Part shown: in pieces, positions 1 through 64,000 of the stretch
How positions within the stretch are numbered: position 1 is the stretch's first letter
Layout of the letters: each line of letters starts with the position of its first letter
DNA from: a virus
Direction: 5' to 3' (one strand)
DNA: 64,000 nt
IMG/VR virus record: IMGVR_UViG_3300042540_000949
Coordinates: 15,061-79,060 of that record
Made by a program: the position numbers and the translations under genes
Notes under the pieces: model-generated
What the model saw: only the letters and a program-made list of their open reading frames with translations
Database searches by the model: none
Told to the model about the DNA's origin: nothing

Positions 1-453
1 TTGCTCGGCATGCAATTTACTCAATGAATATGGATTAAGGCAATCTGGTTTATTGATTTCTTTCTGCTCTTTTGAAGAATTTCCGTATATAGCCGATGTG
101 CTTGATAATATCAATTTTGAAACTGAATATTTTTTGCACAATGACAACATTGTCAGTGTCCCCATTGCATTTACTTCAAACGCTTTTTGTGGATCTTCAA
201 TGCATTTTTGTATTCTGGCTTCTGCTGCAAAATGCAAAACTATATCAGGTTTATATTTGTTAAAAATATCTGAACACATTATATAGTCTGAAACATCATA
301 ATGGTAATAGATTGCTTTATCATTATAATAAAAATTATCATGAACATCAGAAGAAAGATTGTCTATAACAACAACTCTATGACCTTCGTTGATAAGCAAA
401 TCAACTGCATTTGAACCAATAAATCCACAACCACCTGTAATTATACACTTCAT
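1..453 (-). CDS. NAD-dependent epimerase/dehydratase (partial, runs off window start)
   Basis: Manual translation MKCIITGGCGFIGSNAVDLL...HFAAEARIQ; Rossmann TGGxGxxG motif; not in ORF track. Confidence 0.85.
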   Translation of the reverse strand, partial: MKCIITGGCGFIGSNAVDLLINEGHRVVVIDNLSSDVHDNFYYNDKAIYYHYDVSDYIMCSDIFNKYKPDIVLHFAAEARIQKCIEDPQKAFEVNAMGTLTMLSLCKKYSVSKLILSSTSAIYGNSSKEQKEINKPDCLNPYSLSKLHAEQ

Positions 454-462
454 ATAAATTTT

Positions 463-1449
463 TTATTTCCAATACGAATATATTCCCTTTTCAACTTCAT
501 AAGAATCCCATTTTTTTTGAATTCTATTGGGTTGGGTTTTGGCCCAATTCCACATTTCTGTCAAGCCATTTTTTAAACTAGTTTTATCTTCATAAAAAAG
601 TATATCTTGTGATTTTTTCCAAGTTGACCAAGCATATTTTACTTCGTGTCTTTCTTCAAGATAAACTTTTTTACCATAACCCATAACCTCTAAAATAATA
701 TCTGCAGTATCATTTATAGAATATTCTTTAATGCCACCCAAATTTATTATTTGTTTTGATGCCAACTTACTTGTTCCAGCCAACCATAATGGATTTAAAC
801 AATCATCAATATAGCTAAATGCACGTTTTTGATCGCCACTACCGTATATTGTTATAGGTTGATTATTTAAATTTTGATACATCCAAATACCCAAAACGTT
901 TCGGTATTTGTCCCATATATTTTGGTTTTTTCCATAAACATTATGAGGTCTTATTATACACCAATCTAAACCATGCTGTATTCCGGCTATTTCAATATCT
1001 TGTTCACAAGCAGCTTTGGCGACTCCATAAGGATCTATAGGATTTCTAAGCATGATTTCATCAAATGGTGGTACATTATTTCCATATACTGCCATCGAAG
1101 AAGTAAAAATTAATCTTTTTACATTATGGTTTATACAATTGTTTACTATATTAGCTGTAGACAAAAGATTATTGTTATAATTAAATTTACGAATAAATGG
1201 ACTAAGACCTTCTGCGGCATAGGCCGCAAAATGATAGACTAATTCCGGTTTTGTCTCTTTAAAAATTTTATTAATTTTATCATCTAAACAATTAACTTCA
1301 TAAAATTTAATTTTAGGATCAATATTTTCTATATAACCACCACTCAAATCATCTATACCAATTACATTTATATTTTTATTTTGTTCTAAAAGCCAAGACG
1401 AAAATCTTGACCCCAATAATCCAGAAACACCTGTTACTAAAATATTCAT
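463..1449 (-). CDS. NAD-dependent sugar epimerase/dehydratase (extended SDR)
   Basis: TGVSGLLG, FTSSMAVYG and YGVAK (YxxxK) motifs. Confidence 0.9.
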   Translation of the reverse strand: MNILVTGVSGLLGSRFSSWLLEQNKNINVIGIDDLSGGYIENIDPKIKFYEVNCLDDKINKIFKETKPELVYHFAAYAAEGLSPFIRKFNYNNNLLSTANIVNNCINHNVKRLIFTSSMAVYGNNVPPFDEIMLRNPIDPYGVAKAACEQDIEIAGIQHGLDWCIIRPHNVYGKNQNIWDKYRNVLGIWMYQNLNNQPITIYGSGDQKRAFSYIDDCLNPLWLAGTSKLASKQIINLGGIKEYSINDTADIILEVMGYGKKVYLEERHEVKYAWSTWKKSQDILFYEDKTSLKNGLTEMWNWAKTQPNRIQKKWDSYEVEKGIYSYWK

Positions 1450-1464
1450 TGTATGTTCTCCATT

Positions 1465-2439
1465 TTACCTTTTACAAATTTTTAAATTATGTTCAATCAT
1501 ATCATCCATAAGAGTTTGAAAAGTATATTCGGGTTTCCAGTTAAGAATTTGTCTAATTTTTGTGGAATCACCCCTTAAATACTTTAATTCTTCTGGTCTT
1601 AAAAATTTTTCATTTTGGACCACATGTTTGGTATAATCTAAATTCAATTTTGTAAACACATATTTTACCATATCCAATACAGAATGTGTTTGCATTGTTG
1701 ATACAACAAAATCATCGGGTTTATCATGATTTATTATTAAATGCATTGCTTTAACATAATCTTTAGAGTGACCCCAATCTCTGTATGAATCCATATTTCC
1801 TAATTCTAAAGTATTTTCATAACCATATTTAATATTAACAGCAGTTTTAATAACTTTACTAGTAACAAAACTTGACCCTCTTCTTGGAGACTCATGATTA
1901 AATAAAATTCCATTTACTGCATGTAAATTATAAGAATTTCTATAATTTCTTACCAAAGAATAACCAAATAATTTAGAACAGCCATAAGGACTTACTGGGT
2001 GCATTGGAGTGGTTTCTCTTTGAAATCCATCATCGTCAACAGAATTACCAAACATCTCAGAAGAACTTGCTTGATAAAATTTTGCATTTGGACAAGATCG
2101 CCTGTATGCTTCCAAAATATTCATGACACCCAAACCATTTGTCTGTGCTGTAAATTGTGGAATTTCAAAACTTACTTTAACATGGCTTTGTGCTGCTAAA
2201 TTATAGATTTCATCTGGTTGTATTTTATCTAATAAACGTTCTAAACTAGATTGATCTAATAAATCGCCATAACTAATATTTAATTTTTCTCTAATTTCAT
2301 TAGAAAATCGGTTTTGTTGATTTTCTGCAACAGAATTTCTTCTAACAATTCCATAAACATCATACCCTAAACTTAAAAGATATTCTGCTAGATATGATCC
2401 GTCTTGACCGTTTATTCCGGTAATAAAAGCCTTTTTCAT
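1465..2439 (-). CDS. gmd: GDP-mannose 4,6-dehydratase
   Basis: ITGINGQDGSYLAE, YNLAAQSHV, YQASSSE, GILFNHESPRRG, RDWGH signatures. Confidence 0.96.
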   Translation of the reverse strand: MKKAFITGINGQDGSYLAEYLLSLGYDVYGIVRRNSVAENQQNRFSNEIREKLNISYGDLLDQSSLERLLDKIQPDEIYNLAAQSHVKVSFEIPQFTAQTNGLGVMNILEAYRRSCPNAKFYQASSSEMFGNSVDDDGFQRETTPMHPVSPYGCSKLFGYSLVRNYRNSYNLHAVNGILFNHESPRRGSSFVTSKVIKTAVNIKYGYENTLELGNMDSYRDWGHSKDYVKAMHLIINHDKPDDFVVSTMQTHSVLDMVKYVFTKLNLDYTKHVVQNEKFLRPEELKYLRGDSTKIRQILNWKPEYTFQTLMDDMIEHNLKICKR

Positions 2440-2442
2440 AAA

Positions 2443-3033
2443 TTACTTTCTAAAAATATCCATCTCTGTTAAATCCGGCCAATCTTGGATAGTCCATTGA
2501 ACCGGAGGTGTTTCGATTGCTTTTGGTAATTTTTCTAATCCCAACTTTGCTGTTTCTGGTGTCATATAATAATGATATCCAACAGTGGATATATTTTGAT
2601 CTCTCCACGGAACATTGTGTTCTCTTCCATCATATGACATTTTTTTAAGTTGGTTTGCCGCTTCTAAATTATCTGTAAGAATTATACCACCTCTGCCAAG
2701 CGAAAGATGTTTTTTGTATTGAAAACTTACATTCATGTAAGTATTTTGAATATAACTATTTTTTTTCCATAATACTGCTGCGTCAATTATATCTTCAGTA
2801 ATATAATAATAATCTTTCCAATTTTCATCTTTCCACTCAAGCATAATATTTAATTTTTTGGCTAAAAAAGGAATAGAAAGATACGTGTGTTTTGGCACAG
2901 ATATCTTTTCATTTTTTTTATATCTTAAACACAGTTCTACACCGTGTGTACATGAATCCACGGCTATTGCGTATGGAGCTCCAAAAAAATTTTTAATTTC
3001 ATTTTCAAACTGTGTTATTAAATCAAAATCCAT
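2443..3033 (-). CDS. Short DegT/DnrJ/EryC1-family PLP aminotransferase-like protein
   Basis: FENEIKNFFGAPYAIAVDSCT, DAA, SFQYKKHL (PLP lysine), GGIILTD; only about 196 aa. Confidence 0.75.
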   Translation of the reverse strand: MDFDLITQFENEIKNFFGAPYAIAVDSCTHGVELCLRYKKNEKISVPKHTYLSIPFLAKKLNIMLEWKDENWKDYYYITEDIIDAAVLWKKNSYIQNTYMNVSFQYKKHLSLGRGGIILTDNLEAANQLKKMSYDGREHNVPWRDQNISTVGYHYYMTPETAKLGLEKLPKAIETPPVQWTIQDWPDLTEMDIFRK

Positions 3034-3060
3034 AAAAATTAACAATCTAGTTATTTATGT

Positions 3061-3088
3061 AATATAATATATTATTTTATAATGTCAA
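3061..3088 (-). promoter_or_regulatory. 16-bp-spacer promoter TTGACA-16-TATATT, followed by TAAATA
   Basis: -35 at 3088-3083, -10 at 3066-3061; very AT-rich context lowers specificity. Confidence 0.5.
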
Positions 3089-3092
3089 AAAA

Positions 3093-3623
3093 TTATATTT
3101 CAGAATAACCCAACTTTTTTGCATTATTTAATATTATTGATGGGTCTATTTTTTTAACCAAAACTGCTGGATTACCTTTATACACTCCCCACTCTTCTGT
3201 TTCACCCCTAAGCAAACTTCCTGCGGTTAATAGTACACCCCTTCTTAAAATCGATCCGGGAAGAACTATTGCATTGGTGCTAACATTTGAAAACTCTTCC
3301 ATCGTGACAGGTTTATTTATTTGTGTTCCTTTATATTCATTTGGAATCATTGCCCCAAATAATCCGCTTCCATCAAATCTATCTGAAGCACAAATTATTC
3401 TGGCACCAGCCATAATATTATTAAATCCTTTAACTTCAAAATAAGAATTTTTACCACCTATAATAGTAACATACGGTCCAATATGAACATACGAACCAAT
3501 TTTAATATTGGGTGTGCAGTAAAATCCTTTATCTATTGCAATGTTTGATCCATTTATTGATAGAGAATTTTTTACAAAATTATCATTATCAATTAGTACA
3601 TTTGTACCTTTTATATCAATCAT
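3093..3623 (-). CDS. Hexapeptide-repeat (LbH) O-acetyltransferase
   Basis: IKIGSYVHIGPYVTI repeats; C-terminal GVYKGNPAVLVK. Confidence 0.85.
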   Translation of the reverse strand: MIDIKGTNVLIDNDNFVKNSLSINGSNIAIDKGFYCTPNIKIGSYVHIGPYVTIIGGKNSYFEVKGFNNIMAGARIICASDRFDGSGLFGAMIPNEYKGTQINKPVTMEEFSNVSTNAIVLPGSILRRGVLLTAGSLLRGETEEWGVYKGNPAVLVKKIDPSIILNNAKKLGYSEI

Positions 3624-4204
3624 AAGGATTTTACGAAGTCGTCAACTGTTATAAGATTTAATAGTTTTGTTCTATTTAAATTAAAAAATTCATAATTTAA
3701 ATTGTAGGGGTCTTCTACGTCTATAAGATCTTGGTATCCTTCAGAGATTATACCACACCCGTAATCCGTATCAATGACTCTCATGTACAAATCTTTTCTT
3801 TCAGTTTTTAATTTGACCCAAGCTTTCCAACAATCTCCTGTCCATGGAGCCCCAGACATTGGTTCGGGATACCTTTGTACAAATTCATTGTAAGGATTCA
3901 TGTCGTGGCAAATAATATATCCATTTGTATTTAATATTTTTAAAGAATTTATTATATCAAAATATACTTGTTTGCACCAGTGCAAACCATCAATAAAGAT
4001 TATATCAAATTTTTCTGTATTTTGTTTAAAAAAATCATCGGATGTCATTTTAAACGAAACTGGAACACATGGATTTGGATCTACTGATATTTTATAATCA
4101 CAAACTATCGAATTAAAATTTATTCCGGGCCCCATTCCTATTTCTAGATAGGATTTAGCATTTATCTTGTTTATTAAACGTTGTATTATTTCTGTTCTTA
4201 ACAT
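3620..4204 (-). CDS. Class I SAM-dependent methyltransferase
   Basis: YLEIG, FDIIFIDGLH, GYIICHD motifs. Confidence 0.85.
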   Translation of the reverse strand: MLRTEIIQRLINKINAKSYLEIGMGPGINFNSIVCDYKISVDPNPCVPVSFKMTSDDFFKQNTEKFDIIFIDGLHWCKQVYFDIINSLKILNTNGYIICHDMNPYNEFVQRYPEPMSGAPWTGDCWKAWVKLKTERKDLYMRVIDTDYGCGIISEGYQDLIDVEDPYNLNYEFFNLNRTKLLNLITVDDFVKSL

Positions 4205-4205
4205 A

Positions 4206-5090
4206 TTATGCCTTAAACACTTTCTTTATATTTTCGTTCCACAATATTCCCCCACAAAATAATCCAGATATTTTTCCAAAAAGATAATCGCATTTTCCTA
4301 ACAATTTAGTTTGTATTATAGCTTCTTCACCCAATAAACGGCGATGATTTTCTCTTTTTGTGCTAATTTCTATCCAGCAATGTACTTTGTTATAGTACTC
4401 CGGTGTTTCATCAGTTTTTCTAAAGACATCGGGAATATAATAAGAATTTGGAAAAGTTTTTGACAAGGTTTCTATATAATCACTATCTTCGCTAACAAAA
4501 AATAATTTATTTATTTGAGGATTTTCATCTAGTATTGTTTGTATTTTTTTTACATAATCTTGAATAGTAAAAATTCCATATTCTGGATGAATAGCATCAA
4601 ATTCTGTTCCCCGTATCATCATACCTAGAGTAGTATAGCCTTTTAATTCTTTTTCATAGATTTCATTAACTTTATCTAAAATAAATTGTTTTGGTTTTAT
4701 ATACAATTTATCAACCGTTTGTTGTCTGATAAGTTGATCCGGCTGATCAAAATAATGTTTTGAATGATCTATTATTTCTGATCTCCTTGGAACAGTACAA
4801 TCTATGATAATATCGTCTGGCTGTGGAATATCTTGATCAAACCAATAATCAAATGGGTTACCGTTTGGAACCAATATGCTGGTTTGTCTAGTTTGTCCCG
4901 ATATATCACTCATGTTTGGTGTAAAACCTTCAACCCATGTAGTTCTACCCCAATCAATATATGGGATTCCTTCTCCTTTAGTTTCATGATGGTGGATAAG
5001 ATGCTCTAGACAAATTCTATAATTTGAAAAAAATCCATAACCGTAACCCCATCCATGGTAAATTGGCTGTATTCTATAATATTTTTTCAT
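4206..5090 (-). CDS. Putative fucosyltransferase (NodZ/O-FucT-like GT-B fold)
   Basis: GFFSN, LGMMIRGTE, FFVSED, LLGKCDYLFG motifs; gene context. Confidence 0.6.
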   Translation of the reverse strand: MKKYYRIQPIYHGWGYGYGFFSNYRICLEHLIHHHETKGEGIPYIDWGRTTWVEGFTPNMSDISGQTRQTSILVPNGNPFDYWFDQDIPQPDDIIIDCTVPRRSEIIDHSKHYFDQPDQLIRQQTVDKLYIKPKQFILDKVNEIYEKELKGYTTLGMMIRGTEFDAIHPEYGIFTIQDYVKKIQTILDENPQINKLFFVSEDSDYIETLSKTFPNSYYIPDVFRKTDETPEYYNKVHCWIEISTKRENHRRLLGEEAIIQTKLLGKCDYLFGKISGLFCGGILWNENIKKVFKA

Positions 5091-5503
5091 TTTAAAAATT
5101 CTTTATCTAAGGCCAGTCCTTCATATGGTCCAGTTTTATATTCATAAACAATTGTATTTGGTTCAAGGATAAGGTAATTGTGACCACCGTATAAAGTAAA
5201 ACTTGCATCACCGGGATTTAAAATAACTTCTGTTAACATAGAATCATCAATATCATAAAAAATTGATTTAATTTTACCTTTAATTACAATCCAAGATTCT
5301 TGTGCTATCTGATTTGTATAACTTCTACTTTTTTCTATGTGCTTGTGGGCTTTAAATGTTTGATTATTTTCTAGACACATAAACGAACATTGTAAAAAAT
5401 TATCTTCAGGAATAATGTTTACCCTCGCAGATACATTTTCTAGTCTATGGACAAGATGAAGTAGTTTATTTGGTTCAACTTTAGAATAATATTTTTCAAT
5501 CAT
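5087..5503 (-). CDS. WbuC-like cupin protein
   Basis: HKH, QESWIVIKG, GGHNY, YEYKTGPY; ATG overlaps upstream TGA. Confidence 0.7.
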   Translation of the reverse strand: MIEKYYSKVEPNKLLHLVHRLENVSARVNIIPEDNFLQCSFMCLENNQTFKAHKHIEKSRSYTNQIAQESWIVIKGKIKSIFYDIDDSMLTEVILNPGDASFTLYGGHNYLILEPNTIVYEYKTGPYEGLALDKEFLK

Positions 5504-6297
5504 GCGTCTATTTTTTCCCACCTATTAGGTATAATATCACTTATGTTGTGATAAGATAATACTGGACCAAACCATTGTTTTGGAGCGATCACTCTATTTA
5601 TGTCTTCATTCATCCACGCACCCCACCAACTAAAACTAGAATTAGACATTATACAATTTTTTCCTTCTTTCATTAAAAATAAATCTATGTAATCTTTATT
5701 ATTTTCCATAAAAATATATTGATCACCGATAAAATTATTTTTACATGTTTGAATGTCATCGCTAAAAATAATATAAGGTAACTTAGAATTTAAAAGTTTT
5801 ATACCATTTAAAAAATATGAAATTGGTAAGTTATTGTGAGAATAAGAATTTTTAACATAATCCCCGAGACGGATGTGTATAACATTAAATTGTTTTGGTA
5901 ATGTTTTTAAGATTAGACTTATTTTATTTTTTATATCATCTGTGGGTTCAAAATATTTTAATATTTGATCTCTGTATTTGTAAAAATACTTTTCACTTTG
6001 AAAAAAACCGTTTACTATTGAATTATCTTGTGGTATATGGGGATCATAGTGAAAAGGGTATTCATATTTTGGAATATTATTTTTTGGTGATTCTACTATA
6101 CATTTTTGAAATAGATGCAAGTAGTCATTGGCATAATTTATTTTTGGGTTATGATATTGCTCATCATTTAAAAATTTTAAATGATCAAATAAATTTGGAA
6201 AAGATGGTTGCGTATTATTTTCTTTTGCAAATGCATATGTTGCTGCCATTTGAAAAAGCATATTACACAAACCACCTTTTAAATAACAATATATCAC
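5500..6297 (-). CDS. Alpha-1,2-fucosyltransferase (GT11)
   Basis: GGLCNMLFQ, GFFQSEKYF, HIRLGDY, FSDD, NSSFSWWGAW. Confidence 0.92.
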   Translation of the reverse strand: MIYCYLKGGLCNMLFQMAATYAFAKENNTQPSFPNLFDHLKFLNDEQYHNPKINYANDYLHLFQKCIVESPKNNIPKYEYPFHYDPHIPQDNSIVNGFFQSEKYFYKYRDQILKYFEPTDDIKNKISLILKTLPKQFNVIHIRLGDYVKNSYSHNNLPISYFLNGIKLLNSKLPYIIFSDDIQTCKNNFIGDQYIFMENNKDYIDLFLMKEGKNCIMSNSSFSWWGAWMNEDINRVIAPKQWFGPVLSYHNISDIIPNRWEKIDA

Positions 6298-6301
6298 AGT
6301 A

Positions 6302-6949
6302 TTAACGCTCTACAGAAGTTCCCAAAGAGTAAATATAAAGTCTTTCTGGTAATTGATAAAATTTATAACCACTATTTGCAGCACGTTTCCACAAATCCCA
6401 GTCTTCAGCACCTTTTACATTATTATAAAAATTTAATTTTTTAAGTGCGGACATTTTAATTATCATAGAACCATGAGTCAAAACATTTTGTTTTGGTAAA
6501 ATTTTTACTATATCTTCATGAGAATTATACATATTAATATCCAAACAACTAGGATATAATGTTTTATCTCTATTAAAGATATTATATGCATGAGTTCCTA
6601 AAAAATCTACATTTTCATTTTTTAAAAAATTAAATTGCTTTTCAATTTTATCTGGCACATATAAATCATCAGCATCTAAAAAACCAACATATTTTGTATC
6701 TACTTTTGTTAAACCATAATTTTTAGCACTTGCTAATCCAGTTTTTGTATTTTTTTCTAAAATAATATTATTAAAAAATTTTAATGAATCTTGTACAACT
6801 ACTTTTGTATTATTCCAACACTCATCCAACACTACAACAACTTTAAAATTTTTACAAGTTTGTTCACACAATGAATCTATTGCTTCTTTTAGATAACAAT
6901 CATTCGTATCGTTATTGCTGTGAACACAAATTAAAATAGTTAAATTCAT
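6302..6949 (-). CDS. Glycosyltransferase family 2
   Basis: GLASAKNYG, FLDADD, EDWDLW. Confidence 0.9.
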   Translation of the reverse strand: MNLTILICVHSNNDTNDCYLKEAIDSLCEQTCKNFKVVVVLDECWNNTKVVVQDSLKFFNNIILEKNTKTGLASAKNYGLTKVDTKYVGFLDADDLYVPDKIEKQFNFLKNENVDFLGTHAYNIFNRDKTLYPSCLDINMYNSHEDIVKILPKQNVLTHGSMIIKMSALKKLNFYNNVKGAEDWDLWKRAANSGYKFYQLPERLYIYSLGTSVER

Positions 6950-7773
6950 ATTGAAAATAATAAATTTAAACGTTCTATGTAAGAATGTTTTTTAGATAAT
7001 TCGTAACCTCTACTACTTATATCAAGTAAATCGTTATTTTTTACATATTGTATTTTGTCAATAAGTTCTGATGTATCTTTATACATCAAGCAATTTACAT
7101 TATCTTTAAAACCTAATTCTATATACTGTGGATTGTAATTCGTCAATAATATTGTCCCACATCCTATAGTTTCAAACGACCTATAATTTATATCATTTGA
7201 TATATTCAGATTAAACTGACATTTATATGAGTTAACAGTTTTAACCATTTCATCACCAATTACAAATATATCTAAATGTAAACCAAAAGATTGTTGTAGC
7301 CATTCCAATACTGATTTTCTGTTTACATAATTTCCACAGAATCCAATATCATATTGTTTTGGTACATCTAACTTTTTAATTAATAAATTATCAAAAGAGT
7401 TTGGAAACCAAATGTGGTATGGCTTTTTTACAAAATTTTTTGTTGAGTGCAGTAAATAATCATATTTACCTAGTGTAAATGTTTGTTCGTATATATCTTC
7501 ACCGCGACAATGAGCATCTATACTCCATAAAAATTTTTTAGGATTTTTTACATTAGATATATTTGGAACCCAATTAGATTCATCATAATTTTCTAAATTG
7601 ATTATCCAATCATATGATTCATAATCCGGAATTGTATTGTAGTTTGTGTGACCTAATCCCCAAACATCACATAGATGATTATGTGATATAAATGCTCGCT
7701 GTAAGCAAAAACATTCTCTATAATTTCTATTAACATCATGCCGACCATTTTCTTGTATTAATAATATTTTCAT
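6946..7773 (-). CDS. Glycosyltransferase (CgeB/GT-B-like)
   Basis: YDIGFCG, NYRSFETIGCGTILLTN. Confidence 0.75.
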   Translation of the reverse strand: MKILLIQENGRHDVNRNYRECFCLQRAFISHNHLCDVWGLGHTNYNTIPDYESYDWIINLENYDESNWVPNISNVKNPKKFLWSIDAHCRGEDIYEQTFTLGKYDYLLHSTKNFVKKPYHIWFPNSFDNLLIKKLDVPKQYDIGFCGNYVNRKSVLEWLQQSFGLHLDIFVIGDEMVKTVNSYKCQFNLNISNDINYRSFETIGCGTILLTNYNPQYIELGFKDNVNCLMYKDTSELIDKIQYVKNNDLLDISSRGYELSKKHSYIERLNLLFSI

Positions 7774-8372
7774 CTATTTTTTTTAAAAAAAGTATTATCT
7801 GTTTTATAACAAATTTCATAATTATTATTTTTTAAAACATTAACAGCAGTTTCATTTATATTTTCTACACAAATTAAATTTATTGTTATTTTATCAAAAT
7901 TTAATCCTAATATGACATTAGAATCATATGCTTCAGTATCTATGGATAGAAAATCAATATTTGTAATATTATGTTTTAACAACAATTCCGATGTATTATA
8001 AACATCAACTATATCTTCTACAAATGGACAATTAAACAATTTTTTACACAATAAATGTTGTTCATGACTAAAAGTTGAAATCTGTTCGTATTCGTCGTTT
8101 TTATCTATATAAAAAATTTGATTTAATTTTGTTTCTGATGAACAACCCACATTTTCTAAAATAATATTATTATTTAATGTGTATAAATTTTTTAATTTAT
8201 TATAATTTTTTTTATTTGGTTCTACTAATAATCCACTCCAACCTAATTCTATTAATTTTTTACTATTGGAATTATTAATACCATCGGCTGCGCCAATATC
8301 AACTAAAAATCCAGTATTATTATTTTTAAAATAATTTAATAAATAAATTTCTTCATAGCCTTGTGAATACAT
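7770..8372 (-). CDS. FkbM-family methyltransferase
   Basis: YSQ, VDIGAADG, SNS, GLLVEPN, IDFLSIDTE. Confidence 0.88.
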   Translation of the reverse strand: MYSQGYEEIYLLNYFKNNNTGFLVDIGAADGINNSNSKKLIELGWSGLLVEPNKKNYNKLKNLYTLNNNIILENVGCSSETKLNQIFYIDKNDEYEQISTFSHEQHLLCKKLFNCPFVEDIVDVYNTSELLLKHNITNIDFLSIDTEAYDSNVILGLNFDKITINLICVENINETAVNVLKNNNYEICYKTDNTFFKKNR

Positions 8373-8373
8373 A

Positions 8374-9435
8374 CTAACTTCCTTTTTTGTTGTATAAATT
8401 ACAATATACTTTTTCCCATTCTTTTACAATTTTATTTTCGTTAAAATCTTGTGCTCTTAATTTTGCATTTTGTGAAATTACAGAATAAAATTCTTTATTT
8501 TCAACCAACGACACCAAATAATTCGTATAATCATCCACATTGTATGCTACATATCCACCATTATCTATAATTTCTTTTTGTGCATTAAATCCAGCGTAGT
8601 GGGATATAATTGGTACACCGTACATCATACCATGTGCTATTGCAACACCAAACGATTCTCCATCAATTCTATAGTGCAAAAATACTTGAATAGTATTATA
8701 TAATTGATGTATAAAATTATCGTCATTTGTTGGTGGAATTAAAATACAATTTTGCGATAAATTCAACTCATTTATCATTTGAATTGTTTTTTCACAAGGT
8801 CCAAGTATAATATATTTGAATTTATATCCCATATTTTTAAACTTTACCAAAGATTTTAAAGCTATATCATGAAAATTATCTGGTCTTCCAACTCTACCAA
8901 AAATATGATATTCTTCAGGAATATTTAATTCGTGTTTTAAATTTTTATTGTTATTTAGAGGTTGTGGTATGGGATTATAAATTTTATAATCAGAACCCCC
9001 ACGCAACTCTGTTATTCTGTCGGATACAGAAACAGAACAATCTAAAAATGGACTATAATCTCTACCAGCAAAAATATTAGTTTCTATTTGCACTGGAGCC
9101 AATCGTTCGATGAATGGCCACTCATAATATCCACTTCTTGCAAAATGAATTATATCAAACTCATATTTTTTTGCTAGTTCTGAAAAATTTGTTGTTAAAT
9201 AGGAATAACCATTTTCTGGACCAGTTTTTTGATTTGACGCTTCAAATGGTATTATATTTGATTCTATAAAATTATTTTTAAGATATTCTAATCTATTGTT
9301 ATTTTTTTTAAAGTTATAAAATACATATGGATCAAATATTTCTCTATTTAAATTCATCAACACTCGTTCATGTGATCTCCATGTACCACCATAATCTATG
9401 GTATGTGAATAAAATAATATTTTAATTTTTTTCAT
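8374..9435 (-). CDS. Glycosyltransferase (GT4-like)
   Basis: YGGTWRS, FGRVGR, GESFGVAIAHGMMYGVPII. Confidence 0.85.
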   Translation of the reverse strand: MKKIKILFYSHTIDYGGTWRSHERVLMNLNREIFDPYVFYNFKKNNNRLEYLKNNFIESNIIPFEASNQKTGPENGYSYLTTNFSELAKKYEFDIIHFARSGYYEWPFIERLAPVQIETNIFAGRDYSPFLDCSVSVSDRITELRGGSDYKIYNPIPQPLNNNKNLKHELNIPEEYHIFGRVGRPDNFHDIALKSLVKFKNMGYKFKYIILGPCEKTIQMINELNLSQNCILIPPTNDDNFIHQLYNTIQVFLHYRIDGESFGVAIAHGMMYGVPIISHYAGFNAQKEIIDNGGYVAYNVDDYTNYLVSLVENKEFYSVISQNAKLRAQDFNENKIVKEWEKVYCNLYNKKGS

Positions 9436-10087
9436 AATATTTTATAATTTGATAATGATCTGGATGTCTTTGATCTTTATGATCAAAGACTTCACCAACA
9501 AATTCATAATTTATTCGTTTTGTTGGAAAAGGTTTTGTGTTTGGTTCAATTTTAAAAAAAGAATCATGAATATATGCATTATTTACTACTTTATCATAAA
9601 TTTGCTCTCTTAAAAAATTTTGATCAACTTGCCAAAAATCACCTTTAACATAGTCATCAATCATTTTATTTATTCCTTTTAAAATACCATTTCTAGCGCC
9701 CCACATACCGCCTAATATTTCTGTTCTATGATATGGGTGATCTCTCATAATATGAAAATCAAAAGAAGAATTTAACCAATCATCTACAGCATCTTTTTCT
9801 CTTTGAGATAATCTAGAATCAGTATCTCTTGAAATAACAATATCATCGCCATCTGCTGCTTTAAATCTCCAAAACATACCTGTCCAATTTCCTTCTTCTG
9901 GCATTTCTACAACTTCAGTATATTTTATTCTTTTTAACGCATCAATATAACTTTGGGGAGTATTTTTTCCAATATAAAATCTAGAAATCCAGCCAGGATA
10001 TATGTCTAAAGCCAGATGAGCATTTTTTATTGCTCCCAAACAATATTTTGAAGAAGACCCCCATAAACTGTACGATATTATTTTCAT
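9422..10087 (-). CDS. Conserved glycan-locus protein (putative GT-A)
   Basis: IISYSLWG, MFWRF, SRDTDSR, HIMRDHPYH, LGGMWG, DQNFL. Confidence 0.65.
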   Translation of the reverse strand: MKIISYSLWGSSSKYCLGAIKNAHLALDIYPGWISRFYIGKNTPQSYIDALKRIKYTEVVEMPEEGNWTGMFWRFKAADGDDIVISRDTDSRLSQREKDAVDDWLNSSFDFHIMRDHPYHRTEILGGMWGARNGILKGINKMIDDYVKGDFWQVDQNFLREQIYDKVVNNAYIHDSFFKIEPNTKPFPTKRINYEFVGEVFDHKDQRHPDHYQIIKYYEKN

Positions 10088-10713
10088 GACAAATAAACTC
10101 CAAATGGTACAGATGTGACGGCATTATTATGCCCATCGTCTTGATAAAATATTGGGTTATTTACACAATATACTTTATGATTGATCATATCCTCTGCGAT
10201 ACACTCATCACAATAACGATTTATTTCTATACAATTTTCAAGATTTTTTATAGTTGTGTTTACATAATTTTCAGTAATGTAAATTACTGAATGAATGCCC
10301 AACATACCCCATACTTTACTAAAATTATGATTTATTTTTTGACCTCTTGAACCCCCACCAACAGAATTGCCATTTAACATACCCCACACAGAAGTTCCCA
10401 AATAAAACGCATCAGCATCATCTGGAATATTGAATTCTTTTGTAAAGTTGTTTGTGATATTTACATCATCTTCTAAAATCAAAAATGGTGGTTTTGTTTT
10501 TTTAAGTGCTTCAATATGAGCTTTGGCAACCAACGAAGATTTTTGTGTTTGAATCTCCATAAAACTTAAATTGGTTTTATCTAAAATTTCACCATAGATG
10601 TATTCAACATTTAAAGAATGTTTATCAAAAATACTTTGCAATTTTTTATGATTTTGCGTTGCAGTTTTGATTGTTATGAGATAGATTGGTATTGTTGAAA
10701 TATTAATATTCAT
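10084..10713 (-). CDS. Glycosyltransferase (GT25-like)
   Basis: IYLIT, AHIEAL, LILEDD, FYLG, FYQ; start moved to MNINIS. Confidence 0.65.
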   Translation of the reverse strand: MNINISTIPIYLITIKTATQNHKKLQSIFDKHSLNVEYIYGEILDKTNLSFMEIQTQKSSLVAKAHIEALKKTKPPFLILEDDVNITNNFTKEFNIPDDADAFYLGTSVWGMLNGNSVGGGSRGQKINHNFSKVWGMLGIHSVIYITENYVNTTIKNLENCIEINRYCDECIAEDMINHKVYCVNNPIFYQDDGHNNAVTSVPFGVYLS

Positions 10714-11317
10714 AACCTGAATTCGGGGTTGTTCCCCAGTATTGTTTTGCGTATATCTTGTCTGACCCAGCGTACTCAATACCACTATAATGTTTGGGTA
10801 TGAAATACCAACTTGGATAAACTGTTATAGGATATGTGTTTAAGTATACTGTATTAGTCAAAAGAAGTGGTCCTGTGACTGTCCAAGTTTCTAATGGATG
10901 ATAACTCATATTTTCATATGTCGATATTCGATTCATTATGAGTTTCATCAAACGACAGTCCTTAACTGATGCCAAATAACCATTTGACATCAATCCTTTT
11001 CGACACTCTTCATTTTCCCAACAACAAAAAGAATCATTATCAAGAAAAAAATCATCTAAAGGATTTACGCATTCTGCATCTGCATCAATAAAAAACCCTC
11101 CTTCATCGTGAAGAAGTTGATAACGCAAAATATCGGCTTTACCAGCCAAAGATGGACAAAGATCAAATTGCTTCTTGCATTTTATTTCGGGTAAGTTATC
11201 ATCAGTCCATAACTTATGTTGCCAAGAAGGATTTTTGTCTATCCAAGTTTCTATAAATTTTTGTGGTCGTTTTGATTGGTCGCCTAACCAAATTTGATGA
11301 ATAATTTTTGGGATCAT
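10703..11317 (-). CDS. GT32 (OCH1-like, DxD) glycosyltransferase
   Basis: MIPKIIHQIW, ADILRY, GGFFIDAD, TGP. Confidence 0.9.
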   Translation of the reverse strand: MIPKIIHQIWLGDQSKRPQKFIETWIDKNPSWQHKLWTDDNLPEIKCKKQFDLCPSLAGKADILRYQLLHDEGGFFIDADAECVNPLDDFFLDNDSFCCWENEECRKGLMSNGYLASVKDCRLMKLIMNRISTYENMSYHPLETWTVTGPLLLTNTVYLNTYPITVYPSWYFIPKHYSGIEYAGSDKIYAKQYWGTTPNSGYEY

Positions 11318-11330
11318 AAGTACTCACAAT

Positions 11331-11358
11331 AATATAAGACGTATTAAAGAAATGTCAA
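11331..11358 (-). promoter_or_regulatory. 16-bp-spacer promoter of the glycosylation island (TTGACA-16-TATATT)
   Basis: -35 11358-11353, -10 11336-11331; divergent from the uvsY promoter. Confidence 0.65.
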
Positions 11359-11368
11359 ATATATTTAT

Positions 11369-11396
11369 TTGACTTTATCTAAAGATACTCTATAGT
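11369..11396 (+). promoter_or_regulatory. 16-bp-spacer promoter of uvsY (TTGACT-16-TATAGT)
   Basis: -35 11369-11374, -10 11391-11396. Confidence 0.7.
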
Positions 11397-11431
11397 TCTC
11401 TTAAAAAGAACTTTAAAGAACAATACTAAAG

Positions 11432-11869
11432 ATGAATCTAGAAGAACTAAAGAACTCTATAACTAAAGACTCTCAAATAGACTCTACAGAACTAGGTATA
11501 GAGTCTCTTAAGATACCTCAAATACACTCCAAGTATCTTAATCAACTTACGGATCTTAAATTACTTTTGACGAAGTACCAACATGACTTTGCCATTTTGC
11601 GTTTGCGTAAATGGAAAATTTATACTGGTAAGGCTTCCGAAGAAGAACTTACAGATTGGAAAGAAGAACCATTTGAACTGGATATTCTGAAGACAGATGT
11701 TGATAAGTTTATGGATGCAGACCCAAAACTTATAGAGCTCAAGTCTAAAATTTCTGTTACGGAGATCAAAATTAAGATGGTTGAAGAATTTTTAAAAGCA
11801 CTCAACAACAGAAACTTTGCCATAAAGTCTGCCATTGAGTGGAACAAAATGATGAATGGTATAGTCTAA
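11432..11869 (+). CDS. uvsY: Recombination mediator UvsY
   Basis: DSQID..L..ESLKIPQIHSKYL, R.FAIKSAIEW; next to uvsW. Confidence 0.9.
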   Translation: MNLEELKNSITKDSQIDSTELGIESLKIPQIHSKYLNQLTDLKLLLTKYQHDFAILRLRKWKIYTGKASEEELTDWKEEPFELDILKTDVDKFMDADPKLIELKSKISVTEIKIKMVEEFLKALNNRNFAIKSAIEWNKMMNGIV

Positions 11870-11876
11870 ATATTAT

Positions 11877-13385
11877 GTGGATATTGAAGTTGATTCTATT
11901 GATGAAGTTCGGTATTATGTGAAGACCGACAAAGGCATAAAACAAGAGTTAAGGGACTATTTTTCATTCATGGTCCCAGGTGCTCAATATATGCCTTTAT
12001 ACAAAAAAAGAATCTGGGATGGTAAAATAAGATTGTTCGACATTCTTTCTTCCACTCTTCCCCGTGGATTGAAAACTTATCTAGAAAAGTTTTGTAAAGA
12101 ACGACAATACCAACTAAATATTAAAGAGACAAAAAATCCTCTATGCATCACGGAGGACAAACTTTTACAGTTCTACGATACATTGCAGGTTTCGGTAAAG
12201 AAACAAGCAGTGAAAATGCACCCACACCAACAGCAGGCCATACTGCATGCTTTGAATCAACACAGATGCGTGTTGATTTCGCCTACTGGTTCGGGCAAAA
12301 GTTTGATCATATACGTCTTGGTCCGGTTTCTTCAATCCGTATTAAAGTCAGATCGGAAAATACTTATTTTAGTTCCCACGGTTGGTCTGGTCAATCAGAT
12401 GGAATCCGACTTCTTTGACTATTCAAAGAACGACAAGTCTTGGTCCTGCAAGAAGTACATTCAAAAAATCATGGCTGGGGCAGAAAAGGAACTCAACAGA
12501 CAGGTTGTGGTTTCTACATGGCAGTCGATATACAAACTCCCAAAGACTTGGTTTGACCAGTTCGATGCTGTCTTCTTCGATGAGTGTCATCAAGCCAAAG
12601 CCGAATCAATCAACTTCATTGGTCAAAAACTCTCAAAGGCTTGGTTTCGAATTGGTACTACAGGTACGCTAGATCAGGCACAGGCTCATCGACTTAGCAT
12701 CGAAGGCATTCTTGGTCCTGCGATTCAGTTCATTCAAACCAAGGGATTGATGAACAAGGGTTTGCTTGCAAAACTCGGGATAGATTGCATAATTCTTAAA
12801 TATAATGATGAGGAGAAGCAATTCATCAAGAAACAAAAATACATTGATGAATTGAAATGGATCGTAACGAATGAAAAGCGAAACGAATTCATCAAAGAAC
12901 TCGCCCTCCGCACCAAGGGGAATACCCTTGTCCTCTTTAATTACGTCGAAGACCACGGTAAACCACTCGCAGCTCTCTTGGAAGCAGCGGGAACGGATCG
13001 CAAAATATATCTCATACACGGAAAAACAGAAGCAGATTCAAGAGAATACATCCGTAAAGTCATCGACAAAGAATCAAACGCCATTCTGGTGGCCAGTTTT
13101 GGTACGACTAGCACTGGCATCAACATTGTCAATCTTGACAATATTATTTTTGCTTCACCTACTAAATCGATTATAAGATTGCTTCAAAGCATTGGCCGTG
13201 GTCTTAGAGTGTCAGAGAAGAAGAAAACACTCAAAGTATATGACATTGTTGACGATCTTTGCTGGAAGTCACACAAGAATCATATCTACAGACATTTCGA
13301 AGAGCGTGTGAAGATTTACAAAAAAGAAAAGTTTGATTACACCGTTCATTCGATGTCTTTTACAGACCTAAGAAAAAATAAATAA
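11877..13385 (+). CDS. uvsW: SF2 helicase UvsW
   Basis: WDGKIRLF, SPTGSGKS, DECH, QSIGRGLR; GTG start 4 nt after TAAATA. Confidence 0.95.
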   Translation: MDIEVDSIDEVRYYVKTDKGIKQELRDYFSFMVPGAQYMPLYKKRIWDGKIRLFDILSSTLPRGLKTYLEKFCKERQYQLNIKETKNPLCITEDKLLQFYDTLQVSVKKQAVKMHPHQQQAILHALNQHRCVLISPTGSGKSLIIYVLVRFLQSVLKSDRKILILVPTVGLVNQMESDFFDYSKNDKSWSCKKYIQKIMAGAEKELNRQVVVSTWQSIYKLPKTWFDQFDAVFFDECHQAKAESINFIGQKLSKAWFRIGTTGTLDQAQAHRLSIEGILGPAIQFIQTKGLMNKGLLAKLGIDCIILKYNDEEKQFIKKQKYIDELKWIVTNEKRNEFIKELALRTKGNTLVLFNYVEDHGKPLAALLEAAGTDRKIYLIHGKTEADSREYIRKVIDKESNAILVASFGTTSTGINIVNLDNIIFASPTKSIIRLLQSIGRGLRVSEKKKTLKVYDIVDDLCWKSHKNHIYRHFEERVKIYKKEKFDYTVHSMSFTDLRKNK

Positions 13386-13402
13386 GAGTAGGAGGACATC
13401 CT

Positions 13403-14062
13403 ATGTCCGATTCACTTCCTGAAAATCCTCTTTCAGGCACACTTAGAGTTGTTAGGTTGCTTACGGGAGAGGAATTAATTGGTCTGGTCAAGGATGTGTC
13501 CCAACACGAAATTAGTTTGAGAATGCCTGCCTTGATGGAAAACTATGCAACAAAGACTCCTGAAGGCGATATCATGGAATTCGTCAAACTTGTCAATTAT
13601 CTTTACAACATTAAAGGGTTTGAAATTTTGGTTCCTCGTAATTCAATTGTCTATATGGGAACACCAACAGATGAACTGACATCAATGTATGAGGCATACT
13701 TGATTTTGATTCAAGACAACCCAAAATCAGCCATTGCACCCAATAATGTTTATAGTACAGGAAACCAACAAGGTTTAGAACTTTTAAACGAGCTTTTCAA
13801 CAATGATGATTTTGTTGGTTTCATCAATGATTTGATGGAAAATTTTGAGGCTGCTGGAGTGGATCTTGGAGATGATGATGCAGAAGAGGAAGCTGACGTA
13901 GAATCGTTTATAAGCCCCGAGGAGGAAGAAACGCCCCCGAAGCCACCCAAGCGAAAGAAACGCCGTAAAACGAAACCAGAGACCAATAAACTGCCTTATA
14001 AACCGGAGAGCCCACCAGAGGATCCGGAAAGTTGGTCAGATAACCCTAATGACTATCTTTAA
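13403..14062 (+). CDS. Conserved T4-like hypothetical (Sm-like N-terminus, acidic tail)
   Basis: VRLLTGEELIG motif; GGAGG SD; TAAATA at 13379. Confidence 0.7.
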   Translation: MSDSLPENPLSGTLRVVRLLTGEELIGLVKDVSQHEISLRMPALMENYATKTPEGDIMEFVKLVNYLYNIKGFEILVPRNSIVYMGTPTDELTSMYEAYLILIQDNPKSAIAPNNVYSTGNQQGLELLNELFNNDDFVGFINDLMENFEAAGVDLGDDDAEEEADVESFISPEEEETPPKPPKRKKRRKTKPETNKLPYKPESPPEDPESWSDNPNDYL

Positions 14063-14598
14063 CGGTTTTGTTTCAAGTTTGATGGGACAGCATCTTCCCC
14101 ATCAACCCACATGTCATAATATGAATATTTGAAACTGCATGTGGCCTTTTGAATTACGGCATCACTACTATCGGCTTGAAATACCAAACCATTCAATTTT
14201 ACTGGTATGATGTAGTGAAAGGTTGTTTGCAAAATTGAGCAATTATTGGATGGATCAAAAAGATACAAGTTTGCTGAGTGATGCCAATCTTGATACATCA
14301 AATTGTGATCGATATCATTTTGAATATTTGTGATATTTCGAATCCAAGAATACAAATTTTTCCAGTTTGTCAGATCAGAATCTACGATGAATTCAACATT
14401 TAATAATTCAAAGTTTGCACTCATGGTGGGAACAGGGATGGTCACACCAAGAACTGTTGGCTGATTTTGATCGGGGACTGCAATACCTGGCAAATTTGCA
14501 CGCTGACACATGAGTTCCATTTGCTTGGTTCCACGACCAAAGATAAGACGAAAATAACTGTTGTAGAGTGGATTGATGTTTGATGAACAAATGCTCAT
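14059..14598 (-). CDS. Tail completion / tube terminator gp3
   Basis: CQRANLPGI, LNVEFIVDSDLTNWKNLYSWI, FKYSYY. Confidence 0.85.
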   Translation of the reverse strand: MSICSSNINPLYNSYFRLIFGRGTKQMELMCQRANLPGIAVPDQNQPTVLGVTIPVPTMSANFELLNVEFIVDSDLTNWKNLYSWIRNITNIQNDIDHNLMYQDWHHSANLYLFDPSNNCSILQTTFHYIIPVKLNGLVFQADSSDAVIQKATCSFKYSYYDMWVDGEDAVPSNLKQNR

Positions 14599-14619
14599 AG
14601 AAATATTTATGGTAAAACA

Positions 14620-14647
14620 AAAACCTCCCGATTTCTCGGGAGGTTTT
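14620..14647 (-). terminator. Intrinsic terminator after gp23
   Basis: AAAACCTCCCGA-TTTC-TCGGGAGGTTTT. Confidence 0.85.
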
Positions 14648-14670
14648 CGAAGGTTTGGTTAACTGAATAA

Positions 14671-16122
14671 TCAGTTGATGGCGTTGCCGTGTAGATTCTT
14701 GACTTGAGTAATACGGTAGTATTGGTTCAAGCCTCTGGTCAACTTCTCTCCATCAGGAATATTGCTGCTGTCAAGGACGTATGGGTTGGCTACAACACCA
14801 TAACGGGTCTTGAATGCAATACGTGGTTGGAAAGTGTTGGGATCTACTGCACGGACCATTTGTAGCGGTACGTATGGGCAGTAGAACAAACCAGCATCGT
14901 ATGGAGACTCACCCTTATAGCCAGTTACGAAGAAGTTCATTCCAACTGGGCTGTAGGGATCGATGTATACGCGGATCTTGCCAGAGAGGATACCAGCAAA
15001 GGTGTTTTGGGTATCATCAGCATTGATCTGAGGAGCGATTGCGGGGCTGAGGCTCATGAAGCCAGACATGGCTAGAGCAGCAGCGGTATCGCTGTCACAG
15101 ATGATGAAGTTACCCTTGCCACGGCGGGTTTCCTTGGCGATGGTGTTGCACTCACGTTCGATTTGGAAGCTGAGGCCACGGAAGCGTTCAGCGGACCAAC
15201 GACCGTCTGAGTCAACATCAAGATCATATACACCAGGAACTGCTAGGTCAATTTGTTGTGATCCATCTTTGGCTACATAGTAGATGCTGCGAACGACTTC
15301 GCGGTTGATCTCAGCGAGAATTTCGGTGCTGAGAAGATTAGCGAGTTCGGCTTCAGCGTCTAGACCGTGAACAGCCTTGAGGTCTTGTGCCAATTCGACG
15401 GTGTAGTTGCTGGCAAGAGCGCGGGTCTTGGCTTGTACGGCAACACGGTCGATTGAGAAGGCCATTTGGTTCCAGTTAGCATATGCATTGCTGCTGTCTG
15501 GTTGATAGAAACCACAAGCACCAACAACTTGATTGCTACCAATTGCTTCGCCTTTATTGGTCAAAATACCACGAAGGTTATTTAGAGTATTTAAACCACG
15601 GTATGCGGCTGAAAAACCAGTTGCACAGTTTCCATTAAAATTCCAACCAGCGGATAGACCGTCATAACCAGTGGGCAATGTCCAACCACAACCACCGAAT
15701 TGTGCGGCGGGCTCTTGGAACATAGCTTCAACCGATGAAGAGTATTGTGAAGCTTTATTTCCACCAAGTTGATATTGAGCGCGCATTGCAAAGATGAGGC
15801 CAGTTGGGGCGGTCATTGGCTGAACGCCGCAGATGTCATAGGCCATCAAGTTTGGCATAGCACGACGAACCAAGGAGATGAGCACGGGATCATAACCAGC
15901 AACGTTTGGTGTGTTGCTGTAATCCATGGGCATTCCGAGGTTGTTGGAGCTCATGGTCTCAGTGAGGTGCTGAGAACGAAGAGCCTGCTCTTGGTTTTCT
16001 AGAAGGACGGCAGTGACTTTCTTGCGATAGTCATCTTGAATCTTGGGGAGTGCATCGTGGCCGAGCACGGGATCCCATTTTTCTGTTAAAACGTCATATG
16101 GTGTATTTTCTGCGAATTGCAT
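14671..16122 (-). CDS. Major capsid protein gp23
   Basis: LLENQ, DPVLISLVRRAMPNL.AYDICGVQPM, ELAQDLKAVHGLDAE, FYCPYVPL, FKTRYG. Confidence 0.98.
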   Translation of the reverse strand: MQFAENTPYDVLTEKWDPVLGHDALPKIQDDYRKKVTAVLLENQEQALRSQHLTETMSSNNLGMPMDYSNTPNVAGYDPVLISLVRRAMPNLMAYDICGVQPMTAPTGLIFAMRAQYQLGGNKASQYSSSVEAMFQEPAAQFGGCGWTLPTGYDGLSAGWNFNGNCATGFSAAYRGLNTLNNLRGILTNKGEAIGSNQVVGACGFYQPDSSNAYANWNQMAFSIDRVAVQAKTRALASNYTVELAQDLKAVHGLDAEAELANLLSTEILAEINREVVRSIYYVAKDGSQQIDLAVPGVYDLDVDSDGRWSAERFRGLSFQIERECNTIAKETRRGKGNFIICDSDTAAALAMSGFMSLSPAIAPQINADDTQNTFAGILSGKIRVYIDPYSPVGMNFFVTGYKGESPYDAGLFYCPYVPLQMVRAVDPNTFQPRIAFKTRYGVVANPYVLDSSNIPDGEKLTRGLNQYYRITQVKNLHGNAIN

Positions 16123-16168
16123 TTTAGTGTTTTCTCCTGTGAGTGTAAATATTTAGTAATAGTGAAAT

Positions 16169-17221
16169 TTAGACCTTTTTATTGAGTCTACCCAACGCAC
16201 CGACGTAACCTTCTACGAGGGTAGTCGGGGCAGTTTTGACTGGTGCAAATGTTTGCTCTGGCTCAACGGAACGAGCAGGAGCGCGAGTTGCGGTGTTTAG
16301 ATAATTTTCCTTGATGGCTGTTAGTTTTTCACGGTATTCATCAACTGTACCGAAAGAAACATTTTCCATTAGGTTTTGAAGTTTGGCGATTTGAGTGTCT
16401 GCAAGGTCTCTTGTCTCAGCGACAAAGATTCCAGCACATTCAGTCAATTCGATTTGCTTCTTGAGTTCAATGCTGACATTTACGGACTCGTTGAGTTTAT
16501 TTTCCAACTCACGATTTTGAGCGTAAAGTTCATCAAGAACGTTGTACTTCTCGTTGGGAACGTCAATGTAGTGGTTCTCAAAGAGGTTCTTTAGACCACT
16601 GATGAAGTTCTCGGCAATTTGAGTCTTGATACCTTGTTCAACGGCCACAGCGTTCTCTGTCATCCATTCTTCGACTACGTAGTCAAGATAGTCATCTACC
16701 TTCTCTACGAGTGATTCGGTGACATTCTCAAGATATTGCTTGACGTTGCCGTCAACACCTTGAACGATGTGGGCAACGGTCTTTTCAACGCGGTCGGTGA
16801 CAGCGGCTTCAAAGATTGCCTCTAGTTTGCTGACGAGTTCTTCTGAAGCGACTTCTTCACCGAGCAATGAAGCGAGAGCAGCGCGGAATTGTGCGCGGGC
16901 TTCTGCGATCATTTCCTGATCTTCAACGCTTTCTTCGACTTCGGTGGGCTCTTCTTCTTCTGTTTCCTCTGTCTCCTCTTCCTCTCCGGAAGATTGAGCA
17001 GGAGCGGACATTGCTGGAGCAGCCTTACCCATCATGCCCATTGAGTTGGGGACGATTGGGGCTGGAACTCCGGGAACGGCAACAGCGCCCGTGGCAACTG
17101 GTGGGGCGGTCATTGAGCCCTTTCCGGTTGCATCGACGGAACCCTTGCCGGTTGCATCGTAATCGCCTAGACCCATGGCTTGCATGGCGGCTTCTGAGAT
17201 AGTTTGTTTCTTATTTTTCAT
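16169..17221 (-). CDS. Prohead core scaffold gp22
   Basis: IFEAAV, KVDDYLDYVVEEWM.EN, GLKNLFENHYIDVP; start moved to MKNKKQ behind TATAAATA and SD. Confidence 0.92.
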   Translation of the reverse strand: MKNKKQTISEAAMQAMGLGDYDATGKGSVDATGKGSMTAPPVATGAVAVPGVPAPIVPNSMGMMGKAAPAMSAPAQSSGEEEETEETEEEEPTEVEESVEDQEMIAEARAQFRAALASLLGEEVASEELVSKLEAIFEAAVTDRVEKTVAHIVQGVDGNVKQYLENVTESLVEKVDDYLDYVVEEWMTENAVAVEQGIKTQIAENFISGLKNLFENHYIDVPNEKYNVLDELYAQNRELENKLNESVNVSIELKKQIELTECAGIFVAETRDLADTQIAKLQNLMENVSFGTVDEYREKLTAIKENYLNTATRAPARSVEPEQTFAPVKTAPTTLVEGYVGALGRLNKKV

Positions 17222-17270
17222 ATTAAAAGGATCCTTAAGTGTAAAATTATTTATACTCCAAAAAAGTTCA

Positions 17271-17891
17271 TTATGGTGTTCTTCTTCTTGATGTTGATGG
17301 TACACCAGACCCACTTAGTAGAGAAGAAATCCAATTTTGCTGTGAATATTGAGTTTGTGGTGTGTAAAGTGTAACGGGTGGACTTCCTGCACCAGAAACA
17401 ACATTACCAGCATATTCTGGTCCAAATGCTTGTTTTTGTAAATCTAAGTACGATAAGCCAGTAAGATCACGCAAAGTAGGTAATAACGATGTACCTAAAA
17501 ATGCAAAAGGTTTGGCTGCAGAACCAATTTTTTTCATTGCAGAACCTGCTTTTGATGGATCAACAAAACGTTTCATAAGTCCTTGCCCCAAACTTACTGC
17601 AGCAGCTATATCTCCTAGCCCAAGATCCAAGGGATTGGGAGAATTGGTAATCCCAGTTCCTGCACCACCAAAAGCCACTTTATCCAAATCAATTTTTTCA
17701 CCCTTTTTTGCTTTTAAATCCAAAGGACTTTTTATAACTCCTGTGGTGCTGAGATCGGAGCGTGCTTCGGCAAAATAACGTTTTCTGTATTCCTTCAAAT
17801 GTACATAAACATTGTCATTTGGATTGCTTTCATTTTTGTGTTCAAGCAATGCACACAGATATGTTTTTGTGTTTGAAGGAATGTTATTCAT
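17271..17891 (-). CDS. Hypothetical protein between gp21 and gp22
   Basis: Open frame, ATGA-coupled to gp21. Confidence 0.6.
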   Translation of the reverse strand: MNNIPSNTKTYLCALLEHKNESNPNDNVYVHLKEYRKRYFAEARSDLSTTGVIKSPLDLKAKKGEKIDLDKVAFGGAGTGITNSPNPLDLGLGDIAAAVSLGQGLMKRFVDPSKAGSAMKKIGSAAKPFAFLGTSLLPTLRDLTGLSYLDLQKQAFGPEYAGNVVSGAGSPPVTLYTPQTQYSQQNWISSLLSGSGVPSTSRRRTP

Positions 17892-18535
17892 GACAATTTC
17901 TTAAAATAGTTATTGAAAACCTTTACAATGTTTTCTTGAAGATCTCTTTTGGGAGAATTTTTGATCAGTTTGACGGATTGTTCACGATCTCTTTCGGTCC
18001 ACATTCCGTTTTCAAAAATCCATTCCTTGCCTTCCATGATTCCATTGACAAAAGCATTTGGAGCAGAAGGATCTGCAACAATGTCAATTGCGGCAAGCAT
18101 GAAGTCTTCTTGAACTTCTTGGTAGCCGTTCTTGGGACGAAGCGAGCCCATTCCACGGGTGGAAACACCGAGTTGAGCACCTTCATCAATCAAGTTTTTG
18201 ACGATTCTTCCCATTGGAGTGTCAAGGACTTTTGCCTTTCCGTAGACATTCTTGCCGTCTTCGTGAAGGGTCTTGATCATGTGTGAAACCCTATCAAGAT
18301 TGACTGTTGGGCCTGTGGGGTGATTTAATTCTCCCATTGCACGGCCCTTTTCAACATACTCGGTAATATAACGACCACATTCCTTTTTGAGTATGCCGCT
18401 TGGATAGACTCTGCCGTTGCGATTCTTTACATCAGATTGCATGAAAACACCTTCGATGAAATATGTCTTTTCACCGTTTCCGATGTTCTCCTTGATGTAC
18501 TTGATATCTTCAGTTAGTTCCGTTATCAGTTTCAT
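17888..18535 (-). CDS. Prohead protease gp21
   Basis: MKLITE, NRNGRVYP, GELNHP, GVSTRGMGS, DIVADPSAPNAFV. Confidence 0.96.
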   Translation of the reverse strand: MKLITELTEDIKYIKENIGNGEKTYFIEGVFMQSDVKNRNGRVYPSGILKKECGRYITEYVEKGRAMGELNHPTGPTVNLDRVSHMIKTLHEDGKNVYGKAKVLDTPMGRIVKNLIDEGAQLGVSTRGMGSLRPKNGYQEVQEDFMLAAIDIVADPSAPNAFVNGIMEGKEWIFENGMWTERDREQSVKLIKNSPKRDLQENIVKVFNNYFKKLS

Positions 18536-18689
18536 TGTTTGTTCCTAGAATTTTTTTGGCAACGGTCTTGTATTGCTCTTCAAGTTTGCTTCCAATCTTG
18601 GAATAAAGAACTTTTGAGGTTGTTTCCTTGAAAGAAACCGCATTTTCTTGAATTGCATTTTTTAACATGTCTCTGATTTCGTTTTTCAT
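18510..18689 (-). CDS. Small prohead core protein (gp67/68-like), 59 aa
   Basis: Manual ORF MKNEIRDMLKNAIQENAVSFKETTSKVLYSKIGSKLEEQYKTVAKKIL...; ATGA-coupled; synteny. Confidence 0.6.
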   Translation of the reverse strand: MKNEIRDMLKNAIQENAVSFKETTSKVLYSKIGSKLEEQYKTVAKKILGTNNETDNGTN

Positions 18690-19096
18690 TGTAATTTCCT
18701 GGTTTCTTGTGCAAACTTAATGTGCTGTTTGAATGCTTTCGTATTGTTAAAAATTTCTTGAGTCATTTTTTTTCTGTTTTCCGAATTCAGAGACTCAAAC
18801 AAATTTTTAACCAATTCTTTTTCATTTTCAGTAATATTTATAACAGAATGATCCTTCAGTATTACTTTTCCGCCTTCAAAATTTTCCATAAAATGAATAA
18901 ATTTTTGTAGTTCGGGTGTTTCTTCGGTTGTCTCTTCGTTTTCAAAAAGACGGTTGGAAACTTCTTCTCGGACTGAAAAAATGGATTCATTGAGTTTGAC
19001 AGCCAATGCTTGTTCAATGTTTTGCTTGAAGTATGCTTCATTTTCAGAAAGCATTTCTTTGATTCCATTTTTTAAAAGTGTTTTTGAGATATCCAT
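18686..19096 (-). CDS. Prohead core protein (gp67/68-like)
   Basis: Between portal and protease; LFESLNSENRKKM. Confidence 0.6.
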   Translation of the reverse strand: MDISKTLLKNGIKEMLSENEAYFKQNIEQALAVKLNESIFSVREEVSNRLFENEETTEETPELQKFIHFMENFEGGKVILKDHSVINITENEKELVKNLFESLNSENRKKMTQEIFNNTKAFKQHIKFAQETRKLQ

Positions 19097-19097
19097 T

Positions 19098-20663
19098 TTA
19101 ACCCTCTGGTTGCTGTTGTTGTGCTTCTTGAGCCTGTTGTTGAGCCATCATTGCCAACTGCTCTTGTTGCATTCTTTGTCTATCAACTTCCATTTGTTTG
19201 TCCATTACACGCATGTCTTCCTCGCTTTGACGAAGAATGTTTTTTCTGACATAATCGGAAGAGAAGTATTTGCCGATGTAGGGATCAACAAATTGAACCA
19301 TCTTAAGACGCTCTGCAAGAATTTCTGCTTCCTTGAGATCCCAGAAGTAATTGTCGGTATTGAAGACATAATTGATGTCTCCCTTCAATTCTCTCCAGTC
19401 ATCATCAGTCATGACACCCTTGAGAAGAAGCTGAACTCTCAACATGTCAGCAAATAATTTGGTGAAATGATGACGAATTCTGTCAATGAACTTGTAAAAC
19501 TTTACCTCTTCTCTCGTTATTTCAACGGATCGACCCATGTTGAAACCCGTGGACTCAGATGTCAATCTGCTGACTGGAACATTCAATGCCATGTACAATT
19601 TCTTCTTGAAGTAGTCAACGTCTTCGATCTGGGACATGGCCTGACCACCGGGAAGAGTGGAAATCTCGGTTCCTCTTGAACCTTCACGACGAGGAAGCCA
19701 GTAATCCTCAAGCACGGACAGATGGTTTCTTTCATCACGAACTTCTCCGGTTGCTTGATTGTAGATGACACGATTGCGGAAGCGGCTCATCATGTCCCGC
19801 ATATACTGCTCGGCCTTTTGCTTTGGCAACTGTCCTACGTCAACGTAGAACACTCTGCGTTCAGGTGCGCGAGCGATGCGGTAAACTAGAAGAGCATCTT
19901 CTAGTTGTCTCAACATGTTCAACGGACGAATGGCTTTGTGAAGATAGCCAAGAACACGCTTAGTATTGAGATCTACGATTCCTGAAGGAACATAGACAAT
20001 GCTGTCCAACGACAGCTGAAGACCACCTGGACCAGTCAACATGTAGGATTCTTTGTCCGTATTTGTATAAAGGTAATACTCCTCAATGTCCGTGATCAAG
20101 GAAACGGATTGACCCTCCAAACGTTCCATTTCCTTTTTTACTTTGCGAATCTTCTTGATTTTCAAAGGATCGACAGGAAGTATTTCCTTAATTCCGTCAG
20201 TTGGTTTTTCCTTGTCGATTACAATATTATAATACACTTTTGAATCGATGTACCATCTTCGAAATATTTCGTATGACTTGTTGTTAAAATCAAGAAGATG
20301 AAGAATTCTTTCAAACTCTCTGTAAATTTTGTTCTTGATCACATCAGAAACCGGAAGATTGCCCAAATCCAATTTTACGGGTTTGCGGTCACTTCCCAAG
20401 ACAATTGATGCATTTACGATTTCATCAACCGCATTGTCAACTTCCGGGTAAATGGACATGTTTCTATATTGAACTACCGAAGCACTTTCATCACGCATGC
20501 TCGCAGCGTAATCAAGCGCAGTTCCAAAGAATCCACCAGCCTCTACTGTTACTGTACCATCATAAATTTCAGGAGCAGTAAAAGATTGTAATGATCTTTC
20601 CTGTTTCTCCTGTTTTGGAGTTCTTTTCTTTCCAAATTCAAATCCAAAAAGTTCTAATTCCAT
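19098..20663 (-). CDS. Portal protein gp20
   Basis: YRIARAPERRVFYVDVG, EDYWLPRREGSRGTEISTLPG, ITREEVKF. Confidence 0.97.
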   Translation of the reverse strand: MELELFGFEFGKKRTPKQEKQERSLQSFTAPEIYDGTVTVEAGGFFGTALDYAASMRDESASVVQYRNMSIYPEVDNAVDEIVNASIVLGSDRKPVKLDLGNLPVSDVIKNKIYREFERILHLLDFNNKSYEIFRRWYIDSKVYYNIVIDKEKPTDGIKEILPVDPLKIKKIRKVKKEMERLEGQSVSLITDIEEYYLYTNTDKESYMLTGPGGLQLSLDSIVYVPSGIVDLNTKRVLGYLHKAIRPLNMLRQLEDALLVYRIARAPERRVFYVDVGQLPKQKAEQYMRDMMSRFRNRVIYNQATGEVRDERNHLSVLEDYWLPRREGSRGTEISTLPGGQAMSQIEDVDYFKKKLYMALNVPVSRLTSESTGFNMGRSVEITREEVKFYKFIDRIRHHFTKLFADMLRVQLLLKGVMTDDDWRELKGDINYVFNTDNYFWDLKEAEILAERLKMVQFVDPYIGKYFSSDYVRKNILRQSEEDMRVMDKQMEVDRQRMQQEQLAMMAQQQAQEAQQQQPEG

Positions 20664-20669
20664 AATTTA

Positions 20670-21221
20670 TCACGTCCTTCTGGTGATTGGAGTTGTTCCA
20701 CTTAAAATTTCCATATAATCAAACATTATCATGACTTCAAAACTGTTCATAGTATTGGGTGACATCATATTTAGAGTCAATTGGCCGATCTTGGCTGGCC
20801 AACAACCATGCAATACAAATTTTTTCAATACAGTTTCACCGTTTAAATCAAGATGTTGAATTTCCCAATCTGTGGCTTTGTATGTTGAGGCTTGATTTAT
20901 CAAAGATGAAACATTTGTATTGTTGTTGTTTATGTTGTTTTGCCAATTTTGAAACGCTCTCCACAAATTTTTGTCACCAGTATCATCCAAAACAACAACA
21001 GCCCAACTTGTATATTGCTTTTCACCAGGATAAAAATACTTTCTTCCAAAGTGATCGTATGTCAAGGTTGTTGACATTACCTGTGGAAGAATTGTTGATC
21101 TTATGTGAAATTTGGTAAATCGCGGTGTTCCTACGCTATTGCCACCGGGAATTACACCATTTACCAAAAATCTGTTTGATCTTGTTCCACCAAAAAAGTT
21201 TGTCTTGAATTCGTTTAACAT
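20670..21221 (-). CDS. Tail tube protein gp19, paralog 2
   Basis: GGTRSNRF, GRKYFYPGEKQY, GCWP. Confidence 0.85.
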   Translation of the reverse strand: MLNEFKTNFFGGTRSNRFLVNGVIPGGNSVGTPRFTKFHIRSTILPQVMSTTLTYDHFGRKYFYPGEKQYTSWAVVVLDDTGDKNLWRAFQNWQNNINNNNTNVSSLINQASTYKATDWEIQHLDLNGETVLKKFVLHGCWPAKIGQLTLNMMSPNTMNSFEVMIMFDYMEILSGTTPITRRT

Positions 21222-21222
21222 A

Positions 21223-21753
21223 TCAGAGTCCTTCTATCTTGATGTTATCAAATGTCAAGGTCGCTGAAAAAGAAACAAAATCATTTTCACCCATGTTTAA
21301 GCCAATTTCACCAATAACGCTTGGCCAGCATTTATAAAGAAAAATTCGTCTTAAGACTTGATTTGCATTTACGTCTAACTGATCGATTCTCCATGTAGTT
21401 TGCAAAGTTTTGTAAGCAAAATCATTGTTGGCTACTCTATGTGTCCAGTGGCCATCCAATGCTTCTTTCCATCTTTGCAATGCAGTCCATATGTTTTGTG
21501 AATTTCCATCATCATAAATTCCAACAACCCAAGGGCTATATTGACGATCTCCTGCAAAATTTATGAGTCTTCCACGATAAGGAATGCTGATGCTGTTCAC
21601 TGTTGCCATTGGCAAAGATGCAGACACAATCTTGAATTGTGCATCGGTAATCGGAACACTTATGCCACTTGGCCAAGAGGGGTAGACGATAAACCTATTG
21701 GCTCTTGTGCCTCCATTGAAGTTATTCTTGAAATCGATTATCGAATTTGACAT
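21223..21753 (-). CDS. Tail tube protein gp19, paralog 1
   Basis: GGTRANRF, YRGRLINFAGDRQY, CWPS.IGEI. Confidence 0.9.
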   Translation of the reverse strand: MSNSIIDFKNNFNGGTRANRFIVYPSWPSGISVPITDAQFKIVSASLPMATVNSISIPYRGRLINFAGDRQYSPWVVGIYDDGNSQNIWTALQRWKEALDGHWTHRVANNDFAYKTLQTTWRIDQLDVNANQVLRRIFLYKCWPSVIGEIGLNMGENDFVSFSATLTFDNIKIEGL

Positions 21754-23036
21754 TATTGTGTGTATGTGAAGTTAACCACAAATGAGTCTGTTCCTAGCAA
21801 TGGCTTGACTACCAAATCAATTTTTAATTGTGCTGGGTCGGTATTATTTCCCTGATTGCAGATAATTTGCGTGGCTGTTGTATCCAAGTAGGAAGCATAT
21901 GTATCCAAGGCAGTTTGCACTTCACTTACAACCTGATCTCTGGTTGTTTGGTTGTTTATTTCAAAGATGTACTTAAATGCAACAGTGTTTACTGAATTGA
22001 TGATCTCAGAACGAAGTCTTGCTGGCCCTATTCTGTCGTTTACAGTGATAGGGCCACTTGCGGCAGTTGCACCAACCAAATCAGATCCTAAAAACTTTGG
22101 AATGTAATTTACAAAAAAATTGACTTTGTTTGATCTCAAATAGTTTTTAAGATTTCCAGACCATTCTATTGGATTTGTGATGCTACCGTTCAATACTGTG
22201 GCACGATCTAACCCAGCTATTGTCAAATATTGTTCATTTCTGTTTTTTGCTCTTGCAAAAAATCCACCAAGATCGGAAACGGCAGGAATGGTGTAATTGA
22301 TTGTGGAATCGCTTTTTAATAGTTCCACATTTAGAGTATTTGTTTTCAATCCATACAGATTAAAGAATTTGATACCTTGAGTCGATCCAGCAACATTAGA
22401 TACACCAAGTGCAGCAAAGTTTGCCATTGTGTAACCGTTTCCAGAGACACCAGTGGCAGAGTCAAGAATAGAAGGAAAGAATCCAACGGCGTATTCTTGA
22501 CCAGCAACCCAAGTTGCAATATCAGAAGAAATGTAAGGATCGATTACACAATCAATCAAATTTTCTGAATTGGCACCCAAATAAGAATTGAACCCAGCAA
22601 CACTTCCTGTAAGTACAAGTGTACCGCCGTAAGCCATATAACTTATGGCATTCAAAAAATCTTCGCCATTTCGCGTATATAAAAGTTTTGTATTTCCTTC
22701 ATCAACAAACAAAGAGTAAGTAGAACCACTTACTGGAGCCAGCAAGCAATTTGTAATTCCACTTAACTTATTTAAATCTTGCACCAAATCTGAAGGATTG
22801 GTATAAACAATGAACGGATCTGAGGTTGTTCCTTTTACAGGACCAAGAGCAGAATTTCCTCTTGAATAGATCAACCAACCGAACAAACCACCCGGATCTA
22901 CGCTAGTGGCGTTGTTCACTCCGTTGAAAACCGGAGCGGTGTAAGTAGATCCAACCTTCATTGCAGCCACGAAAGGTATTGCTAAATTTTCTTTTGAATA
23001 TTGATTTGAGCTAATAAATGAACTGAGTGATGGCAT
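21753..23036 (-). CDS. Tail sheath gp18 (short, divergent)
   Basis: Synteny; AISYMAYGG, AGLDR, YIFEINNQTTR. Confidence 0.8.
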   Translation of the reverse strand: MPSLSSFISSNQYSKENLAIPFVAAMKVGSTYTAPVFNGVNNATSVDPGGLFGWLIYSRGNSALGPVKGTTSDPFIVYTNPSDLVQDLNKLSGITNCLLAPVSGSTYSLFVDEGNTKLLYTRNGEDFLNAISYMAYGGTLVLTGSVAGFNSYLGANSENLIDCVIDPYISSDIATWVAGQEYAVGFFPSILDSATGVSGNGYTMANFAALGVSNVAGSTQGIKFFNLYGLKTNTLNVELLKSDSTINYTIPAVSDLGGFFARAKNRNEQYLTIAGLDRATVLNGSITNPIEWSGNLKNYLRSNKVNFFVNYIPKFLGSDLVGATAASGPITVNDRIGPARLRSEIINSVNTVAFKYIFEINNQTTRDQVVSEVQTALDTYASYLDTTATQIICNQGNNTDPAQLKIDLVVKPLLGTDSFVVNFTYTQ

Positions 23037-23068
23037 AGGATCCCTTTTTATCTAAAATATTTAGAATT

Positions 23069-24727
23069 TCATGTGGGATACCAAACCACTCCTCCCTGAG
23101 AAAATGGCTCCTTATCATCTAGTTCATCCTTGTTATCCATCATAAAAAGCACATTATCATCTTCAGGTTTTTGTGCTTCTTCGTAATTAAATTTTGCACT
23201 TTCGATCAAATCAGCATAATATTCTTGCCTTGAAAGCCATGCAAAGAACACCAAAGACATTACCAAGTCATCATTATGACCTTCTTCGGCCTTGTATGTA
23301 TTGGCTTTTGATACAAATGTGAATAATTCAGAAATTATTCTTTCATCGTTCAATAAAATTTTGTCTTCTTCTATTAGTCTTTTTAGAATCGCACATCCCA
23401 ATTTTTTAGTCTGTGTGGTGGTTCTAAGACCCATTTCGCTTTTTCCAGAAGCAAAACCTTGAGAAAGCATTTGGCCTTTTCTTCCCATCATACGAGTCAT
23501 CAATACATTTTCATAGCCCAGATCGTTGTAAAGAATAGAAGAAACCTGACCACCAATGTCATTTGTTTCAATCAAAGCATAGGCATTGTTATACTGCTCA
23601 CATATTTTTTTGATAATCGTGGGAAAATTGAATGGGCTGATTGTGTTGTTTCTGAACGAAGCAACAACTTTATATGGTGCTGATGTTCCATCAATCAGTG
23701 TAAATGCCGAAAAGTCAGAGCCCTGACCCCGAGAAACGTCAGCCTGCAAGAAGTAAATTTGATCTTTTTCTGGTTTTGCAAATACTCGCAAACCTTCTTT
23801 ATCTTCTTGCAAATATTCTTCTGGTGCCAAGACACTCAATTTTGAAGTTGATATAAGAGTGTTGGAAGAGCCCAAGAAACTACATCCATATTCTTGCTCA
23901 AATTGTTCTGGACTTGTGTTTGCAATTTGTTCAGCGGCCCATTCATCATCTCTTAATTTGGGGCTTCCGGGACTGACTGGGGTTTCTCTCCAACCCACCT
24001 CAACCGGAACGAACATGTTTTTTAACTTATGACCTGTAGTTCGATTAGCATCCACCCAAAGTTTATGGAAATGGTTCATTCCATTTGGGGTGGAAACAAT
24101 GATAAGTTTGGTGGTTGTACCAGCCGAAATGGTCGGGTATGTGGATGTATAGAATTCTTCTGCTACATGGCTCGGCAAGAAGGCGTACTCGTCCAACAGG
24201 AGCAGGTTATATGAGCCGCCACGGATCGCTGTAGACGATGTAGCGTCGCACATGACCCTGGAGCCGTTTTCCAATTTAAAACTCGTCTTATTCCATTCTA
24301 CGACTCCTTGTTGCAGGAAATGTGGTAAATTTTCATAAGCAAGTTGAAGTTTGGAGAATAATTCCTCTTTTGCCGTCTTCAAACGGTTTGCTAGAATTGC
24401 CACGTTCACGCTTTGGTTGAAAGTCACATAGTGGCAAATGTAACTGGTCACACAAGTAGACTTACCGCACTGGCGAGGCCACTTGGAGATCACGAATCTA
24501 TTTTTATGCAATTCGTTTATAAATTTTTTCTGGTATGGATAAAGTTTAAACGGAACAACGCCCTTGTCCAATGTTTTGACTTTGATGTATTTTTCACAAA
24601 AGTAGACAGGATCGTTTGCACATTTTACATATTCCTCAAACTCCTCTTTGGTGTATTGCATCTCCACACCGGGAAGTTTGAGTTTGGAATTGTTTCGATA
24701 ACCCTGATTATTGTTGTTTGGGTTCAT
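23069..24727 (-). CDS. Terminase large subunit gp17
   Basis: PRQCGKST, LLDEYAF, STPNGMNHF, DVSRG, HNDDLVM. Confidence 0.97.
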   Translation of the reverse strand: MNPNNNNQGYRNNSKLKLPGVEMQYTKEEFEEYVKCANDPVYFCEKYIKVKTLDKGVVPFKLYPYQKKFINELHKNRFVISKWPRQCGKSTCVTSYICHYVTFNQSVNVAILANRLKTAKEELFSKLQLAYENLPHFLQQGVVEWNKTSFKLENGSRVMCDATSSTAIRGGSYNLLLLDEYAFLPSHVAEEFYTSTYPTISAGTTTKLIIVSTPNGMNHFHKLWVDANRTTGHKLKNMFVPVEVGWRETPVSPGSPKLRDDEWAAEQIANTSPEQFEQEYGCSFLGSSNTLISTSKLSVLAPEEYLQEDKEGLRVFAKPEKDQIYFLQADVSRGQGSDFSAFTLIDGTSAPYKVVASFRNNTISPFNFPTIIKKICEQYNNAYALIETNDIGGQVSSILYNDLGYENVLMTRMMGRKGQMLSQGFASGKSEMGLRTTTQTKKLGCAILKRLIEEDKILLNDERIISELFTFVSKANTYKAEEGHNDDLVMSLVFFAWLSRQEYYADLIESAKFNYEEAQKPEDDNVLFMMDNKDELDDKEPFSQGGVVWYPT

Positions 24728-25157
24728 TCACAACCTCAGCCTCAACTATATCTTTATCCGTACTTCTTTCCTTGTTTATCAGATTTTGCAGATCTTTGGT
24801 AGATCCAACAAAGACAGAATTGTTTGTCTGCTTGACTTCAATCTTTGTACCAGTTGTATCCTTTGCTTTTTTATGCACATCCAACACATTGTTGTTTAGA
24901 TCAGACATTGTCTTTAAAAGAATGGCAACAACCTCAAAGGCTCTAGGACTATCGGATTCTGTGGCCACTTTCAAAGCACTTTCCAATGCCACATTTCCAC
25001 TGCCAATAAGAGACTTCAGATTATCTTGAACCAGTGCATAATCTTTTTGAAAATTAGCAATATCAAAGGTTCCACCTGATTGGGGTGGTTTATCCAAAGA
25101 ACTATTTTGTCCTTCAGGGACATTAAAAAGTTTTGCCAAATTTTTATTAATATTCAT
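24708..25157 (-). CDS. Terminase small subunit gp16
   Basis: DY...DNL, SDSPRAFEV, NNSVFVGST.DLQ. Confidence 0.9.
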   Translation of the reverse strand: MNINKNLAKLFNVPEGQNSSLDKPPQSGGTFDIANFQKDYALVQDNLKSLIGSGNVALESALKVATESDSPRAFEVVAILLKTMSDLNNNVLDVHKKAKDTTGTKIEVKQTNNSVFVGSTKDLQNLINKERSTDKDIVEAEVVNEPKQQ

Positions 25158-25159
25158 GT

Positions 25160-25819
25160 TTATTCAAAATCAATCTCAGTCGCCGTAGTATTAATAGTCG
25201 TTACACTGTTCACACCACCAAATATGTATGATTTGGCCAAGAAGTTAAATGATGCGATATGCATTCTTCTGCTGTTAAAATCACCCTCATATCGGTCTGT
25301 CAGGTTGTTTGAAACCATTACGATTGGGATGTTTAATTTATCACCATCCTCTGTAAGTTCAATCTTTATCATGTGATCTGGAACAAAGAATGGCATGATT
25401 TGCTCAACAATTTGCAACATGTCATCAATATGTCTTGTGTAGACAAAGAGGTTTATTCCAACATTTACAGGTTGTTCATTGGCTATTTGTGATCCAGTAT
25501 TTGTACAATTTCCACCAGATTGATTTAATGCAATTGATGAAGAAAATCTTGCACGCCGTCTTGATGGGTCTGGGAGAATGTTATTTACATGATAACTTAT
25601 TCTTGGCAACTGATTCTCAATTCTTGTTCCATCAGTTATTGAAGAGGGATTTAAAAGTCTTTGAATAAATTTTTCTTGTGATGCATATGTAATTGGAACT
25701 CTTAAAGTAGTATTTGGATCAGCACCATTGTTGTCGTGGGAAACATAAATGTTGTTGAACAAAGTTCCAAATCCCACCACTAATCGTCTTAAACTTTTAT
25801 TATAGTAGTATCCAAACAT
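25160..25819 (-). CDS. Tail sheath stabiliser gp15
   Basis: FGTLFNNI, VPITY, LPRIS, QIVEQIMPFF. Confidence 0.92.
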   Translation of the reverse strand: MFGYYYNKSLRRLVVGFGTLFNNIYVSHDNNGADPNTTLRVPITYASQEKFIQRLLNPSSITDGTRIENQLPRISYHVNNILPDPSRRRARFSSSIALNQSGGNCTNTGSQIANEQPVNVGINLFVYTRHIDDMLQIVEQIMPFFVPDHMIKIELTEDGDKLNIPIVMVSNNLTDRYEGDFNSRRMHIASFNFLAKSYIFGGVNSVTTINTTATEIDFE

Positions 25820-25832
25820 CGTTTTACCTCAT

Positions 25833-26495
25833 TTAAGATCCACAGTTGTTTGCGGGATTGTTTTCGTCAAATTCATACAATGCAGCTTCGGTGTCTAAAA
25901 TATCATTGATTCCAGCAGTAGTTCCAAGAATGTTGTTTCTTGGAATCATGGTTGCACCAGTAAAACCAAATGTGGTTGTATATGGTGAGTTTACTGCAGG
26001 ACTTGGTGTGGCAATCTTTTCGTAACTGTATGTGAAGAGTTCTGCGGTTATTTGATAAGAATAAAGTTTGCCCAATGGGTATAGGGGGTTTTCATGTTCT
26101 ACAAAGTTTATTTCAAACAAAGATTTTGAGAGAGGAAAGTAGATTAAATCACCTTCTCTGGGTCTTATGATTGTTGGATCAACATTTGTAACCTGCTCTT
26201 TGAATCTTCTCCGAGCCATCAACAAAGATATTTTATCTTTGATTTCAATGCCAAACTGAGTAACGATATCAGTTCCCTCAAATCCCTTGTAAGATTGAAT
26301 ATACATTTCTATTGTATATGTCTTATCAAAAAAAGAACTGGGATCTTCTCCAAATAGTCTGTCTATGTTTAAAGCATTTCTCGGAACATAGAGACAATCT
26401 TGACCAACTCCTTGAATCAATTCAACAGTGATATCCTCAACCAAATTTTGTTCAGGATTGTATGAAGTTAAATTGATATAAGGATTGATTGCCAT
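25833..26495 (-). CDS. Neck protein gp14
   Basis: EQNLVEDI, RPREGDLIYFP, FVEHE.P.Y.LG, ELFTYS.E. Confidence 0.93.
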   Translation of the reverse strand: MAINPYINLTSYNPEQNLVEDITVELIQGVGQDCLYVPRNALNIDRLFGEDPSSFFDKTYTIEMYIQSYKGFEGTDIVTQFGIEIKDKISLLMARRRFKEQVTNVDPTIIRPREGDLIYFPLSKSLFEINFVEHENPLYPLGKLYSYQITAELFTYSYEKIATPSPAVNSPYTTTFGFTGATMIPRNNILGTTAGINDILDTEAALYEFDENNPANNCGS

Positions 26496-26497
26496 TT

Positions 26498-27325
26498 TTA
26501 TCCAATCAATGGATCCACGGGGAGTTCGTAGTTTCTCAACAATGTATTTTCTATTTCAGTTATCTCACGCACAGCATCTTGCATTATGGCAGGAGCATTC
26601 AACTGAGCCCCACCGGGCAATGGAACACCAGCAAACTTCATCAAGTTTTGTGCCCATTGTTTTTTCACCAAGGCCGCAAAATATCTTTGGAACAATCGAT
26701 CTTGCCAAACTTTTTCAAATTTATCAGAATCAATTTTTACATAGGCTTCAACCAAAAGATATGATTTGCCTTCAAGGTTACTGTAATCGGTATCCAAAAA
26801 CAATCTTTGCGTTGTTTTGGTGTAAGTATAAGACATCGGATAATTGAATACATCGTTTATCAACTTAACATAAGACATCGCTTCCATATAAGATGCCATG
26901 GGCGCTGATGGATAGCCTGACTGATTAAAATAAAGACCGAAGAAATCAAAAAGAGTCATTTGATATCTAAGGTCAAACATGTAATCACCGACTTGATTGT
27001 CTGCCGTATAAACCTTAGATATCGAAACGATGTCTTGGCCCGTTGGATAATAAGAAGTTGCTCCGCTACTATCAGTTCTTATTTGAGCACCCAAAGCAGG
27101 GCCAAACGTGCTCACATCGAAATAGTTGCGTGCAATGTCTTGTGGTTGCATTTGATAGGAAAACAGGGCTCTTTGATTGAAGTCAAAGTGCCTTTCTTCC
27201 ATGTAACGAAGGGCTTCTTCCAAACGATCCTCAACCTGCTGAGGATCTACATTGATTTGAACGACTGGAGCACCTAAAGTTCTTAATGTGTAGTCAATGA
27301 ATTCTTGACGGGTGGTAATTGGCAT
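26498..27325 (-). CDS. Neck protein gp13
   Basis: LGAPVVQINV, KKQWAQNL.KF, LPGG. Confidence 0.93.
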   Translation of the reverse strand: MPITTRQEFIDYTLRTLGAPVVQINVDPQQVEDRLEEALRYMEERHFDFNQRALFSYQMQPQDIARNYFDVSTFGPALGAQIRTDSSGATSYYPTGQDIVSISKVYTADNQVGDYMFDLRYQMTLFDFFGLYFNQSGYPSAPMASYMEAMSYVKLINDVFNYPMSYTYTKTTQRLFLDTDYSNLEGKSYLLVEAYVKIDSDKFEKVWQDRLFQRYFAALVKKQWAQNLMKFAGVPLPGGAQLNAPAIMQDAVREITEIENTLLRNYELPVDPLIG

Positions 27326-27336
27326 CTTAGAAATAT

Positions 27337-27783
27337 TTATGAATCTTCAATTACCTTATTTAAGTCTTCCATAATCTTTTCTTGCAAAGGATTCGATCCA
27401 ATCGTAATTTGAATAAATTGGAGTTGATCTGGGTCAAAATTTTCTATATCTTGTTTTCTGGCCTTGGTTTCGGGTTCATATGCATTCGGGTCATAATTGG
27501 AAAACCCAGGCATTTTTAATGGACAATCTAGTTTTGGATAATCCAGCTTGGAGTAATATTTTGACTCCTTTATCAACCAAGTGTGGCGATGGTCACCACA
27601 ACCACATTTACCGCAATAATGCTTTCCCTTGATTTTACTTGGTTTTAGATGAATACATGCTGGTATTTCCCCGTGACCGAAACAAGACAGAGCCCTCAAT
27701 TTTTTTGTTGATTCATCTATCTTTTTGGAATTAAATCCACGCGATGCGATTGATGCCGCAAACATAACCATTTTTGAAAACAT
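27337..27783 (-). CDS. Cys-rich hypothetical protein
   Basis: CGKCGCG...CPLK; paralogous motif in 41937-42488. Confidence 0.65.
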   Translation of the reverse strand: MFSKMVMFAASIASRGFNSKKIDESTKKLRALSCFGHGEIPACIHLKPSKIKGKHYCGKCGCGDHRHTWLIKESKYYSKLDYPKLDCPLKMPGFSNYDPNAYEPETKARKQDIENFDPDQLQFIQITIGSNPLQEKIMEDLNKVIEDS

Positions 27784-28418
27784 CAGAACTCTCCATAAAT
27801 AACGCTCATTCCGGCAGGCAACACATGTTCTTCTAGGAATGGTCTAAACTGCTTTAGTCTTTCAGAATTTGCACTGGTAGTGTTTACTTGTATGACAGCT
27901 GCGTTTACAGTAAAAACATCAACTGAATCCCAGTCAAATCCCAAAAGTGTGCAGATTAGATATTTTGTTGCTTGAGGTGTTCCCTTTTCATTAAAATAAT
28001 TGGCATCCGCATTAATCAAAAATTTTCTTATGTTTGGCAGTATAGAAGCATATGGTTCTTGGGAAAAGTCCACATCCGGAAAATAAAAGTCTGCGTATGC
28101 TTCCAAAAATTTTGAATTTGTTTTTAATGAATAGCGAAGTGTCTCCCAGTTTAATTGGGCACCGTATCCATATTCCAATGAAAATAGCCAACGAAGATAA
28201 TTTTTGATTATAGGAACAACCAAAACTGTATCTGGCTCATTTTCATAGGCATCCATTATCCATGATGGAAATAGAGCCCTTACAGTAAGATTGTCTCCAA
28301 ACCAGTAAGAATCATCGATATCATAAAAATCTGAACCATAAAGTTCTTTGGCTCTTTCGATCAAATATGAAATTTTTACCTGTTCCGAAACAGGTTGACT
28401 GTTAAAAAATAAAATCAT
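27783..28418 (-). CDS. Baseplate wedge subunit (gp7-like, short)
   Basis: YFNEKGTPQATKYLICTLLG; follows gp6. Confidence 0.55.
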   Translation of the reverse strand: MILFFNSQPVSEQVKISYLIERAKELYGSDFYDIDDSYWFGDNLTVRALFPSWIMDAYENEPDTVLVVPIIKNYLRWLFSLEYGYGAQLNWETLRYSLKTNSKFLEAYADFYFPDVDFSQEPYASILPNIRKFLINADANYFNEKGTPQATKYLICTLLGFDWDSVDVFTVNAAVIQVNTTSANSERLKQFRPFLEEHVLPAGMSVIYGEF

Positions 28419-29488
28419 TGTTTATAGACCACTGATATGCCAACAGGCACACGATTGGAGATGTAATCGATCAATTGGGATTGTTCGGCAAACCCAAGAC
28501 CATCTACATATATCTTCACTTGTCCTGGAAGAATGTCATTTCCCACGCTTATTGAAGATTCATTTTCGGTTCCACTGATTCCTGAACTCATTATTGCATT
28601 CTTGTAGTCTCTCAATGTAACACATCTTTCTTGACCAGTTGCCTTGAACAAAAGAGATGCTTTTGCTGTTTTCATTGAAATTTGATTGTATCCACCATTC
28701 GGTGTTGCAGATGTGCCAAAAATTACATTTGATGGAGCACCAATCGTACCGTTGTTTCCCACTGAACCATTGCTTATAACTGCTTTGACAATTACTTTGC
28801 TAGAAGTTGTTATTTGTCTGGATGATGCAAAGTTGTTAGTAACAACATAACCTTGAGGACCATTGATTACAGAAAAATGAGTATTATTCTTGGTGGTGGT
28901 TGTGTTTGCTTTGTCAACTCTCGTCCATTTGGTTGTTACGTTTGTTGCAACGTCTGTTTCATAAAATCCGATGGTATCCGGATTTACGCTGTAAGGTAGT
29001 TCACAAGACTGCGTGGTAAAATCATAGTTTGTGTAAAACACGACTTCCAAACCAGAATAAAGATTTATGGATTTTGAAGTATTGGCAGCTATCGATTCAA
29101 TATTGTAAAAAAACAAATCTGCACCATTTGTAGCCGTACCTCTGAATGCACTATACTCGTCAAGTGCAGAAGTTACTGTAACAGTACGATTGCAGGAAGC
29201 CGATTTGGTTGGAATGACCAACACCGAGTTGTTTGAGGCAATTCCGAGCAAGGATTCCATTACTGTTGCCGTGGTTGCAAAACTATTGATAAACCCGTAT
29301 TGTGCATACACACCATTATAAGCAGTAGCGGTGCATAATATGTTCAACAACATATTTACTGCACTTGCTTGATTTTGAAAGTCTAGATTTTTTAATTCTT
29401 CTTGTTGTTGTAAAAAAGCAACCATTGAAGTTTTGATGTCATCAAAATCCAAGGAGGCTACATTTAAGTTTTTTATGTTATATGTCAT
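28415..29488 (-). CDS. Baseplate wedge gp6 (short)
   Basis: LNVASLDFDDIK, QERCVTLRDY, GQVKIY. Confidence 0.8.
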   Translation of the reverse strand: MTYNIKNLNVASLDFDDIKTSMVAFLQQQEELKNLDFQNQASAVNMLLNILCTATAYNGVYAQYGFINSFATTATVMESLLGIASNNSVLVIPTKSASCNRTVTVTSALDEYSAFRGTATNGADLFFYNIESIAANTSKSINLYSGLEVVFYTNYDFTTQSCELPYSVNPDTIGFYETDVATNVTTKWTRVDKANTTTTKNNTHFSVINGPQGYVVTNNFASSRQITTSSKVIVKAVISNGSVGNNGTIGAPSNVIFGTSATPNGGYNQISMKTAKASLLFKATGQERCVTLRDYKNAIMSSGISGTENESSISVGNDILPGQVKIYVDGLGFAEQSQLIDYISNRVPVGISVVYKQ

Positions 29489-29865
29489 CAGATTGGGACC
29501 TCTATGAAGCAACTCATTTGATTTTGAAATTTGATTCCATCATAAAAACTGAATCGTACCTCAAATTCCATTTCTGTTTCTGTACGAGAACGAAGAACGA
29601 CTTTGACATTCGTAAGTTTTCCTAGTGCTGCCTGAATGTATGAAGCCAATTCAAACTCCAAAGTTCCTACATCATTTGTTCCAAACAAGTAACTGTAATA
29701 ATTTGAACCCAAATTCATATTTGAGACAACTTCATTTTTTTGAGTTTTTATCACATTTTCTATGTACTGAACATAAGCATTGTAACCACTGACCATGGAA
29801 ATGTCTTTTTTGGTCGTTGTGGTGTTTACTGGTTCAAGAAATATAGAAAAATCTCTGGCTATCAT
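29488..29865 (-). CDS. Baseplate wedge gp25-like
   Basis: DISMV, IENVIKTQKNE, LGS..YSYLF; directly upstream of gp6. Confidence 0.7.
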   Translation of the reverse strand: MIARDFSIFLEPVNTTTTKKDISMVSGYNAYVQYIENVIKTQKNEVVSNMNLGSNYYSYLFGTNDVGTLEFELASYIQAALGKLTNVKVVLRSRTETEMEFEVRFSFYDGIKFQNQMSCFIEVPI

Positions 29866-29879
29866 ACCAAATATTTAGA

Positions 29880-30677
29880 TCAAGGATAATCAGACGCAAA
29901 TGTGCTTCCTGCAAGAGCGGGAGTTGTATTTTGTGGAATCTGAGACAATGCAAGGGCCGTTTCATGTGTTCCAGAGTTTGTTATAACATGCTTTACGCCA
30001 ATTATGTAATAATGACCGTTCAACAATGACTGGCCCGGATAATATGGATAACCGCTAGCAGCATTTACATTCAGGAACACCAATTGTCCTATTTTGAGAT
30101 TGAAATCACCAGCCACAGTGATATTCATCTTTTTTCCATATTTTAAACCATCCAAAAATTCTGCACGCAGAATTGGAGTTTCTTTTGGTGTATTCCAGAA
30201 TGTGGCGACATTTAATCGTAATTTTACATAGGCATGAAAATCTGGACCGAGATCAGGACATGTACAACTAAATGGTGCCGAAGGTGTCCCCCAAAGACAA
30301 CCTAGCCACGATTCACCCAAATTGGATACAATTTCTTCACATTCATATTGTGGTTCATCCAAATATAAATCAATAGGAGCAAAAGTATCTTCTATTCCAC
30401 TTGCTGGTTTTGTTGCCCCTTTCCAAAGATCTAAAATGTATGCTGGAGGTCCACACGGTCCAGCAGGCCCAACCGTCATGCCTTTGATAAATCCAATTTT
30501 TTCTGCTATACCTTTTACACTTGGAAATCTATCAAAGCATTCAGCAAAAGTATCTGGTGATCCACATAAGCCTCTTGTAATGGTAGAGTTGGCGCATTCA
30601 TATGCACCCTTTGAATTGGGTGCATAAAAAGCATTCTTTGAGTCAGTGGATCCATATGTTATGATTTGTTTTGACAT
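29880..30677 (-). CDS. Baseplate hub protein, C-terminal part (gp27-like)
   Basis: ITVAGDFNLKIGQLV...LNGHYYIIGVKHVIT resembles hub C-termini. Confidence 0.5.
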   Translation of the reverse strand: MSKQIITYGSTDSKNAFYAPNSKGAYECANSTITRGLCGSPDTFAECFDRFPSVKGIAEKIGFIKGMTVGPAGPCGPPAYILDLWKGATKPASGIEDTFAPIDLYLDEPQYECEEIVSNLGESWLGCLWGTPSAPFSCTCPDLGPDFHAYVKLRLNVATFWNTPKETPILRAEFLDGLKYGKKMNITVAGDFNLKIGQLVFLNVNAASGYPYYPGQSLLNGHYYIIGVKHVITNSGTHETALALSQIPQNTTPALAGSTFASDYP

Positions 30678-30678
30678 A

Positions 30679-32652
30679 TTATGGTGTTCCTGTATCGCAG
30701 CATCCGTCAACTACGTTTTCTGCTATAAAGTAATACAAAACATTTTCACCATCGGTATATTTGCATATTTTGGCTATGTGATAAATGTCACCACCAGTTC
30801 CCGGTGTAAATGTACTTGATGATTCACCGATAGGTCTATAATTAAACCCACTGGGCAAACAAGAAGGAACCCAACCAGGTGCCAAATAATTTCCTGTTGT
30901 ACCACGTTCATTTAGATTTATAGCCCAAGTTTCATCTTGAGTTGGAGAAGACGCTAACCCCGAAGGCTTCCAATTTTCAATTTGATGGAAGTAAATTCCT
31001 CCACATGCGCCACACGCCCCGCATGCACCTCCCGCCCCACAAGCACCACACGCACCAGAACTTCCAGAAAACTGCAATTCGTTCCATCTATAACGATATA
31101 TATTTGCCCCTGACGTTCCTTTAGTTGAATCTAATTCATATCTAGTTAATGCGGCAAAGAAACAGTTTTCTCCACTTTCTTTTCCCATGCAACATAGTAC
31201 ATAACCAACAAAGTTTTGTAATTCTATTTTTCTGTATAACTCTAATTGCTTTTGTGCACCACAAAGACCCTTTTCAAATGAACGATATCTTCCGTTAATG
31301 ACTTTTTGTAAATTTGTATTTACACCAATAATTCCGCCAGCATCTGGATAATTTGGATCCAGTGGAGTCAAATCAAACATATTTTTCCACATTTCGGTGT
31401 TGTCAACGTAAGGCATATAACCGGAAGATCCCATCAAATTCATATTTTTATATGCCGAATCAGTTCCAAATACTTGTCCTATGTGAGTTAAATGACTAAC
31501 ATGATTCATGGAGTCTAGATCGTCATAATAACCCCAGTGATTTGTATAGTGCAATTGATCTGATCCTGGGATTGCAGTCGCCCCCGGTGCTGTTGTTATC
31601 AATTCAATGTTATATTTTTGTCCTTCATCTTGGTATTGATATGACAAATCAGAATAAATTCGTAAATCTTTTTCTCCATTATCTGCACACAAACCGGGTG
31701 GCAAAACATCCAACACCTTTGGAGTTTTTCTAATGTAATAGTAATTTTTTGAAATGAATTGATATGCTGGATCTGTACTGAAGAAATAAATTTTTCTATA
31801 CAGTTTTGTTGGATCTATTCCAGAGCCTGCTGGTGGTGTCATTTTTTGCAAAACAGCTTCACCATCATAGATACCAAAATTTCTATTATTTGTATAAACT
31901 ATTCCATTTACAACAGATGTTGTTCGATTGTCTATATTTCCAAAAGAAGGATCGGAATTTAGTTTATCATCATATCTAAATGCCTTAAAATTAACTGTTC
32001 CATCAAATTCAGTCCAAAACATGTAAGTAGGTAATCTACTATTATATTCTAAAGCATTTGTAGTAAGATAATTTAAGTAATTTAACGCATTGTCCGATAC
32101 CATTTCTTCGCGGGAATCCATGGTATTAATTGGGCGATACAAAACATAGTTTGAAGTAATATCATTGTATCCACCACTGTAACCAAAAAAACTGGATTTT
32201 ACTCTAGCAACAAAATCATGAATAAATTCTACTGATGGTTTTTTGTTTCCCAATAGTTGGTTTAAAGAAGTTTGTTGTGCTTTTTTGTAATAGGTGTTTG
32301 TAAAATATATGCCAACAAAGTTTTCTTCTGTTTCCGATGCTGCGTTGTTTAAGTAACTTACGCTAGTGATATCTAAATTCCACACATTTGAATTAAAAAA
32401 TTCAACATAAATTTTAGATATTTCAAATTGTTTTATTCTTGAGACAATGTCCTTGGTATCTCTTACAATCAAAACTCCATTTGGAAAAATGTCATTGACA
32501 TTTTCAACAAACTCAATTCTTTCAAATTGACATTCTGTGTTTTGTCTTAAAATATTAAGTCGAACAGTAGTTGATGGAATAGACTCATCATCAAGGTAAA
32601 TGGCCTTAATAGTAGAATATGCAGGATTATACTGTGATTGTGTGTTTGCCAT
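30679..32652 (-). CDS. Baseplate hub protein, N-terminal part (gp27-like), with GAC repeats
   Basis: IEFVENVNDIFPNGVLIVRD, YMFWTE...NFK; GACGACGAGGACGACGACGG tract. Confidence 0.5.
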   Translation of the reverse strand: MANTQSQYNPAYSTIKAIYLDDESIPSTTVRLNILRQNTECQFERIEFVENVNDIFPNGVLIVRDTKDIVSRIKQFEISKIYVEFFNSNVWNLDITSVSYLNNAASETEENFVGIYFTNTYYKKAQQTSLNQLLGNKKPSVEFIHDFVARVKSSFFGYSGGYNDITSNYVLYRPINTMDSREEMVSDNALNYLNYLTTNALEYNSRLPTYMFWTEFDGTVNFKAFRYDDKLNSDPSFGNIDNRTTSVVNGIVYTNNRNFGIYDGEAVLQKMTPPAGSGIDPTKLYRKIYFFSTDPAYQFISKNYYYIRKTPKVLDVLPPGLCADNGEKDLRIYSDLSYQYQDEGQKYNIELITTAPGATAIPGSDQLHYTNHWGYYDDLDSMNHVSHLTHIGQVFGTDSAYKNMNLMGSSGYMPYVDNTEMWKNMFDLTPLDPNYPDAGGIIGVNTNLQKVINGRYRSFEKGLCGAQKQLELYRKIELQNFVGYVLCCMGKESGENCFFAALTRYELDSTKGTSGANIYRYRWNELQFSGSSGACGACGAGGACGACGACGGIYFHQIENWKPSGLASSPTQDETWAINLNERGTTGNYLAPGWVPSCLPSGFNYRPIGESSSTFTPGTGGDIYHIAKICKYTDGENVLYYFIAENVVDGCCDTGTP

Positions 32653-32655
32653 TAC

Positions 32656-33498
32656 TCATGAATATTTAGTGGTCACATACAAACCCTTCAGAACACCAAT
32701 CTGTTCTGGGAGGTAGGCATTTATGTTTTTTGATTGTTGTTCCACTACTTGAACTTCAGTGACATCTATGGGCGTAGAAGATGTCGTTGTAGTAGTTGTT
32801 GTCGATTTAGTTGATGATGTTTTTGTTTTTCTGGAAGAAACCAGTTCTTCAATTTTTCCTTCTTCTGAAAGTTCTACTTTTACAACTTCCTTTGTAGCAC
32901 TTTTTGAGTTGGTTGGATAAAATTGTTTTTGAATCGTATATGTTCCACCAGAAGTTGGAGAGATGATAACAATGTTTGAACCAGTTAATCCATCTTGCAA
33001 AATAAATGAATATGTTGCACCCCTTTGATCCTTGATGATCATCGTGTCTTTGTAGTAATGAACACTTTCAATTATTGAGAGTGGACCATTTAAGTCAAAG
33101 TTTCCAACCGACTTATAGGAATAAGATCCACCAGTATTTAAAACATAGGGAGCTATGATGCTTCCTTTTGGGAAGGTAAATGCAGTTGCTCCTGTTGGTG
33201 AATCTGTAATTTTTAAAGTTGTCTTTACTTCATTTTCTTCAATGTAAATTGTTGTATTCGGAACAGGCAAAGTAAATGGATTAATTGTTTTATTTGCCAA
33301 GACAAACATCCAAAAGGAATTAATGTCAGAATAAACCGTGTATGCTTTTTCAAGAAGAGTCGATTTAGTATCAATTGTTACGGGAGAAACACTGATGTTA
33401 GCCAAATTTGGATCAATGTAAGTAAAAAAATCAGATATGGAAAAAGTTCCAATCGTTGATTCAAATGGCTTTGATGGAATATTTGCAAAATATTTCAT
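32656..33498 (-). CDS. Baseplate wedge gp53-like
   Basis: MKYFANIP, AYTVYSD..FWMFVLAN..INPF. Confidence 0.7.
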   Translation of the reverse strand: MKYFANIPSKPFESTIGTFSISDFFTYIDPNLANISVSPVTIDTKSTLLEKAYTVYSDINSFWMFVLANKTINPFTLPVPNTTIYIEENEVKTTLKITDSPTGATAFTFPKGSIIAPYVLNTGGSYSYKSVGNFDLNGPLSIIESVHYYKDTMIIKDQRGATYSFILQDGLTGSNIVIISPTSGGTYTIQKQFYPTNSKSATKEVVKVELSEEGKIEELVSSRKTKTSSTKSTTTTTTTSSTPIDVTEVQVVEQQSKNINAYLPEQIGVLKGLYVTTKYS

Positions 33499-33500
33499 GA

Positions 33501-34340
33501 TTATGCACTAGGCCCAAAGACGGCATAAGAAATTTCAGATTTGGACAAAATTGCACCTTGACCATATTCTGTAGGTATTCCGGGTGCATATGTTCCGGTT
33601 TCGAATTCAGTAAAGAGCAATCCAAGAAGGGTGACTGAAGATGCACCGTTTGGGAGATATCGTACCACGCTGTCAGCATCATCGTTCTTTTTGACAAACA
33701 CGTTTTGGAGAACACAAACCAATGGCTCTCCAAGCCAATTTGCGGTTAAATTTCCTTCACCACCAAATGCAGGAACGTTTCCTTTAGTTACAGCCATAGT
33801 CCAAAGACCTTGTGGATAAGTTCTTTCGGGCAGATCAGCAACTTGTGGATAAGATGCTTTTCTAAATGACCCAACAATTTGTTCTACATTCAATGATTCT
33901 TCTGGGGTTTTTGGAACAAAGATATATTGAAAGGAATATTGTTTTCTTCCTTCAGATACCATGGTGGCTTCGGCTATATTGCTAAATCTTCGGTAGGTTG
34001 ATGTGGCAAACATTCTTTCATGGAAGAAAAGCATTGGTTGCAACATTCTTGACAACATTTGAACTCCACCTTCACCAAACATGTTTCCACCCATATTGGC
34101 AACACCAGCGCGAGTTAAAATGGGTCCAACAGGATTGTTGTTGCTTTCACCAAAGTTATGTTGGATTTGGTATCCGGGTTCCTTTGGCATGGGGAGTTTA
34201 ATGTGAATTTGAGCCCGGTCAACCACCCCTGCACGGGTTCTTTCACTATTTTTTAATGAGTAAGGTGCAGCGTAAAAGTTCAACCATAATGGTTGTTCTT
34301 GTTCATATATTCCCAATGGATACTGATATCTTGAAGCCAT
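33501..34340 (-). CDS. Baseplate tail tube cap gp48-like
   Basis: IKLPMP, RKQYSFQYIFVPKTPEES, FTEFE. Confidence 0.75.
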   Translation of the reverse strand: MASRYQYPLGIYEQEQPLWLNFYAAPYSLKNSERTRAGVVDRAQIHIKLPMPKEPGYQIQHNFGESNNNPVGPILTRAGVANMGGNMFGEGGVQMLSRMLQPMLFFHERMFATSTYRRFSNIAEATMVSEGRKQYSFQYIFVPKTPEESLNVEQIVGSFRKASYPQVADLPERTYPQGLWTMAVTKGNVPAFGGEGNLTANWLGEPLVCVLQNVFVKKNDDADSVVRYLPNGASSVTLLGLLFTEFETGTYAPGIPTEYGQGAILSKSEISYAVFGPSA

Positions 34341-34348
34341 CTCTATAC

Positions 34349-34372
34349 TATTTAGATAAAATTACCTAAATA
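34349..34372. promoter_or_regulatory. Divergent late-type TAAATA promoters (gp48 / gp4)
   Basis: Minus TAAATA 34354-34349, 8 nt before ATG; plus TAAATA 34367-34372, 5 nt before ATG. Confidence 0.65.
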
Positions 34373-34377
34373 TTTTT

Positions 34378-34809
34378 ATGGCATATAAGACCAAATTTAT
34401 ACCCACAAACAAGGAAAAATATGTAGGGGATGTAGGCAAGATAACATGCAGATCCTTGTGGGAAAGGAATGTATGCAAATTTTGTGATCAAACCCCAAAT
34501 GTATTAAAGTGGTCTTTTGAAGAAATTATAGTACCTTATACAAGCCCTCTTGACAGAAAACAACATAACTATTTTCCAGACTTTGTAATTCAATTCAAAA
34601 ATGATTCTGGAATAAACACTTGGATGGTTGAAGTTAAACCTAAAAAACAAACAGTATTGAAAGAAAATGCATCAAAGAAGGAAAAAATTACTTGGATTAT
34701 CAATAATGCAAAGTGGGATGCTGCCAAGAAGTATTGTGAAAAAAACAACATGGAATTCAAAATAATCACAGAAAAAGAAATTTTTTCAAATGCCAACACC
34801 AATTATTGA
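34378..34809 (+). CDS. Head completion nuclease gp4 (TnsA-like)
   Basis: KYVGD, RSLWE, W..EE..VPY, YFPDF, EVKP, N.AKW.AA. Confidence 0.93.
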   Translation: MAYKTKFIPTNKEKYVGDVGKITCRSLWERNVCKFCDQTPNVLKWSFEEIIVPYTSPLDRKQHNYFPDFVIQFKNDSGINTWMVEVKPKKQTVLKENASKKEKITWIINNAKWDAAKKYCEKNNMEFKIITEKEIFSNANTNY

Positions 34810-35368
34810 TATCAAACAATTTTTTGATCGTCATAATGGCCTTCAAAGAGATAATCGTTTCTCAGTGAGTTTTGAAGGACTGCCTCAAGGTTTGCCTAGT
34901 TTAGGTGAACCCGGAAACAGTTTAAAAACAGCAATGGTTGAAATGGGAACCAGAGCAATGGACACGGTGGCAGATAACTTAATTGGTTATGGTCCGGGAA
35001 GAATGGTTCCTCGGTATCAAAAATTTCCAGGTGGAGTATTATTGACCATACCTGTAACAAACGATCACCATGCAACAAATTTTTTCAATGCTTGGTTTAA
35101 TCTTCTTTACGGTGGTGGAAGACTAAGAGGGGCGCTTTCATCACCATTTCAATTGACATGGTACCACGAAACCATCTATCCAACAAAAATGATTGTAGAT
35201 GCCTTAGATCCAAATGGAAATGTCAATCGCAAATTTACGTTTTTTGAAGTGTACCCCATGGAAACAATTCCATTTCAATTTTCCATGGAAAACAATAATC
35301 AGTTTTTAAAATATAGTATTTTGATGAACTATAGAGAATTTACAATGAGTGAGCAATTAAATGCCTAA
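34790..35368 (+). CDS. Baseplate tail tube initiator gp54-like
   Basis: GLQRDNRF, FFNAWFN, EVYP, YRE; tube-like fold motifs. Confidence 0.7.
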   Translation: MPTPIIDIKQFFDRHNGLQRDNRFSVSFEGLPQGLPSLGEPGNSLKTAMVEMGTRAMDTVADNLIGYGPGRMVPRYQKFPGGVLLTIPVTNDHHATNFFNAWFNLLYGGGRLRGALSSPFQLTWYHETIYPTKMIVDALDPNGNVNRKFTFFEVYPMETIPFQFSMENNNQFLKYSILMNYREFTMSEQLNA

Positions 35369-36032
35369 TACAAATATATTCGATAATATTAATAATTTTA
35401 TTCAAACGTATGAAACAACTTTGCCTTTTTCTCAAAAAAAGGTTTCATTTAGACCCTTTAGAGTAAAGGATGCCAAAATACTTGGTCTGATTCTTCAGGA
35501 AGACAACAAAAAATTGGCTTTCAAAAACATGGTAGAATTGTTGAAAAACACAACTACCGAAGCTGAGATTGATGATCTTTGTTTAGCCGATGCAGAATAC
35601 TTATTCCTGCAAATAAGATCCAAAAGTGTCGATGAGATATTGAATTTGGTGTACCAAGAAGAAAAGATACAAGTTCAAATTGCAGACATAAAGTATAGAA
35701 ATCAAATTGCAGAACAGGAAATTTCAATAGGTCCAAACATTTCTTTGGTATTGAGAACACCAACTGTAAAAGATTTGCTAAGACTTGAAACCTTTGACAA
35801 ACAAGAATATGGTAAAGCCTGCATTGAAAAAATTATCGCAAATGGTGAAATATACAAACTAAACAAGTTTGTTACCGAAGACATCAAATCATCAATAGAC
35901 AATCTTCCTCTTTCCGTATTGTCAAAAATAGATGTATTTTTAAAGAAACAACCTGAACTATACATCAACTTGCAGTTGACTGATGAACAAAAGGAGGTAT
36001 CTGGTCTTCTAAATTTTTTTACCTTTCGGTAA
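35361..36032 (+). CDS. Baseplate hub assembly protein gp26
   Basis: YETTLP, FRPFRVK, D.EYLFLQIRSKSV.E, C-terminal GLLNFF. Confidence 0.88.
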   Translation: MPNTNIFDNINNFIQTYETTLPFSQKKVSFRPFRVKDAKILGLILQEDNKKLAFKNMVELLKNTTTEAEIDDLCLADAEYLFLQIRSKSVDEILNLVYQEEKIQVQIADIKYRNQIAEQEISIGPNISLVLRTPTVKDLLRLETFDKQEYGKACIEKIIANGEIYKLNKFVTEDIKSSIDNLPLSVLSKIDVFLKKQPELYINLQLTDEQKEVSGLLNFFTFR

Positions 36033-36226
36033 AGTTTATTGATCTGAGAGATTATTTCAGCACAAACTTTACCATGATGAACAATTTTTCTTGGTCTTTG
36101 CAAGACATAGAAAACATGGTTTATTGGGAAAGAGAAATATATGTTAAGTTGATTGCTGAATTCAAACAGAAAAAAGAGCAGCAAATGATGGAACAGATGT
36201 ACAAACAAAATTACAATAGCCTATGA
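36011..36226 (+). CDS. gp51-like hub assembly catalyst in the -1 frame of gp26 (first ATG at 36074)
   Basis: Manual translation ...DLRDYFSTNFTMMNNFSWSLQDIENMVYWEREIYVKLI...; slippery AAATTTTTTT at 36011-36020. Confidence 0.75.
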   Translation, partial: KFFYLSVKFIDLRDYFSTNFTMMNNFSWSLQDIENMVYWEREIYVKLIAEFKQKKEQQMMEQMYKQNYNSL

Positions 36227-36672
36227 ACGAAGAAAAAGAACAAATTACAGAAAATAGATTCTCTTTGGATATGCAAACAGAGATTCAGGCAATGACTCCA
36301 CTTATTGAGCCTGATCCATTATTGCCTTCCGATATTGTAAACATACTTCCTAGCATTGAACTTTCTGAGAGTGTTCCGTTTACGGCAACCGAAATCAAAA
36401 TAGGAAGTGCTGCAAAAGCACAATTTGCAGAAATTAGTGGGTTGGACTATTCTGTAACCGATACTGAAATGCTAACCAAGCAGTTTAGTGGCATGGAAAC
36501 CAAAATCAAAGAACTTCAAGGTGGTTTTCAGGATTTGTACAGCAATGCAAAAAATCCAAATTTACCAAATAGTGAAACAGATGATTTTGAGGAAAGACCG
36601 ACTACTGAACCAAGAAACTTGATATTTGATGAACGGCGTGCCAAAATGAGTGAGCCACCAAGTTGGGCATAA
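36223..36672 (+). CDS. Hypothetical protein
   Basis: ATGA-coupled to gp51; ends before a terminator. Confidence 0.65.
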   Translation: MNEEKEQITENRFSLDMQTEIQAMTPLIEPDPLLPSDIVNILPSIELSESVPFTATEIKIGSAAKAQFAEISGLDYSVTDTEMLTKQFSGMETKIKELQGGFQDLYSNAKNPNLPNSETDDFEERPTTEPRNLIFDERRAKMSEPPSWA

Positions 36673-36674
36673 AT

Positions 36675-36703
36675 AAAAAAAGCCCCCTTTCGGGGGCTTT
36701 TTT
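36675..36703. terminator. Bidirectional intrinsic terminator
   Basis: A7-GCCCCC-TTTC-GGGGGC-T6 between convergent genes. Confidence 0.9.
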
Positions 36704-37560
36704 CAATCGTTCTCCATTTCGGAGAAGTACTGCAGAGGATCTTTCTCTTCAACATTTTCCACAACTGAAGATTCCTCCACATCGTCTTCGATGCTCTTGG
36801 ACTCAGTAAACTGAGCGCGAATATCGTCACCGACAGACTTCTTGAACCTAGCGTTCAGTTCATCAAAGCTCTTGAACTGGCTCTTGTCCACAAACGGCTT
36901 GAGGGGATATTGCTTCTTCCATAGTTCCTCAAGTTTCTTGTCATCACCACCAAGAAGTGGTGCAGGGGTTGCAAACTCGCTGCGATCATAGTTTACATAC
37001 CCACCGACATTACGGATCTTGATCTTAAAATCCGCACCTGTCCAGAAGTTGAACGGATCAACCGCAACCTCATCCTGAAACTCGGGATGGGCGAGGCTCT
37101 GAATCTTCTGGAAGATCTTCGTTCCATACTGGTAGAGGAAGACCTTGCCCTTGTTCTCGGGGTTTGCAGGATCTTCAACGACCAAGATATTGGAAATATA
37201 GGTCAACTTGCGCTTTCTCTGACGAGCAATGTTCTTGTCGTCTTCGATACCACTGTTCCACAGTTCTGTGTTTGCGGCACAGACTGGGCATTTCTCGCCA
37301 ATCGTAGTAGGGCAGTTCTCGTAGAACCACCCACCCTTGCCCTTAAAGGTGTGGCTATAGACAGCCACGAAGGGAGTCTCCTCTCCTTCGACTTCGGGAA
37401 GAAAGCGGATAACAGCGTATCCGTTTCCAGCCTTGTCGATTCCCGGCTTCCAAATCCGTTCATCCTTGTAACTTTCCTTTGCGTTCATCTTCTCCAAACG
37501 CTCAGAAAGTTGTGCGACCGAGTTCTTACTCTTCTTTTTAAAATCTGAAAAATTTCCCAT
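36703..37560 (-). CDS. Single-stranded DNA-binding protein gp32
   Basis: DKAGNGYAVIRFLP, ENCPTT...CPVC, Y.SNILVV.DP.NPEN.GKVF, NYDRSEF. Confidence 0.96.
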   Translation of the reverse strand: MGNFSDFKKKSKNSVAQLSERLEKMNAKESYKDERIWKPGIDKAGNGYAVIRFLPEVEGEETPFVAVYSHTFKGKGGWFYENCPTTIGEKCPVCAANTELWNSGIEDDKNIARQRKRKLTYISNILVVEDPANPENKGKVFLYQYGTKIFQKIQSLAHPEFQDEVAVDPFNFWTGADFKIKIRNVGGYVNYDRSEFATPAPLLGGDDKKLEELWKKQYPLKPFVDKSQFKSFDELNARFKKSVGDDIRAQFTESKSIEDDVEESSVVENVEEKDPLQYFSEMEND

Positions 37561-37605
37561 ACTGTTCTTTCCCCAAGGATCTACCTTGGCCTAAATGACT
37601 GACGA

Positions 37606-37633
37606 ATTATACAAGCAACTCCAGGTCAGTCAA
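37606..37633 (-). promoter_or_regulatory. 16-bp-spacer promoter of gp32 (TTGACT-16-TATAAT)
   Basis: -35 37633-37628, -10 37611-37606; leader hairpin CCAAGG-TAGAT-CCTTGG. Confidence 0.7.
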
Positions 37634-37859
37634 CTGGAAGTTTTTTGTTTTTGTTTTTTTTCAATAGATGCAAATTTTTGGCTTCCTGTTCAATCTTCTC
37701 AACAAGAGGCTTTGTCAAAAGTTTGCCAGCAGCAATAGGATCAAGACTCATTTCATCTGCCAGTTCAAGTACACAATCCATAAACGACAGATTGGTGCTT
37801 AAAGTTCGCTCTATCACCTTGTTTGAAAATTTTTCCTTTGCTGTGTCGTCTATATACAT
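37626..37859 (-). CDS. Late transcription coactivator gp33
   Basis: FS..V, SFMDCVL, L.EKIE.EA..L.LL, KLP; upstream of gp32. Confidence 0.8.
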   Translation of the reverse strand: MYIDDTAKEKFSNKVIERTLSTNLSFMDCVLELADEMSLDPIAAGKLLTKPLVEKIEQEAKNLHLLKKNKNKKLPVD

Positions 37860-37865
37860 GTTTAT

Positions 37866-37893
37866 ACTATATGTCGAATTAATAAAAAAGCAA
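37866..37893 (-). promoter_or_regulatory. 16-bp-spacer leaderless promoter of gp33 (TTGCTT-16-TATAGT-6-ATG)
   Basis: -35 37893-37888, -10 37871-37866, ATG 37859. Confidence 0.65.
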
Positions 37894-37948
37894 TAATTGA
37901 ATCCATCTAAATATTCTAGAACTATTTATACCACTTTAAGGAACAAAA

Positions 37949-38932
37949 ATGGCATTTGACTCAGACCCAAACGTATTAATTGAATCAGGTGGAAACACCT
38001 TCAATGTAGCAACAGACGCAATTGTGTTCTCTGGGGCAACCTCTCACTTCCAATACATGAAGTTGGCATATGGGCCTACTGGCTCCGTATCCATCGTAAG
38101 CAACTCCAACGGTCTTCCTGTCAGTGTTATTGGAGGAGGTATTACAGCCAATCTAGTGGGCTTCTGTGGGGCCGTACAAGGTATTCCCGGTGGAACTCCG
38201 GTAACCGTGAGTGGAACCGTATATGCAACAGGAATCACATCTGCACCTGTTTATGTCAGAACTTCAAGTGGTTATCAAGTAGAAATTACAGGTGGGACAC
38301 CGCTATCAAGAACCAAGGATTCTATTTCTGTTTGGGGTCCAAATGGCATAACTTATGTTTATGCTAATTTTGTAGATTCAACTGGAACAGAAAAAGGAAC
38401 TGTAAGTAATCCTTTTTATACCAATATAATTGGTGCAACAATTAATGTAACAGTAAATCCAACTGTTGGTGTAACAAACGACTCTCCAAATAATGGTCTG
38501 CGTGTTCAAGGGATGAGCGGTGGTGATAATGTCCGAGTACAAGTTCAAAATACTGTTACAGTCAACGACACAAATATTCTTTCTAGTCTTTCAGGAATAT
38601 GCGCCGCAATCGGGGCATTGAATACTAATCTTTCAACTGTTGGGGCAGCAAGACCTACAACAATAAAGACTGGTAGAGTTTCTTCAGTTTTTTCAACTCC
38701 TCAACAAATTGATTCATCTGGATTTACTTGCCAAAGTGGAATTAATTTCAAAGCACTTTCAACAAATACAGATTTTGTCTATCTTGGAAATACCGCCACA
38801 TCTTCAGCACTCATTGCTAACGGAATTGCTTTGGATCCGGGCGACCAAGTATTCGTGTCAATAACCAATACAAATAACTTCTACATGGTTGCTGCAAGCG
38901 GAACACAAACAATAACTTACATGGCTTCGTGA
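37949..38932 (+). CDS. Putative virion structural protein (G/T/S/V-rich)
   Basis: TAAATA at 37908, SD; beta-rich composition; many GxT/S/C-G/A motifs. Confidence 0.7.
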   Translation: MAFDSDPNVLIESGGNTFNVATDAIVFSGATSHFQYMKLAYGPTGSVSIVSNSNGLPVSVIGGGITANLVGFCGAVQGIPGGTPVTVSGTVYATGITSAPVYVRTSSGYQVEITGGTPLSRTKDSISVWGPNGITYVYANFVDSTGTEKGTVSNPFYTNIIGATINVTVNPTVGVTNDSPNNGLRVQGMSGGDNVRVQVQNTVTVNDTNILSSLSGICAAIGALNTNLSTVGAARPTTIKTGRVSSVFSTPQQIDSSGFTCQSGINFKALSTNTDFVYLGNTATSSALIANGIALDPGDQVFVSITNTNNFYMVAASGTQTITYMAS

Positions 38933-38933
38933 A

Positions 38934-40232
38934 ATGCCTTTTAATAATACCCTTAACAATGTAAGAACATATAAAAATTATGGCCTCATTGTTGAAGGCA
39001 ACACTTATGATCCAATTTTTACAAAAGGTTGGATTCAATCATCCCCAAACATTTTAATTAATGGTCAAACATGTTATTTGGATTATTCACATTCATATGA
39101 CACTTCTGATGTTGTTTATTTAAAAAGAACCTTTGGAAAAATTGCAGTAGGAAATACCTTTTACTTTCAAGATACAAATTATTTTGATCCAAAAACCGAT
39201 AATAAATTCAATCTAGGTGGAACATTAACTTTTCAAAGCACACTAAACAATGGAAAAATTGTAATTGCAAATATTGTTTCTGGAATGACACCCGGAACAA
39301 ATTATAATTTTTTTGACAAAGAAAACTTTTTAAAATCACCACAGTATACATTTACTAATACAACAGGATATACAGCAAATTATATTTTAAATAGTTTACC
39401 AAATGTAACCCATACAAGTTTTAAAACCATGGGAATTTTGGGAAATGAGTTGGGCTTTGAGGAATACATAGATTTTTCCGGTGCTACTGGAATTAACTAT
39501 GGAAGATTACAGGTTTCCGGAACAGTCACACTAAAAGATGAACAAGAATTATTGTATATCTTGAGTGGCGTTACATCACAATCATTGATTAATAATACAA
39601 CTTTGATTAAACATTATATTCGTGGTTCATCAAGTGTAGAGGAAATACAACAACCAGAAAGTGTTTTAGGTATTTACAGAATTCATGATGAATCAAATAA
39701 ATTAATAGAATGTTATGAAAATCAAAATTATTATCAAACTTTTTTAAGAAAACAAATTTTAGGTTCTACTTACTCTGGTTACTGGGTACAATGTGAAACT
39801 TGTCCGAATGACATTTATGGAGAAAATATTTCTACAGATGGAGTTCAGTCAAATTTATTATTTGATAATAACGTATTTTTGTTTATCAATCAAATATCAA
39901 GAAATGTCGCTACAAGTATAATACCAACAACTTCTTACGGAGTCTTTACACAAAGACTCTTAACTGGAACTCCACAAAGCGCCTCAAGACTTTCTTTTTC
40001 TGTTTCAGTCGGTCTCAAAATAGATTTGAGCCATGCATCATTGCAGGGGTGGGATTTTCAAATTTATATCGATCCAAACTATACCATTCCTCTTACTACA
40101 AGCATGTATATATCAGGTAAACCTGGATACGATCAATCGTATGTATTGATCAAAAATAATCAAGATGTTCCCAGAACACTTTATTGTAAATTAGTAGGAT
40201 TTACAACTCTTACTATGGTATTCAACATTTAA
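38934..40232 (+). CDS. Hypothetical, probably structural protein
   Basis: Long ORF co-oriented with the previous gene. Confidence 0.65.
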   Translation: MPFNNTLNNVRTYKNYGLIVEGNTYDPIFTKGWIQSSPNILINGQTCYLDYSHSYDTSDVVYLKRTFGKIAVGNTFYFQDTNYFDPKTDNKFNLGGTLTFQSTLNNGKIVIANIVSGMTPGTNYNFFDKENFLKSPQYTFTNTTGYTANYILNSLPNVTHTSFKTMGILGNELGFEEYIDFSGATGINYGRLQVSGTVTLKDEQELLYILSGVTSQSLINNTTLIKHYIRGSSSVEEIQQPESVLGIYRIHDESNKLIECYENQNYYQTFLRKQILGSTYSGYWVQCETCPNDIYGENISTDGVQSNLLFDNNVFLFINQISRNVATSIIPTTSYGVFTQRLLTGTPQSASRLSFSVSVGLKIDLSHASLQGWDFQIYIDPNYTIPLTTSMYISGKPGYDQSYVLIKNNQDVPRTLYCKLVGFTTLTMVFNI

Positions 40233-40235
40233 AAT

Positions 40236-40263
40236 AAAAAACCCCGATTGCTCGGGGTTTTTT
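40236..40263. terminator. Bidirectional intrinsic terminator
   Basis: A-tract-CCCCGA-TTGC-TCGGGG-T-tract. Confidence 0.88.
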
Positions 40264-40287
40264 AGTCCAACAACTACTATCAAAAAT

Positions 40288-40524
40288 TTAGCGAGTTCTG
40301 TTTCGCATCACACGGTAATAGGAGCGGCCATTGCGGACCTCTCGGATCACGGTGTAGTTCATGTCGAAGCGGTCAAATGCCTCGCGCAGATCGTGCATCG
40401 TTGCACGCATGTTCTGCACACGGAAGCGCTTACGAGCCACGCCAGCCGTAAGAGGCGAACCGGAACGCATGAAATCAAACACTCTCTGAATCTTCGTCGG
40501 ACGATCAACTGTAGTAATTTCCAT
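40288..40524 (-). CDS. Small basic winged-helix-like DNA-binding protein
   Basis: RVFDFMRSG..LT...ARKRFRVQNMRATMHDLR...YYRV; SD AAGGA. Confidence 0.65.
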   Translation of the reverse strand: MEITTVDRPTKIQRVFDFMRSGSPLTAGVARKRFRVQNMRATMHDLREAFDRFDMNYTVIREVRNGRSYYRVMRNRTR

Positions 40525-40553
40525 AAAACATTCCTTTCTTAAGAAGTTGCTAA

Positions 40554-40583
40554 ACTATACACCCTAATCCTTGACTGTCAAGG
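40554..40583 (-). promoter_or_regulatory. 16-bp-spacer promoter (TTGACA-16-TATAGT) inside palindrome CCTTGAC-T-GTCAAGG
   Basis: -35 40581-40576, -10 40559-40554; inverted repeat 40569-40583. Confidence 0.7.
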
Positions 40584-40617
40584 AATTCCCTAAATAATAT
40601 GGACTGAGGAGTCACCT

Positions 40618-41217
40618 ATGAACACTAGGAACCATCAGTTTGTCAGTCATGTGAAAGATCATCTGGCACAGTACGGCATGCGGCTAGTAATAGGTCGTGG
40701 AAAATTGTTAAATTGTGGTGGCTACCGTTGCGAAGGTTATTTTTCAGATAAAGAAAAAATCATCAAAATTGCAAGACATGGAACAAATTTTTTGGAAACT
40801 TTGGTCCATGAATATTGCCACTTTTTGCAATATATCAGCAACTCAAAAATTTACATCAAATCCGACAAAGCAATTTTGATGGTTGATGCATGGTTTTCTG
40901 GTCAAAATTTTGATCAAGAAAAACTTCGCAAGGCATTTTTTATAGTTCGTTCTATGGAACGTGATTGTGAAAAACGAGCAATTCGAATGATTAAAAAGTT
41001 CAATCTTGAAATAGATACCAAACTCTATGCCAAGAGAGCCAACTGCTATATCTATAGTCACTTCTTGATGGAGAAGACTCGTAAGTTCTACGCCTACAAG
41101 AAGAGCCCTTATAGGAGTCCCTTGGTGCTTAAAGTAATGCCATCATCGATGGCAGTCTTGAGTCACCGCAGCATTCCACCAAAAATTTATTCTATGTTGG
41201 AATCATTCACTATCTGA
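40618..41217 (+). CDS. Zincin-like metallopeptidase domain protein
   Basis: TLVHEYCHFLQ with downstream ERDCE; TAAATA at 40591 and GAGGAG SD. Confidence 0.7.
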   Translation: MNTRNHQFVSHVKDHLAQYGMRLVIGRGKLLNCGGYRCEGYFSDKEKIIKIARHGTNFLETLVHEYCHFLQYISNSKIYIKSDKAILMVDAWFSGQNFDQEKLRKAFFIVRSMERDCEKRAIRMIKKFNLEIDTKLYAKRANCYIYSHFLMEKTRKFYAYKKSPYRSPLVLKVMPSSMAVLSHRSIPPKIYSMLESFTI

Positions 41218-41552
41218 GACTTCAGATACTTCGACACAAACTTTTTGAACGGTTGATCGCCGTAAGGCCATCTGTCGTCTTCGGCCAAAAACTTGTAGTG
41301 AACCAAAGCATCCAAATGTTCATCAAGCATTTTTAGTGTCACATCGTCAATACACCACTTAACTTCATCATCTCTATTTTGTGCTGGTGCTTCTGCAGCA
41401 TTGTGTTCGGCAACTGCAAGATCTGCAATCTTTGCGATGTTCCCAAGAATCTCCAATGACTTGGCGCATTGATAAAAAAGATCCCGCTTTACAGGATCTT
41501 CTTCTTTGCGAGCCAAGTTTCGTACTTCATAAACTAGCTCAGGGATTTTCAT
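41187..41552 (-). CDS. Hypothetical protein
   Basis: Start MKIPEL with AAGGAG SD. Confidence 0.65.
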   Translation of the reverse strand: MKIPELVYEVRNLARKEEDPVKRDLFYQCAKSLEILGNIAKIADLAVAEHNAAEAPAQNRDDEVKWCIDDVTLKMLDEHLDALVHYKFLAEDDRWPYGDQPFKKFVSKYLKSQIVNDSNIE

Positions 41553-41562
41553 GATTGTCTCC

Positions 41563-41919
41563 TTACGACAGTGTGAGGAGATACTTGGTCTTTTGTACCA
41601 ACGCAAGCATCTCGTCCTTAATATTTAACAACGAGGAATGGTTGGTTTCTTTGGGAAGTTCTTGGTTTAGATAATCTTCAAACGAATTTAATACGGAGTT
41701 TGTAGAGATTCTGGACGGTCCGTTCAGACGCAAATCCGTGACTTCCTTAATATCGTCTTTTCCATGAACACCAAAATAAGTCTCGGCAAAGTTGTCAATC
41801 ATTGGATCCAAGGCTTCATATAGTTGACCGAGAGCCATATGCTCGGCATAAGAAGGCGTACCCCAATGATGGAGTTTGATTTCGTTTTGGAAGTTCATTA
41901 GTACTTTAATGCAAGACAT
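41563..41919 (-). CDS. Ferritin/Dps-like protein (DUF5856-like)
   Basis: KLHHW.T.SYAEH.AL..LY, D.FAE.Y.G, NIKDEM...KYLLTL. Confidence 0.8.
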   Translation of the reverse strand: MSCIKVLMNFQNEIKLHHWGTPSYAEHMALGQLYEALDPMIDNFAETYFGVHGKDDIKEVTDLRLNGPSRISTNSVLNSFEDYLNQELPKETNHSSLLNIKDEMLALVQKTKYLLTLS

Positions 41920-41936
41920 TTGATATACCTTTAAAA

Positions 41937-42488
41937 TTATTTATCATTTGAATTTAATGTTTCTTTTATTGATGTAACTAGTCCCGAAATGCTTTCAGTA
42001 GCGGATTTTAAGTTAAATCCTGAACCCAATTCTGGACCAAATTTTTTCAATGGACAGGAAATAGTTGGTATGTATAGTTTTTGTGATAAAGCAGCCCTGG
42101 TTTTCCAACCACAACCACATGCGTTACACCAACCGATTGATTCTGTTTCTGGATTTATATTTTGTCTTTTCTCACAAGACATGCATATTTGTTTTCTTTT
42201 TTCAAAAACCTCTTCACTAACTTTGCCTTGAATCATCTGTGATGTTTCAGCTTTTATGTATTTTTTTGTATTTTCTATTGTTATTTGCTGTGGTAGTTGC
42301 GCATTTGGGATTTTGCTTCTTTCCTTGCACATATAACAATCCAAATCCTTTGGATTGATATTCTTTAAAGAACAAGAAACCGAACAACCAGATGATTCTT
42401 GACTCCAGTGAATACAGTTGATTTTTCTTTTAAAAATACGATTGTTGTTGCAATCATAACGATCATTTAAAAATAAATCATCTTTCAT
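41937..42488 (-). CDS. Cys-rich hypothetical protein
   Basis: KRKQICMSC, CNACGCG, CPLKKF. Confidence 0.65.
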   Translation of the reverse strand: MKDDLFLNDRYDCNNNRIFKRKINCIHWSQESSGCSVSCSLKNINPKDLDCYMCKERSKIPNAQLPQQITIENTKKYIKAETSQMIQGKVSEEVFEKRKQICMSCEKRQNINPETESIGWCNACGCGWKTRAALSQKLYIPTISCPLKKFGPELGSGFNLKSATESISGLVTSIKETLNSNDK

Positions 42489-42495
42489 ATAATTC

Positions 42496-45400
42496 TTACG
42501 TTAATGTTATTGTGCAAGTTTGTGAACCATCATAATCATCATACATTTCAGGGCAAATAAATCCATCCGAACAGATCCAACATCTTGGATTTACCATTGT
42601 TACGTTTGGATTTTCCTCAAATTGTTGCAAAGTTCTCCAAGTTCTAACCACATTTCTTTCAATAACTTCACATGGACCCGGAACAGGATCGCATGCATAT
42701 GACAGTGGACGAGCCAAACCACATCCACTTTGTCCCCAAGCCATACATGGTTGTTCTACACAACATTTTGGTAAAGGTTTTCCTTGATAATATACTGTGA
42801 TAGAATGTAACTGGGAAGCAAAATATACAATCATTTCTTCTCTTTGAATAATCTTATTTCCTTGTGGTATAAAAGATGTATTATATTCAGCAGAAATAAA
42901 AACATCACCCGGAATATTATTGTCCAAACTTCTTTTTCCACCAATCCAATAACTGTCTGGTCCTAATTGTGTTGCAACATATTTGCCACCAGAATATTGA
43001 TTGAGTTTTTGAACATAAGTACTTAACCGACACCCTGCTGCAATAATTCGTGGACCTTCATTAGAAGGTTCTCCTGTATCATTTTCACAACCCGGTCCAA
43101 AGTCTCCATATTCTCTATAAATTGGTATATATCCTGCCGGAATTGAACTATATGGTACACAACCAGGATTATCTGGATCAACTACAACACATTCAGCCAC
43201 AATAGAATAACCAGGATCTCTAAATGTTCTTTCATTTATTGCTGAAGCATCTGGTATTCCCGTTATATCTGGGACTATTCCACATGAAGCAATATAATCA
43301 AAACAACCCTCAGCCCACCCAGAACCTGCTAAACCACCAATACCAGCCGAGCCTTCATTATTAAATGAAAAATTATTTCCAAAATTATCTATTGGAAATG
43401 GGCAGTATAAAAAGAAAGTCGGAGAACCGGGTGTAGTTGGTGGATTAAAACATCCAGGTACTGGTGGTAAGTCACAATTTCCACTATCTCTGGATTCTGT
43501 ATATGTTCCAGTATTGGGATCTAAATAAGTCACATTATAAGAAGCACTGTCACTATAGGAGCCATCAAAATCACAATCACATAGTTCAATTTTGTTACAA
43601 CCAGCATCAAATGGTAATCTACCATTAAAAGAAATGCTTACATCAACTGTAGCCCTGTATGGTGATGTTCCACTCCAATATTCACGAACTTCCACGCAAC
43701 AATTTGGAGGATTTCCTTGGCCACCAGTATTGTTTTCAGGATTTGTTCCACCTTCTTGATTTTCACAATCATTGTTTTGTGGTCCATCGCCAAATGGATT
43801 AGAACAAGAATCACATGGATTTTCTAATATTACTTCTCCTATCGAACCTCTGTTATAAAATTGATCACCAAAAGGTTCCCATAAAGAAGTTTTCCAAACT
43901 AAGTAGTACCAATTGTCTTTCTTTGTATAAAATATGTCTGGATAATCATCTGGATTTTGACAAGAAATAAATGGTTCGGGACAAATTTGAACAGGTTGGC
44001 AAGGACAATTGTTTACGTTAAAGCAATTAATTATTTTGTCATCTTCATTTGTAATTTCGCATATAGGCAGAGCATACAAACCTTTGCAACAATCCGCATA
44101 AGGTCTGCAACCAATATCTGTAAATACTGCATCCTCGGGAACCAAGTAGTCGGGATCACACAAAACACCACACTGATAAGAAAGATAATACAATTCTCCG
44201 TCATACTTAAATGTTCTGTATTTTACTTCTTGAACTTCTCCTGTTGGTGTTTCGTTTGGTAAAGTAAAACCAGAAGGACCACAAGATCCACAGACACCAG
44301 TGCAAACAAATGCACCAACCCAAGCACCACCACACCCTCCACCGATTGGAAAGTCTTTTGCAGGACCCGAACTACCTCTATTTACTGCTCCCGTTGTACC
44401 CCTTCCATCTATAACTGTATCAAATCCAATTAAAGACGATCCACCACACGGATAATAACCAGATGCACCACATGAACCACATGTTCCGCAACAATTGTTT
44501 ATTTTATCACAGATATATCCAGCCTGCTCATCAGTCAAACAAATATAGGTTTTATCTGGAATCTCTGAAAGAGATTCATTACAGGGACATCGTAATGCAG
44601 CAAATTGAATGGCAATTTTTCCGGGCATTCCATTTTCTGAATTATTTTTAGGAACATAACCAACCACTCCATTTATTTGCTCCAACCCCCCAATGCTTGA
44701 AACATCAGTGGTCCAATACATAGGATCACACATATTTGGTGGACCATTATCAGTTCCTGACCTTGCCAAAGGATCTATGGTGCTGCTTCCACCACCTCCA
44801 CCAAATCCCGTTTTTCCTCCACCTCCACCACCTCTCAATCCACCGCCACCACCACCGCCACCAACAATAGATCCACGTCCACCACTAGATACTATTCCAC
44901 TTTGGGCACCACATCCACCACAACCACCCTGTGTTTGATTTCCACCAAATCCCCCATCTGGTCCGTTTGCTTTTTTTCCTGCAGTAACTCCACCATGACC
45001 TCCACCACTGCTGTCGTTTCCTGCACCACCACCTCCACCAGCAATTAAAAATGCACTTTGTGGTTGCATCATATTCTCAGAAACAAAAGCAGCACCACCA
45101 CCCCATGAACCAAATCCTTGTCCACCACCACCGGGGACGGTGGAAATATTTCCAGTCCATCCAGTTACGCTTCTGGTGGTATTTGCACCCAATCCACCAA
45201 AGCCAACACAGGCAACATAATTTTTATTGTATGGTCCTCTTTTTTGGGTATACGCTCCATTGCCTCCGGGAAGGTTTATGATTTTTCCACCACCCCCAGC
45301 ACCCCATGCTTTGTAAAGCAATCCTCTTTCTTCATCTAAAATTAAATCATAACATTTTTGCTGAATGCAGCCACCAAATCCACCATTGTAACTACCAAAT

Positions 45401-45693
45401 GCACCTCCAGAACTTTGATCAGCACAACTTATTCCTTTAATTTTAATTGGAACACTTGTATAACCAAAATCAAAATCTGGAAAGGGAAAATATGGATGCA
45501 ATATACCAAAAGGACCACAAATCCCTAAAGCAGGATTGTTTTTTAAAAGTTGTTCTATTTGGGACATTGAGGCATTACCAGCAAAACCAGTAAAGCCATC
45601 GTCATTATAACCACCAAAAAATTTAGTACCCCAATATCTACAGGGTATTGCTATCCAATGTCCTTTACCACAACAACAAGCTTTTGTTGGCAT
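42496..45693 (-). CDS. Large Gly-rich and Cys-rich protein (putative tail fibre/adhesin)
   Basis: WGAGGGG, IAGGGGG, GGGGSS glycine-rich domain; about 60 Cys; TATAAATA upstream. Confidence 0.6.
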   Translation of the reverse strand: MPTKACCCGKGHWIAIPCRYWGTKFFGGYNDDGFTGFAGNASMSQIEQLLKNNPALGICGPFGILHPYFPFPDFDFGYTSVPIKIKGISCADQSSGGAFGSYNGGFGGCIQQKCYDLILDEERGLLYKAWGAGGGGKIINLPGGNGAYTQKRGPYNKNYVACVGFGGLGANTTRSVTGWTGNISTVPGGGGQGFGSWGGGAAFVSENMMQPQSAFLIAGGGGGAGNDSSGGGHGGVTAGKKANGPDGGFGGNQTQGGCGGCGAQSGIVSSGGRGSIVGGGGGGGGLRGGGGGGKTGFGGGGGSSTIDPLARSGTDNGPPNMCDPMYWTTDVSSIGGLEQINGVVGYVPKNNSENGMPGKIAIQFAALRCPCNESLSEIPDKTYICLTDEQAGYICDKINNCCGTCGSCGASGYYPCGGSSLIGFDTVIDGRGTTGAVNRGSSGPAKDFPIGGGCGGAWVGAFVCTGVCGSCGPSGFTLPNETPTGEVQEVKYRTFKYDGELYYLSYQCGVLCDPDYLVPEDAVFTDIGCRPYADCCKGLYALPICEITNEDDKIINCFNVNNCPCQPVQICPEPFISCQNPDDYPDIFYTKKDNWYYLVWKTSLWEPFGDQFYNRGSIGEVILENPCDSCSNPFGDGPQNNDCENQEGGTNPENNTGGQGNPPNCCVEVREYWSGTSPYRATVDVSISFNGRLPFDAGCNKIELCDCDFDGSYSDSASYNVTYLDPNTGTYTESRDSGNCDLPPVPGCFNPPTTPGSPTFFLYCPFPIDNFGNNFSFNNEGSAGIGGLAGSGWAEGCFDYIASCGIVPDITGIPDASAINERTFRDPGYSIVAECVVVDPDNPGCVPYSSIPAGYIPIYREYGDFGPGCENDTGEPSNEGPRIIAAGCRLSTYVQKLNQYSGGKYVATQLGPDSYWIGGKRSLDNNIPGDVFISAEYNTSFIPQGNKIIQREEMIVYFASQLHSITVYYQGKPLPKCCVEQPCMAWGQSGCGLARPLSYACDPVPGPCEVIERNVVRTWRTLQQFEENPNVTMVNPRCWICSDGFICPEMYDDYDGSQTCTITLT

Positions 45694-45720
45694 ACAATAA
45701 TCCTTACACTTACAGATTAT

Positions 45721-46095
45721 TTATATCGTATGTATACCATCATCCATGGTGTAATAAATTTTGTGGAATACTTCCTCACACCACTTTGTGCAAACACAAC
45801 ATGGCTTTGAGTTTCTAAAGTTTCCAAATCTATTGAATCTAAAATTCAAAAGAATCAACTTTTCACCACGAAGATTCTTTGGAACTTTTCGATATGCATC
45901 CAATTCCGAATGCATATCGGAGCACCTATAACCCAAGCGCAAAGTATCGGGGTGGGTCTTAAAAACATTCTGACCCACCGCGATAACTTTGCGCTTGTAA
46001 ATTACTAGTGAAATGTGCTTCTTCTGTCTTTCCATTGCCATCGAAAGCGGCTTGGCAATGGGCATGTAATTTTGGATTACAGTATCAATGTTCAT
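45721..46095 (-). CDS. Cytidine/deoxycytidylate deaminase-like protein
   Basis: HSELDA and PCCVC zinc motifs. Confidence 0.7.
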   Translation of the reverse strand: MNIDTVIQNYMPIAKPLSMAMERQKKHISLVIYKRKVIAVGQNVFKTHPDTLRLGYRCSDMHSELDAYRKVPKNLRGEKLILLNFRFNRFGNFRNSKPCCVCTKWCEEVFHKIYYTMDDGIHTI

Positions 46096-46098
46096 TCA

Positions 46099-46404
46099 TC
46101 ACTTCGTCAGCTTCAGCTCAGGACCCTTCAGGCTCCCGCTGGGCGTGGCGATTCCCTTGTTCAAGGAATTGTCATACTGCGTCTTGAGTTCGTCAAGAGG
46201 CTCAATGCTGAAAGCAATGAATGACAGAGGAACTTGTACGCCATTCTTTGCCTTGGTGTACATCATCCATGGCATTAGACCGATTTGGCCCTGACCCACT
46301 GGAACCAAAATTGCTGGATCCTTGAGGGTGACATGGCTGTCAGTCATTTCGTAGCGTGCTAAGATCTCTTCGCCTGATACAAGTCTAAATACTTTTACGT
46401 TCAT
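46099..46404 (-). CDS. Small Sm-like T4-type conserved protein
   Basis: VKVFRLVSGEEILA, L.PW; AAGGA SD. Confidence 0.7.
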   Translation of the reverse strand: MNVKVFRLVSGEEILARYEMTDSHVTLKDPAILVPVGQGQIGLMPWMMYTKAKNGVQVPLSFIAFSIEPLDELKTQYDNSLNKGIATPSGSLKGPELKLTK

Positions 46405-46426
46405 GTGAATCCTTTTGTTAATGAGA

Positions 46427-46454
46427 ACTATACTACTTATCCTACTTTTAGCAA
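46427..46454 (-). promoter_or_regulatory. 16-bp-spacer promoter (TTGCTA-16-TATAGT)
   Basis: -35 46454-46449, -10 46432-46427. Confidence 0.6.
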
Positions 46455-46465
46455 GCATTAATACT

Positions 46466-47107
46466 ATGAAATCTTTCAAAGAATACCTAATAGAAAATCA
46501 ACAAATAAAATGCGATGTAAACGGTATCTGCAAAATTATCAGAGAATATGAATCTGCAGGCAATGAAGAAAAAATATTGGGTGTCTATAAAGACAGCAAA
46601 GGTTTGGATACCATAGGACATGGTCATTTAATTACAAAAAATTCTCCAGCAATTATTGGCAAAGCAATCAAAGACCCCAATCGTGTTAGTAGAATTTTGG
46701 CAAGCCAAGACCGAATGACTCCAGAAGAAGCAGAAAGTTTGCTGAGAATAGATGTCGAATCAAGATTGCCAACTGTTAAAAAATTAGCACCTGATTTTGA
46801 AAATTATTCACCAGAACTGCAAGCAGAACTTGCTTCAGAAACATTCAGAGGAATGACAGGCAAATCTCCAAAAGCAATGCAACATCTTCGTGCAGGACGA
46901 TTTGAAGACGCTGCACAAGAATATTTGAATGCTAAAGATTACAGAGAATCTGTTCGTGATGAAACTGGAATTGCAAACAGAATGAAAAATCTATCTGATG
47001 CAATCAGAAGGGAAGGTCAGCGTAGAGCAAAAAGTCAGGCTGCTTCAACTCAAACCACTCAGGCACCTCGCAGTTCTTCCACTTCGCAAACCGCGCCTTC
47101 TCGTTGA
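46466..47107 (+). CDS. T4-type (GH24) lysozyme with capsid-targeting-like N-terminus
   Basis: E...YKDSKGLDTIGHGHLI, AAQEYL, NR; starts MKSFKEYLIE. Confidence 0.8.
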   Translation: MKSFKEYLIENQQIKCDVNGICKIIREYESAGNEEKILGVYKDSKGLDTIGHGHLITKNSPAIIGKAIKDPNRVSRILASQDRMTPEEAESLLRIDVESRLPTVKKLAPDFENYSPELQAELASETFRGMTGKSPKAMQHLRAGRFEDAAQEYLNAKDYRESVRDETGIANRMKNLSDAIRREGQRRAKSQAASTQTTQAPRSSSTSQTAPSR

Positions 47108-47567
47108 TGTAATAATTGCGATAAGCAATAACGGCATCTGAATTTCGATACTGATCTGGCATGGCCTGAGCAAACGGAGTAAGTTTGCCTTTAGTAATGT
47201 TCGCAGGCGGATCATAAAGTTCATCCATGAGCATTTTTTCCATGACATGCACTTTGCCATAACGACGAGTGTATTCTTTGCATAGAGCGTGTGCATGCTT
47301 CCACAACCAAAGATAATTTGCACGGGTTTCTCTTGCCCAGATGGTGCAAGGATGGTTGATCATAGTGCAACGACAAATGTTTGTGTTGCCGTTGCTGAAT
47401 GTCTTGTATTCTTTCTTCTTGCCTTTGGTCATAACTGGCTCACCGTCAAGAACATGGTGAGCAGTTGAAAGCAACTGACAAGATTCTAAAATCATTTTTA
47501 CGACGTGTTTGTTACACATCATGCGAGCAGAAGTTGCTGCGTCAGGATCAAGAACAAAAATATTCAT
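47004..47567 (-). CDS. DenV-like pyrimidine dimer DNA glycosylase family protein
   Basis: MNIFVLD, HVVKM.LE..QLLSTAH, NHP..IW, EYT.RYGK.H, FAQAMP, AYR.YY. Confidence 0.85.
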   Translation of the reverse strand: MNIFVLDPDAATSARMMCNKHVVKMILESCQLLSTAHHVLDGEPVMTKGKKKEYKTFSNGNTNICRCTMINHPCTIWARETRANYLWLWKHAHALCKEYTRRYGKVHVMEKMLMDELYDPPANITKGKLTPFAQAMPDQYRNSDAVIAYRNYYINEKARFAKWKNCEVPEWFELKQPDFLLYADLPF

Positions 47568-48598
47568 ACTTCGTTGGTCTCAAAAATGCTGTTAATGGTG
47601 CGATTGACTTTGATTAGTTTACCATTGGAATACAGAGAAGGCAAGTCAAAAGCGCCAACATAAGAACAAGCCGAGCGAATACCACCAAAAATTTCTTGTA
47701 CCGTATTGCGTACAGATCCACGATATGGGACCTCCACAGTGCGTCCTTCGGATGCACGATAATCGGAAAGCCCACCGCTGTATTTTTCATTCGCAGTTCG
47801 ACTGCTCATTCCATAATGCAACATTGTGAGCTCTCCATGCTCCTTGTGTCGAATCTCTCCACCACACTCGTCATGGCCAGTGAACATCCCACCAGCCATG
47901 ACGAAAGCCGAACCAGCGACAAATGCTTTTGCAAAGTCACCGGGATAATTTATTCCGCCGTCAGCAACGATCCCAATACCGTATGCTTCGGCTGTTTCCA
48001 CACACTCTAGCACTGCGGAGAGTTGGGGATATCCCACCCCTGCCACTCGCCGGGTCAGACACATCGATCCCGAGCCGATTCCCACTTTTACTAGGTCTGC
48101 GCCAGCCGTTGACAACGCCTCTACCCCCTCTGGGGTCACAACATTCCCTGCAATCAATATTGACTTGGGCCATTTCTCTCTCACCTTTCTTGTAAAGTTA
48201 TGAAACTCCGTCATGTAACCATTTGCCACATCAAGGCAAATGAAAGTCGGGTCATGAATCTCGGATGTATCAACGAACAGTTTGCTGTCGGAATCCAATC
48301 CAAGAGTCAAAGAAACATAGGGTTCTTTTTCAGGATGCATATTCACAAAAGCAGAATAATAATTTCCACCCTTGCGAAGGCAAGTGATCATTTTGTACTC
48401 CGCAAGAACCTCTGCCATCTTGTGAGTTCCAACTGTTGACATGTTTGCTGCCATGATTGGAATTCCTCTCCAAGAAGATCCACACTTAAATGTGGTCTCC
48501 ACTTCAAGATTCACTTCTTTGCGAGACTTAACATCCGAAAGCGATGGCACGATAAGCACATCGGAATAATCCAATTTGGGTTCGTAGTTGACAATCAT
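47564..48598 (-). CDS. guaC: GMP reductase
   Basis: LDYSDVL, AANM, DVANGY, AGNVVT, KVGIGSGSMC.TR, YRASEG. Confidence 0.93.
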   Translation of the reverse strand: MIVNYEPKLDYSDVLIVPSLSDVKSRKEVNLEVETTFKCGSSWRGIPIMAANMSTVGTHKMAEVLAEYKMITCLRKGGNYYSAFVNMHPEKEPYVSLTLGLDSDSKLFVDTSEIHDPTFICLDVANGYMTEFHNFTRKVREKWPKSILIAGNVVTPEGVEALSTAGADLVKVGIGSGSMCLTRRVAGVGYPQLSAVLECVETAEAYGIGIVADGGINYPGDFAKAFVAGSAFVMAGGMFTGHDECGGEIRHKEHGELTMLHYGMSSRTANEKYSGGLSDYRASEGRTVEVPYRGSVRNTVQEIFGGIRSACSYVGAFDLPSLYSNGKLIKVNRTINSIFETNEV

Positions 48599-48605
48599 TT
48601 TTCAA

Positions 48606-48633
48606 AATATATCACTCAAAACAGATCTGTCAA
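48606..48633 (-). promoter_or_regulatory. 16-bp-spacer leaderless promoter of guaC (TTGACA-16-TATATT-7-ATG)
   Basis: -35 48633-48628, -10 48611-48606, ATG 48598. Confidence 0.7.
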
Positions 48634-48813
48634 TTATTTGTCGTAGTTTTCGATTCTCATTATTGCGTCCCGAAGATTCAACATCTTCTGTGCTAGTTCT
48701 TTGGACGTAATTTTACCCCGAAGATAATCCTCATATTTCGAAAGAATGATCTTCGATTCTCTGAAGAGAACAGCATGAAGGTGAGTAATGCTTTGGGAAT
48801 CATCGGATGGCAC
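48634..48813 (-). CDS. Hypothetical 59-aa protein (GTG start)
   Basis: Manual ORF MPSDDSQSITHLHAVLFRESKIILSKYEDYLRG...; GTG 5 nt after TAAATA; fills the gap exactly. Confidence 0.55.
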   Translation of the reverse strand: MPSDDSQSITHLHAVLFRESKIILSKYEDYLRGKITSKELAQKMLNLRDAIMRIENYDK

Positions 48814-48821
48814 AAAACTAT

Positions 48822-49373
48822 TTATTCAAGTTCGATTGTGTCATCACGAACAAACTTGATAACACGGTCCATGTAGAAAGAACGCCATCCTTGTTTGTCA
48901 ATGTCCCAAACAACAACCCTGTCACCCTTCAACGGACTGAAAAAGTTCAATCTTGTCTGATATTCGCTTGTAGGCATTGCAGAACGATCAAGTGTTCCGG
49001 TAATTCTTCCAACAGAGCCATCTATTTTCATGAAAATGACTGTGCAAACACCAGAAAGTGCTTCCATTATGACTTCTTGCGGTGAAATGTGGTCTGTTTT
49101 GTATGATGCGTCCTCTGTTATAACAGTAACATCCATGATATAATCGACCGAAGGGTCATATATAGTTGAAGTTTGACCAATTTTATGGTGTCTTAGGTAA
49201 TGTTCGTATGATCCATACGCCTTTTCAATGTATTTGATGTAAGTTTGATCGTGACTTTTTAATCTTTCATATGTTTTTTCTTGTTCTTGACTTCCCGCGT
49301 AATCACCAGCAAAGGATTTTTCAAATCCTTCTCCTTGAAACTGCCTGTCAAAGTTTGGAACTTGCTCTGCCAT
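48822..49373 (-). CDS. WYL_2 (DUF2693, SH3/Sm-like) domain protein
   Basis: V.FMKIDGS...GTL, VWDIDKQGWRSF..DRV. Confidence 0.75.
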   Translation of the reverse strand: MAEQVPNFDRQFQGEGFEKSFAGDYAGSQEQEKTYERLKSHDQTYIKYIEKAYGSYEHYLRHHKIGQTSTIYDPSVDYIMDVTVITEDASYKTDHISPQEVIMEALSGVCTVIFMKIDGSVGRITGTLDRSAMPTSEYQTRLNFFSPLKGDRVVVWDIDKQGWRSFYMDRVIKFVRDDTIELE

Positions 49374-49618
49374 CAGAACTTAATAAGGAACATGTCCTTA
49401 CGAGTCTCCATTTCTTCATACTTTAAGTCAGCGCTTCTGACTTCAGCCATAAATTTTTGAAAAAGAAACACTGGAATCTTTACATAGACGGTAGTGAATG
49501 GAAATTTTTTGTCTTCCATCACTGAAAGAACAAGATTCTGCATTTCAGATTGAATGTCTTTGATGTTTCCCCCAACAACGTAGCTGATTCCGTAAATATT
49601 TTGGAAACGATGAACCAT
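49373..49618 (-). CDS. Hypothetical protein
   Basis: TAAATA 7 nt before ATG. Confidence 0.55.
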   Translation of the reverse strand: MVHRFQNIYGISYVVGGNIKDIQSEMQNLVLSVMEDKKFPFTTVYVKIPVFLFQKFMAEVRSADLKYEEMETRKDMFLIKF

Positions 49619-49641
49619 TCTATGATATTTATTGAAAAAAC

Positions 49642-49830
49642 TCAGTGAAATCTGTGTTCTTGTGGTTTAAAATCTTGAAGCAATGCCCCTCTAGCGTCAG
49701 TTTTTGGCGTTACTTGCTGAGGAGACATTGCCATTGGCTTCTCTGGATCAATAAATTGCAAAGGAGATGGACGATTTTTATGCTTTTGATGCACTGCACG
49801 AATGGTATCTTCCAAAGATTTGTTCTTCAT
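49642..49830 (-). CDS. Hypothetical protein
   Basis: ATG 5 nt from palindromic late promoter. Confidence 0.55.
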   Translation of the reverse strand: MKNKSLEDTIRAVHQKHKNRPSPLQFIDPEKPMAMSPQQVTPKTDARGALLQDFKPQEHRFH

Positions 49831-49835
49831 ATGAA

Positions 49836-49847
49836 TATTTATAAATA
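49836..49847. promoter_or_regulatory. Palindromic bidirectional late promoter TATTTATAAATA
   Basis: T4 late consensus TATAAATA on both strands, ATG 5 nt away on each side. Confidence 0.75.
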
Positions 49848-49852
49848 CTTTT

Positions 49853-50386
49853 ATGGATTATTTGGCTAATTATTACAAAAATCTTTGTGAACAACTTCAA
49901 GGGAGAATTGATCTTCTTGAGGCTGGTCTTAAAACAGCCTTACGAACAAAAGATACAGCCCTTCTTCGAAGAGAACAACTAAAAGCACAGGCCAGAGAAG
50001 AACGAGGTTTGGAATCCGTAGAAGTAGCAGGAAGAAGAACATCCCAAGCAGTGCAAACTTATGGTGCATCAAGCAACGAGGCTGCTCTCGCATACGACCA
50101 ACAAAATAGAGCACACACATCAAGATTACAAGTGCTTGCAAACCTCACAGACATAGAAAGAAAAATGGAAGAGCCATCTTCGGTAGCCGAAAGAGTTTGG
50201 AGCAACAAAAAACCTTTGGCCCAGATGACTGACGAGGAAGCCTACCGCCATGGTCAAGACATGGCCAGAATTCAATCGGTAACACCTCATCCAGACATGT
50301 TCAAGAATCCACACTTCCATAAAGGATTCCAAGATGCATTGTCTTTGTCTTCTTCAAGATCCACCACCGGGTCACAACCATATTAA
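49853..50386 (+). CDS. Putative internal head protein
   Basis: N-terminus MDYLANYYKNLCEQLQ..I..LE shared with next ORF; late promoter. Confidence 0.55.
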   Translation: MDYLANYYKNLCEQLQGRIDLLEAGLKTALRTKDTALLRREQLKAQAREERGLESVEVAGRRTSQAVQTYGASSNEAALAYDQQNRAHTSRLQVLANLTDIERKMEEPSSVAERVWSNKKPLAQMTDEEAYRHGQDMARIQSVTPHPDMFKNPHFHKGFQDALSLSSSRSTTGSQPY

Positions 50387-50401
50387 TAAAATAGGAAAAT
50401 T

Positions 50402-51568
50402 ATGGACTACTTAACAAAACATTACATGAATCTTTGCGAACAACGCCAACAACAAATAAAAGTTTTGGAAGAAAACCTTTTACGCAGAGGACTTTACAAA
50501 GTTGGTGATATTGTTGGCCAAGGAATTGATAGCATTACTAGAGCCAAAAGTGGAATAGGTGGAATGGCTGGTGAAATTGGAAGAGGAATTGGTGAAATTG
50601 GAAAAGGAATTGCTGGAGCAGGACAATCACTAAGTGATTGGGGTGGAAGAAAGCAAGAAGAAGCACAATATTCCTTGGAAAGATTCAGAGAACGGGATCC
50701 AAGAAGAATTCAACATGAAAGAGCAATAACAGATTGGATGCAGAGTGGTGGAAGTGAATATAACCCACAAAGAACCAACATTGCAAGAGTTGTAGAAGAT
50801 GCTGTCAGTCATTTGGAAGGATTTAGATCACACGTAAGATTTAGTGCTGACGAGGCTGCAAGACAAAAACATCCACACAAAGAACTAAAAGAAAGAAAAA
50901 AACCGTATACAGAAGCTGAATTTGCAAAATTGGATGATGCTAACAGAAAAATACTAGAAAAAAGAAGAAAACTTGTTGACTCTGCAGTTGCTGATTTTGA
51001 TGCAAAACACGGTGCAAATATCGCTTTGGGTTACATTGCTGCTCAATTGTCTAAAAAATCAGGGGAGATTAATGCTGACGAACGCGCTGGGTTCAACAAA
51101 AGATATGATATGGTTACAGGACAACAAGAAGATCGTTCTGGCCGAACACAACATTCCGGTGGCCACCATATAGGTCACATAGAACAGGACCCATATAACC
51201 AAAAATTAAATCCAGTCGAACATTCTGATGTTGCCGCATACAGAAAATGGTACAATGGTGGTGGTCACAGAGTGGAAAGCGCTGTTCACCCTGACGAATT
51301 GTTCGGACACCATACAGCCCACGTTGATTACGCCTTTGAATCCTATCTTCCAGATTCTTCTCTTCAAATGGCCAACCAACGAAACCGCAAGGCATTTGAT
51401 GCTGCCGTTGAAACATCAAAGCAATTGATGTCAAGACCAGATCCATTGGAAGGACAAGTTTCAGCAAGTGGCGGAATAAAAACATCCACCTTGCGTCCAG
51501 CATTTGAAAGTTATTCAGGATCTAGAAAAAATTTATTGAATGAGAAAATTAATAAATTTTTGATCTAA
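50402..51568 (+). CDS. Putative internal head protein
   Basis: N-terminus MDYLTKHYMNLCEQRQ..I..LE; charged low-complexity body. Confidence 0.55.
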   Translation: MDYLTKHYMNLCEQRQQQIKVLEENLLRRGLYKVGDIVGQGIDSITRAKSGIGGMAGEIGRGIGEIGKGIAGAGQSLSDWGGRKQEEAQYSLERFRERDPRRIQHERAITDWMQSGGSEYNPQRTNIARVVEDAVSHLEGFRSHVRFSADEAARQKHPHKELKERKKPYTEAEFAKLDDANRKILEKRRKLVDSAVADFDAKHGANIALGYIAAQLSKKSGEINADERAGFNKRYDMVTGQQEDRSGRTQHSGGHHIGHIEQDPYNQKLNPVEHSDVAAYRKWYNGGGHRVESAVHPDELFGHHTAHVDYAFESYLPDSSLQMANQRNRKAFDAAVETSKQLMSRPDPLEGQVSASGGIKTSTLRPAFESYSGSRKNLLNEKINKFLI

Positions 51569-51590
51569 TCATACAAAGATTTAAAAGAAG

Positions 51591-51621
51591 AAACGGGTCC
51601 CCCCAAAAGGGACCCGTTTTT
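51591..51621 (+). terminator. Intrinsic terminator
   Basis: AAACGGGTCCC-CCCAAAA-GGGACCCGTTTTT. Confidence 0.85.
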
Positions 51622-51640
51622 CGTTGGGCCCGAATTATTC

Positions 51641-51668
51641 TTGACTTTGAAAAACTGAAAGATATACT
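51641..51668 (+). promoter_or_regulatory. 16-bp-spacer promoter (TTGACT-16-TATACT)
   Basis: -35 51641-51646, -10 51663-51668, ATG 51677. Confidence 0.65.
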
Positions 51669-51676
51669 TGATCCAA

Positions 51677-52198
51677 ATGTGCGACCAAGTAAAATATTGC
51701 AATAAATGCAAGAGAACACTTCCGTTGGCTACCTCTTTTCATAAAAGAAGTAATAGAAAGAATGGTTACAAGTCAATTTGCAAGGAGTGTCAAAAAAAAT
51801 ATCCTAGATCAAAACAATGTGCCATTAACAAAAGAAATTATCAGAAAAAAAGATATCACGAAGATCAACAGTACAATATATCCAAAAAATTTAGAAGAAA
51901 GGTAAGAAAAATTTTAAAACTATTTTTGGAAGGAAAATTAAAATCAACAAAAGATCAACACCGTGATTATCTGGGATGCTCAATAAGTTACTACAAAGAT
52001 TATATTGAGTCAAAATTTCAAGAGGGAATGACTTGGGAAAATTATGGTGTTCATGGTTGGCACCTAGATCACATCATTCCATGTACAGCATTTGACCTGA
52101 CAGATCCCGAACAGATCAAAAAATGCTTTCACTACACCAATACACAGCCACTGTGGGCAAAAGACAATATAAACAAATCAAATACCATTCCGGTCTAA
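51677..52198 (+). CDS. Free-standing HNH (endonuclease VII-like) nuclease
   Basis: N-terminal CxxC...CxxC; GMTWENYG, WHLDHIIP, HYTNTQPLW..DN..K. Confidence 0.88.
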   Translation: MCDQVKYCNKCKRTLPLATSFHKRSNRKNGYKSICKECQKKYPRSKQCAINKRNYQKKRYHEDQQYNISKKFRRKVRKILKLFLEGKLKSTKDQHRDYLGCSISYYKDYIESKFQEGMTWENYGVHGWHLDHIIPCTAFDLTDPEQIKKCFHYTNTQPLWAKDNINKSNTIPV

Positions 52199-52261
52199 TC
52201 CCGTTTTTATTCTAAGAACGCCGTATAAGCGATCCTAGCACGATAGAAAGGGTTTTAAATA

Positions 52262-52366
52262 TCAACCCTTGACCAGATTGACGACCAAAATTACGACGCA
52301 GAGGCCGAGAGTGATCCAAGGGAGTGTGAGGTACTTGTTCTTAAAATTTTGAAATTTTTGTAGCAT
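52262..52366 (-). CDS. 34-aa single-TM membrane peptide
   Basis: Manual ORF MLQKFQNFKNKYLTLPWITLGLCVVILVVNLVKG; TAAATA at 52388-52383 and AAGGA SD. Confidence 0.5.
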   Translation of the reverse strand: MLQKFQNFKNKYLTLPWITLGLCVVILVVNLVKG

Positions 52367-52406
52367 AAAGTTTCCTTTTTAGTATTTAGGGATAGGGATG
52401 TGGGAA

Positions 52407-52541
52407 GGGACCCAAAAAGGGACTCGTAAAGAGCCTCACATGGGACCCAATTTTCTGGGACTCCAGAAGGGACTCCAAAGAAGGGACCCAAAAAGGGACC
52501 CAGAATATTCAAAAATATTTGAGAATATTTGAGAATTTTGA
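52407..52541 (+). repeat. Seven GGGAC(C/T)C direct repeats followed by four AT-rich 10-mers
   Basis: GGGAC at 52407, 52419, 52442, 52457, 52469, 52483, 52495; GAATATTCAA/AAATATTTGA/GAATATTTGA/GAATTTTGA at 52503-52541. Confidence 0.85.
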
Positions 52542-52700
52542 GGGGTGTGTGGCTAGCCCGACGATTCTTTAAGATTTCTAGGGGGGCCCCATTTCACTGT
52601 TCTGGACCTTGACACATCGACTCCCCCCTCTCACCATACCACAAGCCCCCACCACTAGGGTGAGGGCTCGGGCTTCCGGGGGATCTGTCAAGTCAGCTCT

Positions 52701-52895
52701 TCACATCTCGCCCCATCCCGCACTGGCCAGCCAGTCGTTGTCCGCGTCCCAGTCCTCGCGGGTCATCTGACCGCAGGCGTCAGCGAACGCATCGTTGTCC
52801 GCGTCGCGTTCGATGTCCTCCATGTTTGAGCAGTTCGGGCAGGCACGGTCATCATCGAATCCGCAGTCGCAGTCACGGTTGGGGGTGTTGGTCAT
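52701..52895 (-). CDS. Small acidic Cys-containing early protein
   Basis: Promoter TTGACA(52930)-17-TATCAT-6-ATG; C-terminal DWLASAGWGEM. Confidence 0.7.
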   Translation of the reverse strand: MTNTPNRDCDCGFDDDRACPNCSNMEDIERDADNDAFADACGQMTREDWDADNDWLASAGWGEM

Positions 52896-53010
52896 GCCCG
52901 AATGATACCACACCCTGGCAGATGTGTCAACCTACATGGTCGAAAGATTTCAAGATTTCTGCCGGCCCCATTGGTTGACACATCCCCGACCATCGGATAC
53001 AATCCGTCCC

Positions 53011-53418
53011 ATGAAGATCCCCGCCCTGCTCATCCCGGCTGATATCACCCGCCCCATGACCACCGTGGAAATCGACACCGACTGCGGCAACCTCGCCTCG
53101 CTCATCGGCTGCGACCTCGTTACGGTTGTCCGTCCCTCCGCGTCCCTCCGCAACATGGTCGATGGCGACTGCACGGTGTGGGTCGATGACGAGGGGCTGC
53201 TGCGCGAGAACCCCCGTCAGAACATCCGGGCGTTCCTGATGACCGAGCAGCACCTCGTCGGCAATGCTCTCCTCACGGGCGTTGACAACGCAGCAGGCAC
53301 GATCACCCCGCTCCAGTTCGTGCTGCCTGCCTGCACCGTCCTGAACATCATCGAACAGAACGCGCAGGGGCTGCACCGCATCTATGCGGCCATCGACGCG
53401 GCCAACGCCAACGCTTGA
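53011..53418 (+). CDS. DUF3846-like early protein
   Basis: LIGC..V, WVDDEGLL, N..A, LVGNALL.G; promoter 52975-53003. Confidence 0.8.
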   Translation: MKIPALLIPADITRPMTTVEIDTDCGNLASLIGCDLVTVVRPSASLRNMVDGDCTVWVDDEGLLRENPRQNIRAFLMTEQHLVGNALLTGVDNAAGTITPLQFVLPACTVLNIIEQNAQGLHRIYAAIDAANANA

Positions 53419-53449
53419 CACATCCCCGCCCATCAGGTACAATCCTCCC

Positions 53450-53782
53450 ATGCACACCACCCGCTCCTCCATCGCCCTCCCCGTCGCCGCCAACACCGCC
53501 CGTCGCTACGACGAGGCCATGACCTACCTCGCCAACGGGTGGGTCGAGCTGACCTACCGCAAGGTGGGCGGCGAGGTGGTGACGCGCCTCGCCACGCGCA
53601 ACCCCACGCTCATCGACACCTTCGGTGATCGTTGGTCGCTTGAGGCGGTGCGGAAGTCCGACGATCCGTGGGGCGACAACATCGTCTACTGGGATCACGC
53701 AAAGGGCGGCATCCGCTCCTGCCGCGCCGACGAGGTCGTGGGCATGGCGATCCCCGGCGACTGCCCGGAGGTCAACCACTAA
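53450..53782 (+). CDS. WYL_2 (DUF2693)-like protein
   Basis: V.LTYRK..GE...R.ATRN, YWD..KGGIRSC; promoter 53415-53443. Confidence 0.75.
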   Translation: MHTTRSSIALPVAANTARRYDEAMTYLANGWVELTYRKVGGEVVTRLATRNPTLIDTFGDRWSLEAVRKSDDPWGDNIVYWDHAKGGIRSCRADEVVGMAIPGDCPEVNH

Positions 53783-53819
53783 GGTTGACACATCCCGCCT
53801 CTCACGGTACAATCCTCCC

Positions 53820-54035
53820 ATGACCATCACCCCCGCCGACAACCCCTGCAACTGCCGCGCCTGCGGTGCCCTCATCCTCAACGAAGTGTCCTCGTTGTGC
53901 GAGGACTGCGAGGCCGATATGAACGCCTACTACGATGAGCGCGAGGACGCAGAGCGCGACCGTCAGATGACCGAGGACAACTACATCCGCGAGAACTACG
54001 AAACCCCCATCGGTGAGCTGTACGGGGGAGACTGA
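53820..54035 (+). CDS. Small acidic CxxC...CxxC protein
   Basis: CRACG...CEDC; promoter 53785-53813. Confidence 0.7.
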   Translation: MTITPADNPCNCRACGALILNEVSSLCEDCEADMNAYYDEREDAERDRQMTEDNYIRENYETPIGELYGGD

Positions 54036-54040
54036 GCCAA

Positions 54041-54106
54041 GGGTGCATGGGATAGCCGAAAAGGATTCGTCCCTGCTCCGATTCGTTCGGAGCTAGGCTC
54101 CCACCC
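54041..54106 (+). ncRNA. Candidate structured RNA (three-way junction, TTCG loops)
   Basis: GGGTG..GGGA.AGCC / GGCTCCCACCC closing stem; GGA-TTCG-TCC; GCTCCGA-TTCGT-TCGGAGC. Confidence 0.35.
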
Positions 54107-54238
54107 AAGCCCAGGTCAACCAGGTCGAACCCCGGACAGGACGCAGAAACTTCAAACCGTTTGCTTGACACATCCCACCCGATACGGTACAATCACCGTA
54201 ACACCCAACCGCCCCATAGGGGCAAAGAGACTGAACCC

Positions 54239-54610
54239 ATGCCGACCGACTACACGCAGCCCGTCACCCTCGTCCGCCTCGCTCACCCCACGAACCCCTC
54301 CATCGTTGAGTTCGCGTACACGCCCCGCTACTCGCGGTGGACGATGCTGAAGTTCAACCCCGCGAAGGCGCAGACGGCATCGGACGCTTGGATCCGCTAC
54401 TGCGAGGACAACCTGTTCAAGCCCTCGCACTTCGATTCGATCAGCCACGGGGCGACCAACCTGTTCCACACCGACATCCTGAAGATCGTCGGCCACCTCA
54501 CCCTGAACGGGTGGCAGATCACGCAGAACCGCCCGTACAACGGGCCGAGCGGGTACTACGAGTGCAACGCTGCGGCAGCAGCGGAGAGCGAAGACCTCGT
54601 CCTGTTCTGA
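54239..54610 (+). CDS. Hypothetical early protein (leadered)
   Basis: Promoter 54165-54193; leader hairpin GCCCC-ATA-GGGGC; GC3-biased frame. Confidence 0.7.
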   Translation: MPTDYTQPVTLVRLAHPTNPSIVEFAYTPRYSRWTMLKFNPAKAQTASDAWIRYCEDNLFKPSHFDSISHGATNLFHTDILKIVGHLTLNGWQITQNRPYNGPSGYYECNAAAAAESEDLVLF

Positions 54611-54702
54611 TCCACGGTCTAGGAACGGAGGGGGGCCGGGGCGTTCCCGGTTCCCCTCTCCCTTCCCTTGACACATCACCCCGAACCTGATACCATCCAC
54701 CC

Positions 54703-54915
54703 ATGAAGAACGAAACCCTCTGCATCATCTCTGCCGTGTCCCTCTTGGCCCTCGCAGCCGTGATTGAGTATGCCCCTGCTTTCAGCGGGATTGAGCGGTG
54801 GATGAACCGCAACCCCGTTTGGATGCTTGGCATCCTCGCAGTCTGCTTGATCCCGTTTGGAATCGGCCTCTACCGTCAGGTCATCACCCCCATCCTCGTC
54901 AACCGGAAGGGTTGA
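54703..54915 (+). CDS. Small two-TM membrane protein
   Basis: Promoter 54668-54696; two hydrophobic segments. Confidence 0.7.
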   Translation: MKNETLCIISAVSLLALAAVIEYAPAFSGIERWMNRNPVWMLGILAVCLIPFGIGLYRQVITPILVNRKG

Positions 54916-54946
54916 CTCATCACCCCCAACCAGGTACAATCCCACC

Positions 54947-55147
54947 ATGCCCTCTCTCTCCACCAGAAACCTCGTCAGCCACTACCTCGTCATCGGCACG
55001 GACAACGAAGGAAACTTCCGCCGTCTGAAGGTGTTCACCCGAGCTGATGCCGAGGTCATCGGCAGCACCTACATGATCCGCGCCCGTGTGTGGGCCGTCA
55101 ACCCCCACGGCAAGAAGCGTCTAGAGCGTCGATACGTTTCGTATTGA
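54947..55147 (+). CDS. Small basic early protein
   Basis: Promoter 54912-54940, ATG 6 nt later. Confidence 0.7.
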   Translation: MPSLSTRNLVSHYLVIGTDNEGNFRRLKVFTRADAEVIGSTYMIRARVWAVNPHGKKRLERRYVSY

Positions 55148-55178
55148 CACATCACCCCGAACCTGATACCATACACCC

Positions 55179-55436
55179 ATGAGCAATCCCAACACCAACC
55201 CCGCATTGGATCGCATCCGTTCCTACACCATCATCCACGCCACCGCCCTGCGCGAGTGGGTGAACGACAGCCCGACCGACTCCCGCAGCGCCGAGCTGAT
55301 GGAGATCGTCCGAGACTGCGAGAGGAACTACCTGATCCTCGCCCTGTTCCGGACGATGGAGCCGACGCTCGCAGACTTCAACGATGCGTTCGACGCATTC
55401 TGCGCCGCAGCGGATCAGGCGATCACGAACAACTAG
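55179..55436 (+). CDS. Hypothetical early protein
   Basis: Promoter 55144-55172 (29 nt identical to 54668-54696). Confidence 0.72.
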   Translation: MSNPNTNPALDRIRSYTIIHATALREWVNDSPTDSRSAELMEIVRDCERNYLILALFRTMEPTLADFNDAFDAFCAAADQAITNN

Positions 55437-55522
55437 GGTGGTTGGGACGGGGGAGACTCCCAGGGTGCGGAGTCTCCCCCAACACCCTTGACACAACCTC
55501 CAACACAGGATACAATACTCAC

Positions 55523-55786
55523 ATGACAACCACCGCAATCAAGACCGCCCGTGAACTTCGCGCCTCCCTCTCCACGGGGGCCGTCTGCCTCGTCGCCTTC
55601 CGCAAGATCAGCGGCGAGATCACCGAGCGCTACATCACCCGCAATCAGGACTACATCCCCGAGGATGCGCGTCCGCAGTATGTGAAGGCCGAGAACCCCC
55701 ACTACATCACCGCATGGGATGTGGAGGGAAAGCATTGGATTTCCTTCCACGAATCGAACGCCCTCGCGTGGGAAGAGCATCAGTAA
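55523..55786 (+). CDS. WYL_2 (DUF2693)-like protein
   Basis: VAFRKISGE..ER..TRN...IP, AWDVEGKHWISF; promoter 55488-55516. Confidence 0.78.
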   Translation: MTTTAIKTARELRASLSTGAVCLVAFRKISGEITERYITRNQDYIPEDARPQYVKAENPHYITAWDVEGKHWISFHESNALAWEEHQ

Positions 55787-55824
55787 GCCTTGACACATCC
55801 GCACCCCAACGGTACAATACACCC

Positions 55825-56097
55825 ATGACCACCCGAACCACCAAGCAGGATCTTGAACTCCGCGTCGAAAACCTCCGCAAGATGACGGGTAGGAAGTTCT
55901 ACCTGACGGGAGCCTACGGAGGCTGGCAGTTGGCCGAGGAGGTCGATGGCGGAAGCCACGGCATCACCCCCGGATTCGTGAGCAAGCGCCAACTGGAAGA
56001 TCGCCTGAACTCCATCCTCACCGGGCTGCTCATCGGGGAGCGGATGGAGAAGGAGCGCAAGCGCCGCGAGGACGAGCACCCCTATGCGTACAACTGA
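55825..56097 (+). CDS. Hypothetical early protein
   Basis: GAYGGWQL, GFVSKRQL; promoter 55790-55818. Confidence 0.72.
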   Translation: MTTRTTKQDLELRVENLRKMTGRKFYLTGAYGGWQLAEEVDGGSHGITPGFVSKRQLEDRLNSILTGLLIGERMEKERKRREDEHPYAYN

Positions 56098-56266
56098 ATC
56101 GCCCCAGGCGAACATCCGCCTTGCGATCACCTTGTGCCGAGACATCCGGCACATCCTCGCATCCCGAAACTTCCCTTCCAAGAATCTTCAGGAGCGAGTC
56201 CGCAAGGCAATCGAACGGGTGTCGCAGACGGAAGAAGAAATCGAAAACCTTGAAGTCGGTGCTTGA
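56084..56266 (+). CDS. Hypothetical 60-aa protein
   Basis: Overlaps previous stop; its TGA lies in the next -35 box. Confidence 0.6.
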   Translation: MRTTESPQANIRLAITLCRDIRHILASRNFPSKNLQERVRKAIERVSQTEEEIENLEVGA

Positions 56267-56297
56267 CCCAACCCCCCGGACAAGATACAATCAACCC

Positions 56298-56522
56298 ATG
56301 CTATTCGACAAACTCAATCAGTCAGGGATTCACCGTGGCGTGTTCGCCGTCCTGCTTGGCATCATGTGGCTCATGCCCGTAGTGCTTGGATGGATCGCCT
56401 ACGAAGCTGCTCACCACCACATGAAGATCCTGCTTGGGTTCTGTGCGGTGGGATGCCTGCTTGAACTCTACGCGATCACCTTCCTGCTTGGGGGCCTGAA
56501 GTTCATTCGCTCACGGGCTTGA
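56298..56522 (+). CDS. Small two-TM membrane protein
   Basis: Promoter 56263-56291; hydrophobic segments. Confidence 0.7.
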   Translation: MLFDKLNQSGIHRGVFAVLLGIMWLMPVVLGWIAYEAAHHHMKILLGFCAVGCLLELYAITFLLGGLKFIRSRA

Positions 56523-56553
56523 CACATCCGGAAAGAAAGAATATAATCCGGAC

Positions 56554-56691
56554 ATGAACCACAGGCCGGCAAAGTTCGTACACGACGCCTTCCGCGAAGG
56601 GCAGCGGCTCCGCTCCAAGACTTGGGGAAAGAAGAGCCGCTGCCCTCGGAAGGACAGGCGCGAGGCACGGAAGGAGCTGCAGCGGGCCTGA
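56554..56691 (+). CDS. 45-aa basic peptide
   Basis: Manual ORF MNHRPAKFVHDAFREGQRLRSKTWGKKSRCPRKDRREARKELQRA behind TTGACA-17-TATAAT (56519-56547). Confidence 0.65.
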   Translation: MNHRPAKFVHDAFREGQRLRSKTWGKKSRCPRKDRREARKELQRA

Positions 56692-56835
56692 ACTACTATC
56701 AGGCGGCTCAGAACACTAGGATGGTACAAAGACCTTGGATGGTGCGGGGCCTGATAGTAGCTCCCCGCGACCTGGACGGCACTCAGCCGGTCATCGGACG
56801 GCACACAAAAACTTCAAAAACTTTGCCCATGTCAC
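56692..56835. repeat. Inverted-repeat module, copy 1
   Basis: CTACTATCAGGC 56693-56704 / GCCTGATAGTAG 56749-56760; ATCGGAC 56793. Confidence 0.8.
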
Positions 56836-56870
56836 TTGACGTATCCAGCTCTACCCCTTATACTACGCAC

Positions 56871-57083
56871 ATGGATCACACCCCCTACGACGATGCGACC
56901 GAGGAAATCACCCGAGAGGAGGCCATCCGTGAACTCATGGATGAAGGCTACTCGCGTGACGAGGCTACCCGCATGATCGGGGACTACGAGGCTGATGAGT
57001 ACGAGCCCAAGTACCTGTCGGACTTCCCCGATGAGTGGTCTGATGACATTGCCCTGTTCGTTGACCCGGAGGACTTCGAATGA
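56871..57083 (+). CDS. Highly acidic 70-aa protein (DNA-mimic candidate)
   Basis: 26 D/E versus 5 K/R; promoter 56836-56864. Confidence 0.72.
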   Translation: MDHTPYDDATEEITREEAIRELMDEGYSRDEATRMIGDYEADEYEPKYLSDFPDEWSDDIALFVDPEDFE

Positions 57084-57382
57084 TCTGCATTCGCATGAAG
57101 TACCTGCACACTCCAATCGCCAACCAAAGCTGGAAGCGCAGGCGTGAGCGGGAGATTCTTCGCATCGTGACGGGAGCCGTGGCATATGCGTTCGTGGCCC
57201 GTGACTTTCCCCGAACGGAGGCCCAGTTCGACTGCAAGCAAGGATTCGCCCTCACTTCCATCCGGGTGTTCGTGGACGGGATTGACGAGGAGATGGCCAA
57301 GCGTGTCGTGAACTACCTGAACAACAACAGGAATGTCTACGCAAACTACTTGACGCAACCCGAACTATGTGATACCATGTGA
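57080..57382 (+). CDS. Hypothetical protein
   Basis: ATGA coupling to the previous gene. Confidence 0.6.
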   Translation: MICIRMKYLHTPIANQSWKRRREREILRIVTGAVAYAFVARDFPRTEAQFDCKQGFALTSIRVFVDGIDEEMAKRVVNYLNNNRNVYANYLTQPELCDTM

Positions 57383-57384
57383 CC

Positions 57385-57615
57385 ATGCACCGACCCAAGA
57401 ACCCAACCACGACCAATGTGAGCGACCTCATCAATGCGATGTGGAAGTTCACGGACGAGAACCCGATGTGGTACGAGAACCGCGATCAGTTGTCGCGGGT
57501 GTCCGCAGCGTGGAGCATCCTCACCAAGATGTGCGAACCGCTTGACTTGACGGAGGAAGAGTACGCCTTCGTCACCGGAATCTTTGAGACTTGCAAGGAG
57601 AACGAACTGCCATGA
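57385..57615 (+). CDS. Hypothetical early protein
   Basis: Promoter 57350-57378, ATG 6 nt later. Confidence 0.68.
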   Translation: MHRPKNPTTTNVSDLINAMWKFTDENPMWYENRDQLSRVSAAWSILTKMCEPLDLTEEEYAFVTGIFETCKENELP

Positions 57616-57965
57616 ACCCGCAAAACGACTTCGACAACTTCTTCACGGACGAGAACCACCCCGCCATGAACTTGGCCAAGCCGACCCCGGAAGCGGTGTT
57701 GGAAGCCCTGATCCGGGTGGTGGGCCTGCGTCCCTTGTGGTACCGGGATCCGACCCTGCGCCTGATGGTCGTGAAGGGGCTGGACTTTCTGACGCAGGAA
57801 CTTCACGCTGCCCTTGAGCGTGGCGAGAAGCCCACCGTCGATCTGATCGGTGCAGCCTTCTGCATGGTGCTTGCGGAGAGGATCGAATCGTCCAAGCGAT
57901 TCGCCTCCCCGGAAGAGGAAAAGTGGTCGCCCAAGATGGACAATCACCCGCAGGACAACGAGTGA
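57612..57965 (+). CDS. Hypothetical protein
   Basis: ATGA coupling; GC3-biased frame. Confidence 0.65.
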   Translation: MNPQNDFDNFFTDENHPAMNLAKPTPEAVLEALIRVVGLRPLWYRDPTLRLMVVKGLDFLTQELHAALERGEKPTVDLIGAAFCMVLAERIESSKRFASPEEEKWSPKMDNHPQDNE

Positions 57966-58006
57966 CTTGACAGCACCGTGTCCCCCCGGTTATAATAGGG
58001 GGATGA

Positions 58007-58079
58007 GCCTCTGTGGCGCAGCTGGTAGCGCAGTAGACTTTTAATCTATTGGTCGTGGGTTCGAACCCCACCGGAGGCA
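58007..58079 (+). tRNA. tRNA-Lys(UUU)
   Basis: Acceptor GCCTCTG/CGGAGGC, anticodon loop CTTTTAA, GGTTCGAACC; no encoded CCA. Confidence 0.93.
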
Positions 58080-58081
58080 TT

Positions 58082-58609
58082 ATGAACGACGAGATCGAAC
58101 AACTCAAGAAGAAGATCGCCTACCTTGAGGAACAAGTAGACCGATGGGAAGATGATGTCCTGCGTCTGATGAAGGAACGCAACGAAGCACGGAAAGAGGT
58201 TTGCCTTTGGCAAGGACTTGATACAGGAAAAAAGTCCGAAGAAGTTGCTAATGTTCGTGGTTGGGATTGTTTCAACCAACCCAAAACAGAACAGGACAAG
58301 GCAATGGATCGCCTCGCAGAACTTGATGAGGAACTTGGTCTGAACCCCATTCCGGAATCTCACTACATCAAGACCCTTCAGGCATATGATCGCCTCGCCA
58401 TCGTCATGGAGGCCATCATGGAACATTGGTTGGAAGGCAATGCCAACCCACCGAAGGAACTCATCGATGCCTATTACGATGTCAAGGAGGACATCAACGA
58501 CCATCTGAACGTGGATCGTCTGCATGAGCAGGTGATCCCGGCGAACTCTGAATTTTACGACAAAATTCAGAAAAAGTTTTCTGTTGACGACACCCCGAAT
58601 CTGTGGTAG
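58082..58609 (+). CDS. Hypothetical coiled-coil protein
   Basis: ATG 2 nt after the tRNA-Lys discriminator; ERNEARKEVC..RGWDCF; stop TAG forms the next -10. Confidence 0.7.
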   Translation: MNDEIEQLKKKIAYLEEQVDRWEDDVLRLMKERNEARKEVCLWQGLDTGKKSEEVANVRGWDCFNQPKTEQDKAMDRLAELDEELGLNPIPESHYIKTLQAYDRLAIVMEAIMEHWLEGNANPPKELIDAYYDVKEDINDHLNVDRLHEQVIPANSEFYDKIQKKFSVDDTPNLW

Positions 58610-58619
58610 AATGTGTTAC

Positions 58620-58704
58620 GGGATTGTGGCGGAATCGGCATACGCAGCAGACTCAAAATCTGCCGACCCTTAAAGTCTTGTGGGTTCAAGTCCCACCAAT
58701 CCCA
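58620..58704 (+). tRNA. tRNA-Leu(CAA)
   Basis: Acceptor GGGATTG/CAATCCC, loop CTCAAAA, long variable arm, GGTTCAAGTCC. Confidence 0.93.
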
Positions 58705-58707
58705 TTT

Positions 58708-58781
58708 GTTCTCGTAGCTCAGTTGGATAGAGCAGCCGCCTTCTAAGCGGCAGGTCGTTGGTTCGAATCCAACCGGGAACG
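58708..58781 (+). tRNA. tRNA-Arg(UCU)
   Basis: Acceptor GTTCTCG/CGGGAAC, loop CTTCTAA, GGTTCGAATCC. Confidence 0.94.
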
Positions 58782-58817
58782 CTTGACAGACCCCGAAAGA
58801 CAGGATACAATACACCC

Positions 58818-58991
58818 ATGAGCAAGACCAAGACCAAGAACCAAACGATCTCTGAAAAGTTGACTCGCATCGATGATTATGTCTGCGACATCTGGAACGA
58901 TGTCGATGAAGGCAGGCTATCCCCGAATCAGATCGGGGATCGACTTGACAAGGTCATCAGGATGCTTGGCGAACTTCAGGATTCCCTGTGA
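58818..58991 (+). CDS. Hypothetical 57-aa protein
   Basis: Promoter 58783-58811, ATG 6 nt later. Confidence 0.68.
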   Translation: MSKTKTKNQTISEKLTRIDDYVCDIWNDVDEGRLSPNQIGDRLDKVIRMLGELQDSL

Positions 58992-59098
58992 GGACACACA
59001 TGAATATTATATAAGGAGTGTTTGGTGGAAACATCAAAAACCGCACAGAGGCATTCTGCGAATGCACGGTTGACCGCTAGCCGTACAACTAGCGATTC

Positions 59099-59174
59099 GG
59101 GAAGGTGGCTGAAAAGTAGTTAGAGCGCGTGCCTTATAAGCGCGAATATGTGGGTGCAACTCCCGCCCTTCCCA
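59099..59174 (+). tRNA. tRNA-Ile(UAU) with atypical T-loop
   Basis: Acceptor GGGAAGG/CCTTCCC+A, stem CGTGC/GCGCG, loop CTTATAA, T-loop TGCAACT. Confidence 0.78.
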
Positions 59175-59210
59175 TTTGACACAACCCCAAACAGAGAGTA
59201 GAATATAACC

Positions 59211-59510
59211 ATGCCAATCGCACTACCAAAAGAAGAATATCTCGCCCCGCAGATCTTCTCATCGTTCATGATCGAAAACAACGATCTCATCGTCCGCGTC
59301 GAAGAGCCCTTCGGCATCATTGAGATGGATCTGTCGTTTGCTGTCCGTCTGGATCCCAAGACTGGCTTGGCGTCCACGGACTCAGATGACATTCTCTTTT
59401 CCATTGCCGATGACTCGGAAGGCAATGAGCATGAGGTAGACCCGGATTGGGTTATGGGTTGGATCATCCGCACCCTGAACCCATACCTCCGCGAGAAGTT
59501 CTCCGTCTGA
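59211..59510 (+). CDS. Acidic hypothetical protein
   Basis: Promoter 59176-59204, ATG 6 nt later. Confidence 0.72.
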   Translation: MPIALPKEEYLAPQIFSSFMIENNDLIVRVEEPFGIIEMDLSFAVRLDPKTGLASTDSDDILFSIADDSEGNEHEVDPDWVMGWIIRTLNPYLREKFSV

Positions 59511-59548
59511 CACTTGACACAACCCCGAACAAGAGGTACAATACACAC

Positions 59549-59833
59549 ATGGAAATGACCTTCGACACATCTTACTTCGGTTGGATTCTCGCAGTCTCTT
59601 TCGGTCTGTACATGGTGTATCGCCACATCATGAACAGGATGCATGAACTTCAGCGTTCCCTCCACGACGATATGCGTGGGAACATGGAGTACGGCAAGGA
59701 GGAAATGGAGTTCATCCGCAATCGCATCGACGGCATTGAGCGCAGGATCTCCACCCTTGAGGTGGCTCCCAAGCCGCAGAGCAAGGACAAGGCTCCCTAC
59801 AACTCAACCGCCTACTACAACACGGAAGCCTGA
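59549..59833 (+). CDS. Protein with N-terminal TM segment and coiled coil
   Basis: Promoter 59514-59542; YFGWILAVSFGLYMVY. Confidence 0.72.
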   Translation: MEMTFDTSYFGWILAVSFGLYMVYRHIMNRMHELQRSLHDDMRGNMEYGKEEMEFIRNRIDGIERRISTLEVAPKPQSKDKAPYNSTAYYNTEA

Positions 59834-59859
59834 CCCGCTACCAGGCTTCCTCTCATAAC

Positions 59860-59896
59860 CAGGGACTCCCACGCTTCGGGGAGTCCCTGTTCTTTT
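59860..59896 (+). terminator. Intrinsic terminator
   Basis: CAGGGACTCCC...GGGAGTCCCTG-TTCTTTT. Confidence 0.85.
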
Positions 59897-59906
59897 ATAT
59901 TCTTTT

Positions 59907-60060
59907 ACTACTATCAGCCAGCCTTAAGGCTGGCTGATCTTTCGCATGGACGGCAAGGACAATAATAATATTCTGAGTTGATTGATAGTAGCTCTGGGAC
60001 TTGGGACCTGGTGCCGGTTATCGGACGCAAAACAATCTTCAAAAATATCGAAGAAGTTTG
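59907..60060. repeat. Inverted-repeat module, copy 2
   Basis: ACTACTATCA 59907 / TGATAGTAG 59983-59991; 26-bp perfect palindrome 59913-59938; ATCGGAC 60020. Confidence 0.8.
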
Positions 60061-60095
60061 TTGCAGCATCCCCGGAAATGTCGTACCATATGCGT

Positions 60096-61370
60096 ATGAG
60101 CAACATCGACAACCGTAAGGCAAACTTCCTCGCAGCCCTGAAGCAGATCGCAGGCGAAGCGACCAGCGTGGCCGATGCCATCTTCAGCCGTGACGATTGC
60201 ATCACCGCCTGCCGTGACTCCGCTGCGCCTGCCTACACCGTCCTTCCTGCTTGGCTCGTCCAAGACCCGTCCCGCCGCGCAGGTCGCGGCCTATACAGAA
60301 TCCCGGAAATGGTTTCCGTGGAAATCGAAACGGACGGGATGGAAGATTCGTCCGAAAGTTCCTTGACCGATCCCCAAACTTGTGATACCATTACGAACAT
60401 GAGCAGCAGCAACTACAACCTCGTCGCATCCATGCCCGATGTCTCCCTCGTCCCGATGAAGAACGACACTTTCGTTCCGTGGGGCCACTACGATGACATC
60501 AGCACCATCCTCGCGTCCAAGCAGTTCGCGCCCGTCTACATCACGGGTCTGTCGGGCAACGGCAAGACCACGATGATCGAACAGATCTGCGCCAACACCG
60601 GGCGTGAGTGCATCCGCGTCAACATCACTGCCGAAACCGACGAGGACGATCTCATCGGCGGCTTCCGACTCATCAACGGCGAAACCAAGTTCGTCTACGG
60701 TGGCGTGGTTCAGGCCATGCAGCGCGGTGCCGTCCTGCTGTTGGACGAGATCGACTTGGGGACGGAGCGGATGATGTGCCTTCAGCCCGTGCTTGAGGGC
60801 AAGGGAATCTTCATCAAGAAGATCGGCGTTTTCGTCAAGCCCGCGCAGGGGTTCAATGTGGTCGCCACGGCCAACACGAAGGGCAAGGGCGAGTCTGATC
60901 GGTTCGTCGGCACCCGCTGCTTGAACGAGGCGTTCGTGGATCGGTTCTCCTATTGGTTTGAGCAGGAGTACGCGGATCGCAACATCGAAGCGCGCATCAT
61001 CATCCGCAAGATGAAGGCGTATGGCAAGGAGGACAAGGAGTTCGCGCAGTACCTCGTCAAGTGGGCGGAAACGATCCGCTTGGGCTTCAAGGAGGGCGGC
61101 TTGGATGACATCATCACGACCCGCCGCTTGGAGGAGGTCTGCAAGGCGTTCGCCATCTTCAACGACAAGCAGAAGGCGATCAAGTTGACGCTCACGCGAT
61201 TCGACGGTGCTACGCAGGAGGCGTTCTTCACCCTCTACACCAAGATCGACCCGACGATCCTCCCGACCCCGGAGGGGATGGACAAGAACAACCTCGGCCC
61301 GTCCGAAGCCTATCGTGCAGAGCAGGCGAATCAGAATCCGCCTGACACCAACTACGCCCTCAACGCCTAA
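60096..61370 (+). CDS. MoxR/CobS-like AAA+ ATPase with an N-terminal accessory domain
   Basis: GLSGNGKT, RVNIT.ETDEDDLIGG, LLLDEID, ATANTKG.G, NEAFVDRF, TRRL; promoter 60061-60089. Confidence 0.92.
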   Translation: MSNIDNRKANFLAALKQIAGEATSVADAIFSRDDCITACRDSAAPAYTVLPAWLVQDPSRRAGRGLYRIPEMVSVEIETDGMEDSSESSLTDPQTCDTITNMSSSNYNLVASMPDVSLVPMKNDTFVPWGHYDDISTILASKQFAPVYITGLSGNGKTTMIEQICANTGRECIRVNITAETDEDDLIGGFRLINGETKFVYGGVVQAMQRGAVLLLDEIDLGTERMMCLQPVLEGKGIFIKKIGVFVKPAQGFNVVATANTKGKGESDRFVGTRCLNEAFVDRFSYWFEQEYADRNIEARIIIRKMKAYGKEDKEFAQYLVKWAETIRLGFKEGGLDDIITTRRLEEVCKAFAIFNDKQKAIKLTLTRFDGATQEAFFTLYTKIDPTILPTPEGMDKNNLGPSEAYRAEQANQNPPDTNYALNA

Positions 61371-61388
61371 AGAAAGGAGGAACCAACA

Positions 61389-61616
61389 ATGCCGTACATG
61401 AACAAGCGCAATCGTTTCATCGCTGCTGCCAAGCAGTACGCAGAGGCAAACCTGAACGGAGACTTCAGCAACTTCAAGAAGTCCGATCTCATGGTTGTGG
61501 CACAGTCCATCAACATGAAGGGAATCCCGACTTGGGTTGTCAAGGAGTACGCGAGTGCCGTGAGCCGTGGGATCTACGATCTCTCGTCGCTCATCAACAA
61601 CACCGCAACCGTCTGA
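61389..61616 (+). CDS. Stand-alone paralog of the AAA+ N-terminal domain
   Basis: NKRNRFIAAAKQ...IPTWVV...SRGIYDL versus NRKANFLAALKQ...LPAWLV...GRGLYRI; AAGGAGG SD. Confidence 0.75.
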   Translation: MPYMNKRNRFIAAAKQYAEANLNGDFSNFKKSDLMVVAQSINMKGIPTWVVKEYASAVSRGIYDLSSLINNTATV

Positions 61617-61677
61617 GCTGTTGCCATGAGGGGAGGGGCGGACTAAACATCCCCCCTCCCCATTCGCAGGAATAAAA

Positions 61678-61765
61678 TCCGTTGGAGCTAAACTACACCC
61701 TCTGGGTGACGGCTAGCCTAATGCTCCCGAAATGCTTGGTGTTCTGCAGCACCAGGTTGAACGGA
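61678..61765 (+). ncRNA. Candidate multi-stem structured RNA
   Basis: TCCGTT/AACGGA enclosing GGAGC/GCTCC, CACCC-TCT-GGGTG and TGGTG/CACCA. Confidence 0.35.
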
Positions 61766-61783
61766 AAGGAACGGAGCCTTTCC

Positions 61784-61809
61784 CCCCGGATTCTTATCCG
61801 GGGTTTTTT
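61784..61809 (+). terminator. Intrinsic terminator
   Basis: CCCCGGA-TTCTTA-TCCGGGG-TTTTTT. Confidence 0.85.
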
Positions 61810-61812
61810 ATT

Positions 61813-61965
61813 ACTACTATCAGCGGGTCTCTAAGGACCCGCTGATTCTCGCAGGACACGAAATAATTTTAAGGACGCTCCCTGATAGTAGCTCGTACCT
61901 GCGCCTGGAGTTGCCGGCCAGCTTATCGGACTCACAAAAAAACTTGTAAACTTCGACTATGTGGG
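61813..61965. repeat. Inverted-repeat module, copy 3
   Basis: ACTACTATCAG 61813 / CTGATAGTAG 61882-61891; inner stem 61819-61846; ATCGGAC 61925. Confidence 0.8.
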
Positions 61966-62000
61966 TTGCAGCTTCCCCCGATATGTGCTACCATATGCGT

Positions 62001-64000
62001 ATGAACACCTCTCTCTCCATCTTTGCCCGTGCCCTCGCAAGCGAGAACCTGACCTTCGCGTTCGACCCGAAAGCGGAGACTGCTTCGTTCGATGTCAAGG
62101 CGCGGCACCTCGTCATGCCCATGTGGGATGTCTCCGACACCCTCCGCACCATGCTCGTCGCGCATGAGATCAGCCACGCGCTGTGGACTCCCTACGAGGT
62201 GTCCAACCGTCTGTTTGAGGCGGCGACCGCAGAGGGATACAACGAGAAGTTGCTGCACCACATCTGCAACATGATTGAGGATGTCCGCATCGAAAAGTTG
62301 ATGAAGGTGAAGTACCCCGGTACGCGCCGCGACTTCTTCTTGGGCTACCGCGAGATCATCGACAAGAATCTTTTCAACCTTTCCGGGTTGGATTGGAACA
62401 AGGTGGACATGATCTCCCGTCTGAACGGCCACTTCAAGTGGGGCGTTCCGGGCTTCCTCACCATCCCGCTGACCGACGAGGAGCGGGACATTGCCGAATT
62501 GGTGGACGGGGTTGAAACCTTTGAGCAGGCGTTTGAACTTGCCAAGTTCCTCTACGGCCACCCGTCGATGGAGAAGGCGCGTCAGCGGTTTGAGGCGGAA
62601 GCGCAGGACATTGGGAACGGCAAGGGCAAGGGCAAGGGCGACGAGGAGGGTGAGACTCAAGAGGGTGACGGTGGCACCGACCTGACCAACATGGGCGGCG
62701 CGTTTGCCCGGAAGAACGGCGAGACTGTCACCATCGACAACATCACGATCAGCCCCCTCGCTGACTTCGGCAAAGCGATCATCAGCGCGGACAAGATCCG
62801 CGAGAACTACGGGCGCATCTACAACCACATGAACCGCAACATCGACCTTGACGGCTACCGCAAGTATGTCAAGGAGTCCGATGCGTTCGTCCGTCAGTTG
62901 GTCGCGCAGTTTGAGCGCCGCAAGGCAGCGGACGAGATCCGCCGTGAGCGCCCCAAGCAGACGGGGATGCTCAACCTTGACCGCCTGCACCAGTACCGCA
63001 CCCACGATGACATCTTCCTCTCCAAGATCATCAAGCAGGACGGGAAGAACCACGGCATCATGTTCCTCATCGACTTCTCCGGGTCGATGGGATCAACCAT
63101 CGGCAATTGCATCCATCAGGTGTTGCAGTTGGTGTGGTTCTGCGAGAAGGCCAAGATCCCGTTTGAGGTCTACGGCTTCACGAACCTCGGGCATTGGGGC
63201 TTTGAGGCGCAGATGGAAGCGGAGCGCAAGGCGTACATGGACGCGAACCCGGATGACACTTGGGGCAACGGCTTCCGCAGCCCGACCGTGAACCTCGTCG
63301 CCATGAACCCCAAGCCCAACAGCATCCACTACGGGGATGCGCGGCTCATCAACCTCGCATCGTCGCGTGACTCCGCTGCGGATCGGGAGCGCCTGTTGGC
63401 CTGCTTGTGGGAGCAGTATTGCGCGGGTACTGGTGTCTGCTGCATTCCCTTCGGTGGCACTCCGACCGTGGAATCCGTTGCCATCGTCAGTCAGGTGATG
63501 AAGAAGTGGGTGGAGGCGAACGACATTCAGATCCCGACCCTGATGGTCGTTACCGATGGTCAGCCCGGTGGGATCTACACGGAAGATCGTTCCTGCTGCC
63601 ATGCGTTCATCAACAGCAACCACGGGCTCTGCGTCACCAACGAAATCTTCGGGACGGTTCACTACTCCGATGGTTCCGCCAACGAGATCGACATTCCCAA
63701 CGCCATCATCGGCACCATGCTTGACTCCCTGCGGACGGGATTGAACGCCCGCTGCGTCGGAATGTATGTGGATCACTCCCGCAAACTTTCGGAGCATATG
63801 TTCCGTTCCATGTGCGTCACCCGCAAGGAGTACCGGGAGCAGATGAACAGCCGCCAGTACGCATACGATTCGATTGACGAAAGCCCCCGCTACGAGGCGT
63901 GTTCGGAGCAGTACGAAAGCGGTGCGCTGATCCTGCCCAAGTCCACCTACCCCGGATACGATGCGTACTTCCTCATCCGCAGCATGAAGGCGGTGAGCGA
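62001..64000 (+). CDS. CobT-like metallopeptidase/VWA-domain protein (partial, runs off window end)
   Basis: Manual translation MNTSLSIFARALASENL...HEISHALWTP...N.IEDVRIE...IDFSGSM (MIDAS)...GGTP...TDG; promoter 61966-61994; missing from ORF track. Confidence 0.9.
   Translation, partial: MNTSLSIFARALASENLTFAFDPKAETASFDVKARHLVMPMWDVSDTLRTMLVAHEISHALWTPYEVSNRLFEAATAEGYNEKLLHHICNMIEDVRIEKLMKVKYPGTRRDFFLGYREIIDKNLFNLSGLDWNKVDMISRLNGHFKWGVPGFLTIPLTDEERDIAELVDGVETFEQAFELAKFLYGHPSMEKARQRFEAEAQDIGNGKGKGKGDEEGETQEGDGGTDLTNMGGAFARKNGETVTIDNITISPLADFGKAIISADKIRENYGRIYNHMNRNIDLDGYRKYVKESDAFVRQLVAQFERRKAADEIRRERPKQTGMLNLDRLHQYRTHDDIFLSKIIKQDGKNHGIMFLIDFSGSMGSTIGNCIHQVLQLVWFCEKAKIPFEVYGFTNLGHWGFEAQMEAERKAYMDANPDDTWGNGFRSPTVNLVAMNPKPNSIHYGDARLINLASSRDSAADRERLLACLWEQYCAGTGVCCIPFGGTPTVESVAIVSQVMKKWVEANDIQIPTLMVVTDGQPGGIYTEDRSCCHAFINSNHGLCVTNEIFGTVHYSDGSANEIDIPNAIIGTMLDSLRTGLNARCVGMYVDHSRKLSEHMFRSMCVTRKEYREQMNSRQYAYDSIDESPRYEACSEQYESGALILPKSTYPGYDAYFLIRSMKAVS

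Follow-up and report, generated by a model that had tools for sequence, protein, structure and literature searches.

A one-base-pair spacer split between core and early promoters of an uncultured lake T4-like phage: promoter families or timing code?

The analysed DNA, hereafter the window, is a stretch of 64,000 nucleotides (positions 15,061 to 79,060 of the IMG/VR virus record IMGVR_UViG_3300042540_000949) from an uncultured T4-like lake phage. Its promoters fall into three types (Table 1): early cassette promoters in a GC-rich block, host-like -35/-10 promoters ahead of gp55, gp33, gp32, uvsY, the gp45 region and some accessory genes, and T4-type late promoters CTAAATA ahead of structural genes. 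Of the 19 copies of this TATAAATA-like late motif in the 79-kb contig, 13 have a start codon on their own strand 0-80 nt downstream, and the late machinery is encoded by gp55 (phrog_234), gp33 (phrog_254) and gp45 (phrog_223). The presence of these three regulators and the three gene groups (host-takeover ORFs with tRNAs, replication and late-regulator genes, structural genes) correspond to the T4 cascade.

Table 1. Promoters and tRNA genes of the window and its immediate surroundings. Positions refer to the window unless marked "genome"; a minus-strand promoter is named by the 5' base of its -35 box.
Feature	Position	Strand	Sequence and context
16-bp promoter	3061..3088	-	TTGACA-16-TATATT; in AT-rich glycan island, ahead of gene 2443-3045
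16-bp promoter	11331..11358	-	TTGACA-16-TATATT; ahead of glycan-island gene 1 (10703-11317)
16-bp promoter	11369..11396	+	TTGACT-16-TATAGT; ahead of uvsY (11432-11869), then uvsW
16-bp promoter	37606..37633	-	TTGACT-16-TATAAT; ahead of gp32 (36703-37560)
16-bp promoter	37866..37893	-	TTGCTT-16-TATAGT; 6 nt to ATG of gp33 (37626-37859)
16-bp promoter	40554..40581	-	TTGACA-16-TATAGT; ahead of 78-aa ORF (40288-40524)
16-bp promoter	46427..46454	-	TTGCTA-16-TATAGT; ahead of phrog_527 ORF (46099-46404)
16-bp promoter	48606..48633	-	TTGACA-16-TATATT; 7 nt to ATG of guaC-like dehydrogenase (47564-48598)
16-bp promoter	51641..51668	+	TTGACT-16-TATACT; 8 nt to ATG of endonuclease VII/HNH-like gene (51677-52198)
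Extra 16-bp promoter	genome 14624	-	TTGACA-16-TACACT; ahead of gp55, just outside the window
Extra 16-bp promoter	genome 10968	-	TTGATT-16-TATAAT; 6 nt to ATG of 50-aa ORF upstream of gp45, just outside the window
Two divergent late promoters	34355..34372	both directions	CTAAATA; 8 nt and 5 nt before start codons
Divergent 17-bp cassette promoter pair	52902..53003		52930 (-) TTGACA-17-TATCAT; 52975 (+) TTGACA-17-TACAAT
Twelve 17-bp cassette promoters	53415..57378	+	-35 at 53415, 53785, 54165, 54668, 54912, 55144, 55488, 55790, 56263, 56519, 56836, 57350
Sole 18-bp promoter	57967..57996	+	TTGACA-18-TATAAT; ahead of tRNA-Lys(UUU) 58007-58079
Four 17-bp promoters	58584..59542	+	58584 (ahead of tRNA-Leu, tRNA-Arg), 58783, 59176, 59514
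tRNA-Ile	59099-59174		early array
Two 17-bp promoters, CobS-like AAA+ gene	60061..60391	+	60061 TTGCAG-17-TACCAT; internal 60363 TTGACC-17-TACCAT
17-bp promoter	61966..61994	+	TTGCAG-17-TACCAT; ahead of large ORF, ~62001 to window end

The nine promoters that the first-pass annotation had placed in the AT-rich part all read TTG(ACA/ACT/CTT/CTA)-16 bp-TATA(T/G/A/C)T, with TATAGT as -10 box four times, TATATT three times, and TATAAT and TATACT once each; the uvsY promoter is divergent to that of glycan-island gene 1. The labels UvsY, gp32 and gp33 (phrog_254, E 2e-13) were confirmed, "guaC" could be assigned to the dehydrogenase family phrog_9582 and "HNH" to an endonuclease VII-like family. The spacer sequences of the core promoters are unrelated to one another, which makes the core set the truly non-random part of the split.

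The GC-rich part (52.9-62 kb) harbors 22 promoters, of which 21 have the proposed 17-bp spacer and one has 18 bp, and the -10 box is TAC(A/C)AT in 16 of the 22. Across 51-64 kb, 29 promoter-like sites compare with 6.2 +/- 2.1 in shuffled sequences. The twelve consecutive cassette promoters mostly follow the scheme TTGACAcatcc...TAC(A/C)AT, 6 nt, ATG. Early cassettes lack a Shine-Dalgarno site and their ATG lies 6 nt past the -10 box, thus predicting leaderless early messages; the ORFs of the array mostly belong to no known family. In other lake populations the 18-bp promoter has a 17-bp spacer, a C run having lost 1 bp at 57982; the ortholog of this promoter in the relative L140 is likewise 18 bp.

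Both sets combine a TTGACA-like -35 box with a TAnnnT -10 box at a distance of 16-18 bp, are enriched over chance and lie upstream of genes. An unbiased scan covering 67 kb of AT-rich contig sequence (TTGnnn/TAnnnT, spacers of 13-21 bp, at least 10 of 12 matches, start codon on the same strand 3-120 nt after the -10 box) retrieved nine sites with a 16-bp spacer, none with 17 bp, two with 18 bp and 0-1 for other lengths, and both 18-bp sites are alternative readings of 16-bp sites. Omitting the gene filter left 16 bp as the sole clear excess (16 sites versus 5-13 for other spacers), and a second scan of this type gave 13 sites versus 3-9. Fisher's test on the window (9:0 versus 0:21) yields p = 7e-8, with the reservation that the 21 early promoters, having sequence in common, do not count as independent observations. 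This mutual dependence, and the fact that the original sites were chosen by eye, would be in line with chance or an artefact of selective spotting. Such an explanation is hardly credible, however, because the unbiased scan reproduces the split without any counter-example, the other spacer lengths provide an internal background and the split recurs in five other genomes. The difference between core promoters with 16 bp and early promoters with 17 bp is real in this phage.

The bias is also strong in five long relatives. Eight core promoters have 16 bp in 33 of 38 orthologous cases and 17 bp in the other five; the uvsY orthologs measure 16, 16, 16, 17 and 16 bp, and the promoter of the 78-aa ORF has 16 bp in all five. 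Among 51 unique variants of the gp32 promoter 44 have a 16-bp spacer, six have 17 bp and one has 18 bp, and the flanking non-coding segments of the same variants vary by 6 nt. The gp32 promoter of three cultured cyanomyophages has 17-18 bp, in contrast to the 16 bp found here, which is indicative of a derived trait of this clade. GC-rich early arrays are more variable: about 75% of their promoters have 17 bp across the clade, but the array of L148 mostly has 16 bp (16:17 = 13:3), as does its AT-rich part, and that of L140 is mixed, 8:4 towards 16 bp. Early-gene orthology is patchy among the relatives, and six 17-bp promoters of the window (55488, 55790, 56836, 57350, 60061, 60363) have 16-bp orthologs in L140, L148, L143 or L149; for the CobS-like gene, 16-bp orthologs of both promoters come from L148, L140, L143 and L149. 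The proposal that spacer length defines the promoter classes is contradicted by these arrays, by the flips at orthologous early genes and by the 17 or 18 bp of core promoters in about 13% of orthologous cases. The occurrence of 16 and 17 bp at the same genes of related phages suggests that the split marks two promoter lineages and is no demonstrated timing code.

Each genome's array exhibits its own consensus directly after the -35 box. In one lake population, represented by a contig from run X7, precisely the 476 bp that separate two identical 29-bp promoters, 54668 and 55144, are missing (joint 54667 to 55144, 29 shared letters). A uniform 17-bp spacer fits concerted evolution of promoter cassettes. 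The closest parallel is the promoter-early stem-loop (PeSL) cassettes of the T4-type phages RB49/phi1, T4/PST and KVP40/nt-1 (PMC2839356, PMC4122927), for whose arrays fixed N17 spacers have been reported (PMC4122927). In both systems a strong sigma-70-like early promoter with an invariant N17 spacer recurs many times ahead of small ORFs without annotated function in a variable region, and genes are lost or gained when the copies recombine, here exemplified by the 476-bp deletion. In contrast to PeSL, a strong hairpin directly upstream is found at only two of the 22 promoters (54668, 55488), a Shine-Dalgarno site is lacking at the predicted leaderless messages, the array forms a GC-rich block within an AT-rich genome, and 16 instead of 17 bp is fixed in some relatives.

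Base composition differs between the two sets. Mean spacer GC in the window is 0.30 in the core and 0.59 in the early part, and within GC-rich arrays A-tracts are more frequent in the 16-bp spacers than in the 17-bp ones (0.51 versus 0.22). Both observations agree with a split that is a by-product of composition, AT-rich spacers needing 16 bp and GC-rich ones 17 bp for the same helical phase. This explanation is very improbable, because it is largely refuted by the equal spacer GC of 16-bp (0.595) and 17-bp (0.603) promoters within GC-rich arrays and by the AT-rich 17-bp cassettes of L153, a distant relative without a GC-rich block; the 16-bp core spacers at gp32 and 40581, moreover, have 50-56% GC. 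The discriminators differ as well, with a GC content of 0.31 in the 16-bp and 0.64 in the 17-bp class. Two sigma-70 sets that differ in spacer length, spacer GC and discriminator GC are reminiscent of E. coli, where such differences shift promoter activity without extra factors (PMC9303308, PMC8695583) and spacer GC can time sigma-70 promoters via supercoiling, the effect of spacer length being minor (PMC8695583). The AT-rich discriminators of the 16-bp class are unlike the GC-rich ones of E. coli 16-nt stable-RNA promoters, a comparison with a polymerase that may not match the host's.

The spacer is also coupled to the -10 box: TATAnT accounts for 54% of the 16-bp and TACAAT for 60% of the 17-bp promoters in GC-rich arrays. 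Some related sigma factors tolerate other spacers, and the coupling would suit a use of two host sigma factors, such as the principal one and a close alternative with a slightly different spacer and -10 preference. We regard this as quite unlikely, since both types share the same TTGAC(A/T) -35 box and are swapped at orthologous genes.

A true temporal code, in which the polymerase would be switched from a preference for 17 bp to one for 16 bp, either by an early protein of the phage or by relaxation of its DNA during replication, so as to create a middle class without MotA/AsiA, is the strongest competitor and still an improbable one. It would account for the core and early bias kept in all six genomes, for a gp32 promoter that stays at 16 bp while spacer sequence and flanking segment lengths change, for 17-bp cassettes in an AT-rich relative, and for the identity of the genes behind 16-bp promoters, which form the T4 "middle" set (gp32, gp33, gp55, uvsY, gp45 region). 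About 20 early ORFs without known function could be added, and supercoiling alone has been documented to time promoters (PMC8695583). Such a code is difficult to reconcile with the 16 bp in both parts of L148, the mixture within one array of L140, early genes with either spacer in different phages and the tolerance of 17 or 18 bp at core promoters; in E. coli, spacer length contributes little to the supercoiling response and 16-nt spacers defy a simple twist model (PMC8695583, PMC9303308). The phage sigma factor or polymerase modifier implied by the first-pass annotation was not found either: motA and asiA had no match at E <= 1, sigma region 4 was absent and gp55 was the only match to sigma region 2 in the contig (44% complete) and the five relatives (52-76% complete). 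The more specific version, that 16-bp/TATAnT promoters are a clade-wide middle class used efficiently only after an early protein or DNA relaxation has moved the spacer optimum by 1 bp, appears slightly less probable still; if true, it would amount to a MotA/AsiA-independent middle-gene switch acting by promoter geometry and not by a new box.

In T4 middle promoters, the place of the -35 box is taken by a MotA box (TGCTT core) 11-13 bp from the -10 box. We rejected an assignment of the core set to this type, given TTGAC(A/T) at seven of the nine sites and the missing motA and asiA matches in the incomplete contigs of this phage and five relatives; at the other two sites, TTGCT(T/A), the hexamers are still 16 bp apart, which exceeds the T4 range by at least 1 bp. 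Unlike in the T4 cascade with its AsiA/MotA sigma appropriation, the middle-type promoters retain their -35 box and no MotA box occurs at T4 spacing. Doron et al. 2016 (ISME J) reportedly found host-like promoters ahead of middle (replication) genes in T4-like cyanophages without motA/asiA, whose early genes are said to use a novel, non-sigma-70-like element. Our phage resembles them in the three promoter tiers, the sigma-70-like -35/-10 boxes ahead of replication and recombination genes, and the gp55/gp33 late promoters. It differs in its early genes, which also have canonical -35/-10 boxes, and in tiers that are defined from sequence alone. The three-tier scheme proposed at the outset stands with respect to the promoter types, whereas its novelty does not: three temporal classes without MotA/AsiA have been described before for T4-like cyanophages (PMC5780444, citing Doron et al. 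2016).

The explanation that we narrowly favor is that the split reflects two evolutionary families of ordinary host sigma-70/sigma-A promoters, both read by the unmodified host RNA polymerase. The early array would consist of a repeated unit of promoter and leaderless gene, whose near-identical promoters recombine as in PeSL, so that a single geometry could spread through the whole array: 17 bp with TACAAT here and in most relatives, 16 bp in some. The core promoters (gp55, gp33, gp32, uvsY, gp45 region, guaC-like and others) would each be held at 16 bp/TATAnT by purifying selection, a clade-specific geometry that probably serves to adjust how strong the promoters are or how fast they open. 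Separate families with exchangeable geometry would make spacer length a family marker and not a timing signal. The canonical boxes and the spacers within 16-18 bp of both sets speak for this explanation, as do the changes of spacer length at orthologous promoters, the signs of concerted evolution in the arrays, the equal spacer GC of both lengths in GC-rich arrays and the failure to find a switch factor in the contig and the five relatives. On the other side stand the strength of the bias and its repetition in six genomes, and eleven unrelated core promoters that all have 16 bp, one short of the consensus optimum, for which tuning is our inference. The derived 16 bp at gp32 compared with the cultured cyanomyophages points in the same direction, and the coupling of spacer and -10 box might stem from two functional optima as well as from common ancestry. 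The contigs do not cover whole genomes, and the early ORFs without known families might conceal a modifier of RNA polymerase.

Late genes would be turned on via gp55, gp33 and gp45 at the CTAAATA promoters. The core promoters may, in addition, respond differently to supercoiling through their AT-rich spacers and discriminators. If core genes are delayed, translational gating by the tRNAs of the early array is more likely and better supported than spacer timing: core genes may depend on these tRNAs for AAA, AGA, ATA and TTG codons. Per 1000 codons, core genes contain 44.7 AAA, 19.1 AGA, 21.8 ATA and 23.8 TTG, early genes 1.7, 0.7, 0 and 11.4, respectively, and the four early-array tRNAs (Lys, Leu, Arg, Ile), which lie behind early-type promoters, read exactly these four codons.

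The phage genome harbors two families of host-type promoters that differ by 1 bp in spacing, in the type of the -10 box and in base composition. All nine promoters with a 16-bp spacer that the first-pass annotation had described for the AT-rich part (the core set, including those of uvsY, gp32 and gp33) were recovered exactly, and its account of the GC-rich block holds as well: the early array comprises 22 repeated promoters, of which 21 have a 17-bp spacer and a single one has 18 bp; the -10 box reads TAC(A/C)AT in 16 of the 22. The proposed spacer scan was conducted without bias on sites that precede a start codon of the same strand by at most 120 nt, with spacers of 13 to 21 bp serving as their own background. 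At a threshold of at least 10 of 12 matches it returned nine 16-bp sites and no 17-bp site in the AT-rich part, where two 18-bp sites are merely alternative readings of 16-bp sites. Two extra 16-bp promoters are located directly outside the window, one before gp55 and one before a 50-aa ORF preceding gp45. Together with the scan they document that the 16/17 split is correct and, if anything, understated. Its surprising half is the core set, whose 11 promoters have unrelated spacer sequences and a uniform spacer length of 16 bp. The fixed 17 bp of the early promoters is more readily understood, given that they share sequence beyond both boxes (TTGACAcatcc); an N17 spacer is likewise present in the arrays of promoter-early stem-loop (PeSL) cassettes of other T4-type phages (PMC4122927).

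The window represents bases 15061-79060 of one 79-kb viral contig with a completeness of 44% (CheckV). It belongs to a T4-like myophage encoding gp23, gp20, terminase, UvsW, UvsY and gp32, and the contig also carries gp33, gp55, gp45, gp44 and gp46/47. The nearest cultured phages are marine cyanomyophages (gp23 identity about 53%), the CobS-like protein shows 50-57% to pelagiphage and cyanophage versions, and a megablast search with 10 kb gave no match among cultured phages. The source sequence is present in lake-water metagenomes of 18 studies. The GC content is 25-45% until about 52.5 kb and 50-64% thereafter to the contig end. A chimeric assembly was rejected, because both compartments occur together on single contigs of relatives, CobS, which is typical of T4-like phages, sits in the GC-rich part, and an independent lake contig covers a segment around the boundary (see table). 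The early array lacks a Shine-Dalgarno site at any of its 22 cassettes, and the ATG follows 6 nt after the -10 box in most of them; we infer a host of high GC content able to translate leaderless mRNA. The boundary itself is marked by direct repeats of GGGAC(C/T)C, a motif that also forms the stems of two hairpins elsewhere.

Positions of the features discussed in the text (window coordinates)
Feature	Position	Strand	Remark
Back-to-back promoters, glycan island and uvsY	11331-11396		divergent -35 boxes 10 bp apart
Back-to-back promoters	40554-40600
Palindrome TTGACTGTCAA	40571-40581		-35 box on both strands
gp32 leader hairpin	37571-37591	-	GGCC(A/G)AGG-loop-CCT(T/C)GG
GGGAC(C/T)C hairpin	51591-51619
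GGGAC(C/T)C hairpin	59860-59889
GGGAC(C/T)C, 7 direct copies in 95 bp	52407-52501	+	non-coding gap, directly before early array
Segment on independent lake contig	52092-52755
Early ORF, DUF3846	53011-53418
Early ORF, WYL_2	53450-53782
Early ORF, WYL_2	55523-55786
Joint in X7 contig	54667 to 55144		476 bp missing
Promoters identical over 29 bp	54668; 55144
1-bp deletion	57982		C run in tRNA-Lys promoter spacer
Four tRNA genes	58007-59174
Late CTAAATA	11866	+	4-10 nt before start codon
Late CTAAATA	29878	-	4-10 nt before start codon
Late CTAAATA	32669	-	4-10 nt before start codon
Late CTAAATA	34355	-	4-10 nt before start codon
Late CTAAATA	34366	+	4-10 nt before start codon

Relatives were reached via gp32 (408 related IMG/VR loci) and CobS (21), and five long contigs of 95-137 kb were analysed in full length. 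The 16/17 bias is clade-wide: the ratios of 16-bp to 17-bp promoters in GC-rich contexts of relatives are 3:25, 0:13, 0:5 and 4:14, and 16 bp is the sole clear excess over background in AT-rich contexts. The exact cassette pattern TTGACACATC-N13-TACAAT yielded only single, probably fortuitous, matches in viral contigs. For eight orthologous core promoters (gp55, the ORF upstream of gp45, uvsY, gp32, gp33, a 78-aa ORF, phrog_527 and guaC) we counted 33 cases with 16 bp and five with 17 bp. Among 51 unique sequences upstream of gp32 the spacer measures 16 bp in 44, 17 bp in six and 18 bp in one; its sequence was exchanged repeatedly, and the adjoining non-coding segments differ by 6 nt in length. 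This preservation of length amid changing sequence and neighborhood is indicative of purifying selection on the spacer length of the gp32 promoter. The corresponding spacers of three cultured cyanomyophages are 17, 17 and 18 bp long, which marks the 16 bp before gp32 as a trait of the lake clade.

Nevertheless, the comparative data suggest that spacer geometry is not the timing signal. The early array of the related contig L148 favors 16 bp by 13:3, as does its AT-rich part, and that of L140 does so by 8:4. Orthologs of the 17-bp early genes of the window, including both CobS promoters, have 16 bp in L140, L148 or two further relatives (L143, L149). Mixed spacers in both regions, the observation that according to the first-pass annotation would speak against promoter classes separated by spacer length, are hence found among relatives but not in this genome. 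Within the GC-rich arrays 54% of the 16-bp promoters carry TATAnT and 60% of the 17-bp promoters TACAAT, a coupling that may reflect either shared descent or two co-adapted optima. Natural "swap" variants exist, namely 16-bp early arrays of the L148 type and gp32 promoters with 17 or 18 bp.

Composition and helical twist were rejected as the cause of the split, because 16- and 17-bp promoters within the GC-rich arrays have equal spacer GC and because the distant relative L153, which has no GC-rich block, possesses AT-rich 17-bp early cassettes. The postulated phage factor that switches spacer preference found no support: searches of this contig and the five relatives (52-76% complete) found no AsiA, MotA domain or sigma region 4, and gp55 is the only match to sigma region 2 in the same set. 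The site sequences and the lack of motA and asiA matches in these contigs also led us to reject a reading of the core set as T4 middle promoters. Pfam searches with 20 early ORFs revealed no function bearing on RNA polymerase; one protein matches DUF3846, two small ones match WYL_2 (PF10902, Sm-like SH3 barrel), and the other 17 have no significant match. Given this yield, an RNA polymerase modifier could still be hidden among the early ORFs.

Timing may instead arise at the level of translation. The codons AAA, AGA, ATA and TTG occur 44.7, 19.1, 21.8 and 23.8 times per 1000 in core genes; the early-gene values are 1.7, 0.7, 0 and 11.4. Exactly these codons are read by the four phage tRNAs (Lys-UUU, Arg-UCU, Ile-UAU, Leu-CAA), whose genes are located downstream of early-type promoters within the early array. 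As judged from the sequence, the early tRNAs may represent a translational timer that unlocks the AT-rich core genes: even if both promoter families fired at once, core proteins would be delayed until the four tRNAs had built up. Spacer GC (0.59 versus 0.30) and discriminator GC (0.64 versus 0.31) likewise set the early family apart from the core family. In E. coli such GC differences shift promoter activity with DNA supercoiling, with a minor effect of spacer length (PMC8695583), and 16-nt spacers behave atypically (PMC9303308). The 5' leader of gp32 harbors a conserved hairpin between promoter and ATG. Its stem reads AAGG/CCTT in 24, GAGG/CCTC in 24 and GGGG/CCCC in one of 51 unique relatives, and these paired variants indicate compensatory changes. 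By analogy with T4 gp32 autoregulation the hairpin may serve as a translational operator; it may also be an RNA-stabilising element.

The early cassettes probably evolve in concert. The sequence directly after the -35 box has its own consensus in the array of each genome, which argues for spread within genomes rather than 20 independent optimisations. Contigs of four other lake metagenomes were aligned to the early-array region. In one contig of the lake run X7 (depth 363) two small early genes are missing, with 29 letters common across the joint, and the promoters at both ends of the gap are identical over exactly these 29 bp. This exact placement between two identical promoters is direct evidence of promoter-mediated gene gain or loss, a process shown for PeSLs (PMC2839356). 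The early cassettes resemble PeSLs in this respect, but 20 of the 22 lack a stem-loop; with one upstream of just two promoters, true PeSL membership was rejected. A 1-bp deletion in all four lake runs shortens the spacer of the only 18-bp promoter to 17 bp, thus documenting that natural spacer indels occur and persist.

Among described systems, PeSL cassettes come closest, together with the host-like middle promoters known from T4-like cyanophages lacking MotA, on which Doron et al. reportedly presented promoter results in 2016. For the separation of early from middle transcription in T4-like phages without MotA/AsiA, this abundant lake group provides a clean natural contrast. If geometry mattered for timing, it would constitute a new, minimal regulatory principle; if it is irrelevant, the group still illustrates concerted promoter-cassette evolution in the wild and points to a likely translational timer. 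The proposed three-tier code is retained in part: there are three types of promoter, and T4 "middle" genes are preceded by host-like ones, but a code of spacer length is unsupported and improbable rather than disproved, since relatives mix 16 and 17 bp. The third type is CTAAATA, with 19 copies; in 13 of them a start codon on the same strand follows at a distance of 0-80 nt, mostly that of a structural gene. This type is consistent with the gp55, gp33 and gp45 genes of the contig. Several copies lie so close to the start codon (see table) that many late messages are predicted to be leaderless, too. At two places promoters stand back to back, and the palindrome at one of them overlaps a late CTAAATA on its plus-strand side.

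What the first reader, a model, noticed from the sequence alone, without database searches (positions are those of the whole stretch)
52200..64000. Compositionally bipartite genome: GC-rich early genes, AT-rich core, and early tRNAs for AT-rich codons
Seen: GC rises abruptly near 52.55 kb (by eye about 25-40% to about 60%). Right of it codons end almost only in C/G. The four tRNAs there read AAA, TTG, AGA and ATA; AAA, AGA and ATA are abundant in the AT-rich genes and scarce in the GC-rich ones. gp23, gp22, gp32 and the 40288 gene look intermediate. Inference: the host is high-GC; first-expressed genes match its tRNA pool, then phage tRNAs enable translation of an AT-rich genome, so codon usage acts as a timing layer. 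Against a chimera: WYL_2 paralogs, leaderless starts, GGGAC(C/T)C and the ACTACTATCA half-site occur on both sides.
Basis: partly seen in the sequence, partly recalled or inferred. Interest (0 to 1): 0.72.

Follow-up and report, generated by a model that had tools for sequence, protein, structure and literature searches.

The report
GC-rich early-gene island in AT-rich phage
An uncultured lake phage related to T4 keeps one block of about 12 kb of small host-polymerase-driven genes and four tRNA genes at about 60% GC inside a genome of about 37% GC. This is a real, inherited two-codon-regime genome, not an assembly error, but why it is kept that way is still inferred.

Summary
GC rises from 0.39 to 0.63 between window 52.3 and 52.7 kb and stays at 50-65% to the contig end. 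GC3 is 0.80 on the right and 0.30 on the left.

It is not a chimera:
- Independently built contigs of two lake runs cross the step.
- At least five diverged IMG/VR relatives (CobS 71-78% identical) show the same step at the same gene junction. Where the contig runs on, GC falls back about 4.5 kb past the CobS start.
- One 137-kb relative has T4-type head genes on one side of its island and the DNA polymerase on the other.

The island holds about 20 one-gene units. Each has a near-consensus sigma-70 promoter and an ATG exactly 6 nt after the -10 box, so the mRNAs are leaderless with unstructured 5' ends. It also holds tRNA-Lys(UUU), Leu(CAA), Arg(UCU) and Ile(UAU), and a CobS/CobT-like pair. 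AAA, AGA and AUA are 10-11 times rarer in the island than in the rest of the genome.

GC3 stayed at 0.82-0.92 while four-fold sites diverged 30-43%, so the composition is maintained, not a fresh import.

However, the host, the timing and the selective cause are not shown. This scan had already noted the same island in two other genomes.

The parts
49853..51568 (+). Two AT-rich genes (177 aa and 388 aa; GC3 0.32 and 0.24) that are the conserved left neighbours of the island
   Evidence: Homologues lie directly left of the GC step and stay at 25-47% GC: the 177-aa gene in L002, L003, L005, L007 and L008, the 388-aa gene in L002, L003 and L007. No Pfam family.
51668..52198 (+). Endonuclease VII / HNH-like gene (GC3 0.32), last AT-rich gene before the step
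   Evidence: phrog_1035, E 1.3e-16. No homologue at this place in nine relatives, so it is probably a mobile insertion.
52407..52501 (+). Array of 7 direct GGGAC(C/T)C copies at the left edge of the island
   Evidence: A similar cluster (5 copies in 150 bp) lies just left of the step in L002 only. Function unknown.
52550..64000 (+). GC-rich island (50-65% GC, GC3 0.80), cut by the contig end; in relatives it ends about 4.5 kb after the CobS start
52701..52930 (-). First island gene (64 aa, Cys-rich, GC3 0.79) with its own leaderless promoter, divergent from the + strand array
   Evidence: Promoter TTGACA-17-TATCAT, then 6 nt, then ATG at 52895. Homologues at 36-75% identity in L002, L003, L007 and L008 are all 62-67% GC.
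52975..60391 (+). 19 near-identical sigma-70-type promoters (TTGACA, 17-18 bp C-rich spacer, TACAAT-like box). 15 are followed by an ORF of 45 aa or more whose ATG lies 6-7 nt after the -10 box
   Evidence: 29 promoter-like sites vs 6.2 +/- 2.1 in shuffles. Listing and spacing. The first 40 nt of the ORFs fold at -2.3 vs -9.4 kcal/mol for internal windows, p = 4e-10, and G is 16% vs 29%. The same architecture is present in the islands of L002, L003, L004, L005, L007 and L010.
53011..53782 (+). DUF3846 protein (53011-53418) and WYL_2 protein (53450-53782), GC3 0.86 and 0.92
53820..57965 (+). About 13 small ORFs (45-125 aa), mostly without any family; a second WYL_2 protein at 55523-55786
   Evidence: The conserved ones stay at 53-65% GC in relatives.
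58007..59174 (+). tRNA-Lys(UUU), tRNA-Leu(CAA), tRNA-Arg(UCU) and tRNA-Ile(UAU), with promoters at 57967 and 58584 placed 7-10 nt before the tRNA 5' ends
   Evidence: The same four, in the same order, occur in L002, L003, L004, L005/L089, L007, L008 and L010.
60096..61370 (+). CobS-like AAA+ (AAA_5, phrog_249) gene, GC3 0.82, with an internal leaderless promoter at 60363-60391 giving a 323-aa form
   Evidence: The internal promoter is conserved in L003, L004, L005 and L007.
61959..64000 (+). CobT-like 'peptidase' (phrog_459) gene, GC3 0.83, open at the contig end
59860..59992 (+). Terminator hairpin followed by a box-hairpin-box element (ACTACTATCA ... inverted copy). Like elements lie at 56692-56761 and 61784-61892
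   Evidence: In run X4 a contig carries 81 other letters between 61808 and 61883.

Best explanation
Window 52.55-64.0 kb is the larger part of a roughly 12-kb immediate-early module of an uncultured freshwater T4-like myophage. CheckV completeness for the contig is 44%, which implies a full genome of roughly 180 kb.

Shown:
- The module is native to the phage lineage.
- Its GC-rich composition has been held while synonymous sites turned over.
- It consists of single-gene units with strong host-type (sigma-70) promoters that put the ATG at the predicted transcript start, with G-poor, unstructured 5' ends.
- It almost lacks AAA, AGA, AUA and UUA codons.
- It contains, behind the same promoters, tRNA genes that read AAA, AGA, AUA and UUG, codons that are abundant in the AT-rich remainder.

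Inferred mechanism: on entry, unmodified host RNA polymerase transcribes the island. Its leaderless mRNAs are translated with the host's own tRNA pool because their codons match a host of clearly higher GC than the phage bulk. The co-transcribed phage tRNAs then build up (further ones for CCA, GAA, CAA and GGA lie downstream in relatives) and allow efficient translation of the AT-rich replication and virion genes. The genome thus combines, in two compartments, the two known strategies of matching the host's GC and of keeping low GC while importing tRNAs.
For: One genome:
- A Logan contig of run X1 spans 51096-54570 with no mismatch. In the independent run X2, contigs span 52092-52755 and 52732-53846.
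- IMG/VR relatives from other metagenomes (L002, L003, L005, L007, L008) step from 33-45% to 60-68% GC about 7 kb before CobS. L003-L007 and L010 fall back to 40-48% about 4.5 kb after the CobS start.
- The left neighbour genes are syntenic and stay AT-rich.
- G002, G003 and G005 carry the head protein (77-79% identical) and CobS on one contig.
- G003 is about 35% GC except at 81-93 kb, and has RNR, gp41-like helicase, UvsX and DNA polymerase beyond the island.
- The head protein, CobS and the CobT-like protein all hit the same cyano/pelagi T4-like group.

Maintained composition: CobS core GC3 is 0.82-0.92 in ten clade members, with four-fold-site differences of 0.30-0.43. Early ORFs diverged to 30-80% identity are still 53-67% GC.

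Early and leaderless.

Codon/tRNA split. The relative's extra tRNAs all have U34 anticodons except Tyr.

Host GC-richer than the phage bulk (inference): pelagimyophages of an AT-rich host have 0-2 tRNAs (PMC7029224). Low-GC cyanomyophages of high-GC hosts carry tRNAs for their own AT-rich codons (PMC3152331).

Relevance: loss of a host tRNA for an AT-rich codon blocks the AT-rich phage Syn9 (PMC11726456).
Against: - The host is unknown, so 'host-matched' is untested.
- There is no expression or 5'-end data.
- The GC rise is not confined to synonymous sites. Non-coding DNA is 0.52 vs 0.365, promoter spacers are 0.59, and GC1 is +0.11. This is what a general GC pressure would also give.
- Sigma-70-driven genes outside the island have GC3 of only 0.32-0.44, so a host promoter does not by itself go with high GC.
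- Caulobacter phage Cr30 (37.8% GC; its host is about 67% GC, from my own knowledge) has no such island, so the arrangement is not required for a low-GC T4-like phage in a high-GC host.
- UUA is the most skewed codon, yet the island's Leu tRNA reads UUG.
Confidence: 0.5

Rival explanations
1. DNA-level selection for high GC rather than for codons. The part of the genome that must be read by unmodified host RNA polymerase is kept GC-rich so that host xenogeneic silencers, which coat AT-rich foreign DNA (H-NS, MvaT, Lsr2, MucR types), do not shut its promoters. Later genes are read by phage-redirected polymerase and need no such protection.
For: - Non-coding DNA and promoter spacers of the island are also GC-rich (0.52 and 0.59 vs 0.365).
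- The island is exactly the block with the dense host-type promoters.
- Silencers of AT-rich DNA exist in proteobacteria, actinobacteria and alphaproteobacteria, and T4 makes an early H-NS-interacting protein (papers listed: PMC4466236, PMC5693944, PMC7827196).
Against: - The largest shift is at third codon positions (+0.50 vs +0.16 in non-coding DNA).
- Other sigma-70 promoters work in AT-rich surroundings of the same genome (48633, 51641, 40571).
- No silencer or host is known here.
- This does not explain why the tRNA genes sit in the island.
Confidence: 0.15
2. A non-adaptive local bias. The 20-odd near-identical promoter cassettes make the island a recombination hot spot between co-infecting genomes, and GC-biased repair of heteroduplexes (or transcription-linked mutation) drives the whole block to high GC. 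The codon/tRNA split is then a by-product.
For: - All site classes are raised in the pattern of an ordinary genome of about 60% GC.
- Gene content of the island is mosaic among relatives, as expected of cassette shuffling.
- PeSL cassettes are known shuffling sites in T4-type phages (PMC2839356, PMC4122927).
- Several other CobS-bearing T4-like lineages show GC bumps of varied height.
Against: - GC-biased conversion has not been shown in phages (my own knowledge).
- CobS and the CobT-like gene, long genes with no cassette repeats except one internal promoter in CobS, are as GC3-rich (0.82-0.83) as the shuffled small ORFs.
- The boundary is sharp and sits at the same gene junction in relatives.
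- The first 40 nt of the ORFs show clear selection on sequence, so selection does act on these sites.
Confidence: 0.12
3. The island is a block recently taken from a GC-rich phage or host and not yet ameliorated.
For: - Atypical composition.
- A mobile-type endonuclease VII/HNH gene right at the left edge.
- Many ORFans.
Against: - The island is present at the same locus in all close relatives, with four-fold sites 30-43% diverged and GC3 unchanged.
- Its largest genes group with T4-like phage CobS and CobT-like proteins, not bacterial ones.
- The endonuclease gene is unique to this genome.
- No close relative was found in 185,579 species genomes.
Confidence: 0.05
4. Assembly chimera of an AT-rich and a GC-rich phage.
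For: - Contig depth is 1.3-2 times higher on the GC side in four runs. In X1 it changes (11.5 to 19.6) at a contig break near 51.1 kb.
- The contig is incomplete.
Against: - Contigs of two runs bridge the step.
- Five diverged relatives have the same junction.
- A 137-kb relative has T4-like genes on both sides.
- The depth change in X1 lies 1.4 kb left of the GC step.
Confidence: 0.02

Closest known systems
Low-GC T4-like cyanomyophages that keep their own tRNA genes ('adaptation' strategy; Limor-Waisberg et al. 2011, PMC3152331), and T4's own tRNA set
   Same: A T4-like phage of low GC carrying tRNAs (Arg-UCU, Ile-UAU, Lys-UUU and others) for A-ending codons that it uses heavily. The head, CobS and CobT-like proteins are closest to this phage group.
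   Different: Those genomes are described as uniformly low-GC. Here a 12-kb block follows the opposite ('specialisation') strategy inside the same genome and houses the tRNA genes. No psbA/psbD was found in five partial genomes of the lineage.
Temporal codon-usage differences between early and late phage genes (Mioduser, Goz and Tuller 2017, PMC5683454)
   Same: [quoted passage not shown]
   Different: Those are statistical shifts. Here the split is a physical, sharply bounded compartment with GC3 of 0.80 vs 0.30, and the temporal class is only inferred from promoters.
PeSL (promoter-early stem-loop) cassettes of hyperplastic regions in T4-type phages (Arbiol 2010, PMC2839356; Comeau 2014, PMC4122927)
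   Same: Repeated early promoter elements separate small, variable, mostly unknown genes. Gene content is mosaic between relatives.
   Different: Those papers do not describe leaderless starts or a GC-rich compartment. Here most units have no stem-loop that I could show, and the promoter-to-ATG spacing is fixed.
Host-takeover modules of SPO1 and pre-early region of T5 (from my own knowledge)
   Same: A contiguous block of many small genes, each with a strong host-type promoter, expressed first.
   Different: Those lie in long terminal repeats. This phage has a T4-type terminase and its ends are unknown. No compositional contrast is known there.
Tail-end comparison: Caulobacter phage Cr30 (T4-like, 37.8% GC)
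   Same: A low-GC T4-like phage. Its host is listed as Caulobacter crescentus CB15; that this host is about 67% GC is from my own knowledge.
   Different: Cr30 has only three GC-rich spots of 1-2 kb and no island.

Membership tests
T4-like myophage (cyano/pelagimyophage-related) | gp23-type major head protein, gp20-type portal, gp17-type large terminase | tested here: met
   phrog_138 E 3.6e-146, phrog_213 E 4e-189, terminase phrogs. The head protein is 53% identical to P-HM2, Syn33 and S-RSM4 gp23.
T4-like myophage (cyano/pelagimyophage-related) | T4-type replication genes on the same molecule | tested here: met
   In relative G003: DNA polymerase phrog_262 E 8.6e-257, UvsX, DnaB-like helicase and RNR. 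In the window's own genome: SbcC-like gp46 and a helicase.
T4-like myophage (cyano/pelagimyophage-related) | Late promoter of the TATAAATA type before late genes | tested here: inconclusive
   Many structural genes have (C/A)TAAATA 6-10 nt before the ATG, by eye. There are only 8 exact TATAAATA in the genome. No statistics were done.
Cyanophage | psbA/psbD (Photo_RC) gene | tested here: not met
   0 of 5 records (44-76% complete) have PF00124. The fragments are incomplete, so absence is not proven.
Phage tRNA compensation for a GC-richer host | Phage tRNAs read codons over-used by the phage | tested here: met
   AAA, AGA and ATA rank 2-4 of all codons by bulk/island ratio; p = 0.004.
Phage tRNA compensation for a GC-richer host | Those codons are rare in the host and host GC exceeds phage GC | not testable with these tools
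   Host unidentified. Genome-contig scans were empty. Relatives cannot be drawn for a virus record.
PeSL cassettes | Composite of a terminator stem-loop and an early promoter repeated between small genes | tested here: inconclusive
   The promoter repeat is met. Terminator-like hairpins were found at only a few units (59860, 61784), and box-hairpin-box elements at three.
Horizontally acquired genomic island | Patchy presence among close relatives and foreign phylogenetic affinity | tested here: not met
   Present at the same locus in all close relatives. CobS and the CobT-like protein are nearest to T4-like phages.
Assembly chimera | No independent sequence spans the junction | tested here: not met
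   Contigs of X1 and X2 span it. Relatives share it.
Terminal-repeat pre-early module (T5/SPO1 type) | Block lies in a long direct terminal repeat (two-fold depth, defined ends) | not testable with these tools

The most novel reading that the evidence does not exclude
The lineage runs a programmed two-stage translation regime written into base composition. A host-codon, leaderless, host-promoter 'boot sector' needs nothing from the phage and includes the tRNA genes. These then unlock an AT-rich genome that the host alone translates poorly. This would also defeat host resistance based on shutting off tRNAs for AT-rich codons (as in Synechococcus WH5701 against Syn9), and possibly silencing of AT-rich DNA. 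GC bumps around CobS in several other T4-like lineages would then be weaker versions of a widespread, undescribed strategy.
Probability: 0.35. Interest if true: 0.8.

Novelty: new variant of a known kind. Interest (0 to 1): 0.62.

Why it matters
Phage tRNAs and early/late codon differences are known, but as diffuse statistical effects. Here the two regimes are separated into sharply bounded compartments, with a 50-point GC3 gap held over long divergence.

That makes an old question directly testable in nature: does codon usage time or gate phage gene expression, and do phage tRNAs matter? The island and the bulk of one genome serve as built-in controls.

It also matters in practice. Binning, host prediction by composition and chimera filters will split or discard such genomes.

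The dense set of consensus, leaderless, single-gene promoters is a clean natural system for studying leaderless translation.

Tried and rejected
- Single-protein scans of viral contigs with the 388-aa gene and the DUF3846 gene found no relative. The CobS alignment was needed.
- blastn of the junction against isolated phages gave only 55-65-bp chance-like hits.
- Host search: an exact tmRNA pattern and the CobS alignment against 185,579 species genomes found nothing.
- psbA/psbD and ribosomal protein S21 were not found in five partial genomes. This gives no firm host clue.
- Cr30 was tested as a possible cultured example and has no island.
- Depth: only contig-mean depths were available. The higher depth on the GC side cannot be assigned to GC-dependent sequencing bias, to co-occurring genotypes that share the island, or to a repeat. 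Parts of the stretch without cover in X2-X4 say nothing.
- Position-specific GC cannot separate codon selection from general GC pressure, because the island's profile equals that of an ordinary genome of about 60% GC.
- Seven literature searches found no description of such an island. The library is incomplete, so this is not proof of novelty.

Full report
**What the sequence is.** The window is the last 64 kb of a single 79,060-bp viral contig. CheckV rates it 44% complete. It encodes a T4-type major head protein, portal, large terminase, tail fibre and tail proteins, an SbcC-like nuclease and a helicase. The head protein is 53% identical to gp23 of cyanomyophages. The DNA occurs in lake-water metagenomes: 20 runs from 18 study codes hold parts of the junction stretch, though several may belong to one campaign.

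**The observation.**
- GC is 25-50% up to 52 kb and 50-65% from 53 kb to the end. At 200-bp resolution it climbs from 0.39 to 0.63 between 52.3 and 52.7 kb.
- Codon-position GC is 0.45/0.36/0.30 on the left and 0.56/0.41/0.80 in the island. Non-coding GC is 0.365 vs 0.52.
- AAA, ATA and AGA are 10-11 times more frequent per codon in the AT-rich part than in the island; TTG is 1.8 times more frequent. A random set of four codons matches this with p = 0.004.

**Not a chimera.**
- Logan contigs, built independently of the deposited assembly, cross the step. In X1 one contig covers 51096-54570 without a mismatch. In X2, from another study, contigs cover 52092-52755 and 52732-53846.
- A CobS alignment (A1) pulled 80 IMG/VR loci. 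The nine closest (CobS 67-78% identical) come from other metagenomes. Wherever the contig reaches far enough, they show the same picture: 33-45% GC, a jump to 60-68% about 7 kb before CobS, then a fall to 40-48% about 4.5 kb after the CobS start.
- Three of these contigs (91-137 kb) also carry the head protein at 77-79% identity.
- The full profile of the 137-kb contig is about 35% GC, with one 12-kb block of 51-62%. It has RNR, helicase, UvsX and DNA polymerase on the far side.
- The genes left of the step are homologous and AT-rich in the relatives. The island genes that are shared are GC-rich in all of them.
The WYL_2 copies are about 22% identical. GGGACYC is significant only as the 7-copy array at 52407-52501. 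The ACTACTATCA word has one copy on the AT side.

**Anatomy of the island.**
- Promoter-like sites are 29 against 6.2 +/- 2.1 expected. Nineteen on the + strand share TTGACA, a C-rich spacer (17 bp in all but one, 18 bp there) and a TACAAT-like box.
- Fifteen of these are followed by an ORF of 45 aa or more whose ATG lies 6 nt (twice 7 nt) after the -10 box. This is where transcription should start.
- The first 40 nt of these ORFs are G-poor (16% vs 29%) and almost unstructured (-2.3 vs -9.4 kcal/mol, p = 4e-10). This is the known requirement for leaderless translation (PMC8459731, listed).
- A divergent unit of the same kind starts the island on the minus strand.
- Two copies of the promoter sit 7-10 nt before tRNA-Lys and tRNA-Leu/Arg.
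- Apart from DUF3846, two WYL_2 proteins, the CobS-like AAA+ ATPase and the CobT-like protein, the ORFs have no family. This is typical of phage early genes.
- The same promoters, spacing, four tRNAs and internal CobS promoter recur in the relatives.

**Maintained, not imported.**
- Over 282 shared codons, CobS has GC3 of 0.82-0.92 in ten clade members, while four-fold sites differ by 30-43% from the window's copy. GC at positions 1 and 2 is the same (0.45) as in AT-rich relatives.
- CobS and the CobT-like protein are nearest to T4-like cyano- and pelagimyophages.
- So resident phage genes have been held at high GC3 at this locus.
- More distant CobS-bearing T4-like contigs show bumps of varied height (L015, L020, L022, L025, L029, L032). 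Marine low-GC ones show almost none.

**Interpretation.**
The island is a host-dependent first-expressed module whose codons suit a host GC-richer than the phage bulk. It carries the tRNA genes that then serve the AT-rich genes.
- Indirect support for a GC-richer host: the relative G003 has nine tRNAs, eight of them with U34 anticodons or reading codons scarce in the island. Myophages of AT-rich SAR11 have 0-2 tRNAs. Low-GC cyanomyophages of high-GC hosts carry just such sets.
- Loss of one host tRNA for an AT-rich codon is enough to block Syn9, so the pressure is real.
- The host is unidentified, and no RNA data were available.
- The island's profile across site classes is that of any genome of about 60% GC. 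Codon selection, selection on GC as such (for example escape from silencers of AT-rich DNA) and a local GC-biased process therefore cannot be separated here.
- Cr30 shows the arrangement is not obligatory.

**Host clues (leads only).**
- Four of five relatives encode a permuted tmRNA about 12 kb beyond CobS. From my own knowledge, this type is found in Alphaproteobacteria, some Betaproteobacteria and some cyanobacteria.
- Most genes lack a Shine-Dalgarno sequence, and late genes also start within about 10 nt of a TAAATA box.
- There is no psbA/psbD and no S21 gene.

**Depth.** In all four runs, contigs on the GC side have 1.3-2 times the depth of those on the AT side. In X1 the change (11.5 to 19.6) falls at a contig break near 51.1 kb, 1.4 kb left of the GC step. 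With contig means only, this cannot be resolved. It does not overturn the bridging evidence.

**Prior notes of this scan.** Two follow-ups on other genomes (e1-5993934, e1-5785836) reached the same reading for related lake phages. Notes on this genome list the leaderless cassettes, the internal CobS promoter and the box-hairpin-box elements. I re-derived each point used here from this window.

**Verdict.** The finding is an extreme, compartmentalised variant of known phage codon/tRNA adaptation. The mechanism is plausible but unproven.

Noticed in passing
window 46001-57434 (runs X1-X4): Contig depth is 1.3-2 times higher right of about 51.1 kb. In X1 it changes from 11.5 to 19.6 at a contig break at 51096-51117, and X4 also breaks at 51009-51019, inside the 388-aa gene. 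This could be a variable spot in that gene, GC-dependent coverage, or genotypes sharing the island.
   Followed up: partly
L090:1335-1613(-) (= G003:101335-101613); also L100, L101, L102: Relatives encode a permuted (two-piece) tmRNA (RF04321, 75-82 bits) with predicted tag ANIKAAPMRMAA, next to tRNA-Tyr, about 12 kb past CobS. It is present in 4 of 5 relatives. The window's contig ends before that point.
   Followed up: partly
window 1-10785; G003 24-31 kb: A second compositional compartment: a block of about 11 kb at 25-31% GC (GC3 0.09-0.24), on the minus strand, also present in the 137-kb relative at 23-27% GC. Earlier notes call it a glycan gene island.
   Followed up: partly
window, many late genes (e.g. 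14598, 27325, 29865, 32652, 34378): Structural genes have a (C/A)TAAATA box only 6-10 nt before the ATG, and most genes lack a Shine-Dalgarno sequence. Late mRNAs may therefore also be leaderless or nearly so.
   Followed up: partly
window 60363-60399: A full leaderless promoter inside the CobS gene would give a 323-aa form lacking the N-terminal 100 residues. It is conserved in L003, L004, L005 and L007.
   Followed up: partly
window 56692-56761, 59907-59992, 61813-61892: Three box-hairpin-box elements (ACTACTATCA and its inverted copy 60-76 bp apart). In run X4 a contig replaces the 74 bases between 61808 and 61883 with 81 other letters, so the inner part varies between strains while the boxes stay.
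   Followed up: partly
window 51668-52198: An endonuclease VII/HNH-like gene at the left edge of the island has no counterpart at this locus in nine relatives. It is probably a homing-type insertion.
   Followed up: partly
window 47564-48633(-): An IMPDH/GMP-reductase-family gene (PF00478, E 1e-67) on the AT side has a sigma-70 promoter with the ATG 7 nt after the -10 box. It is a leaderless unit outside the island, with GC3 0.44.
   Followed up: no
window 58584-58620: tRNA-Leu begins 7-8 nt after the -10 box. Its primary transcript would start at or one base before the mature 5' end and need little or no RNase P trimming.
   Followed up: no
L015, L020, L022, L025, L029, L032 (IMG/VR): Other, more distant CobS-bearing T4-like contigs (CobS 47-54% identical) also have 8-14-kb GC bumps of 15-25 points around CobS. 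The trait may be widespread in uncultured T4-like phages.
   Followed up: partly
L092-L098 (Caulobacter phage Cr30) about 8-9 kb, 34-36 kb, 73-74 kb: Cr30 is uniformly about 37% GC, with three GC-rich spots of 1-2 kb (54-61%). One covers an annotated beta-1,4-xylanase gene. These look like recent host-derived insertions.
   Followed up: no

Follow-up and report, generated by a model that had tools for sequence, protein, structure and literature searches.

Promoter-ATG cassettes in a GC-rich block point to leaderless early messages in an uncultured T4-like lake phage

Organization of the GC-rich block

The analyzed DNA is a 64-kb window (the whole stretch studied here, to which all positions refer) of the ~79-kb IMG/VR record IMGVR_UViG_3300042540_000949, which derives from an uncultured T4-like lake phage. 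Near position 52,550 the GC content changes from ~0.38 to ~0.63 within 300 bp, and the region from 52.6 to 64 kb very probably represents the GC-rich early block of this phage, whose genome body is AT-rich. Such a sharp jump could also be read as foreign DNA mis-assembled onto the phage, in which case the array described below would belong to another replicon. However, the GC switch is bridged at 52092–52755 by a contig from another study and lake sample, and in IMG/VR at least 12 related contigs, which come from different samples, carry an AT-rich flank, the GC-rich block with four tRNAs and CobS/CobT, and again an AT-rich flank, with flank and block together on single contigs. We thus consider mis-assembly extremely improbable.

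The block contains 22 sigma70-type promoters between positions 52,902 and 61,994 (Table 1), most of which stand directly before the ATG of an ORF. At the left edge of the block, the 52895 cassette is divergent from the promoter at 52975, and orthologues of its ORF were found at the block edge in six relatives. The TGA stop of the gene preceding the promoter at 53415 provides bases 2–4 of the −35 box, the stop upstream of the promoter at 56519 also lies within the −35 box, and the promoter at 57350 falls within the 3′ end of ORF 57080–57382 and has the TGA stop of that ORF in its discriminator. Neighboring promoter copies resemble each other beyond the hexamers, with CATC or CAAC followed by a C-rich spacer, and the first 29 nt of the promoter at 55144 are identical to those of the promoter at 54668. 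Three promoters lack an abutting ATG, namely those at 54165 (leadered), 57967 (tRNA-Lys; the only 18-bp spacer among the 22) and 58584 (tRNA-Leu and tRNA-Arg). The leadered 54239 cassette is the sole one of its kind among the protein-coding cassettes, and in its L038 orthologue a promoter abuts the start with a 6-nt gap.

Table 1 Promoters, genes and terminators of the GC-rich block (positions in the window).
Feature	Position	Strand	Remarks
Promoter TTGACA-17-TATCAT and ATG 52895	52893..52930	-	6-nt gap; ORF down to 52701, 64 aa, Cys-rich
Promoter TTGACA-17-TACAAT and ATG 53011	52975..53013	+	7-nt gap; ORF to 53418, 135 aa, DUF3846
Promoter and ATG 53450	53415..53452	+	ORF to 53782, 110 aa, WYL_2-like
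Promoter and ATG 53820	53785..53822	+	ORF to 54035, 71 aa, Cys-rich
Promoter TTGACA-17-TACAAT, ~40-nt leader, ATG 54239	54165..54241	+	ORF to 54610
Promoter (TGn-TACCAT) and ATG 54703	54668..54705	+	ORF to 54915, 70 aa, hydrophobic
Promoter TTGACT-17-TACAAT and ATG 54947	54912..54949	+	ORF to 55147; upstream TGA within −35 box
Promoter and ATG 55179	55144..55181	+	ORF to 55436; upstream TGA within −35 box
Hairpin, promoter and ATG 55523	55449..55525	+	ORF to 55786, 87 aa, WYL_2
Promoter and ATG 55825	55790..55827	+	ORF to 56097
Promoter TTGACC-17-TACAAT and ATG 56298	56263..56300	+	ORF to 56522, membrane-like; upstream stop within −35 box
Promoter TTGACA-17-TATAAT (perfect consensus) and ATG 56554	56519..56556	+	ORF to 56691, 45 aa, basic
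Promoter and ATG 56871	56836..56873	+	ORF to 57083; A-tract upstream of −35 box
Promoter and ATG 57385	57350..57387	+	ORF to 57615
Promoter TTGACA-18-TATAAT and tRNA-Lys(UUU) 58007-58079	57967..58079	+	Predicted +1 4 nt before tRNA
Promoter TTGACG-17-TAGAAT, tRNA-Leu(CAA) 58620-58704 and tRNA-Arg(UCU) 58708-58782	58584..58782	+	
Promoter and ATG 58818	58783..58820	+	ORF to 58991; promoter begins one base past tRNA-Arg
tRNA-Ile(UAU)	59099-59174	+	Downstream of 58818 ORF
Promoter TTGACA-17-TAGAAT and ATG 59211	59176..59213	+	ORF to 59510, 99 aa
Promoter and ATG 59549	59514..59551	+	ORF to 59833, 94 aa, N-terminal membrane helix
Intrinsic terminator	59860..59889	+	11-bp stem, then T run; closes the unit
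Promoter TTGCAG-17-TACCAT and ATG 60096	60061..60098	+	CobS/MoxR-like AAA+ ATPase gene to 61370, 424 aa; A-tract upstream
In-frame promoter TTGACC-17-TACCAT and ATG 60399, inside ATPase gene	60363..60401	+	7-nt gap
SD-led gene, AAAGGAGG then ATG 61389	61373..61616	+	No own promoter
Intrinsic terminator	61784..61803	+	After ORF 61389-61616
Promoter TTGCAG-17-TACCAT and ATG 62001	61966..62003	+	CobT-like VWA gene; runs past window end

Four units have a second gene led by a Shine-Dalgarno (SD) site: 56871 with ORF 57080–57382 (joined by an ATGA overlap), 57385 with ORF 57612–57965, 60096 with 61389, and tRNA-Lys with ORF 58082–58609, whose SD site GGAGG (58073–58077) is contained in the 3′ end of that tRNA. 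The stop of the last ORF is the TAG of the −10 box of the promoter at 58584, with 7 nt between the end of this box and the tRNA. For tRNA-Lys and tRNA-Leu, the distance from the promoter end to the mature 5′ end is 7–9 nt in 18 of 22 cases. ORF 56084–56266, which overlaps the 55825 ORF, has neither its own promoter nor a clear SD site.

Spacing of promoters and start codons

In 19 of the 22 promoters the −10 box is followed by an ATG after 6 nt (17 promoters) or 7 nt (those at 52975, with ATG 53011, and at 60363, with ATG 60399), which reproduces the list of the original prediction. Most promoters have the near-consensus form TTGACA, 17 bp, TAnnAT, and many include a TGn extension. The ORFs opened by the 19 ATGs range in length from 45 to more than 666 codons and have a GC3 of 0.66–0.92. 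When the pattern TTGM-N19-TANNNT-N6-ATG was scanned over the 64-kb window, all 17 matches fell within 52,893–62,003, compared with 0.50 (sd 0.67) expected by chance from 100 dinucleotide shuffles, none of which reached 17 matches. A generic scan gave 26 promoter-like sites versus 5.1 ± 1.9 in shuffles. No TTGAC-type promoter coupled to an ATG was found elsewhere in the 79-kb record, and the AT-rich sigma70-type promoters of the same genome mostly have leaders of 13–45 nt. The coupling had been proposed as an immediate-early trait, but it is not limited in this way, as late-type TAAATA boxes show a similar arrangement 5 nt ahead of ATGs.

Bacterial RNA polymerases tend to start at a purine that lies 7 nt beyond the −10 box and follows a pyrimidine, a rule that derives from the enzymes studied so far and may not be that of this host. 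Consistent with this preference, a position matrix of 163 sites has C at −1 in 87% and A at +1; G at −14 (77%) agrees with an extended −10 box. At the coupled position, ATG occurred 178 times, GTG 10 times, TTG 17 times and the non-start control CTG 10 times, with roughly equal backgrounds, so that only ATG was enriched. The first 36 nt from the ATG are CA-rich and unfolded (−1.5 kcal/mol versus −7.45 for inner windows taken from these ORFs; p = 8e-71), with weaker folding across all GC classes and a G content of 16% versus 30% in the inner windows.

Conservation in related phages

The comparison covered 14 related IMG/VR contigs with 126 kb of GC-rich DNA. In these relatives, 117 ORF-opening ATGs lie 6 nt past a TANNNT box and 18 lie at 7 nt, compared with ~6 at each other offset; the spacing is kept across the clade, and the layout is common to about 14 related phages. 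The ATG at residue 1 and the 6–7-nt gap are retained in 14 of 14 close orthologues each of CobS and CobT, and 10 of 11 orthologues of the 57385 family are promoter-abutted in the same manner. Coupling in these three families persists despite differing hexamers, discriminators and even −35 types. Promoter-abutted orthologues were also found for 53450 (3/3) and 55825 (4/5), and in four of five orthologues of 53011 the promoter lies at 6 nt. In contrast, a promoter abuts none of the 11 orthologues of the SD-led gene 57612 and none of the 15 of 61389, the latter gene being the internal control for canonical initiation. The in-gene promoter at 60363 is kept in all 14 relatives, each time in frame and with a 7-nt gap, and predicts a 323-aa short form of the ATPase. 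In the cultured cyanophages Syn9 and ACG-2014f, the same coupling analysis gave no peak.

Many orthologues have an in-frame stop inside the promoter, so that the promoter-abutted ATG is their only possible start. Such a stop, with no other start codon following it, lies 6–15 nt upstream in 8 of 14 close CobS orthologues and 12–33 nt upstream in 7 of 16 CobT orthologues (a set that takes in two more distant loci, L046 and L047), and is also present in the 57385 family (8 of 9 orthologues). Within the window itself, ATG 54703 and ATG 55179 (in-frame stops 15 nt upstream in both), as well as ATG 59211 and ATG 56554 (likewise preceded by an in-frame stop), have no alternative start. These cases bear out the earlier view that starts in the ORF track need correction. 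The Pfam match of the 53011 ORF starts at residue 6.

Translation signals and proposed mechanism

An SD-like word at −18 to −4 is absent in 16 of the 19 cassettes; the promoter spacers of the other three (55523, 58818 and 59549) contain a weak AGGA or GAGGT word. GGAGG-class sites were found in four of the five promoterless genes, and their use by second genes suggests that the host reads SD sites when these are offered. This confinement of SD sites to promoterless genes agrees with the SD-independence proposed for the cassettes.

The best explanation of the whole, to which we assign a probability of about 0.8, is that the early block consists of promoter-ATG cassettes that give rise to leaderless early messages. 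Host sigma70-family RNA polymerase would recognize the 22 near-consensus promoters, and since the −10 box ends 6 (or 7) nt before the ATG with a pyrimidine at −1, the A of the start codon is the predicted first transcribed base. The messages would then have neither a 5′ leader nor an SD site, and a ribosome with initiator tRNA would bind the 5′-terminal AUG directly, aided by the CA-rich, G-poor and unfolded first 30–40 nt. Leaderless messages are weakly translated in E. coli. Second genes of a unit would rely on ordinary GGAGG sites and ATGA overlaps, and the two tRNA units would be served by promoters abutting them in like manner. Promoter and translation start thus form one 35-bp piece, which accounts for the stop-to-start gap fixed at 31 nt at five junctions, where the upstream stop can be the TGA of the next TTGACA. 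Cassettes would be gained, lost and reordered through exchange between promoters. Comparison among the relatives strongly supports the leaderless reading at the sequence level, and the original prediction that the A of ATG is placed as +1, yielding leaderless and SD-independent messages, is in line with every computational test run. These tests concerned the conserved spacing, the orthologues with one possible start, the bases at −1 and +1, the restriction to AUG, the unfolded CA-rich 5′ ends and the confinement of SD sites to promoterless genes. The description of the cassettes as self-contained, one-promoter and one-gene modules was too strong, because the transcribed + strand has only two intrinsic terminators and four units contain an SD-led second gene. 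Given these two terminators, transcripts are probably nested and every ORF is probably also contained in longer read-through RNAs. The idea that the many promoters titrate RNA polymerase is pure conjecture.

Alternative explanations

The scarcity of terminators makes read-through likely, and the proteins might therefore be made mainly from longer transcripts by SD-less initiation at internal AUGs, via S1-bound unfolded CA-rich regions, 70S scanning or re-initiation after the stop 31 nt upstream, while the promoters are real and their fixed distance to the ATG is a by-product of tight packing. The constant gap at the five junctions and the unfolded, A-rich start regions would fit this scenario, as such regions favor SD-independent initiation on leadered RNAs too. 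However, packing explains neither the 6-nt gap at 117 sites in the relatives, whatever lies upstream, nor C at −1 and the lack of GTG and TTG enrichment. Moreover, 60096, 62001 and 56871, which follow terminators or long spacers, share the same gap, which is invariably kept in the close orthologues of the first two, and second genes in the same units do use GGAGG. We consider it unlikely that read-through RNAs are the main source of these proteins; some SD-independent initiation from them may nevertheless occur, and the weak AGGA/GAGGT words of 55523, 58818 and 59549 could act on such RNAs.

Still less probable, in our view, is that the 35-bp unit is mainly a DNA-level site of recombination or shuffling whose resemblance to sigma70 promoters is secondary. 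Cassette order does vary among relatives, some cassettes are unique to this phage, and neighboring copies share more than their hexamers. In addition, the 59211 cassette is absent from contigs of two other lake samples, in which a joint (59197->59536, runs X3 and X7) removes exactly this one cassette between two promoters. Across sub-lineages, however, the spacer and the −35 type vary (TTGACA with 17 bp, CTGAC, TTGAC with 18 bp, or a TGn-extended −10 alone), whereas the −10 box, the spacing between it and the ATG, and the C at −1 are fixed, which argues that selection acts on promoter function rather than sequence identity. tRNA genes, too, are driven by this unit. In the promoter-early stem-loop (PeSL) cassettes of T4-type phages, promoter and recombination roles coexist (PMC2839356), and recombination would thus complement the leaderless reading rather than compete with it.

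Comparison with known systems

The classical leaderless phage message is the lambda cI mRNA from PRM, which starts with a 5′-terminal AUG, has no SD sequence and binds 70S ribosomes. The predicted messages would resemble it in these features, but cI is one regulatory gene and does not represent a genome-wide layout. In Actinobacteria and Deinococcus-Thermus, leaderless genes can be recognized by a −10-like TANNNT signal that precedes the start codon by ~10 nt (Zheng et al. 2011, PMC3160421). The position of the −10 right upstream of the start, its TAnnnT form, the missing SD site and the high-GC context are shared with the phage array; however, those are scattered cellular genes (~19% and ~39%, respectively), in contrast to a dense viral array with full −35 boxes. 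A search for a WhiB gene in this phage found none.

The leaderless transcripts of the Thermus phage YS40 are mainly middle and late and stem from −10-only promoters. In YS40 (phiYS40) and Lalka27a, the initiator codon forms the 5′ end of most transcripts (bioRxiv 10.64898/2026.04.20.719267, which refers to earlier YS40 work). These lytic phages use host RNA polymerase and promoters placed accordingly, as proposed here. They differ in that their 5′ ends were mapped whereas ours are predicted, in being unrelated to T4 and infecting a host phylum known for leaderless genes, and in starting with AUG or GUG (A or G) instead of AUG only.

PeSL cassettes occur in the hyperplastic regions of RB49/phi1, T4/PST and KVP40/nt-1 (Arbiol et al. 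2010, PMC2839356; Comeau et al. 2014, PMC4122927). As in our phage, dozens of near-consensus sigma70 early promoters stand before small genes of unknown function and are clustered in a variable region, with some AT-rich tracts upstream of the −35 box and with gene gain, loss and reordering at repeats. PeSLs, however, end in an SD site followed by the start codon, whereas here the leader is missing and the ATG is the predicted +1; such a leaderless layout is not described for T4-type phages. Stem-loops accompany only ~3 of the 22 promoters here (55449–55480, a palindrome over the −10 box of the promoter at 57967, and 58547–71), the most PeSL-like unit being 55523 with its perfect 12-bp hairpin ahead of the promoter, and the block differs further in being GC-rich within an AT-rich genome. 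The closest known systems are thus the PeSL cassettes of T4-type phages together with the leaderless transcripts of the Thermus phages.

Promoters abutting start codons in the GC-rich block

A strict scan of the 64-kb window for the pattern TTGM-N19-TANNNT-N6-ATG recovered 17 sites, all within 52,893–62,003 (0.5 expected by chance; each of 100 shuffled sequences gave fewer than 17). The original prediction was correct in its positions, numbers and spacings: together with two promoters at a 7-nt gap and three others, these sites make up 22 sigma70-consensus promoters in 9 kb, which are clustered in a variable region and mostly located just upstream of ORFans. The promoter-abutted ATGs open ORFs of 45 to more than 666 codons with a GC3 of 0.66–0.92. 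They lie only 6–7 nt past the -10 hexamer, and no Shine-Dalgarno (SD)-like word was present in 16 of the 19 cassettes, i.e., promoters followed by an ATG at this distance.

Promoters, genes and tRNAs overlap or adjoin at several positions. At five junctions the gap is exactly 31 nt and the upstream TGA stop forms bases 2–4 of the next TTGACA, another stop (57380) lies inside a discriminator, and the promoter at 58783 begins on the base directly after tRNA-Arg. The signals around ORF 58082 and tRNA-Lys overlap to an extreme degree, with the GGAGG site of this ORF (58073–58084 region) inside the 3' acceptor strand of the tRNA and its stop codon (58607) forming the TAG of the next -10 hexamer (58607–58612). 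In promoters that open a unit after a spacer, the -35 is preceded by A-tracts. Three times, upstream of a unit-leading promoter in each case, there is a module in which inverted boxes (ACTACTATCAG ... CTGATAGTAGCT) flank a variable palindrome; GGACCTGG..CCGG..ATCGGAC and an A-tract come next.

According to the original prediction, the array consists of self-contained cassettes with one promoter and one gene each. This part has to be modified, because only two clear intrinsic terminators were found on the + strand, so that the transcripts are probably nested rather than one per gene. The downstream AUGs on such read-through RNAs lack an SD site. The further suggestion that the many promoters titrate host RNA polymerase is conjectural and has no support in its original form.

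Coordinates of promoters and associated features (window positions unless a locus is named)
Feature	Position	Associated site
Promoter with 7-nt gap	52975	ATG 53011
Promoter with 7-nt gap	60363	ATG 60399
Promoter with ~40-nt leader	54165	
tRNA-driving promoter	57967	
tRNA-driving promoter	58584	
Promoters with A-tract upstream of -35	52975/52930, 54165, 56836, 58584, 60061, 61966	
Inverted-box module	56692–56765	promoter 56836
Inverted-box module	59897–59995	promoter 60061
Inverted-box module	61806–61905	promoter 61966
Intrinsic terminator (+), hairpin	59860–89	
Intrinsic terminator (+), hairpin	61784–803	
Hairpin or palindrome	59913–38	
Inverted repeat (≥8 bp) at or within promoter	55449–80	
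Inverted repeat (≥8 bp) at or within promoter	57983–58002	
Inverted repeat (≥8 bp) at or within promoter	58547–71	
TAAATA box 5 nt before ATG	14598 (-)	
TAAATA box 5 nt before ATG	29865 (-)	
TAAATA box 5 nt before ATG	34378 (+)	
TAAATA boxes 5 nt before ATG	49830 (-)/49853 (+)	divergent pair
Cassette with second promoter ~75 nt upstream, relative G001	L028:1475–1560	
Cassette with second promoter ~75 nt upstream, relative G001	L028:2369–2455	
Cassette with second promoter ~75 nt upstream, relative G001	L028:3142–3227	
Cassette with second promoter ~75 nt upstream, relative G001	L028:4215–4298	
Cassette with second promoter ~75 nt upstream, relative G001	L028:4850–4934	

Genome context and assembly

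The source record is a linear virus DNA of 79 kb, bases 15,061–79,060 of which are covered by the window. The phage is classed as T4-like by its portal protein, which shares 48% identity with portal proteins of T4-like cyanomyoviruses. The CobS-like ATPase encoded in the GC-rich part shares at most 57% identity with marine and cyanophage copies, and a megablast search with the block retrieved no near-identical phage from the reference phage collection. The GC content is 25–45% in the body and 50–65% from ~52,550 to the record end. The block contains four tRNA genes (Lys-UUU, Leu-CAA, Arg-UCU, and Ile-UAU), and an Rfam search found no other RNA elements in it.

A search with the CobS-like protein retrieved 21 related IMG/VR loci. 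In relatives with 71–87% identity, single contigs contain an AT-rich flank, a GC-rich block of 10–12 kb with the same four tRNAs and CobS/CobT, and a second AT-rich flank. A chimeric assembly was ruled out by this common order and by a 664-nt contig from a different lake study, which spans 52,092–52,755 and bridges the GC switch. The more distant relative L047 (IMGVR_UViG_3300042691_014316; CobS 53% identical) lacks the GC-rich block (33–44% GC) but contains five TTGACA-17-TAnnnT promoters, in each of which 6 nt separate the -10 from an ATG. Hence, leaderless cassettes and a GC-rich composition can be separated as traits.

Nearly no names could be assigned to the cassette proteins by Pfam and PHROGs. 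A Pfam match was obtained for three of the 20 small-gene products tested from the block (a count that leaves out ORFs 59549 and 61389) and for four of 61 family representatives from the relatives.

Conservation of the promoter-start codon coupling

The original prediction had named related genomes as a place to check the coupling, and it was found there as well. Within the GC-rich DNA of 14 relatives (126 kb), TANNNT was located 6 nt before the ATG of ORFs of at least 45 codons in 117 cases and 7 nt before it in 18, while most of the remaining offsets had counts of about 6, the highest among them being 1 nt (n = 20). A 68-kb relative contig contained 18 exact matches to the promoter-ATG pattern as compared to none for the reversed control. 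A first pattern scan of viral contigs, based on the exact spacer start of the window, had returned mostly unrelated single matches and L009 as the sole relative.

For an orthologue test, window proteins were placed in the relatives by tblastn alone, and the residue-1 ATG was then checked for a -10. This hexamer was located 6–7 nt upstream in 14/14 close CobS, 14/14 close CobT, and 10/11 members of the 57385 family, with varying hexamers, discriminators and -35 types. The SD-led genes 57612 and 61389, which served as negative controls, had an abutting promoter in 0/11 and 0/15 relatives, respectively. Sub-lineages use TTGACA with 17 bp, CTGAC, TTGAC with 18 bp, or a TGn-extended -10 without a -35 match; 'aattcTACACAcactcc' with a TGn-extended -10 is one such variant in the comparison of loci L038, L039, L041, and L044 with the window. 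The spacing from -10 to ATG was constant across these variants, and the -35 differences may stem from differences in host or in sigma specificity.

When translated, the conserved promoter yields 11–13 residues of pseudo-similarity, which confounds tblastn with the longer ORF-track starts, i.e., the gene-caller start codons. Hence, an upstream-stop test was used in place of the end of tblastn similarity. No alternative start is available in 8/14 CobS, 7/16 CobT, and 8/9 members of the 57385 family, where an in-frame stop precedes the ATG by 6–33 nt and frequently falls within the -10 hexamer. In the window, the ATGs at 54703, 55179, 56554, and 59211 are likewise the only possible starts. Consequently, the longer ORF-track starts are wrong in these cases, which bears out the proposal that they need correcting.

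One promoter (60363–60401) lies inside the CobS-like ATPase gene and is kept in 14/14 relatives, always in frame and with the 7-nt gap. It predicts a short isoform that would lack ~100 N-terminal residues. Five cassettes of the relative G001 are preceded, ~75 nt upstream, by another full promoter (TACAAT TGCCTCGGTGGAATAATTTATTT...). This represents either promoters in tandem or a short, conserved 5' RNA, and the AT-rich stretch also acts as an upstream element of the leaderless promoter.

Sequence features of the predicted 5' ends

Polymerases of the sigma70 family start ~7 nt past the -10, on a purine after a pyrimidine. A position matrix of 163 sites in the relatives had C at -1 in 87% and A at +1, in agreement with this rule. 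The matrix also showed G at -14 in 77% and T at -15 in 50% of the sites, which fits an extended -10. Start codons at the promoter-coupled position were ATG in 178 cases, GTG in 10, and TTG in 17, compared with 10 for the non-start control CTG, at similar backgrounds. Leaderless translation depends on a 5'-terminal AUG, and the enrichment of ATG only fits this dependence.

The first 36 nt had a mean folding energy of -1.5 kcal/mol versus -7.45 in inner windows of the same ORFs (p = 8e-71), a difference present in every GC class. They are also poor in G (16% versus 30%) and CA-rich, which accounts for Thr, Asn or Ser making up 53% of residues 2–5. In 18 of 22 cases, 7–9 nt separate the end of the tRNA-Lys or tRNA-Leu promoter from the mature 5' end of the tRNA, and thus promoters are placed immediately before the functional 5' terminus of RNA genes as well. 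Collectively, the sequence and comparative evidence supports well the proposed leaderless reading of the cassettes, with transcription predicted to start on the ATG.

SD-led genes and late promoters

GGAGG-class sites precede four of the five block genes without a promoter of their own (57080, 57612, 58082, and 61389), so SD sites are evidently recognized in the host. In 57080 and 57612, the start additionally overlaps the upstream stop (ATGA). Sigma70-type promoters in the AT-rich body have 16-bp spacers and are mostly followed by leaders of 13–45 nt, except for guaC (7 nt) and an HNH gene (8 nt). No promoter-ATG offset peak was detected in the cultured T4-like cyanophages Syn9 (50 kb) and ACG-2014f (41 kb).

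The idea that the layout belongs to an immediate-early programme only was not upheld. Late-type TAAATA boxes peak sharply 5 nt before ORF-opening ATGs (33/254 in the clade, background ~2; relatives L033–L045), and five such boxes lie in this genome. The leaderless design thus extends beyond the early genes and may include some of the late ones. The divergent pair at 49830 and 49853 shares one palindromic TAAATA box.

Cassette turnover

The right half of the block (56871, 57385, 57612, tRNAs, 58082, CobS, 61389, and CobT) is syntenic across the relatives. Cassettes of the left half are rearranged or absent, and among 10 relatives the cassette order as well as the content varies. Homologues of 54703, 54947, and 59211 were absent from all 21 loci. 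Contigs from two other lake studies (metagenome runs X3 and X7) join 59197 to 59536, connecting the promoters at 59176 and 59514 and removing exactly one cassette (99 aa) between them. This joint may represent a natural cassette deletion at promoters, although it is only a hint because its flanks are short (27 nt).

Putative host

A high-GC host is suggested by the tRNAs, which read codons ending in A/U, and by the GC3 of ~0.8 in the early block. No psbA was found in five records of this phage and its relatives (G000 and G002–G005, including loci L033, L036, L037, and L045; 595 kb, 44–76% complete), which argues against a cyanobacterial host, and WhiB was not found in the same records either. 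Despite the best portal matches to cyanomyoviruses, a high-GC heterotroph is the probable host, and not a cyanobacterium. A 79%-identical copy of guaC resides on the 6.4-kb contig L053 (CAINVS010000202.1), binned into an 'uncultured Bacteroidetes' MAG, but most likely this is a mis-binned phage contig. CobS had no match in genome contigs in the host search, and for the DUF3846 protein an Atlas look-up pointed only weakly to Actinomycetota.

Proposed mechanism and implications

In one scenario, covering a whole clade of T4-like lake phages, most transcript-heading genes would lack a ribosome-binding leader, with early sigma70-type and part of the late gp55-type TAAATA promoters abutting an AUG that is followed by a 5' end selected to be CA-rich and unfolded. 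The phage would weaken SD/30S-dependent initiation of the host, for example via ribosomal protein S1, the 16S rRNA 3' end or the IF2/IF3 balance, and would thereby favour its own leaderless messages. The unit of promoter and start site, at 35 bp, would make the cassettes portable between hosts. As a joint reading of leaderless transcript heads, host takeover and portability, this scenario is speculative, and we assign it a probability of roughly 15%.

T4 is the textbook model of phage early gene expression. Its early cassettes carry an SD site, whereas the T4-type lineage studied here, which is widespread in lakes, appears to fuse promoter and translation start within 35 bp. If confirmed, a complete viral early programme can run on leaderless initiation outside the Thermus phages, gene callers misplace many start codons of such phages, and ~180 naturally occurring 5' ends that have passed the test of evolution (AUG-only, C at -1, CA-rich, unfolded) would be available to derive rules of leaderless efficiency. 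The layout also constrains the host, which should have a high GC content, read SD sites and be competent for leaderless translation, and it could provide very compact expression parts for synthetic biology.

Comparison with known systems

In Actinobacteria and Deinococcus-Thermus, ~19% and ~39% of the genes, respectively, are leaderless and marked by a -10 that precedes the start codon by about 10 nt (PMC3160421). The present array shares the TANNNT ending ~6–7 nt before the start codon, the missing SD and the lack of space for one, and, as indicated by the ATG enrichment and the only-possible-start cases, an AUG that is the true N-terminus at a predicted 5' end. In the Thermus phages YS40 and Lalka27a, experiments showed that most transcripts begin at the initiator codon (bioRxiv 10.64898/2026.04.20.719267). 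Searches of the open-access literature gave no account of such a layout for T4-type phages or cyanophages, which is not proof that none exists.

The PeSL cassettes of T4-type phages each combine a sigma70 promoter, an AT-rich tract and a stem-loop, number ~50 per genome, precede ORFans in hyperplastic regions, end in a Shine-Dalgarno site plus start codon, and mediate shuffling (PMC2839356; PMC4122927). The array described here has the promoters and the ORFans in common with PeSLs, and its order and content differences among relatives may reflect a similar shuffling. In contrast, it lacks the SD site and start codon at the cassette 3' end, and a stable stem-loop within or next to the promoter is mostly absent: inverted repeats occur at ~3 of the 22 promoters, and the further hairpins or palindromes are located 120–190 nt upstream of the promoters at 60061 and 61966. 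We rate the array as PeSL-like cassettes minus the leader.
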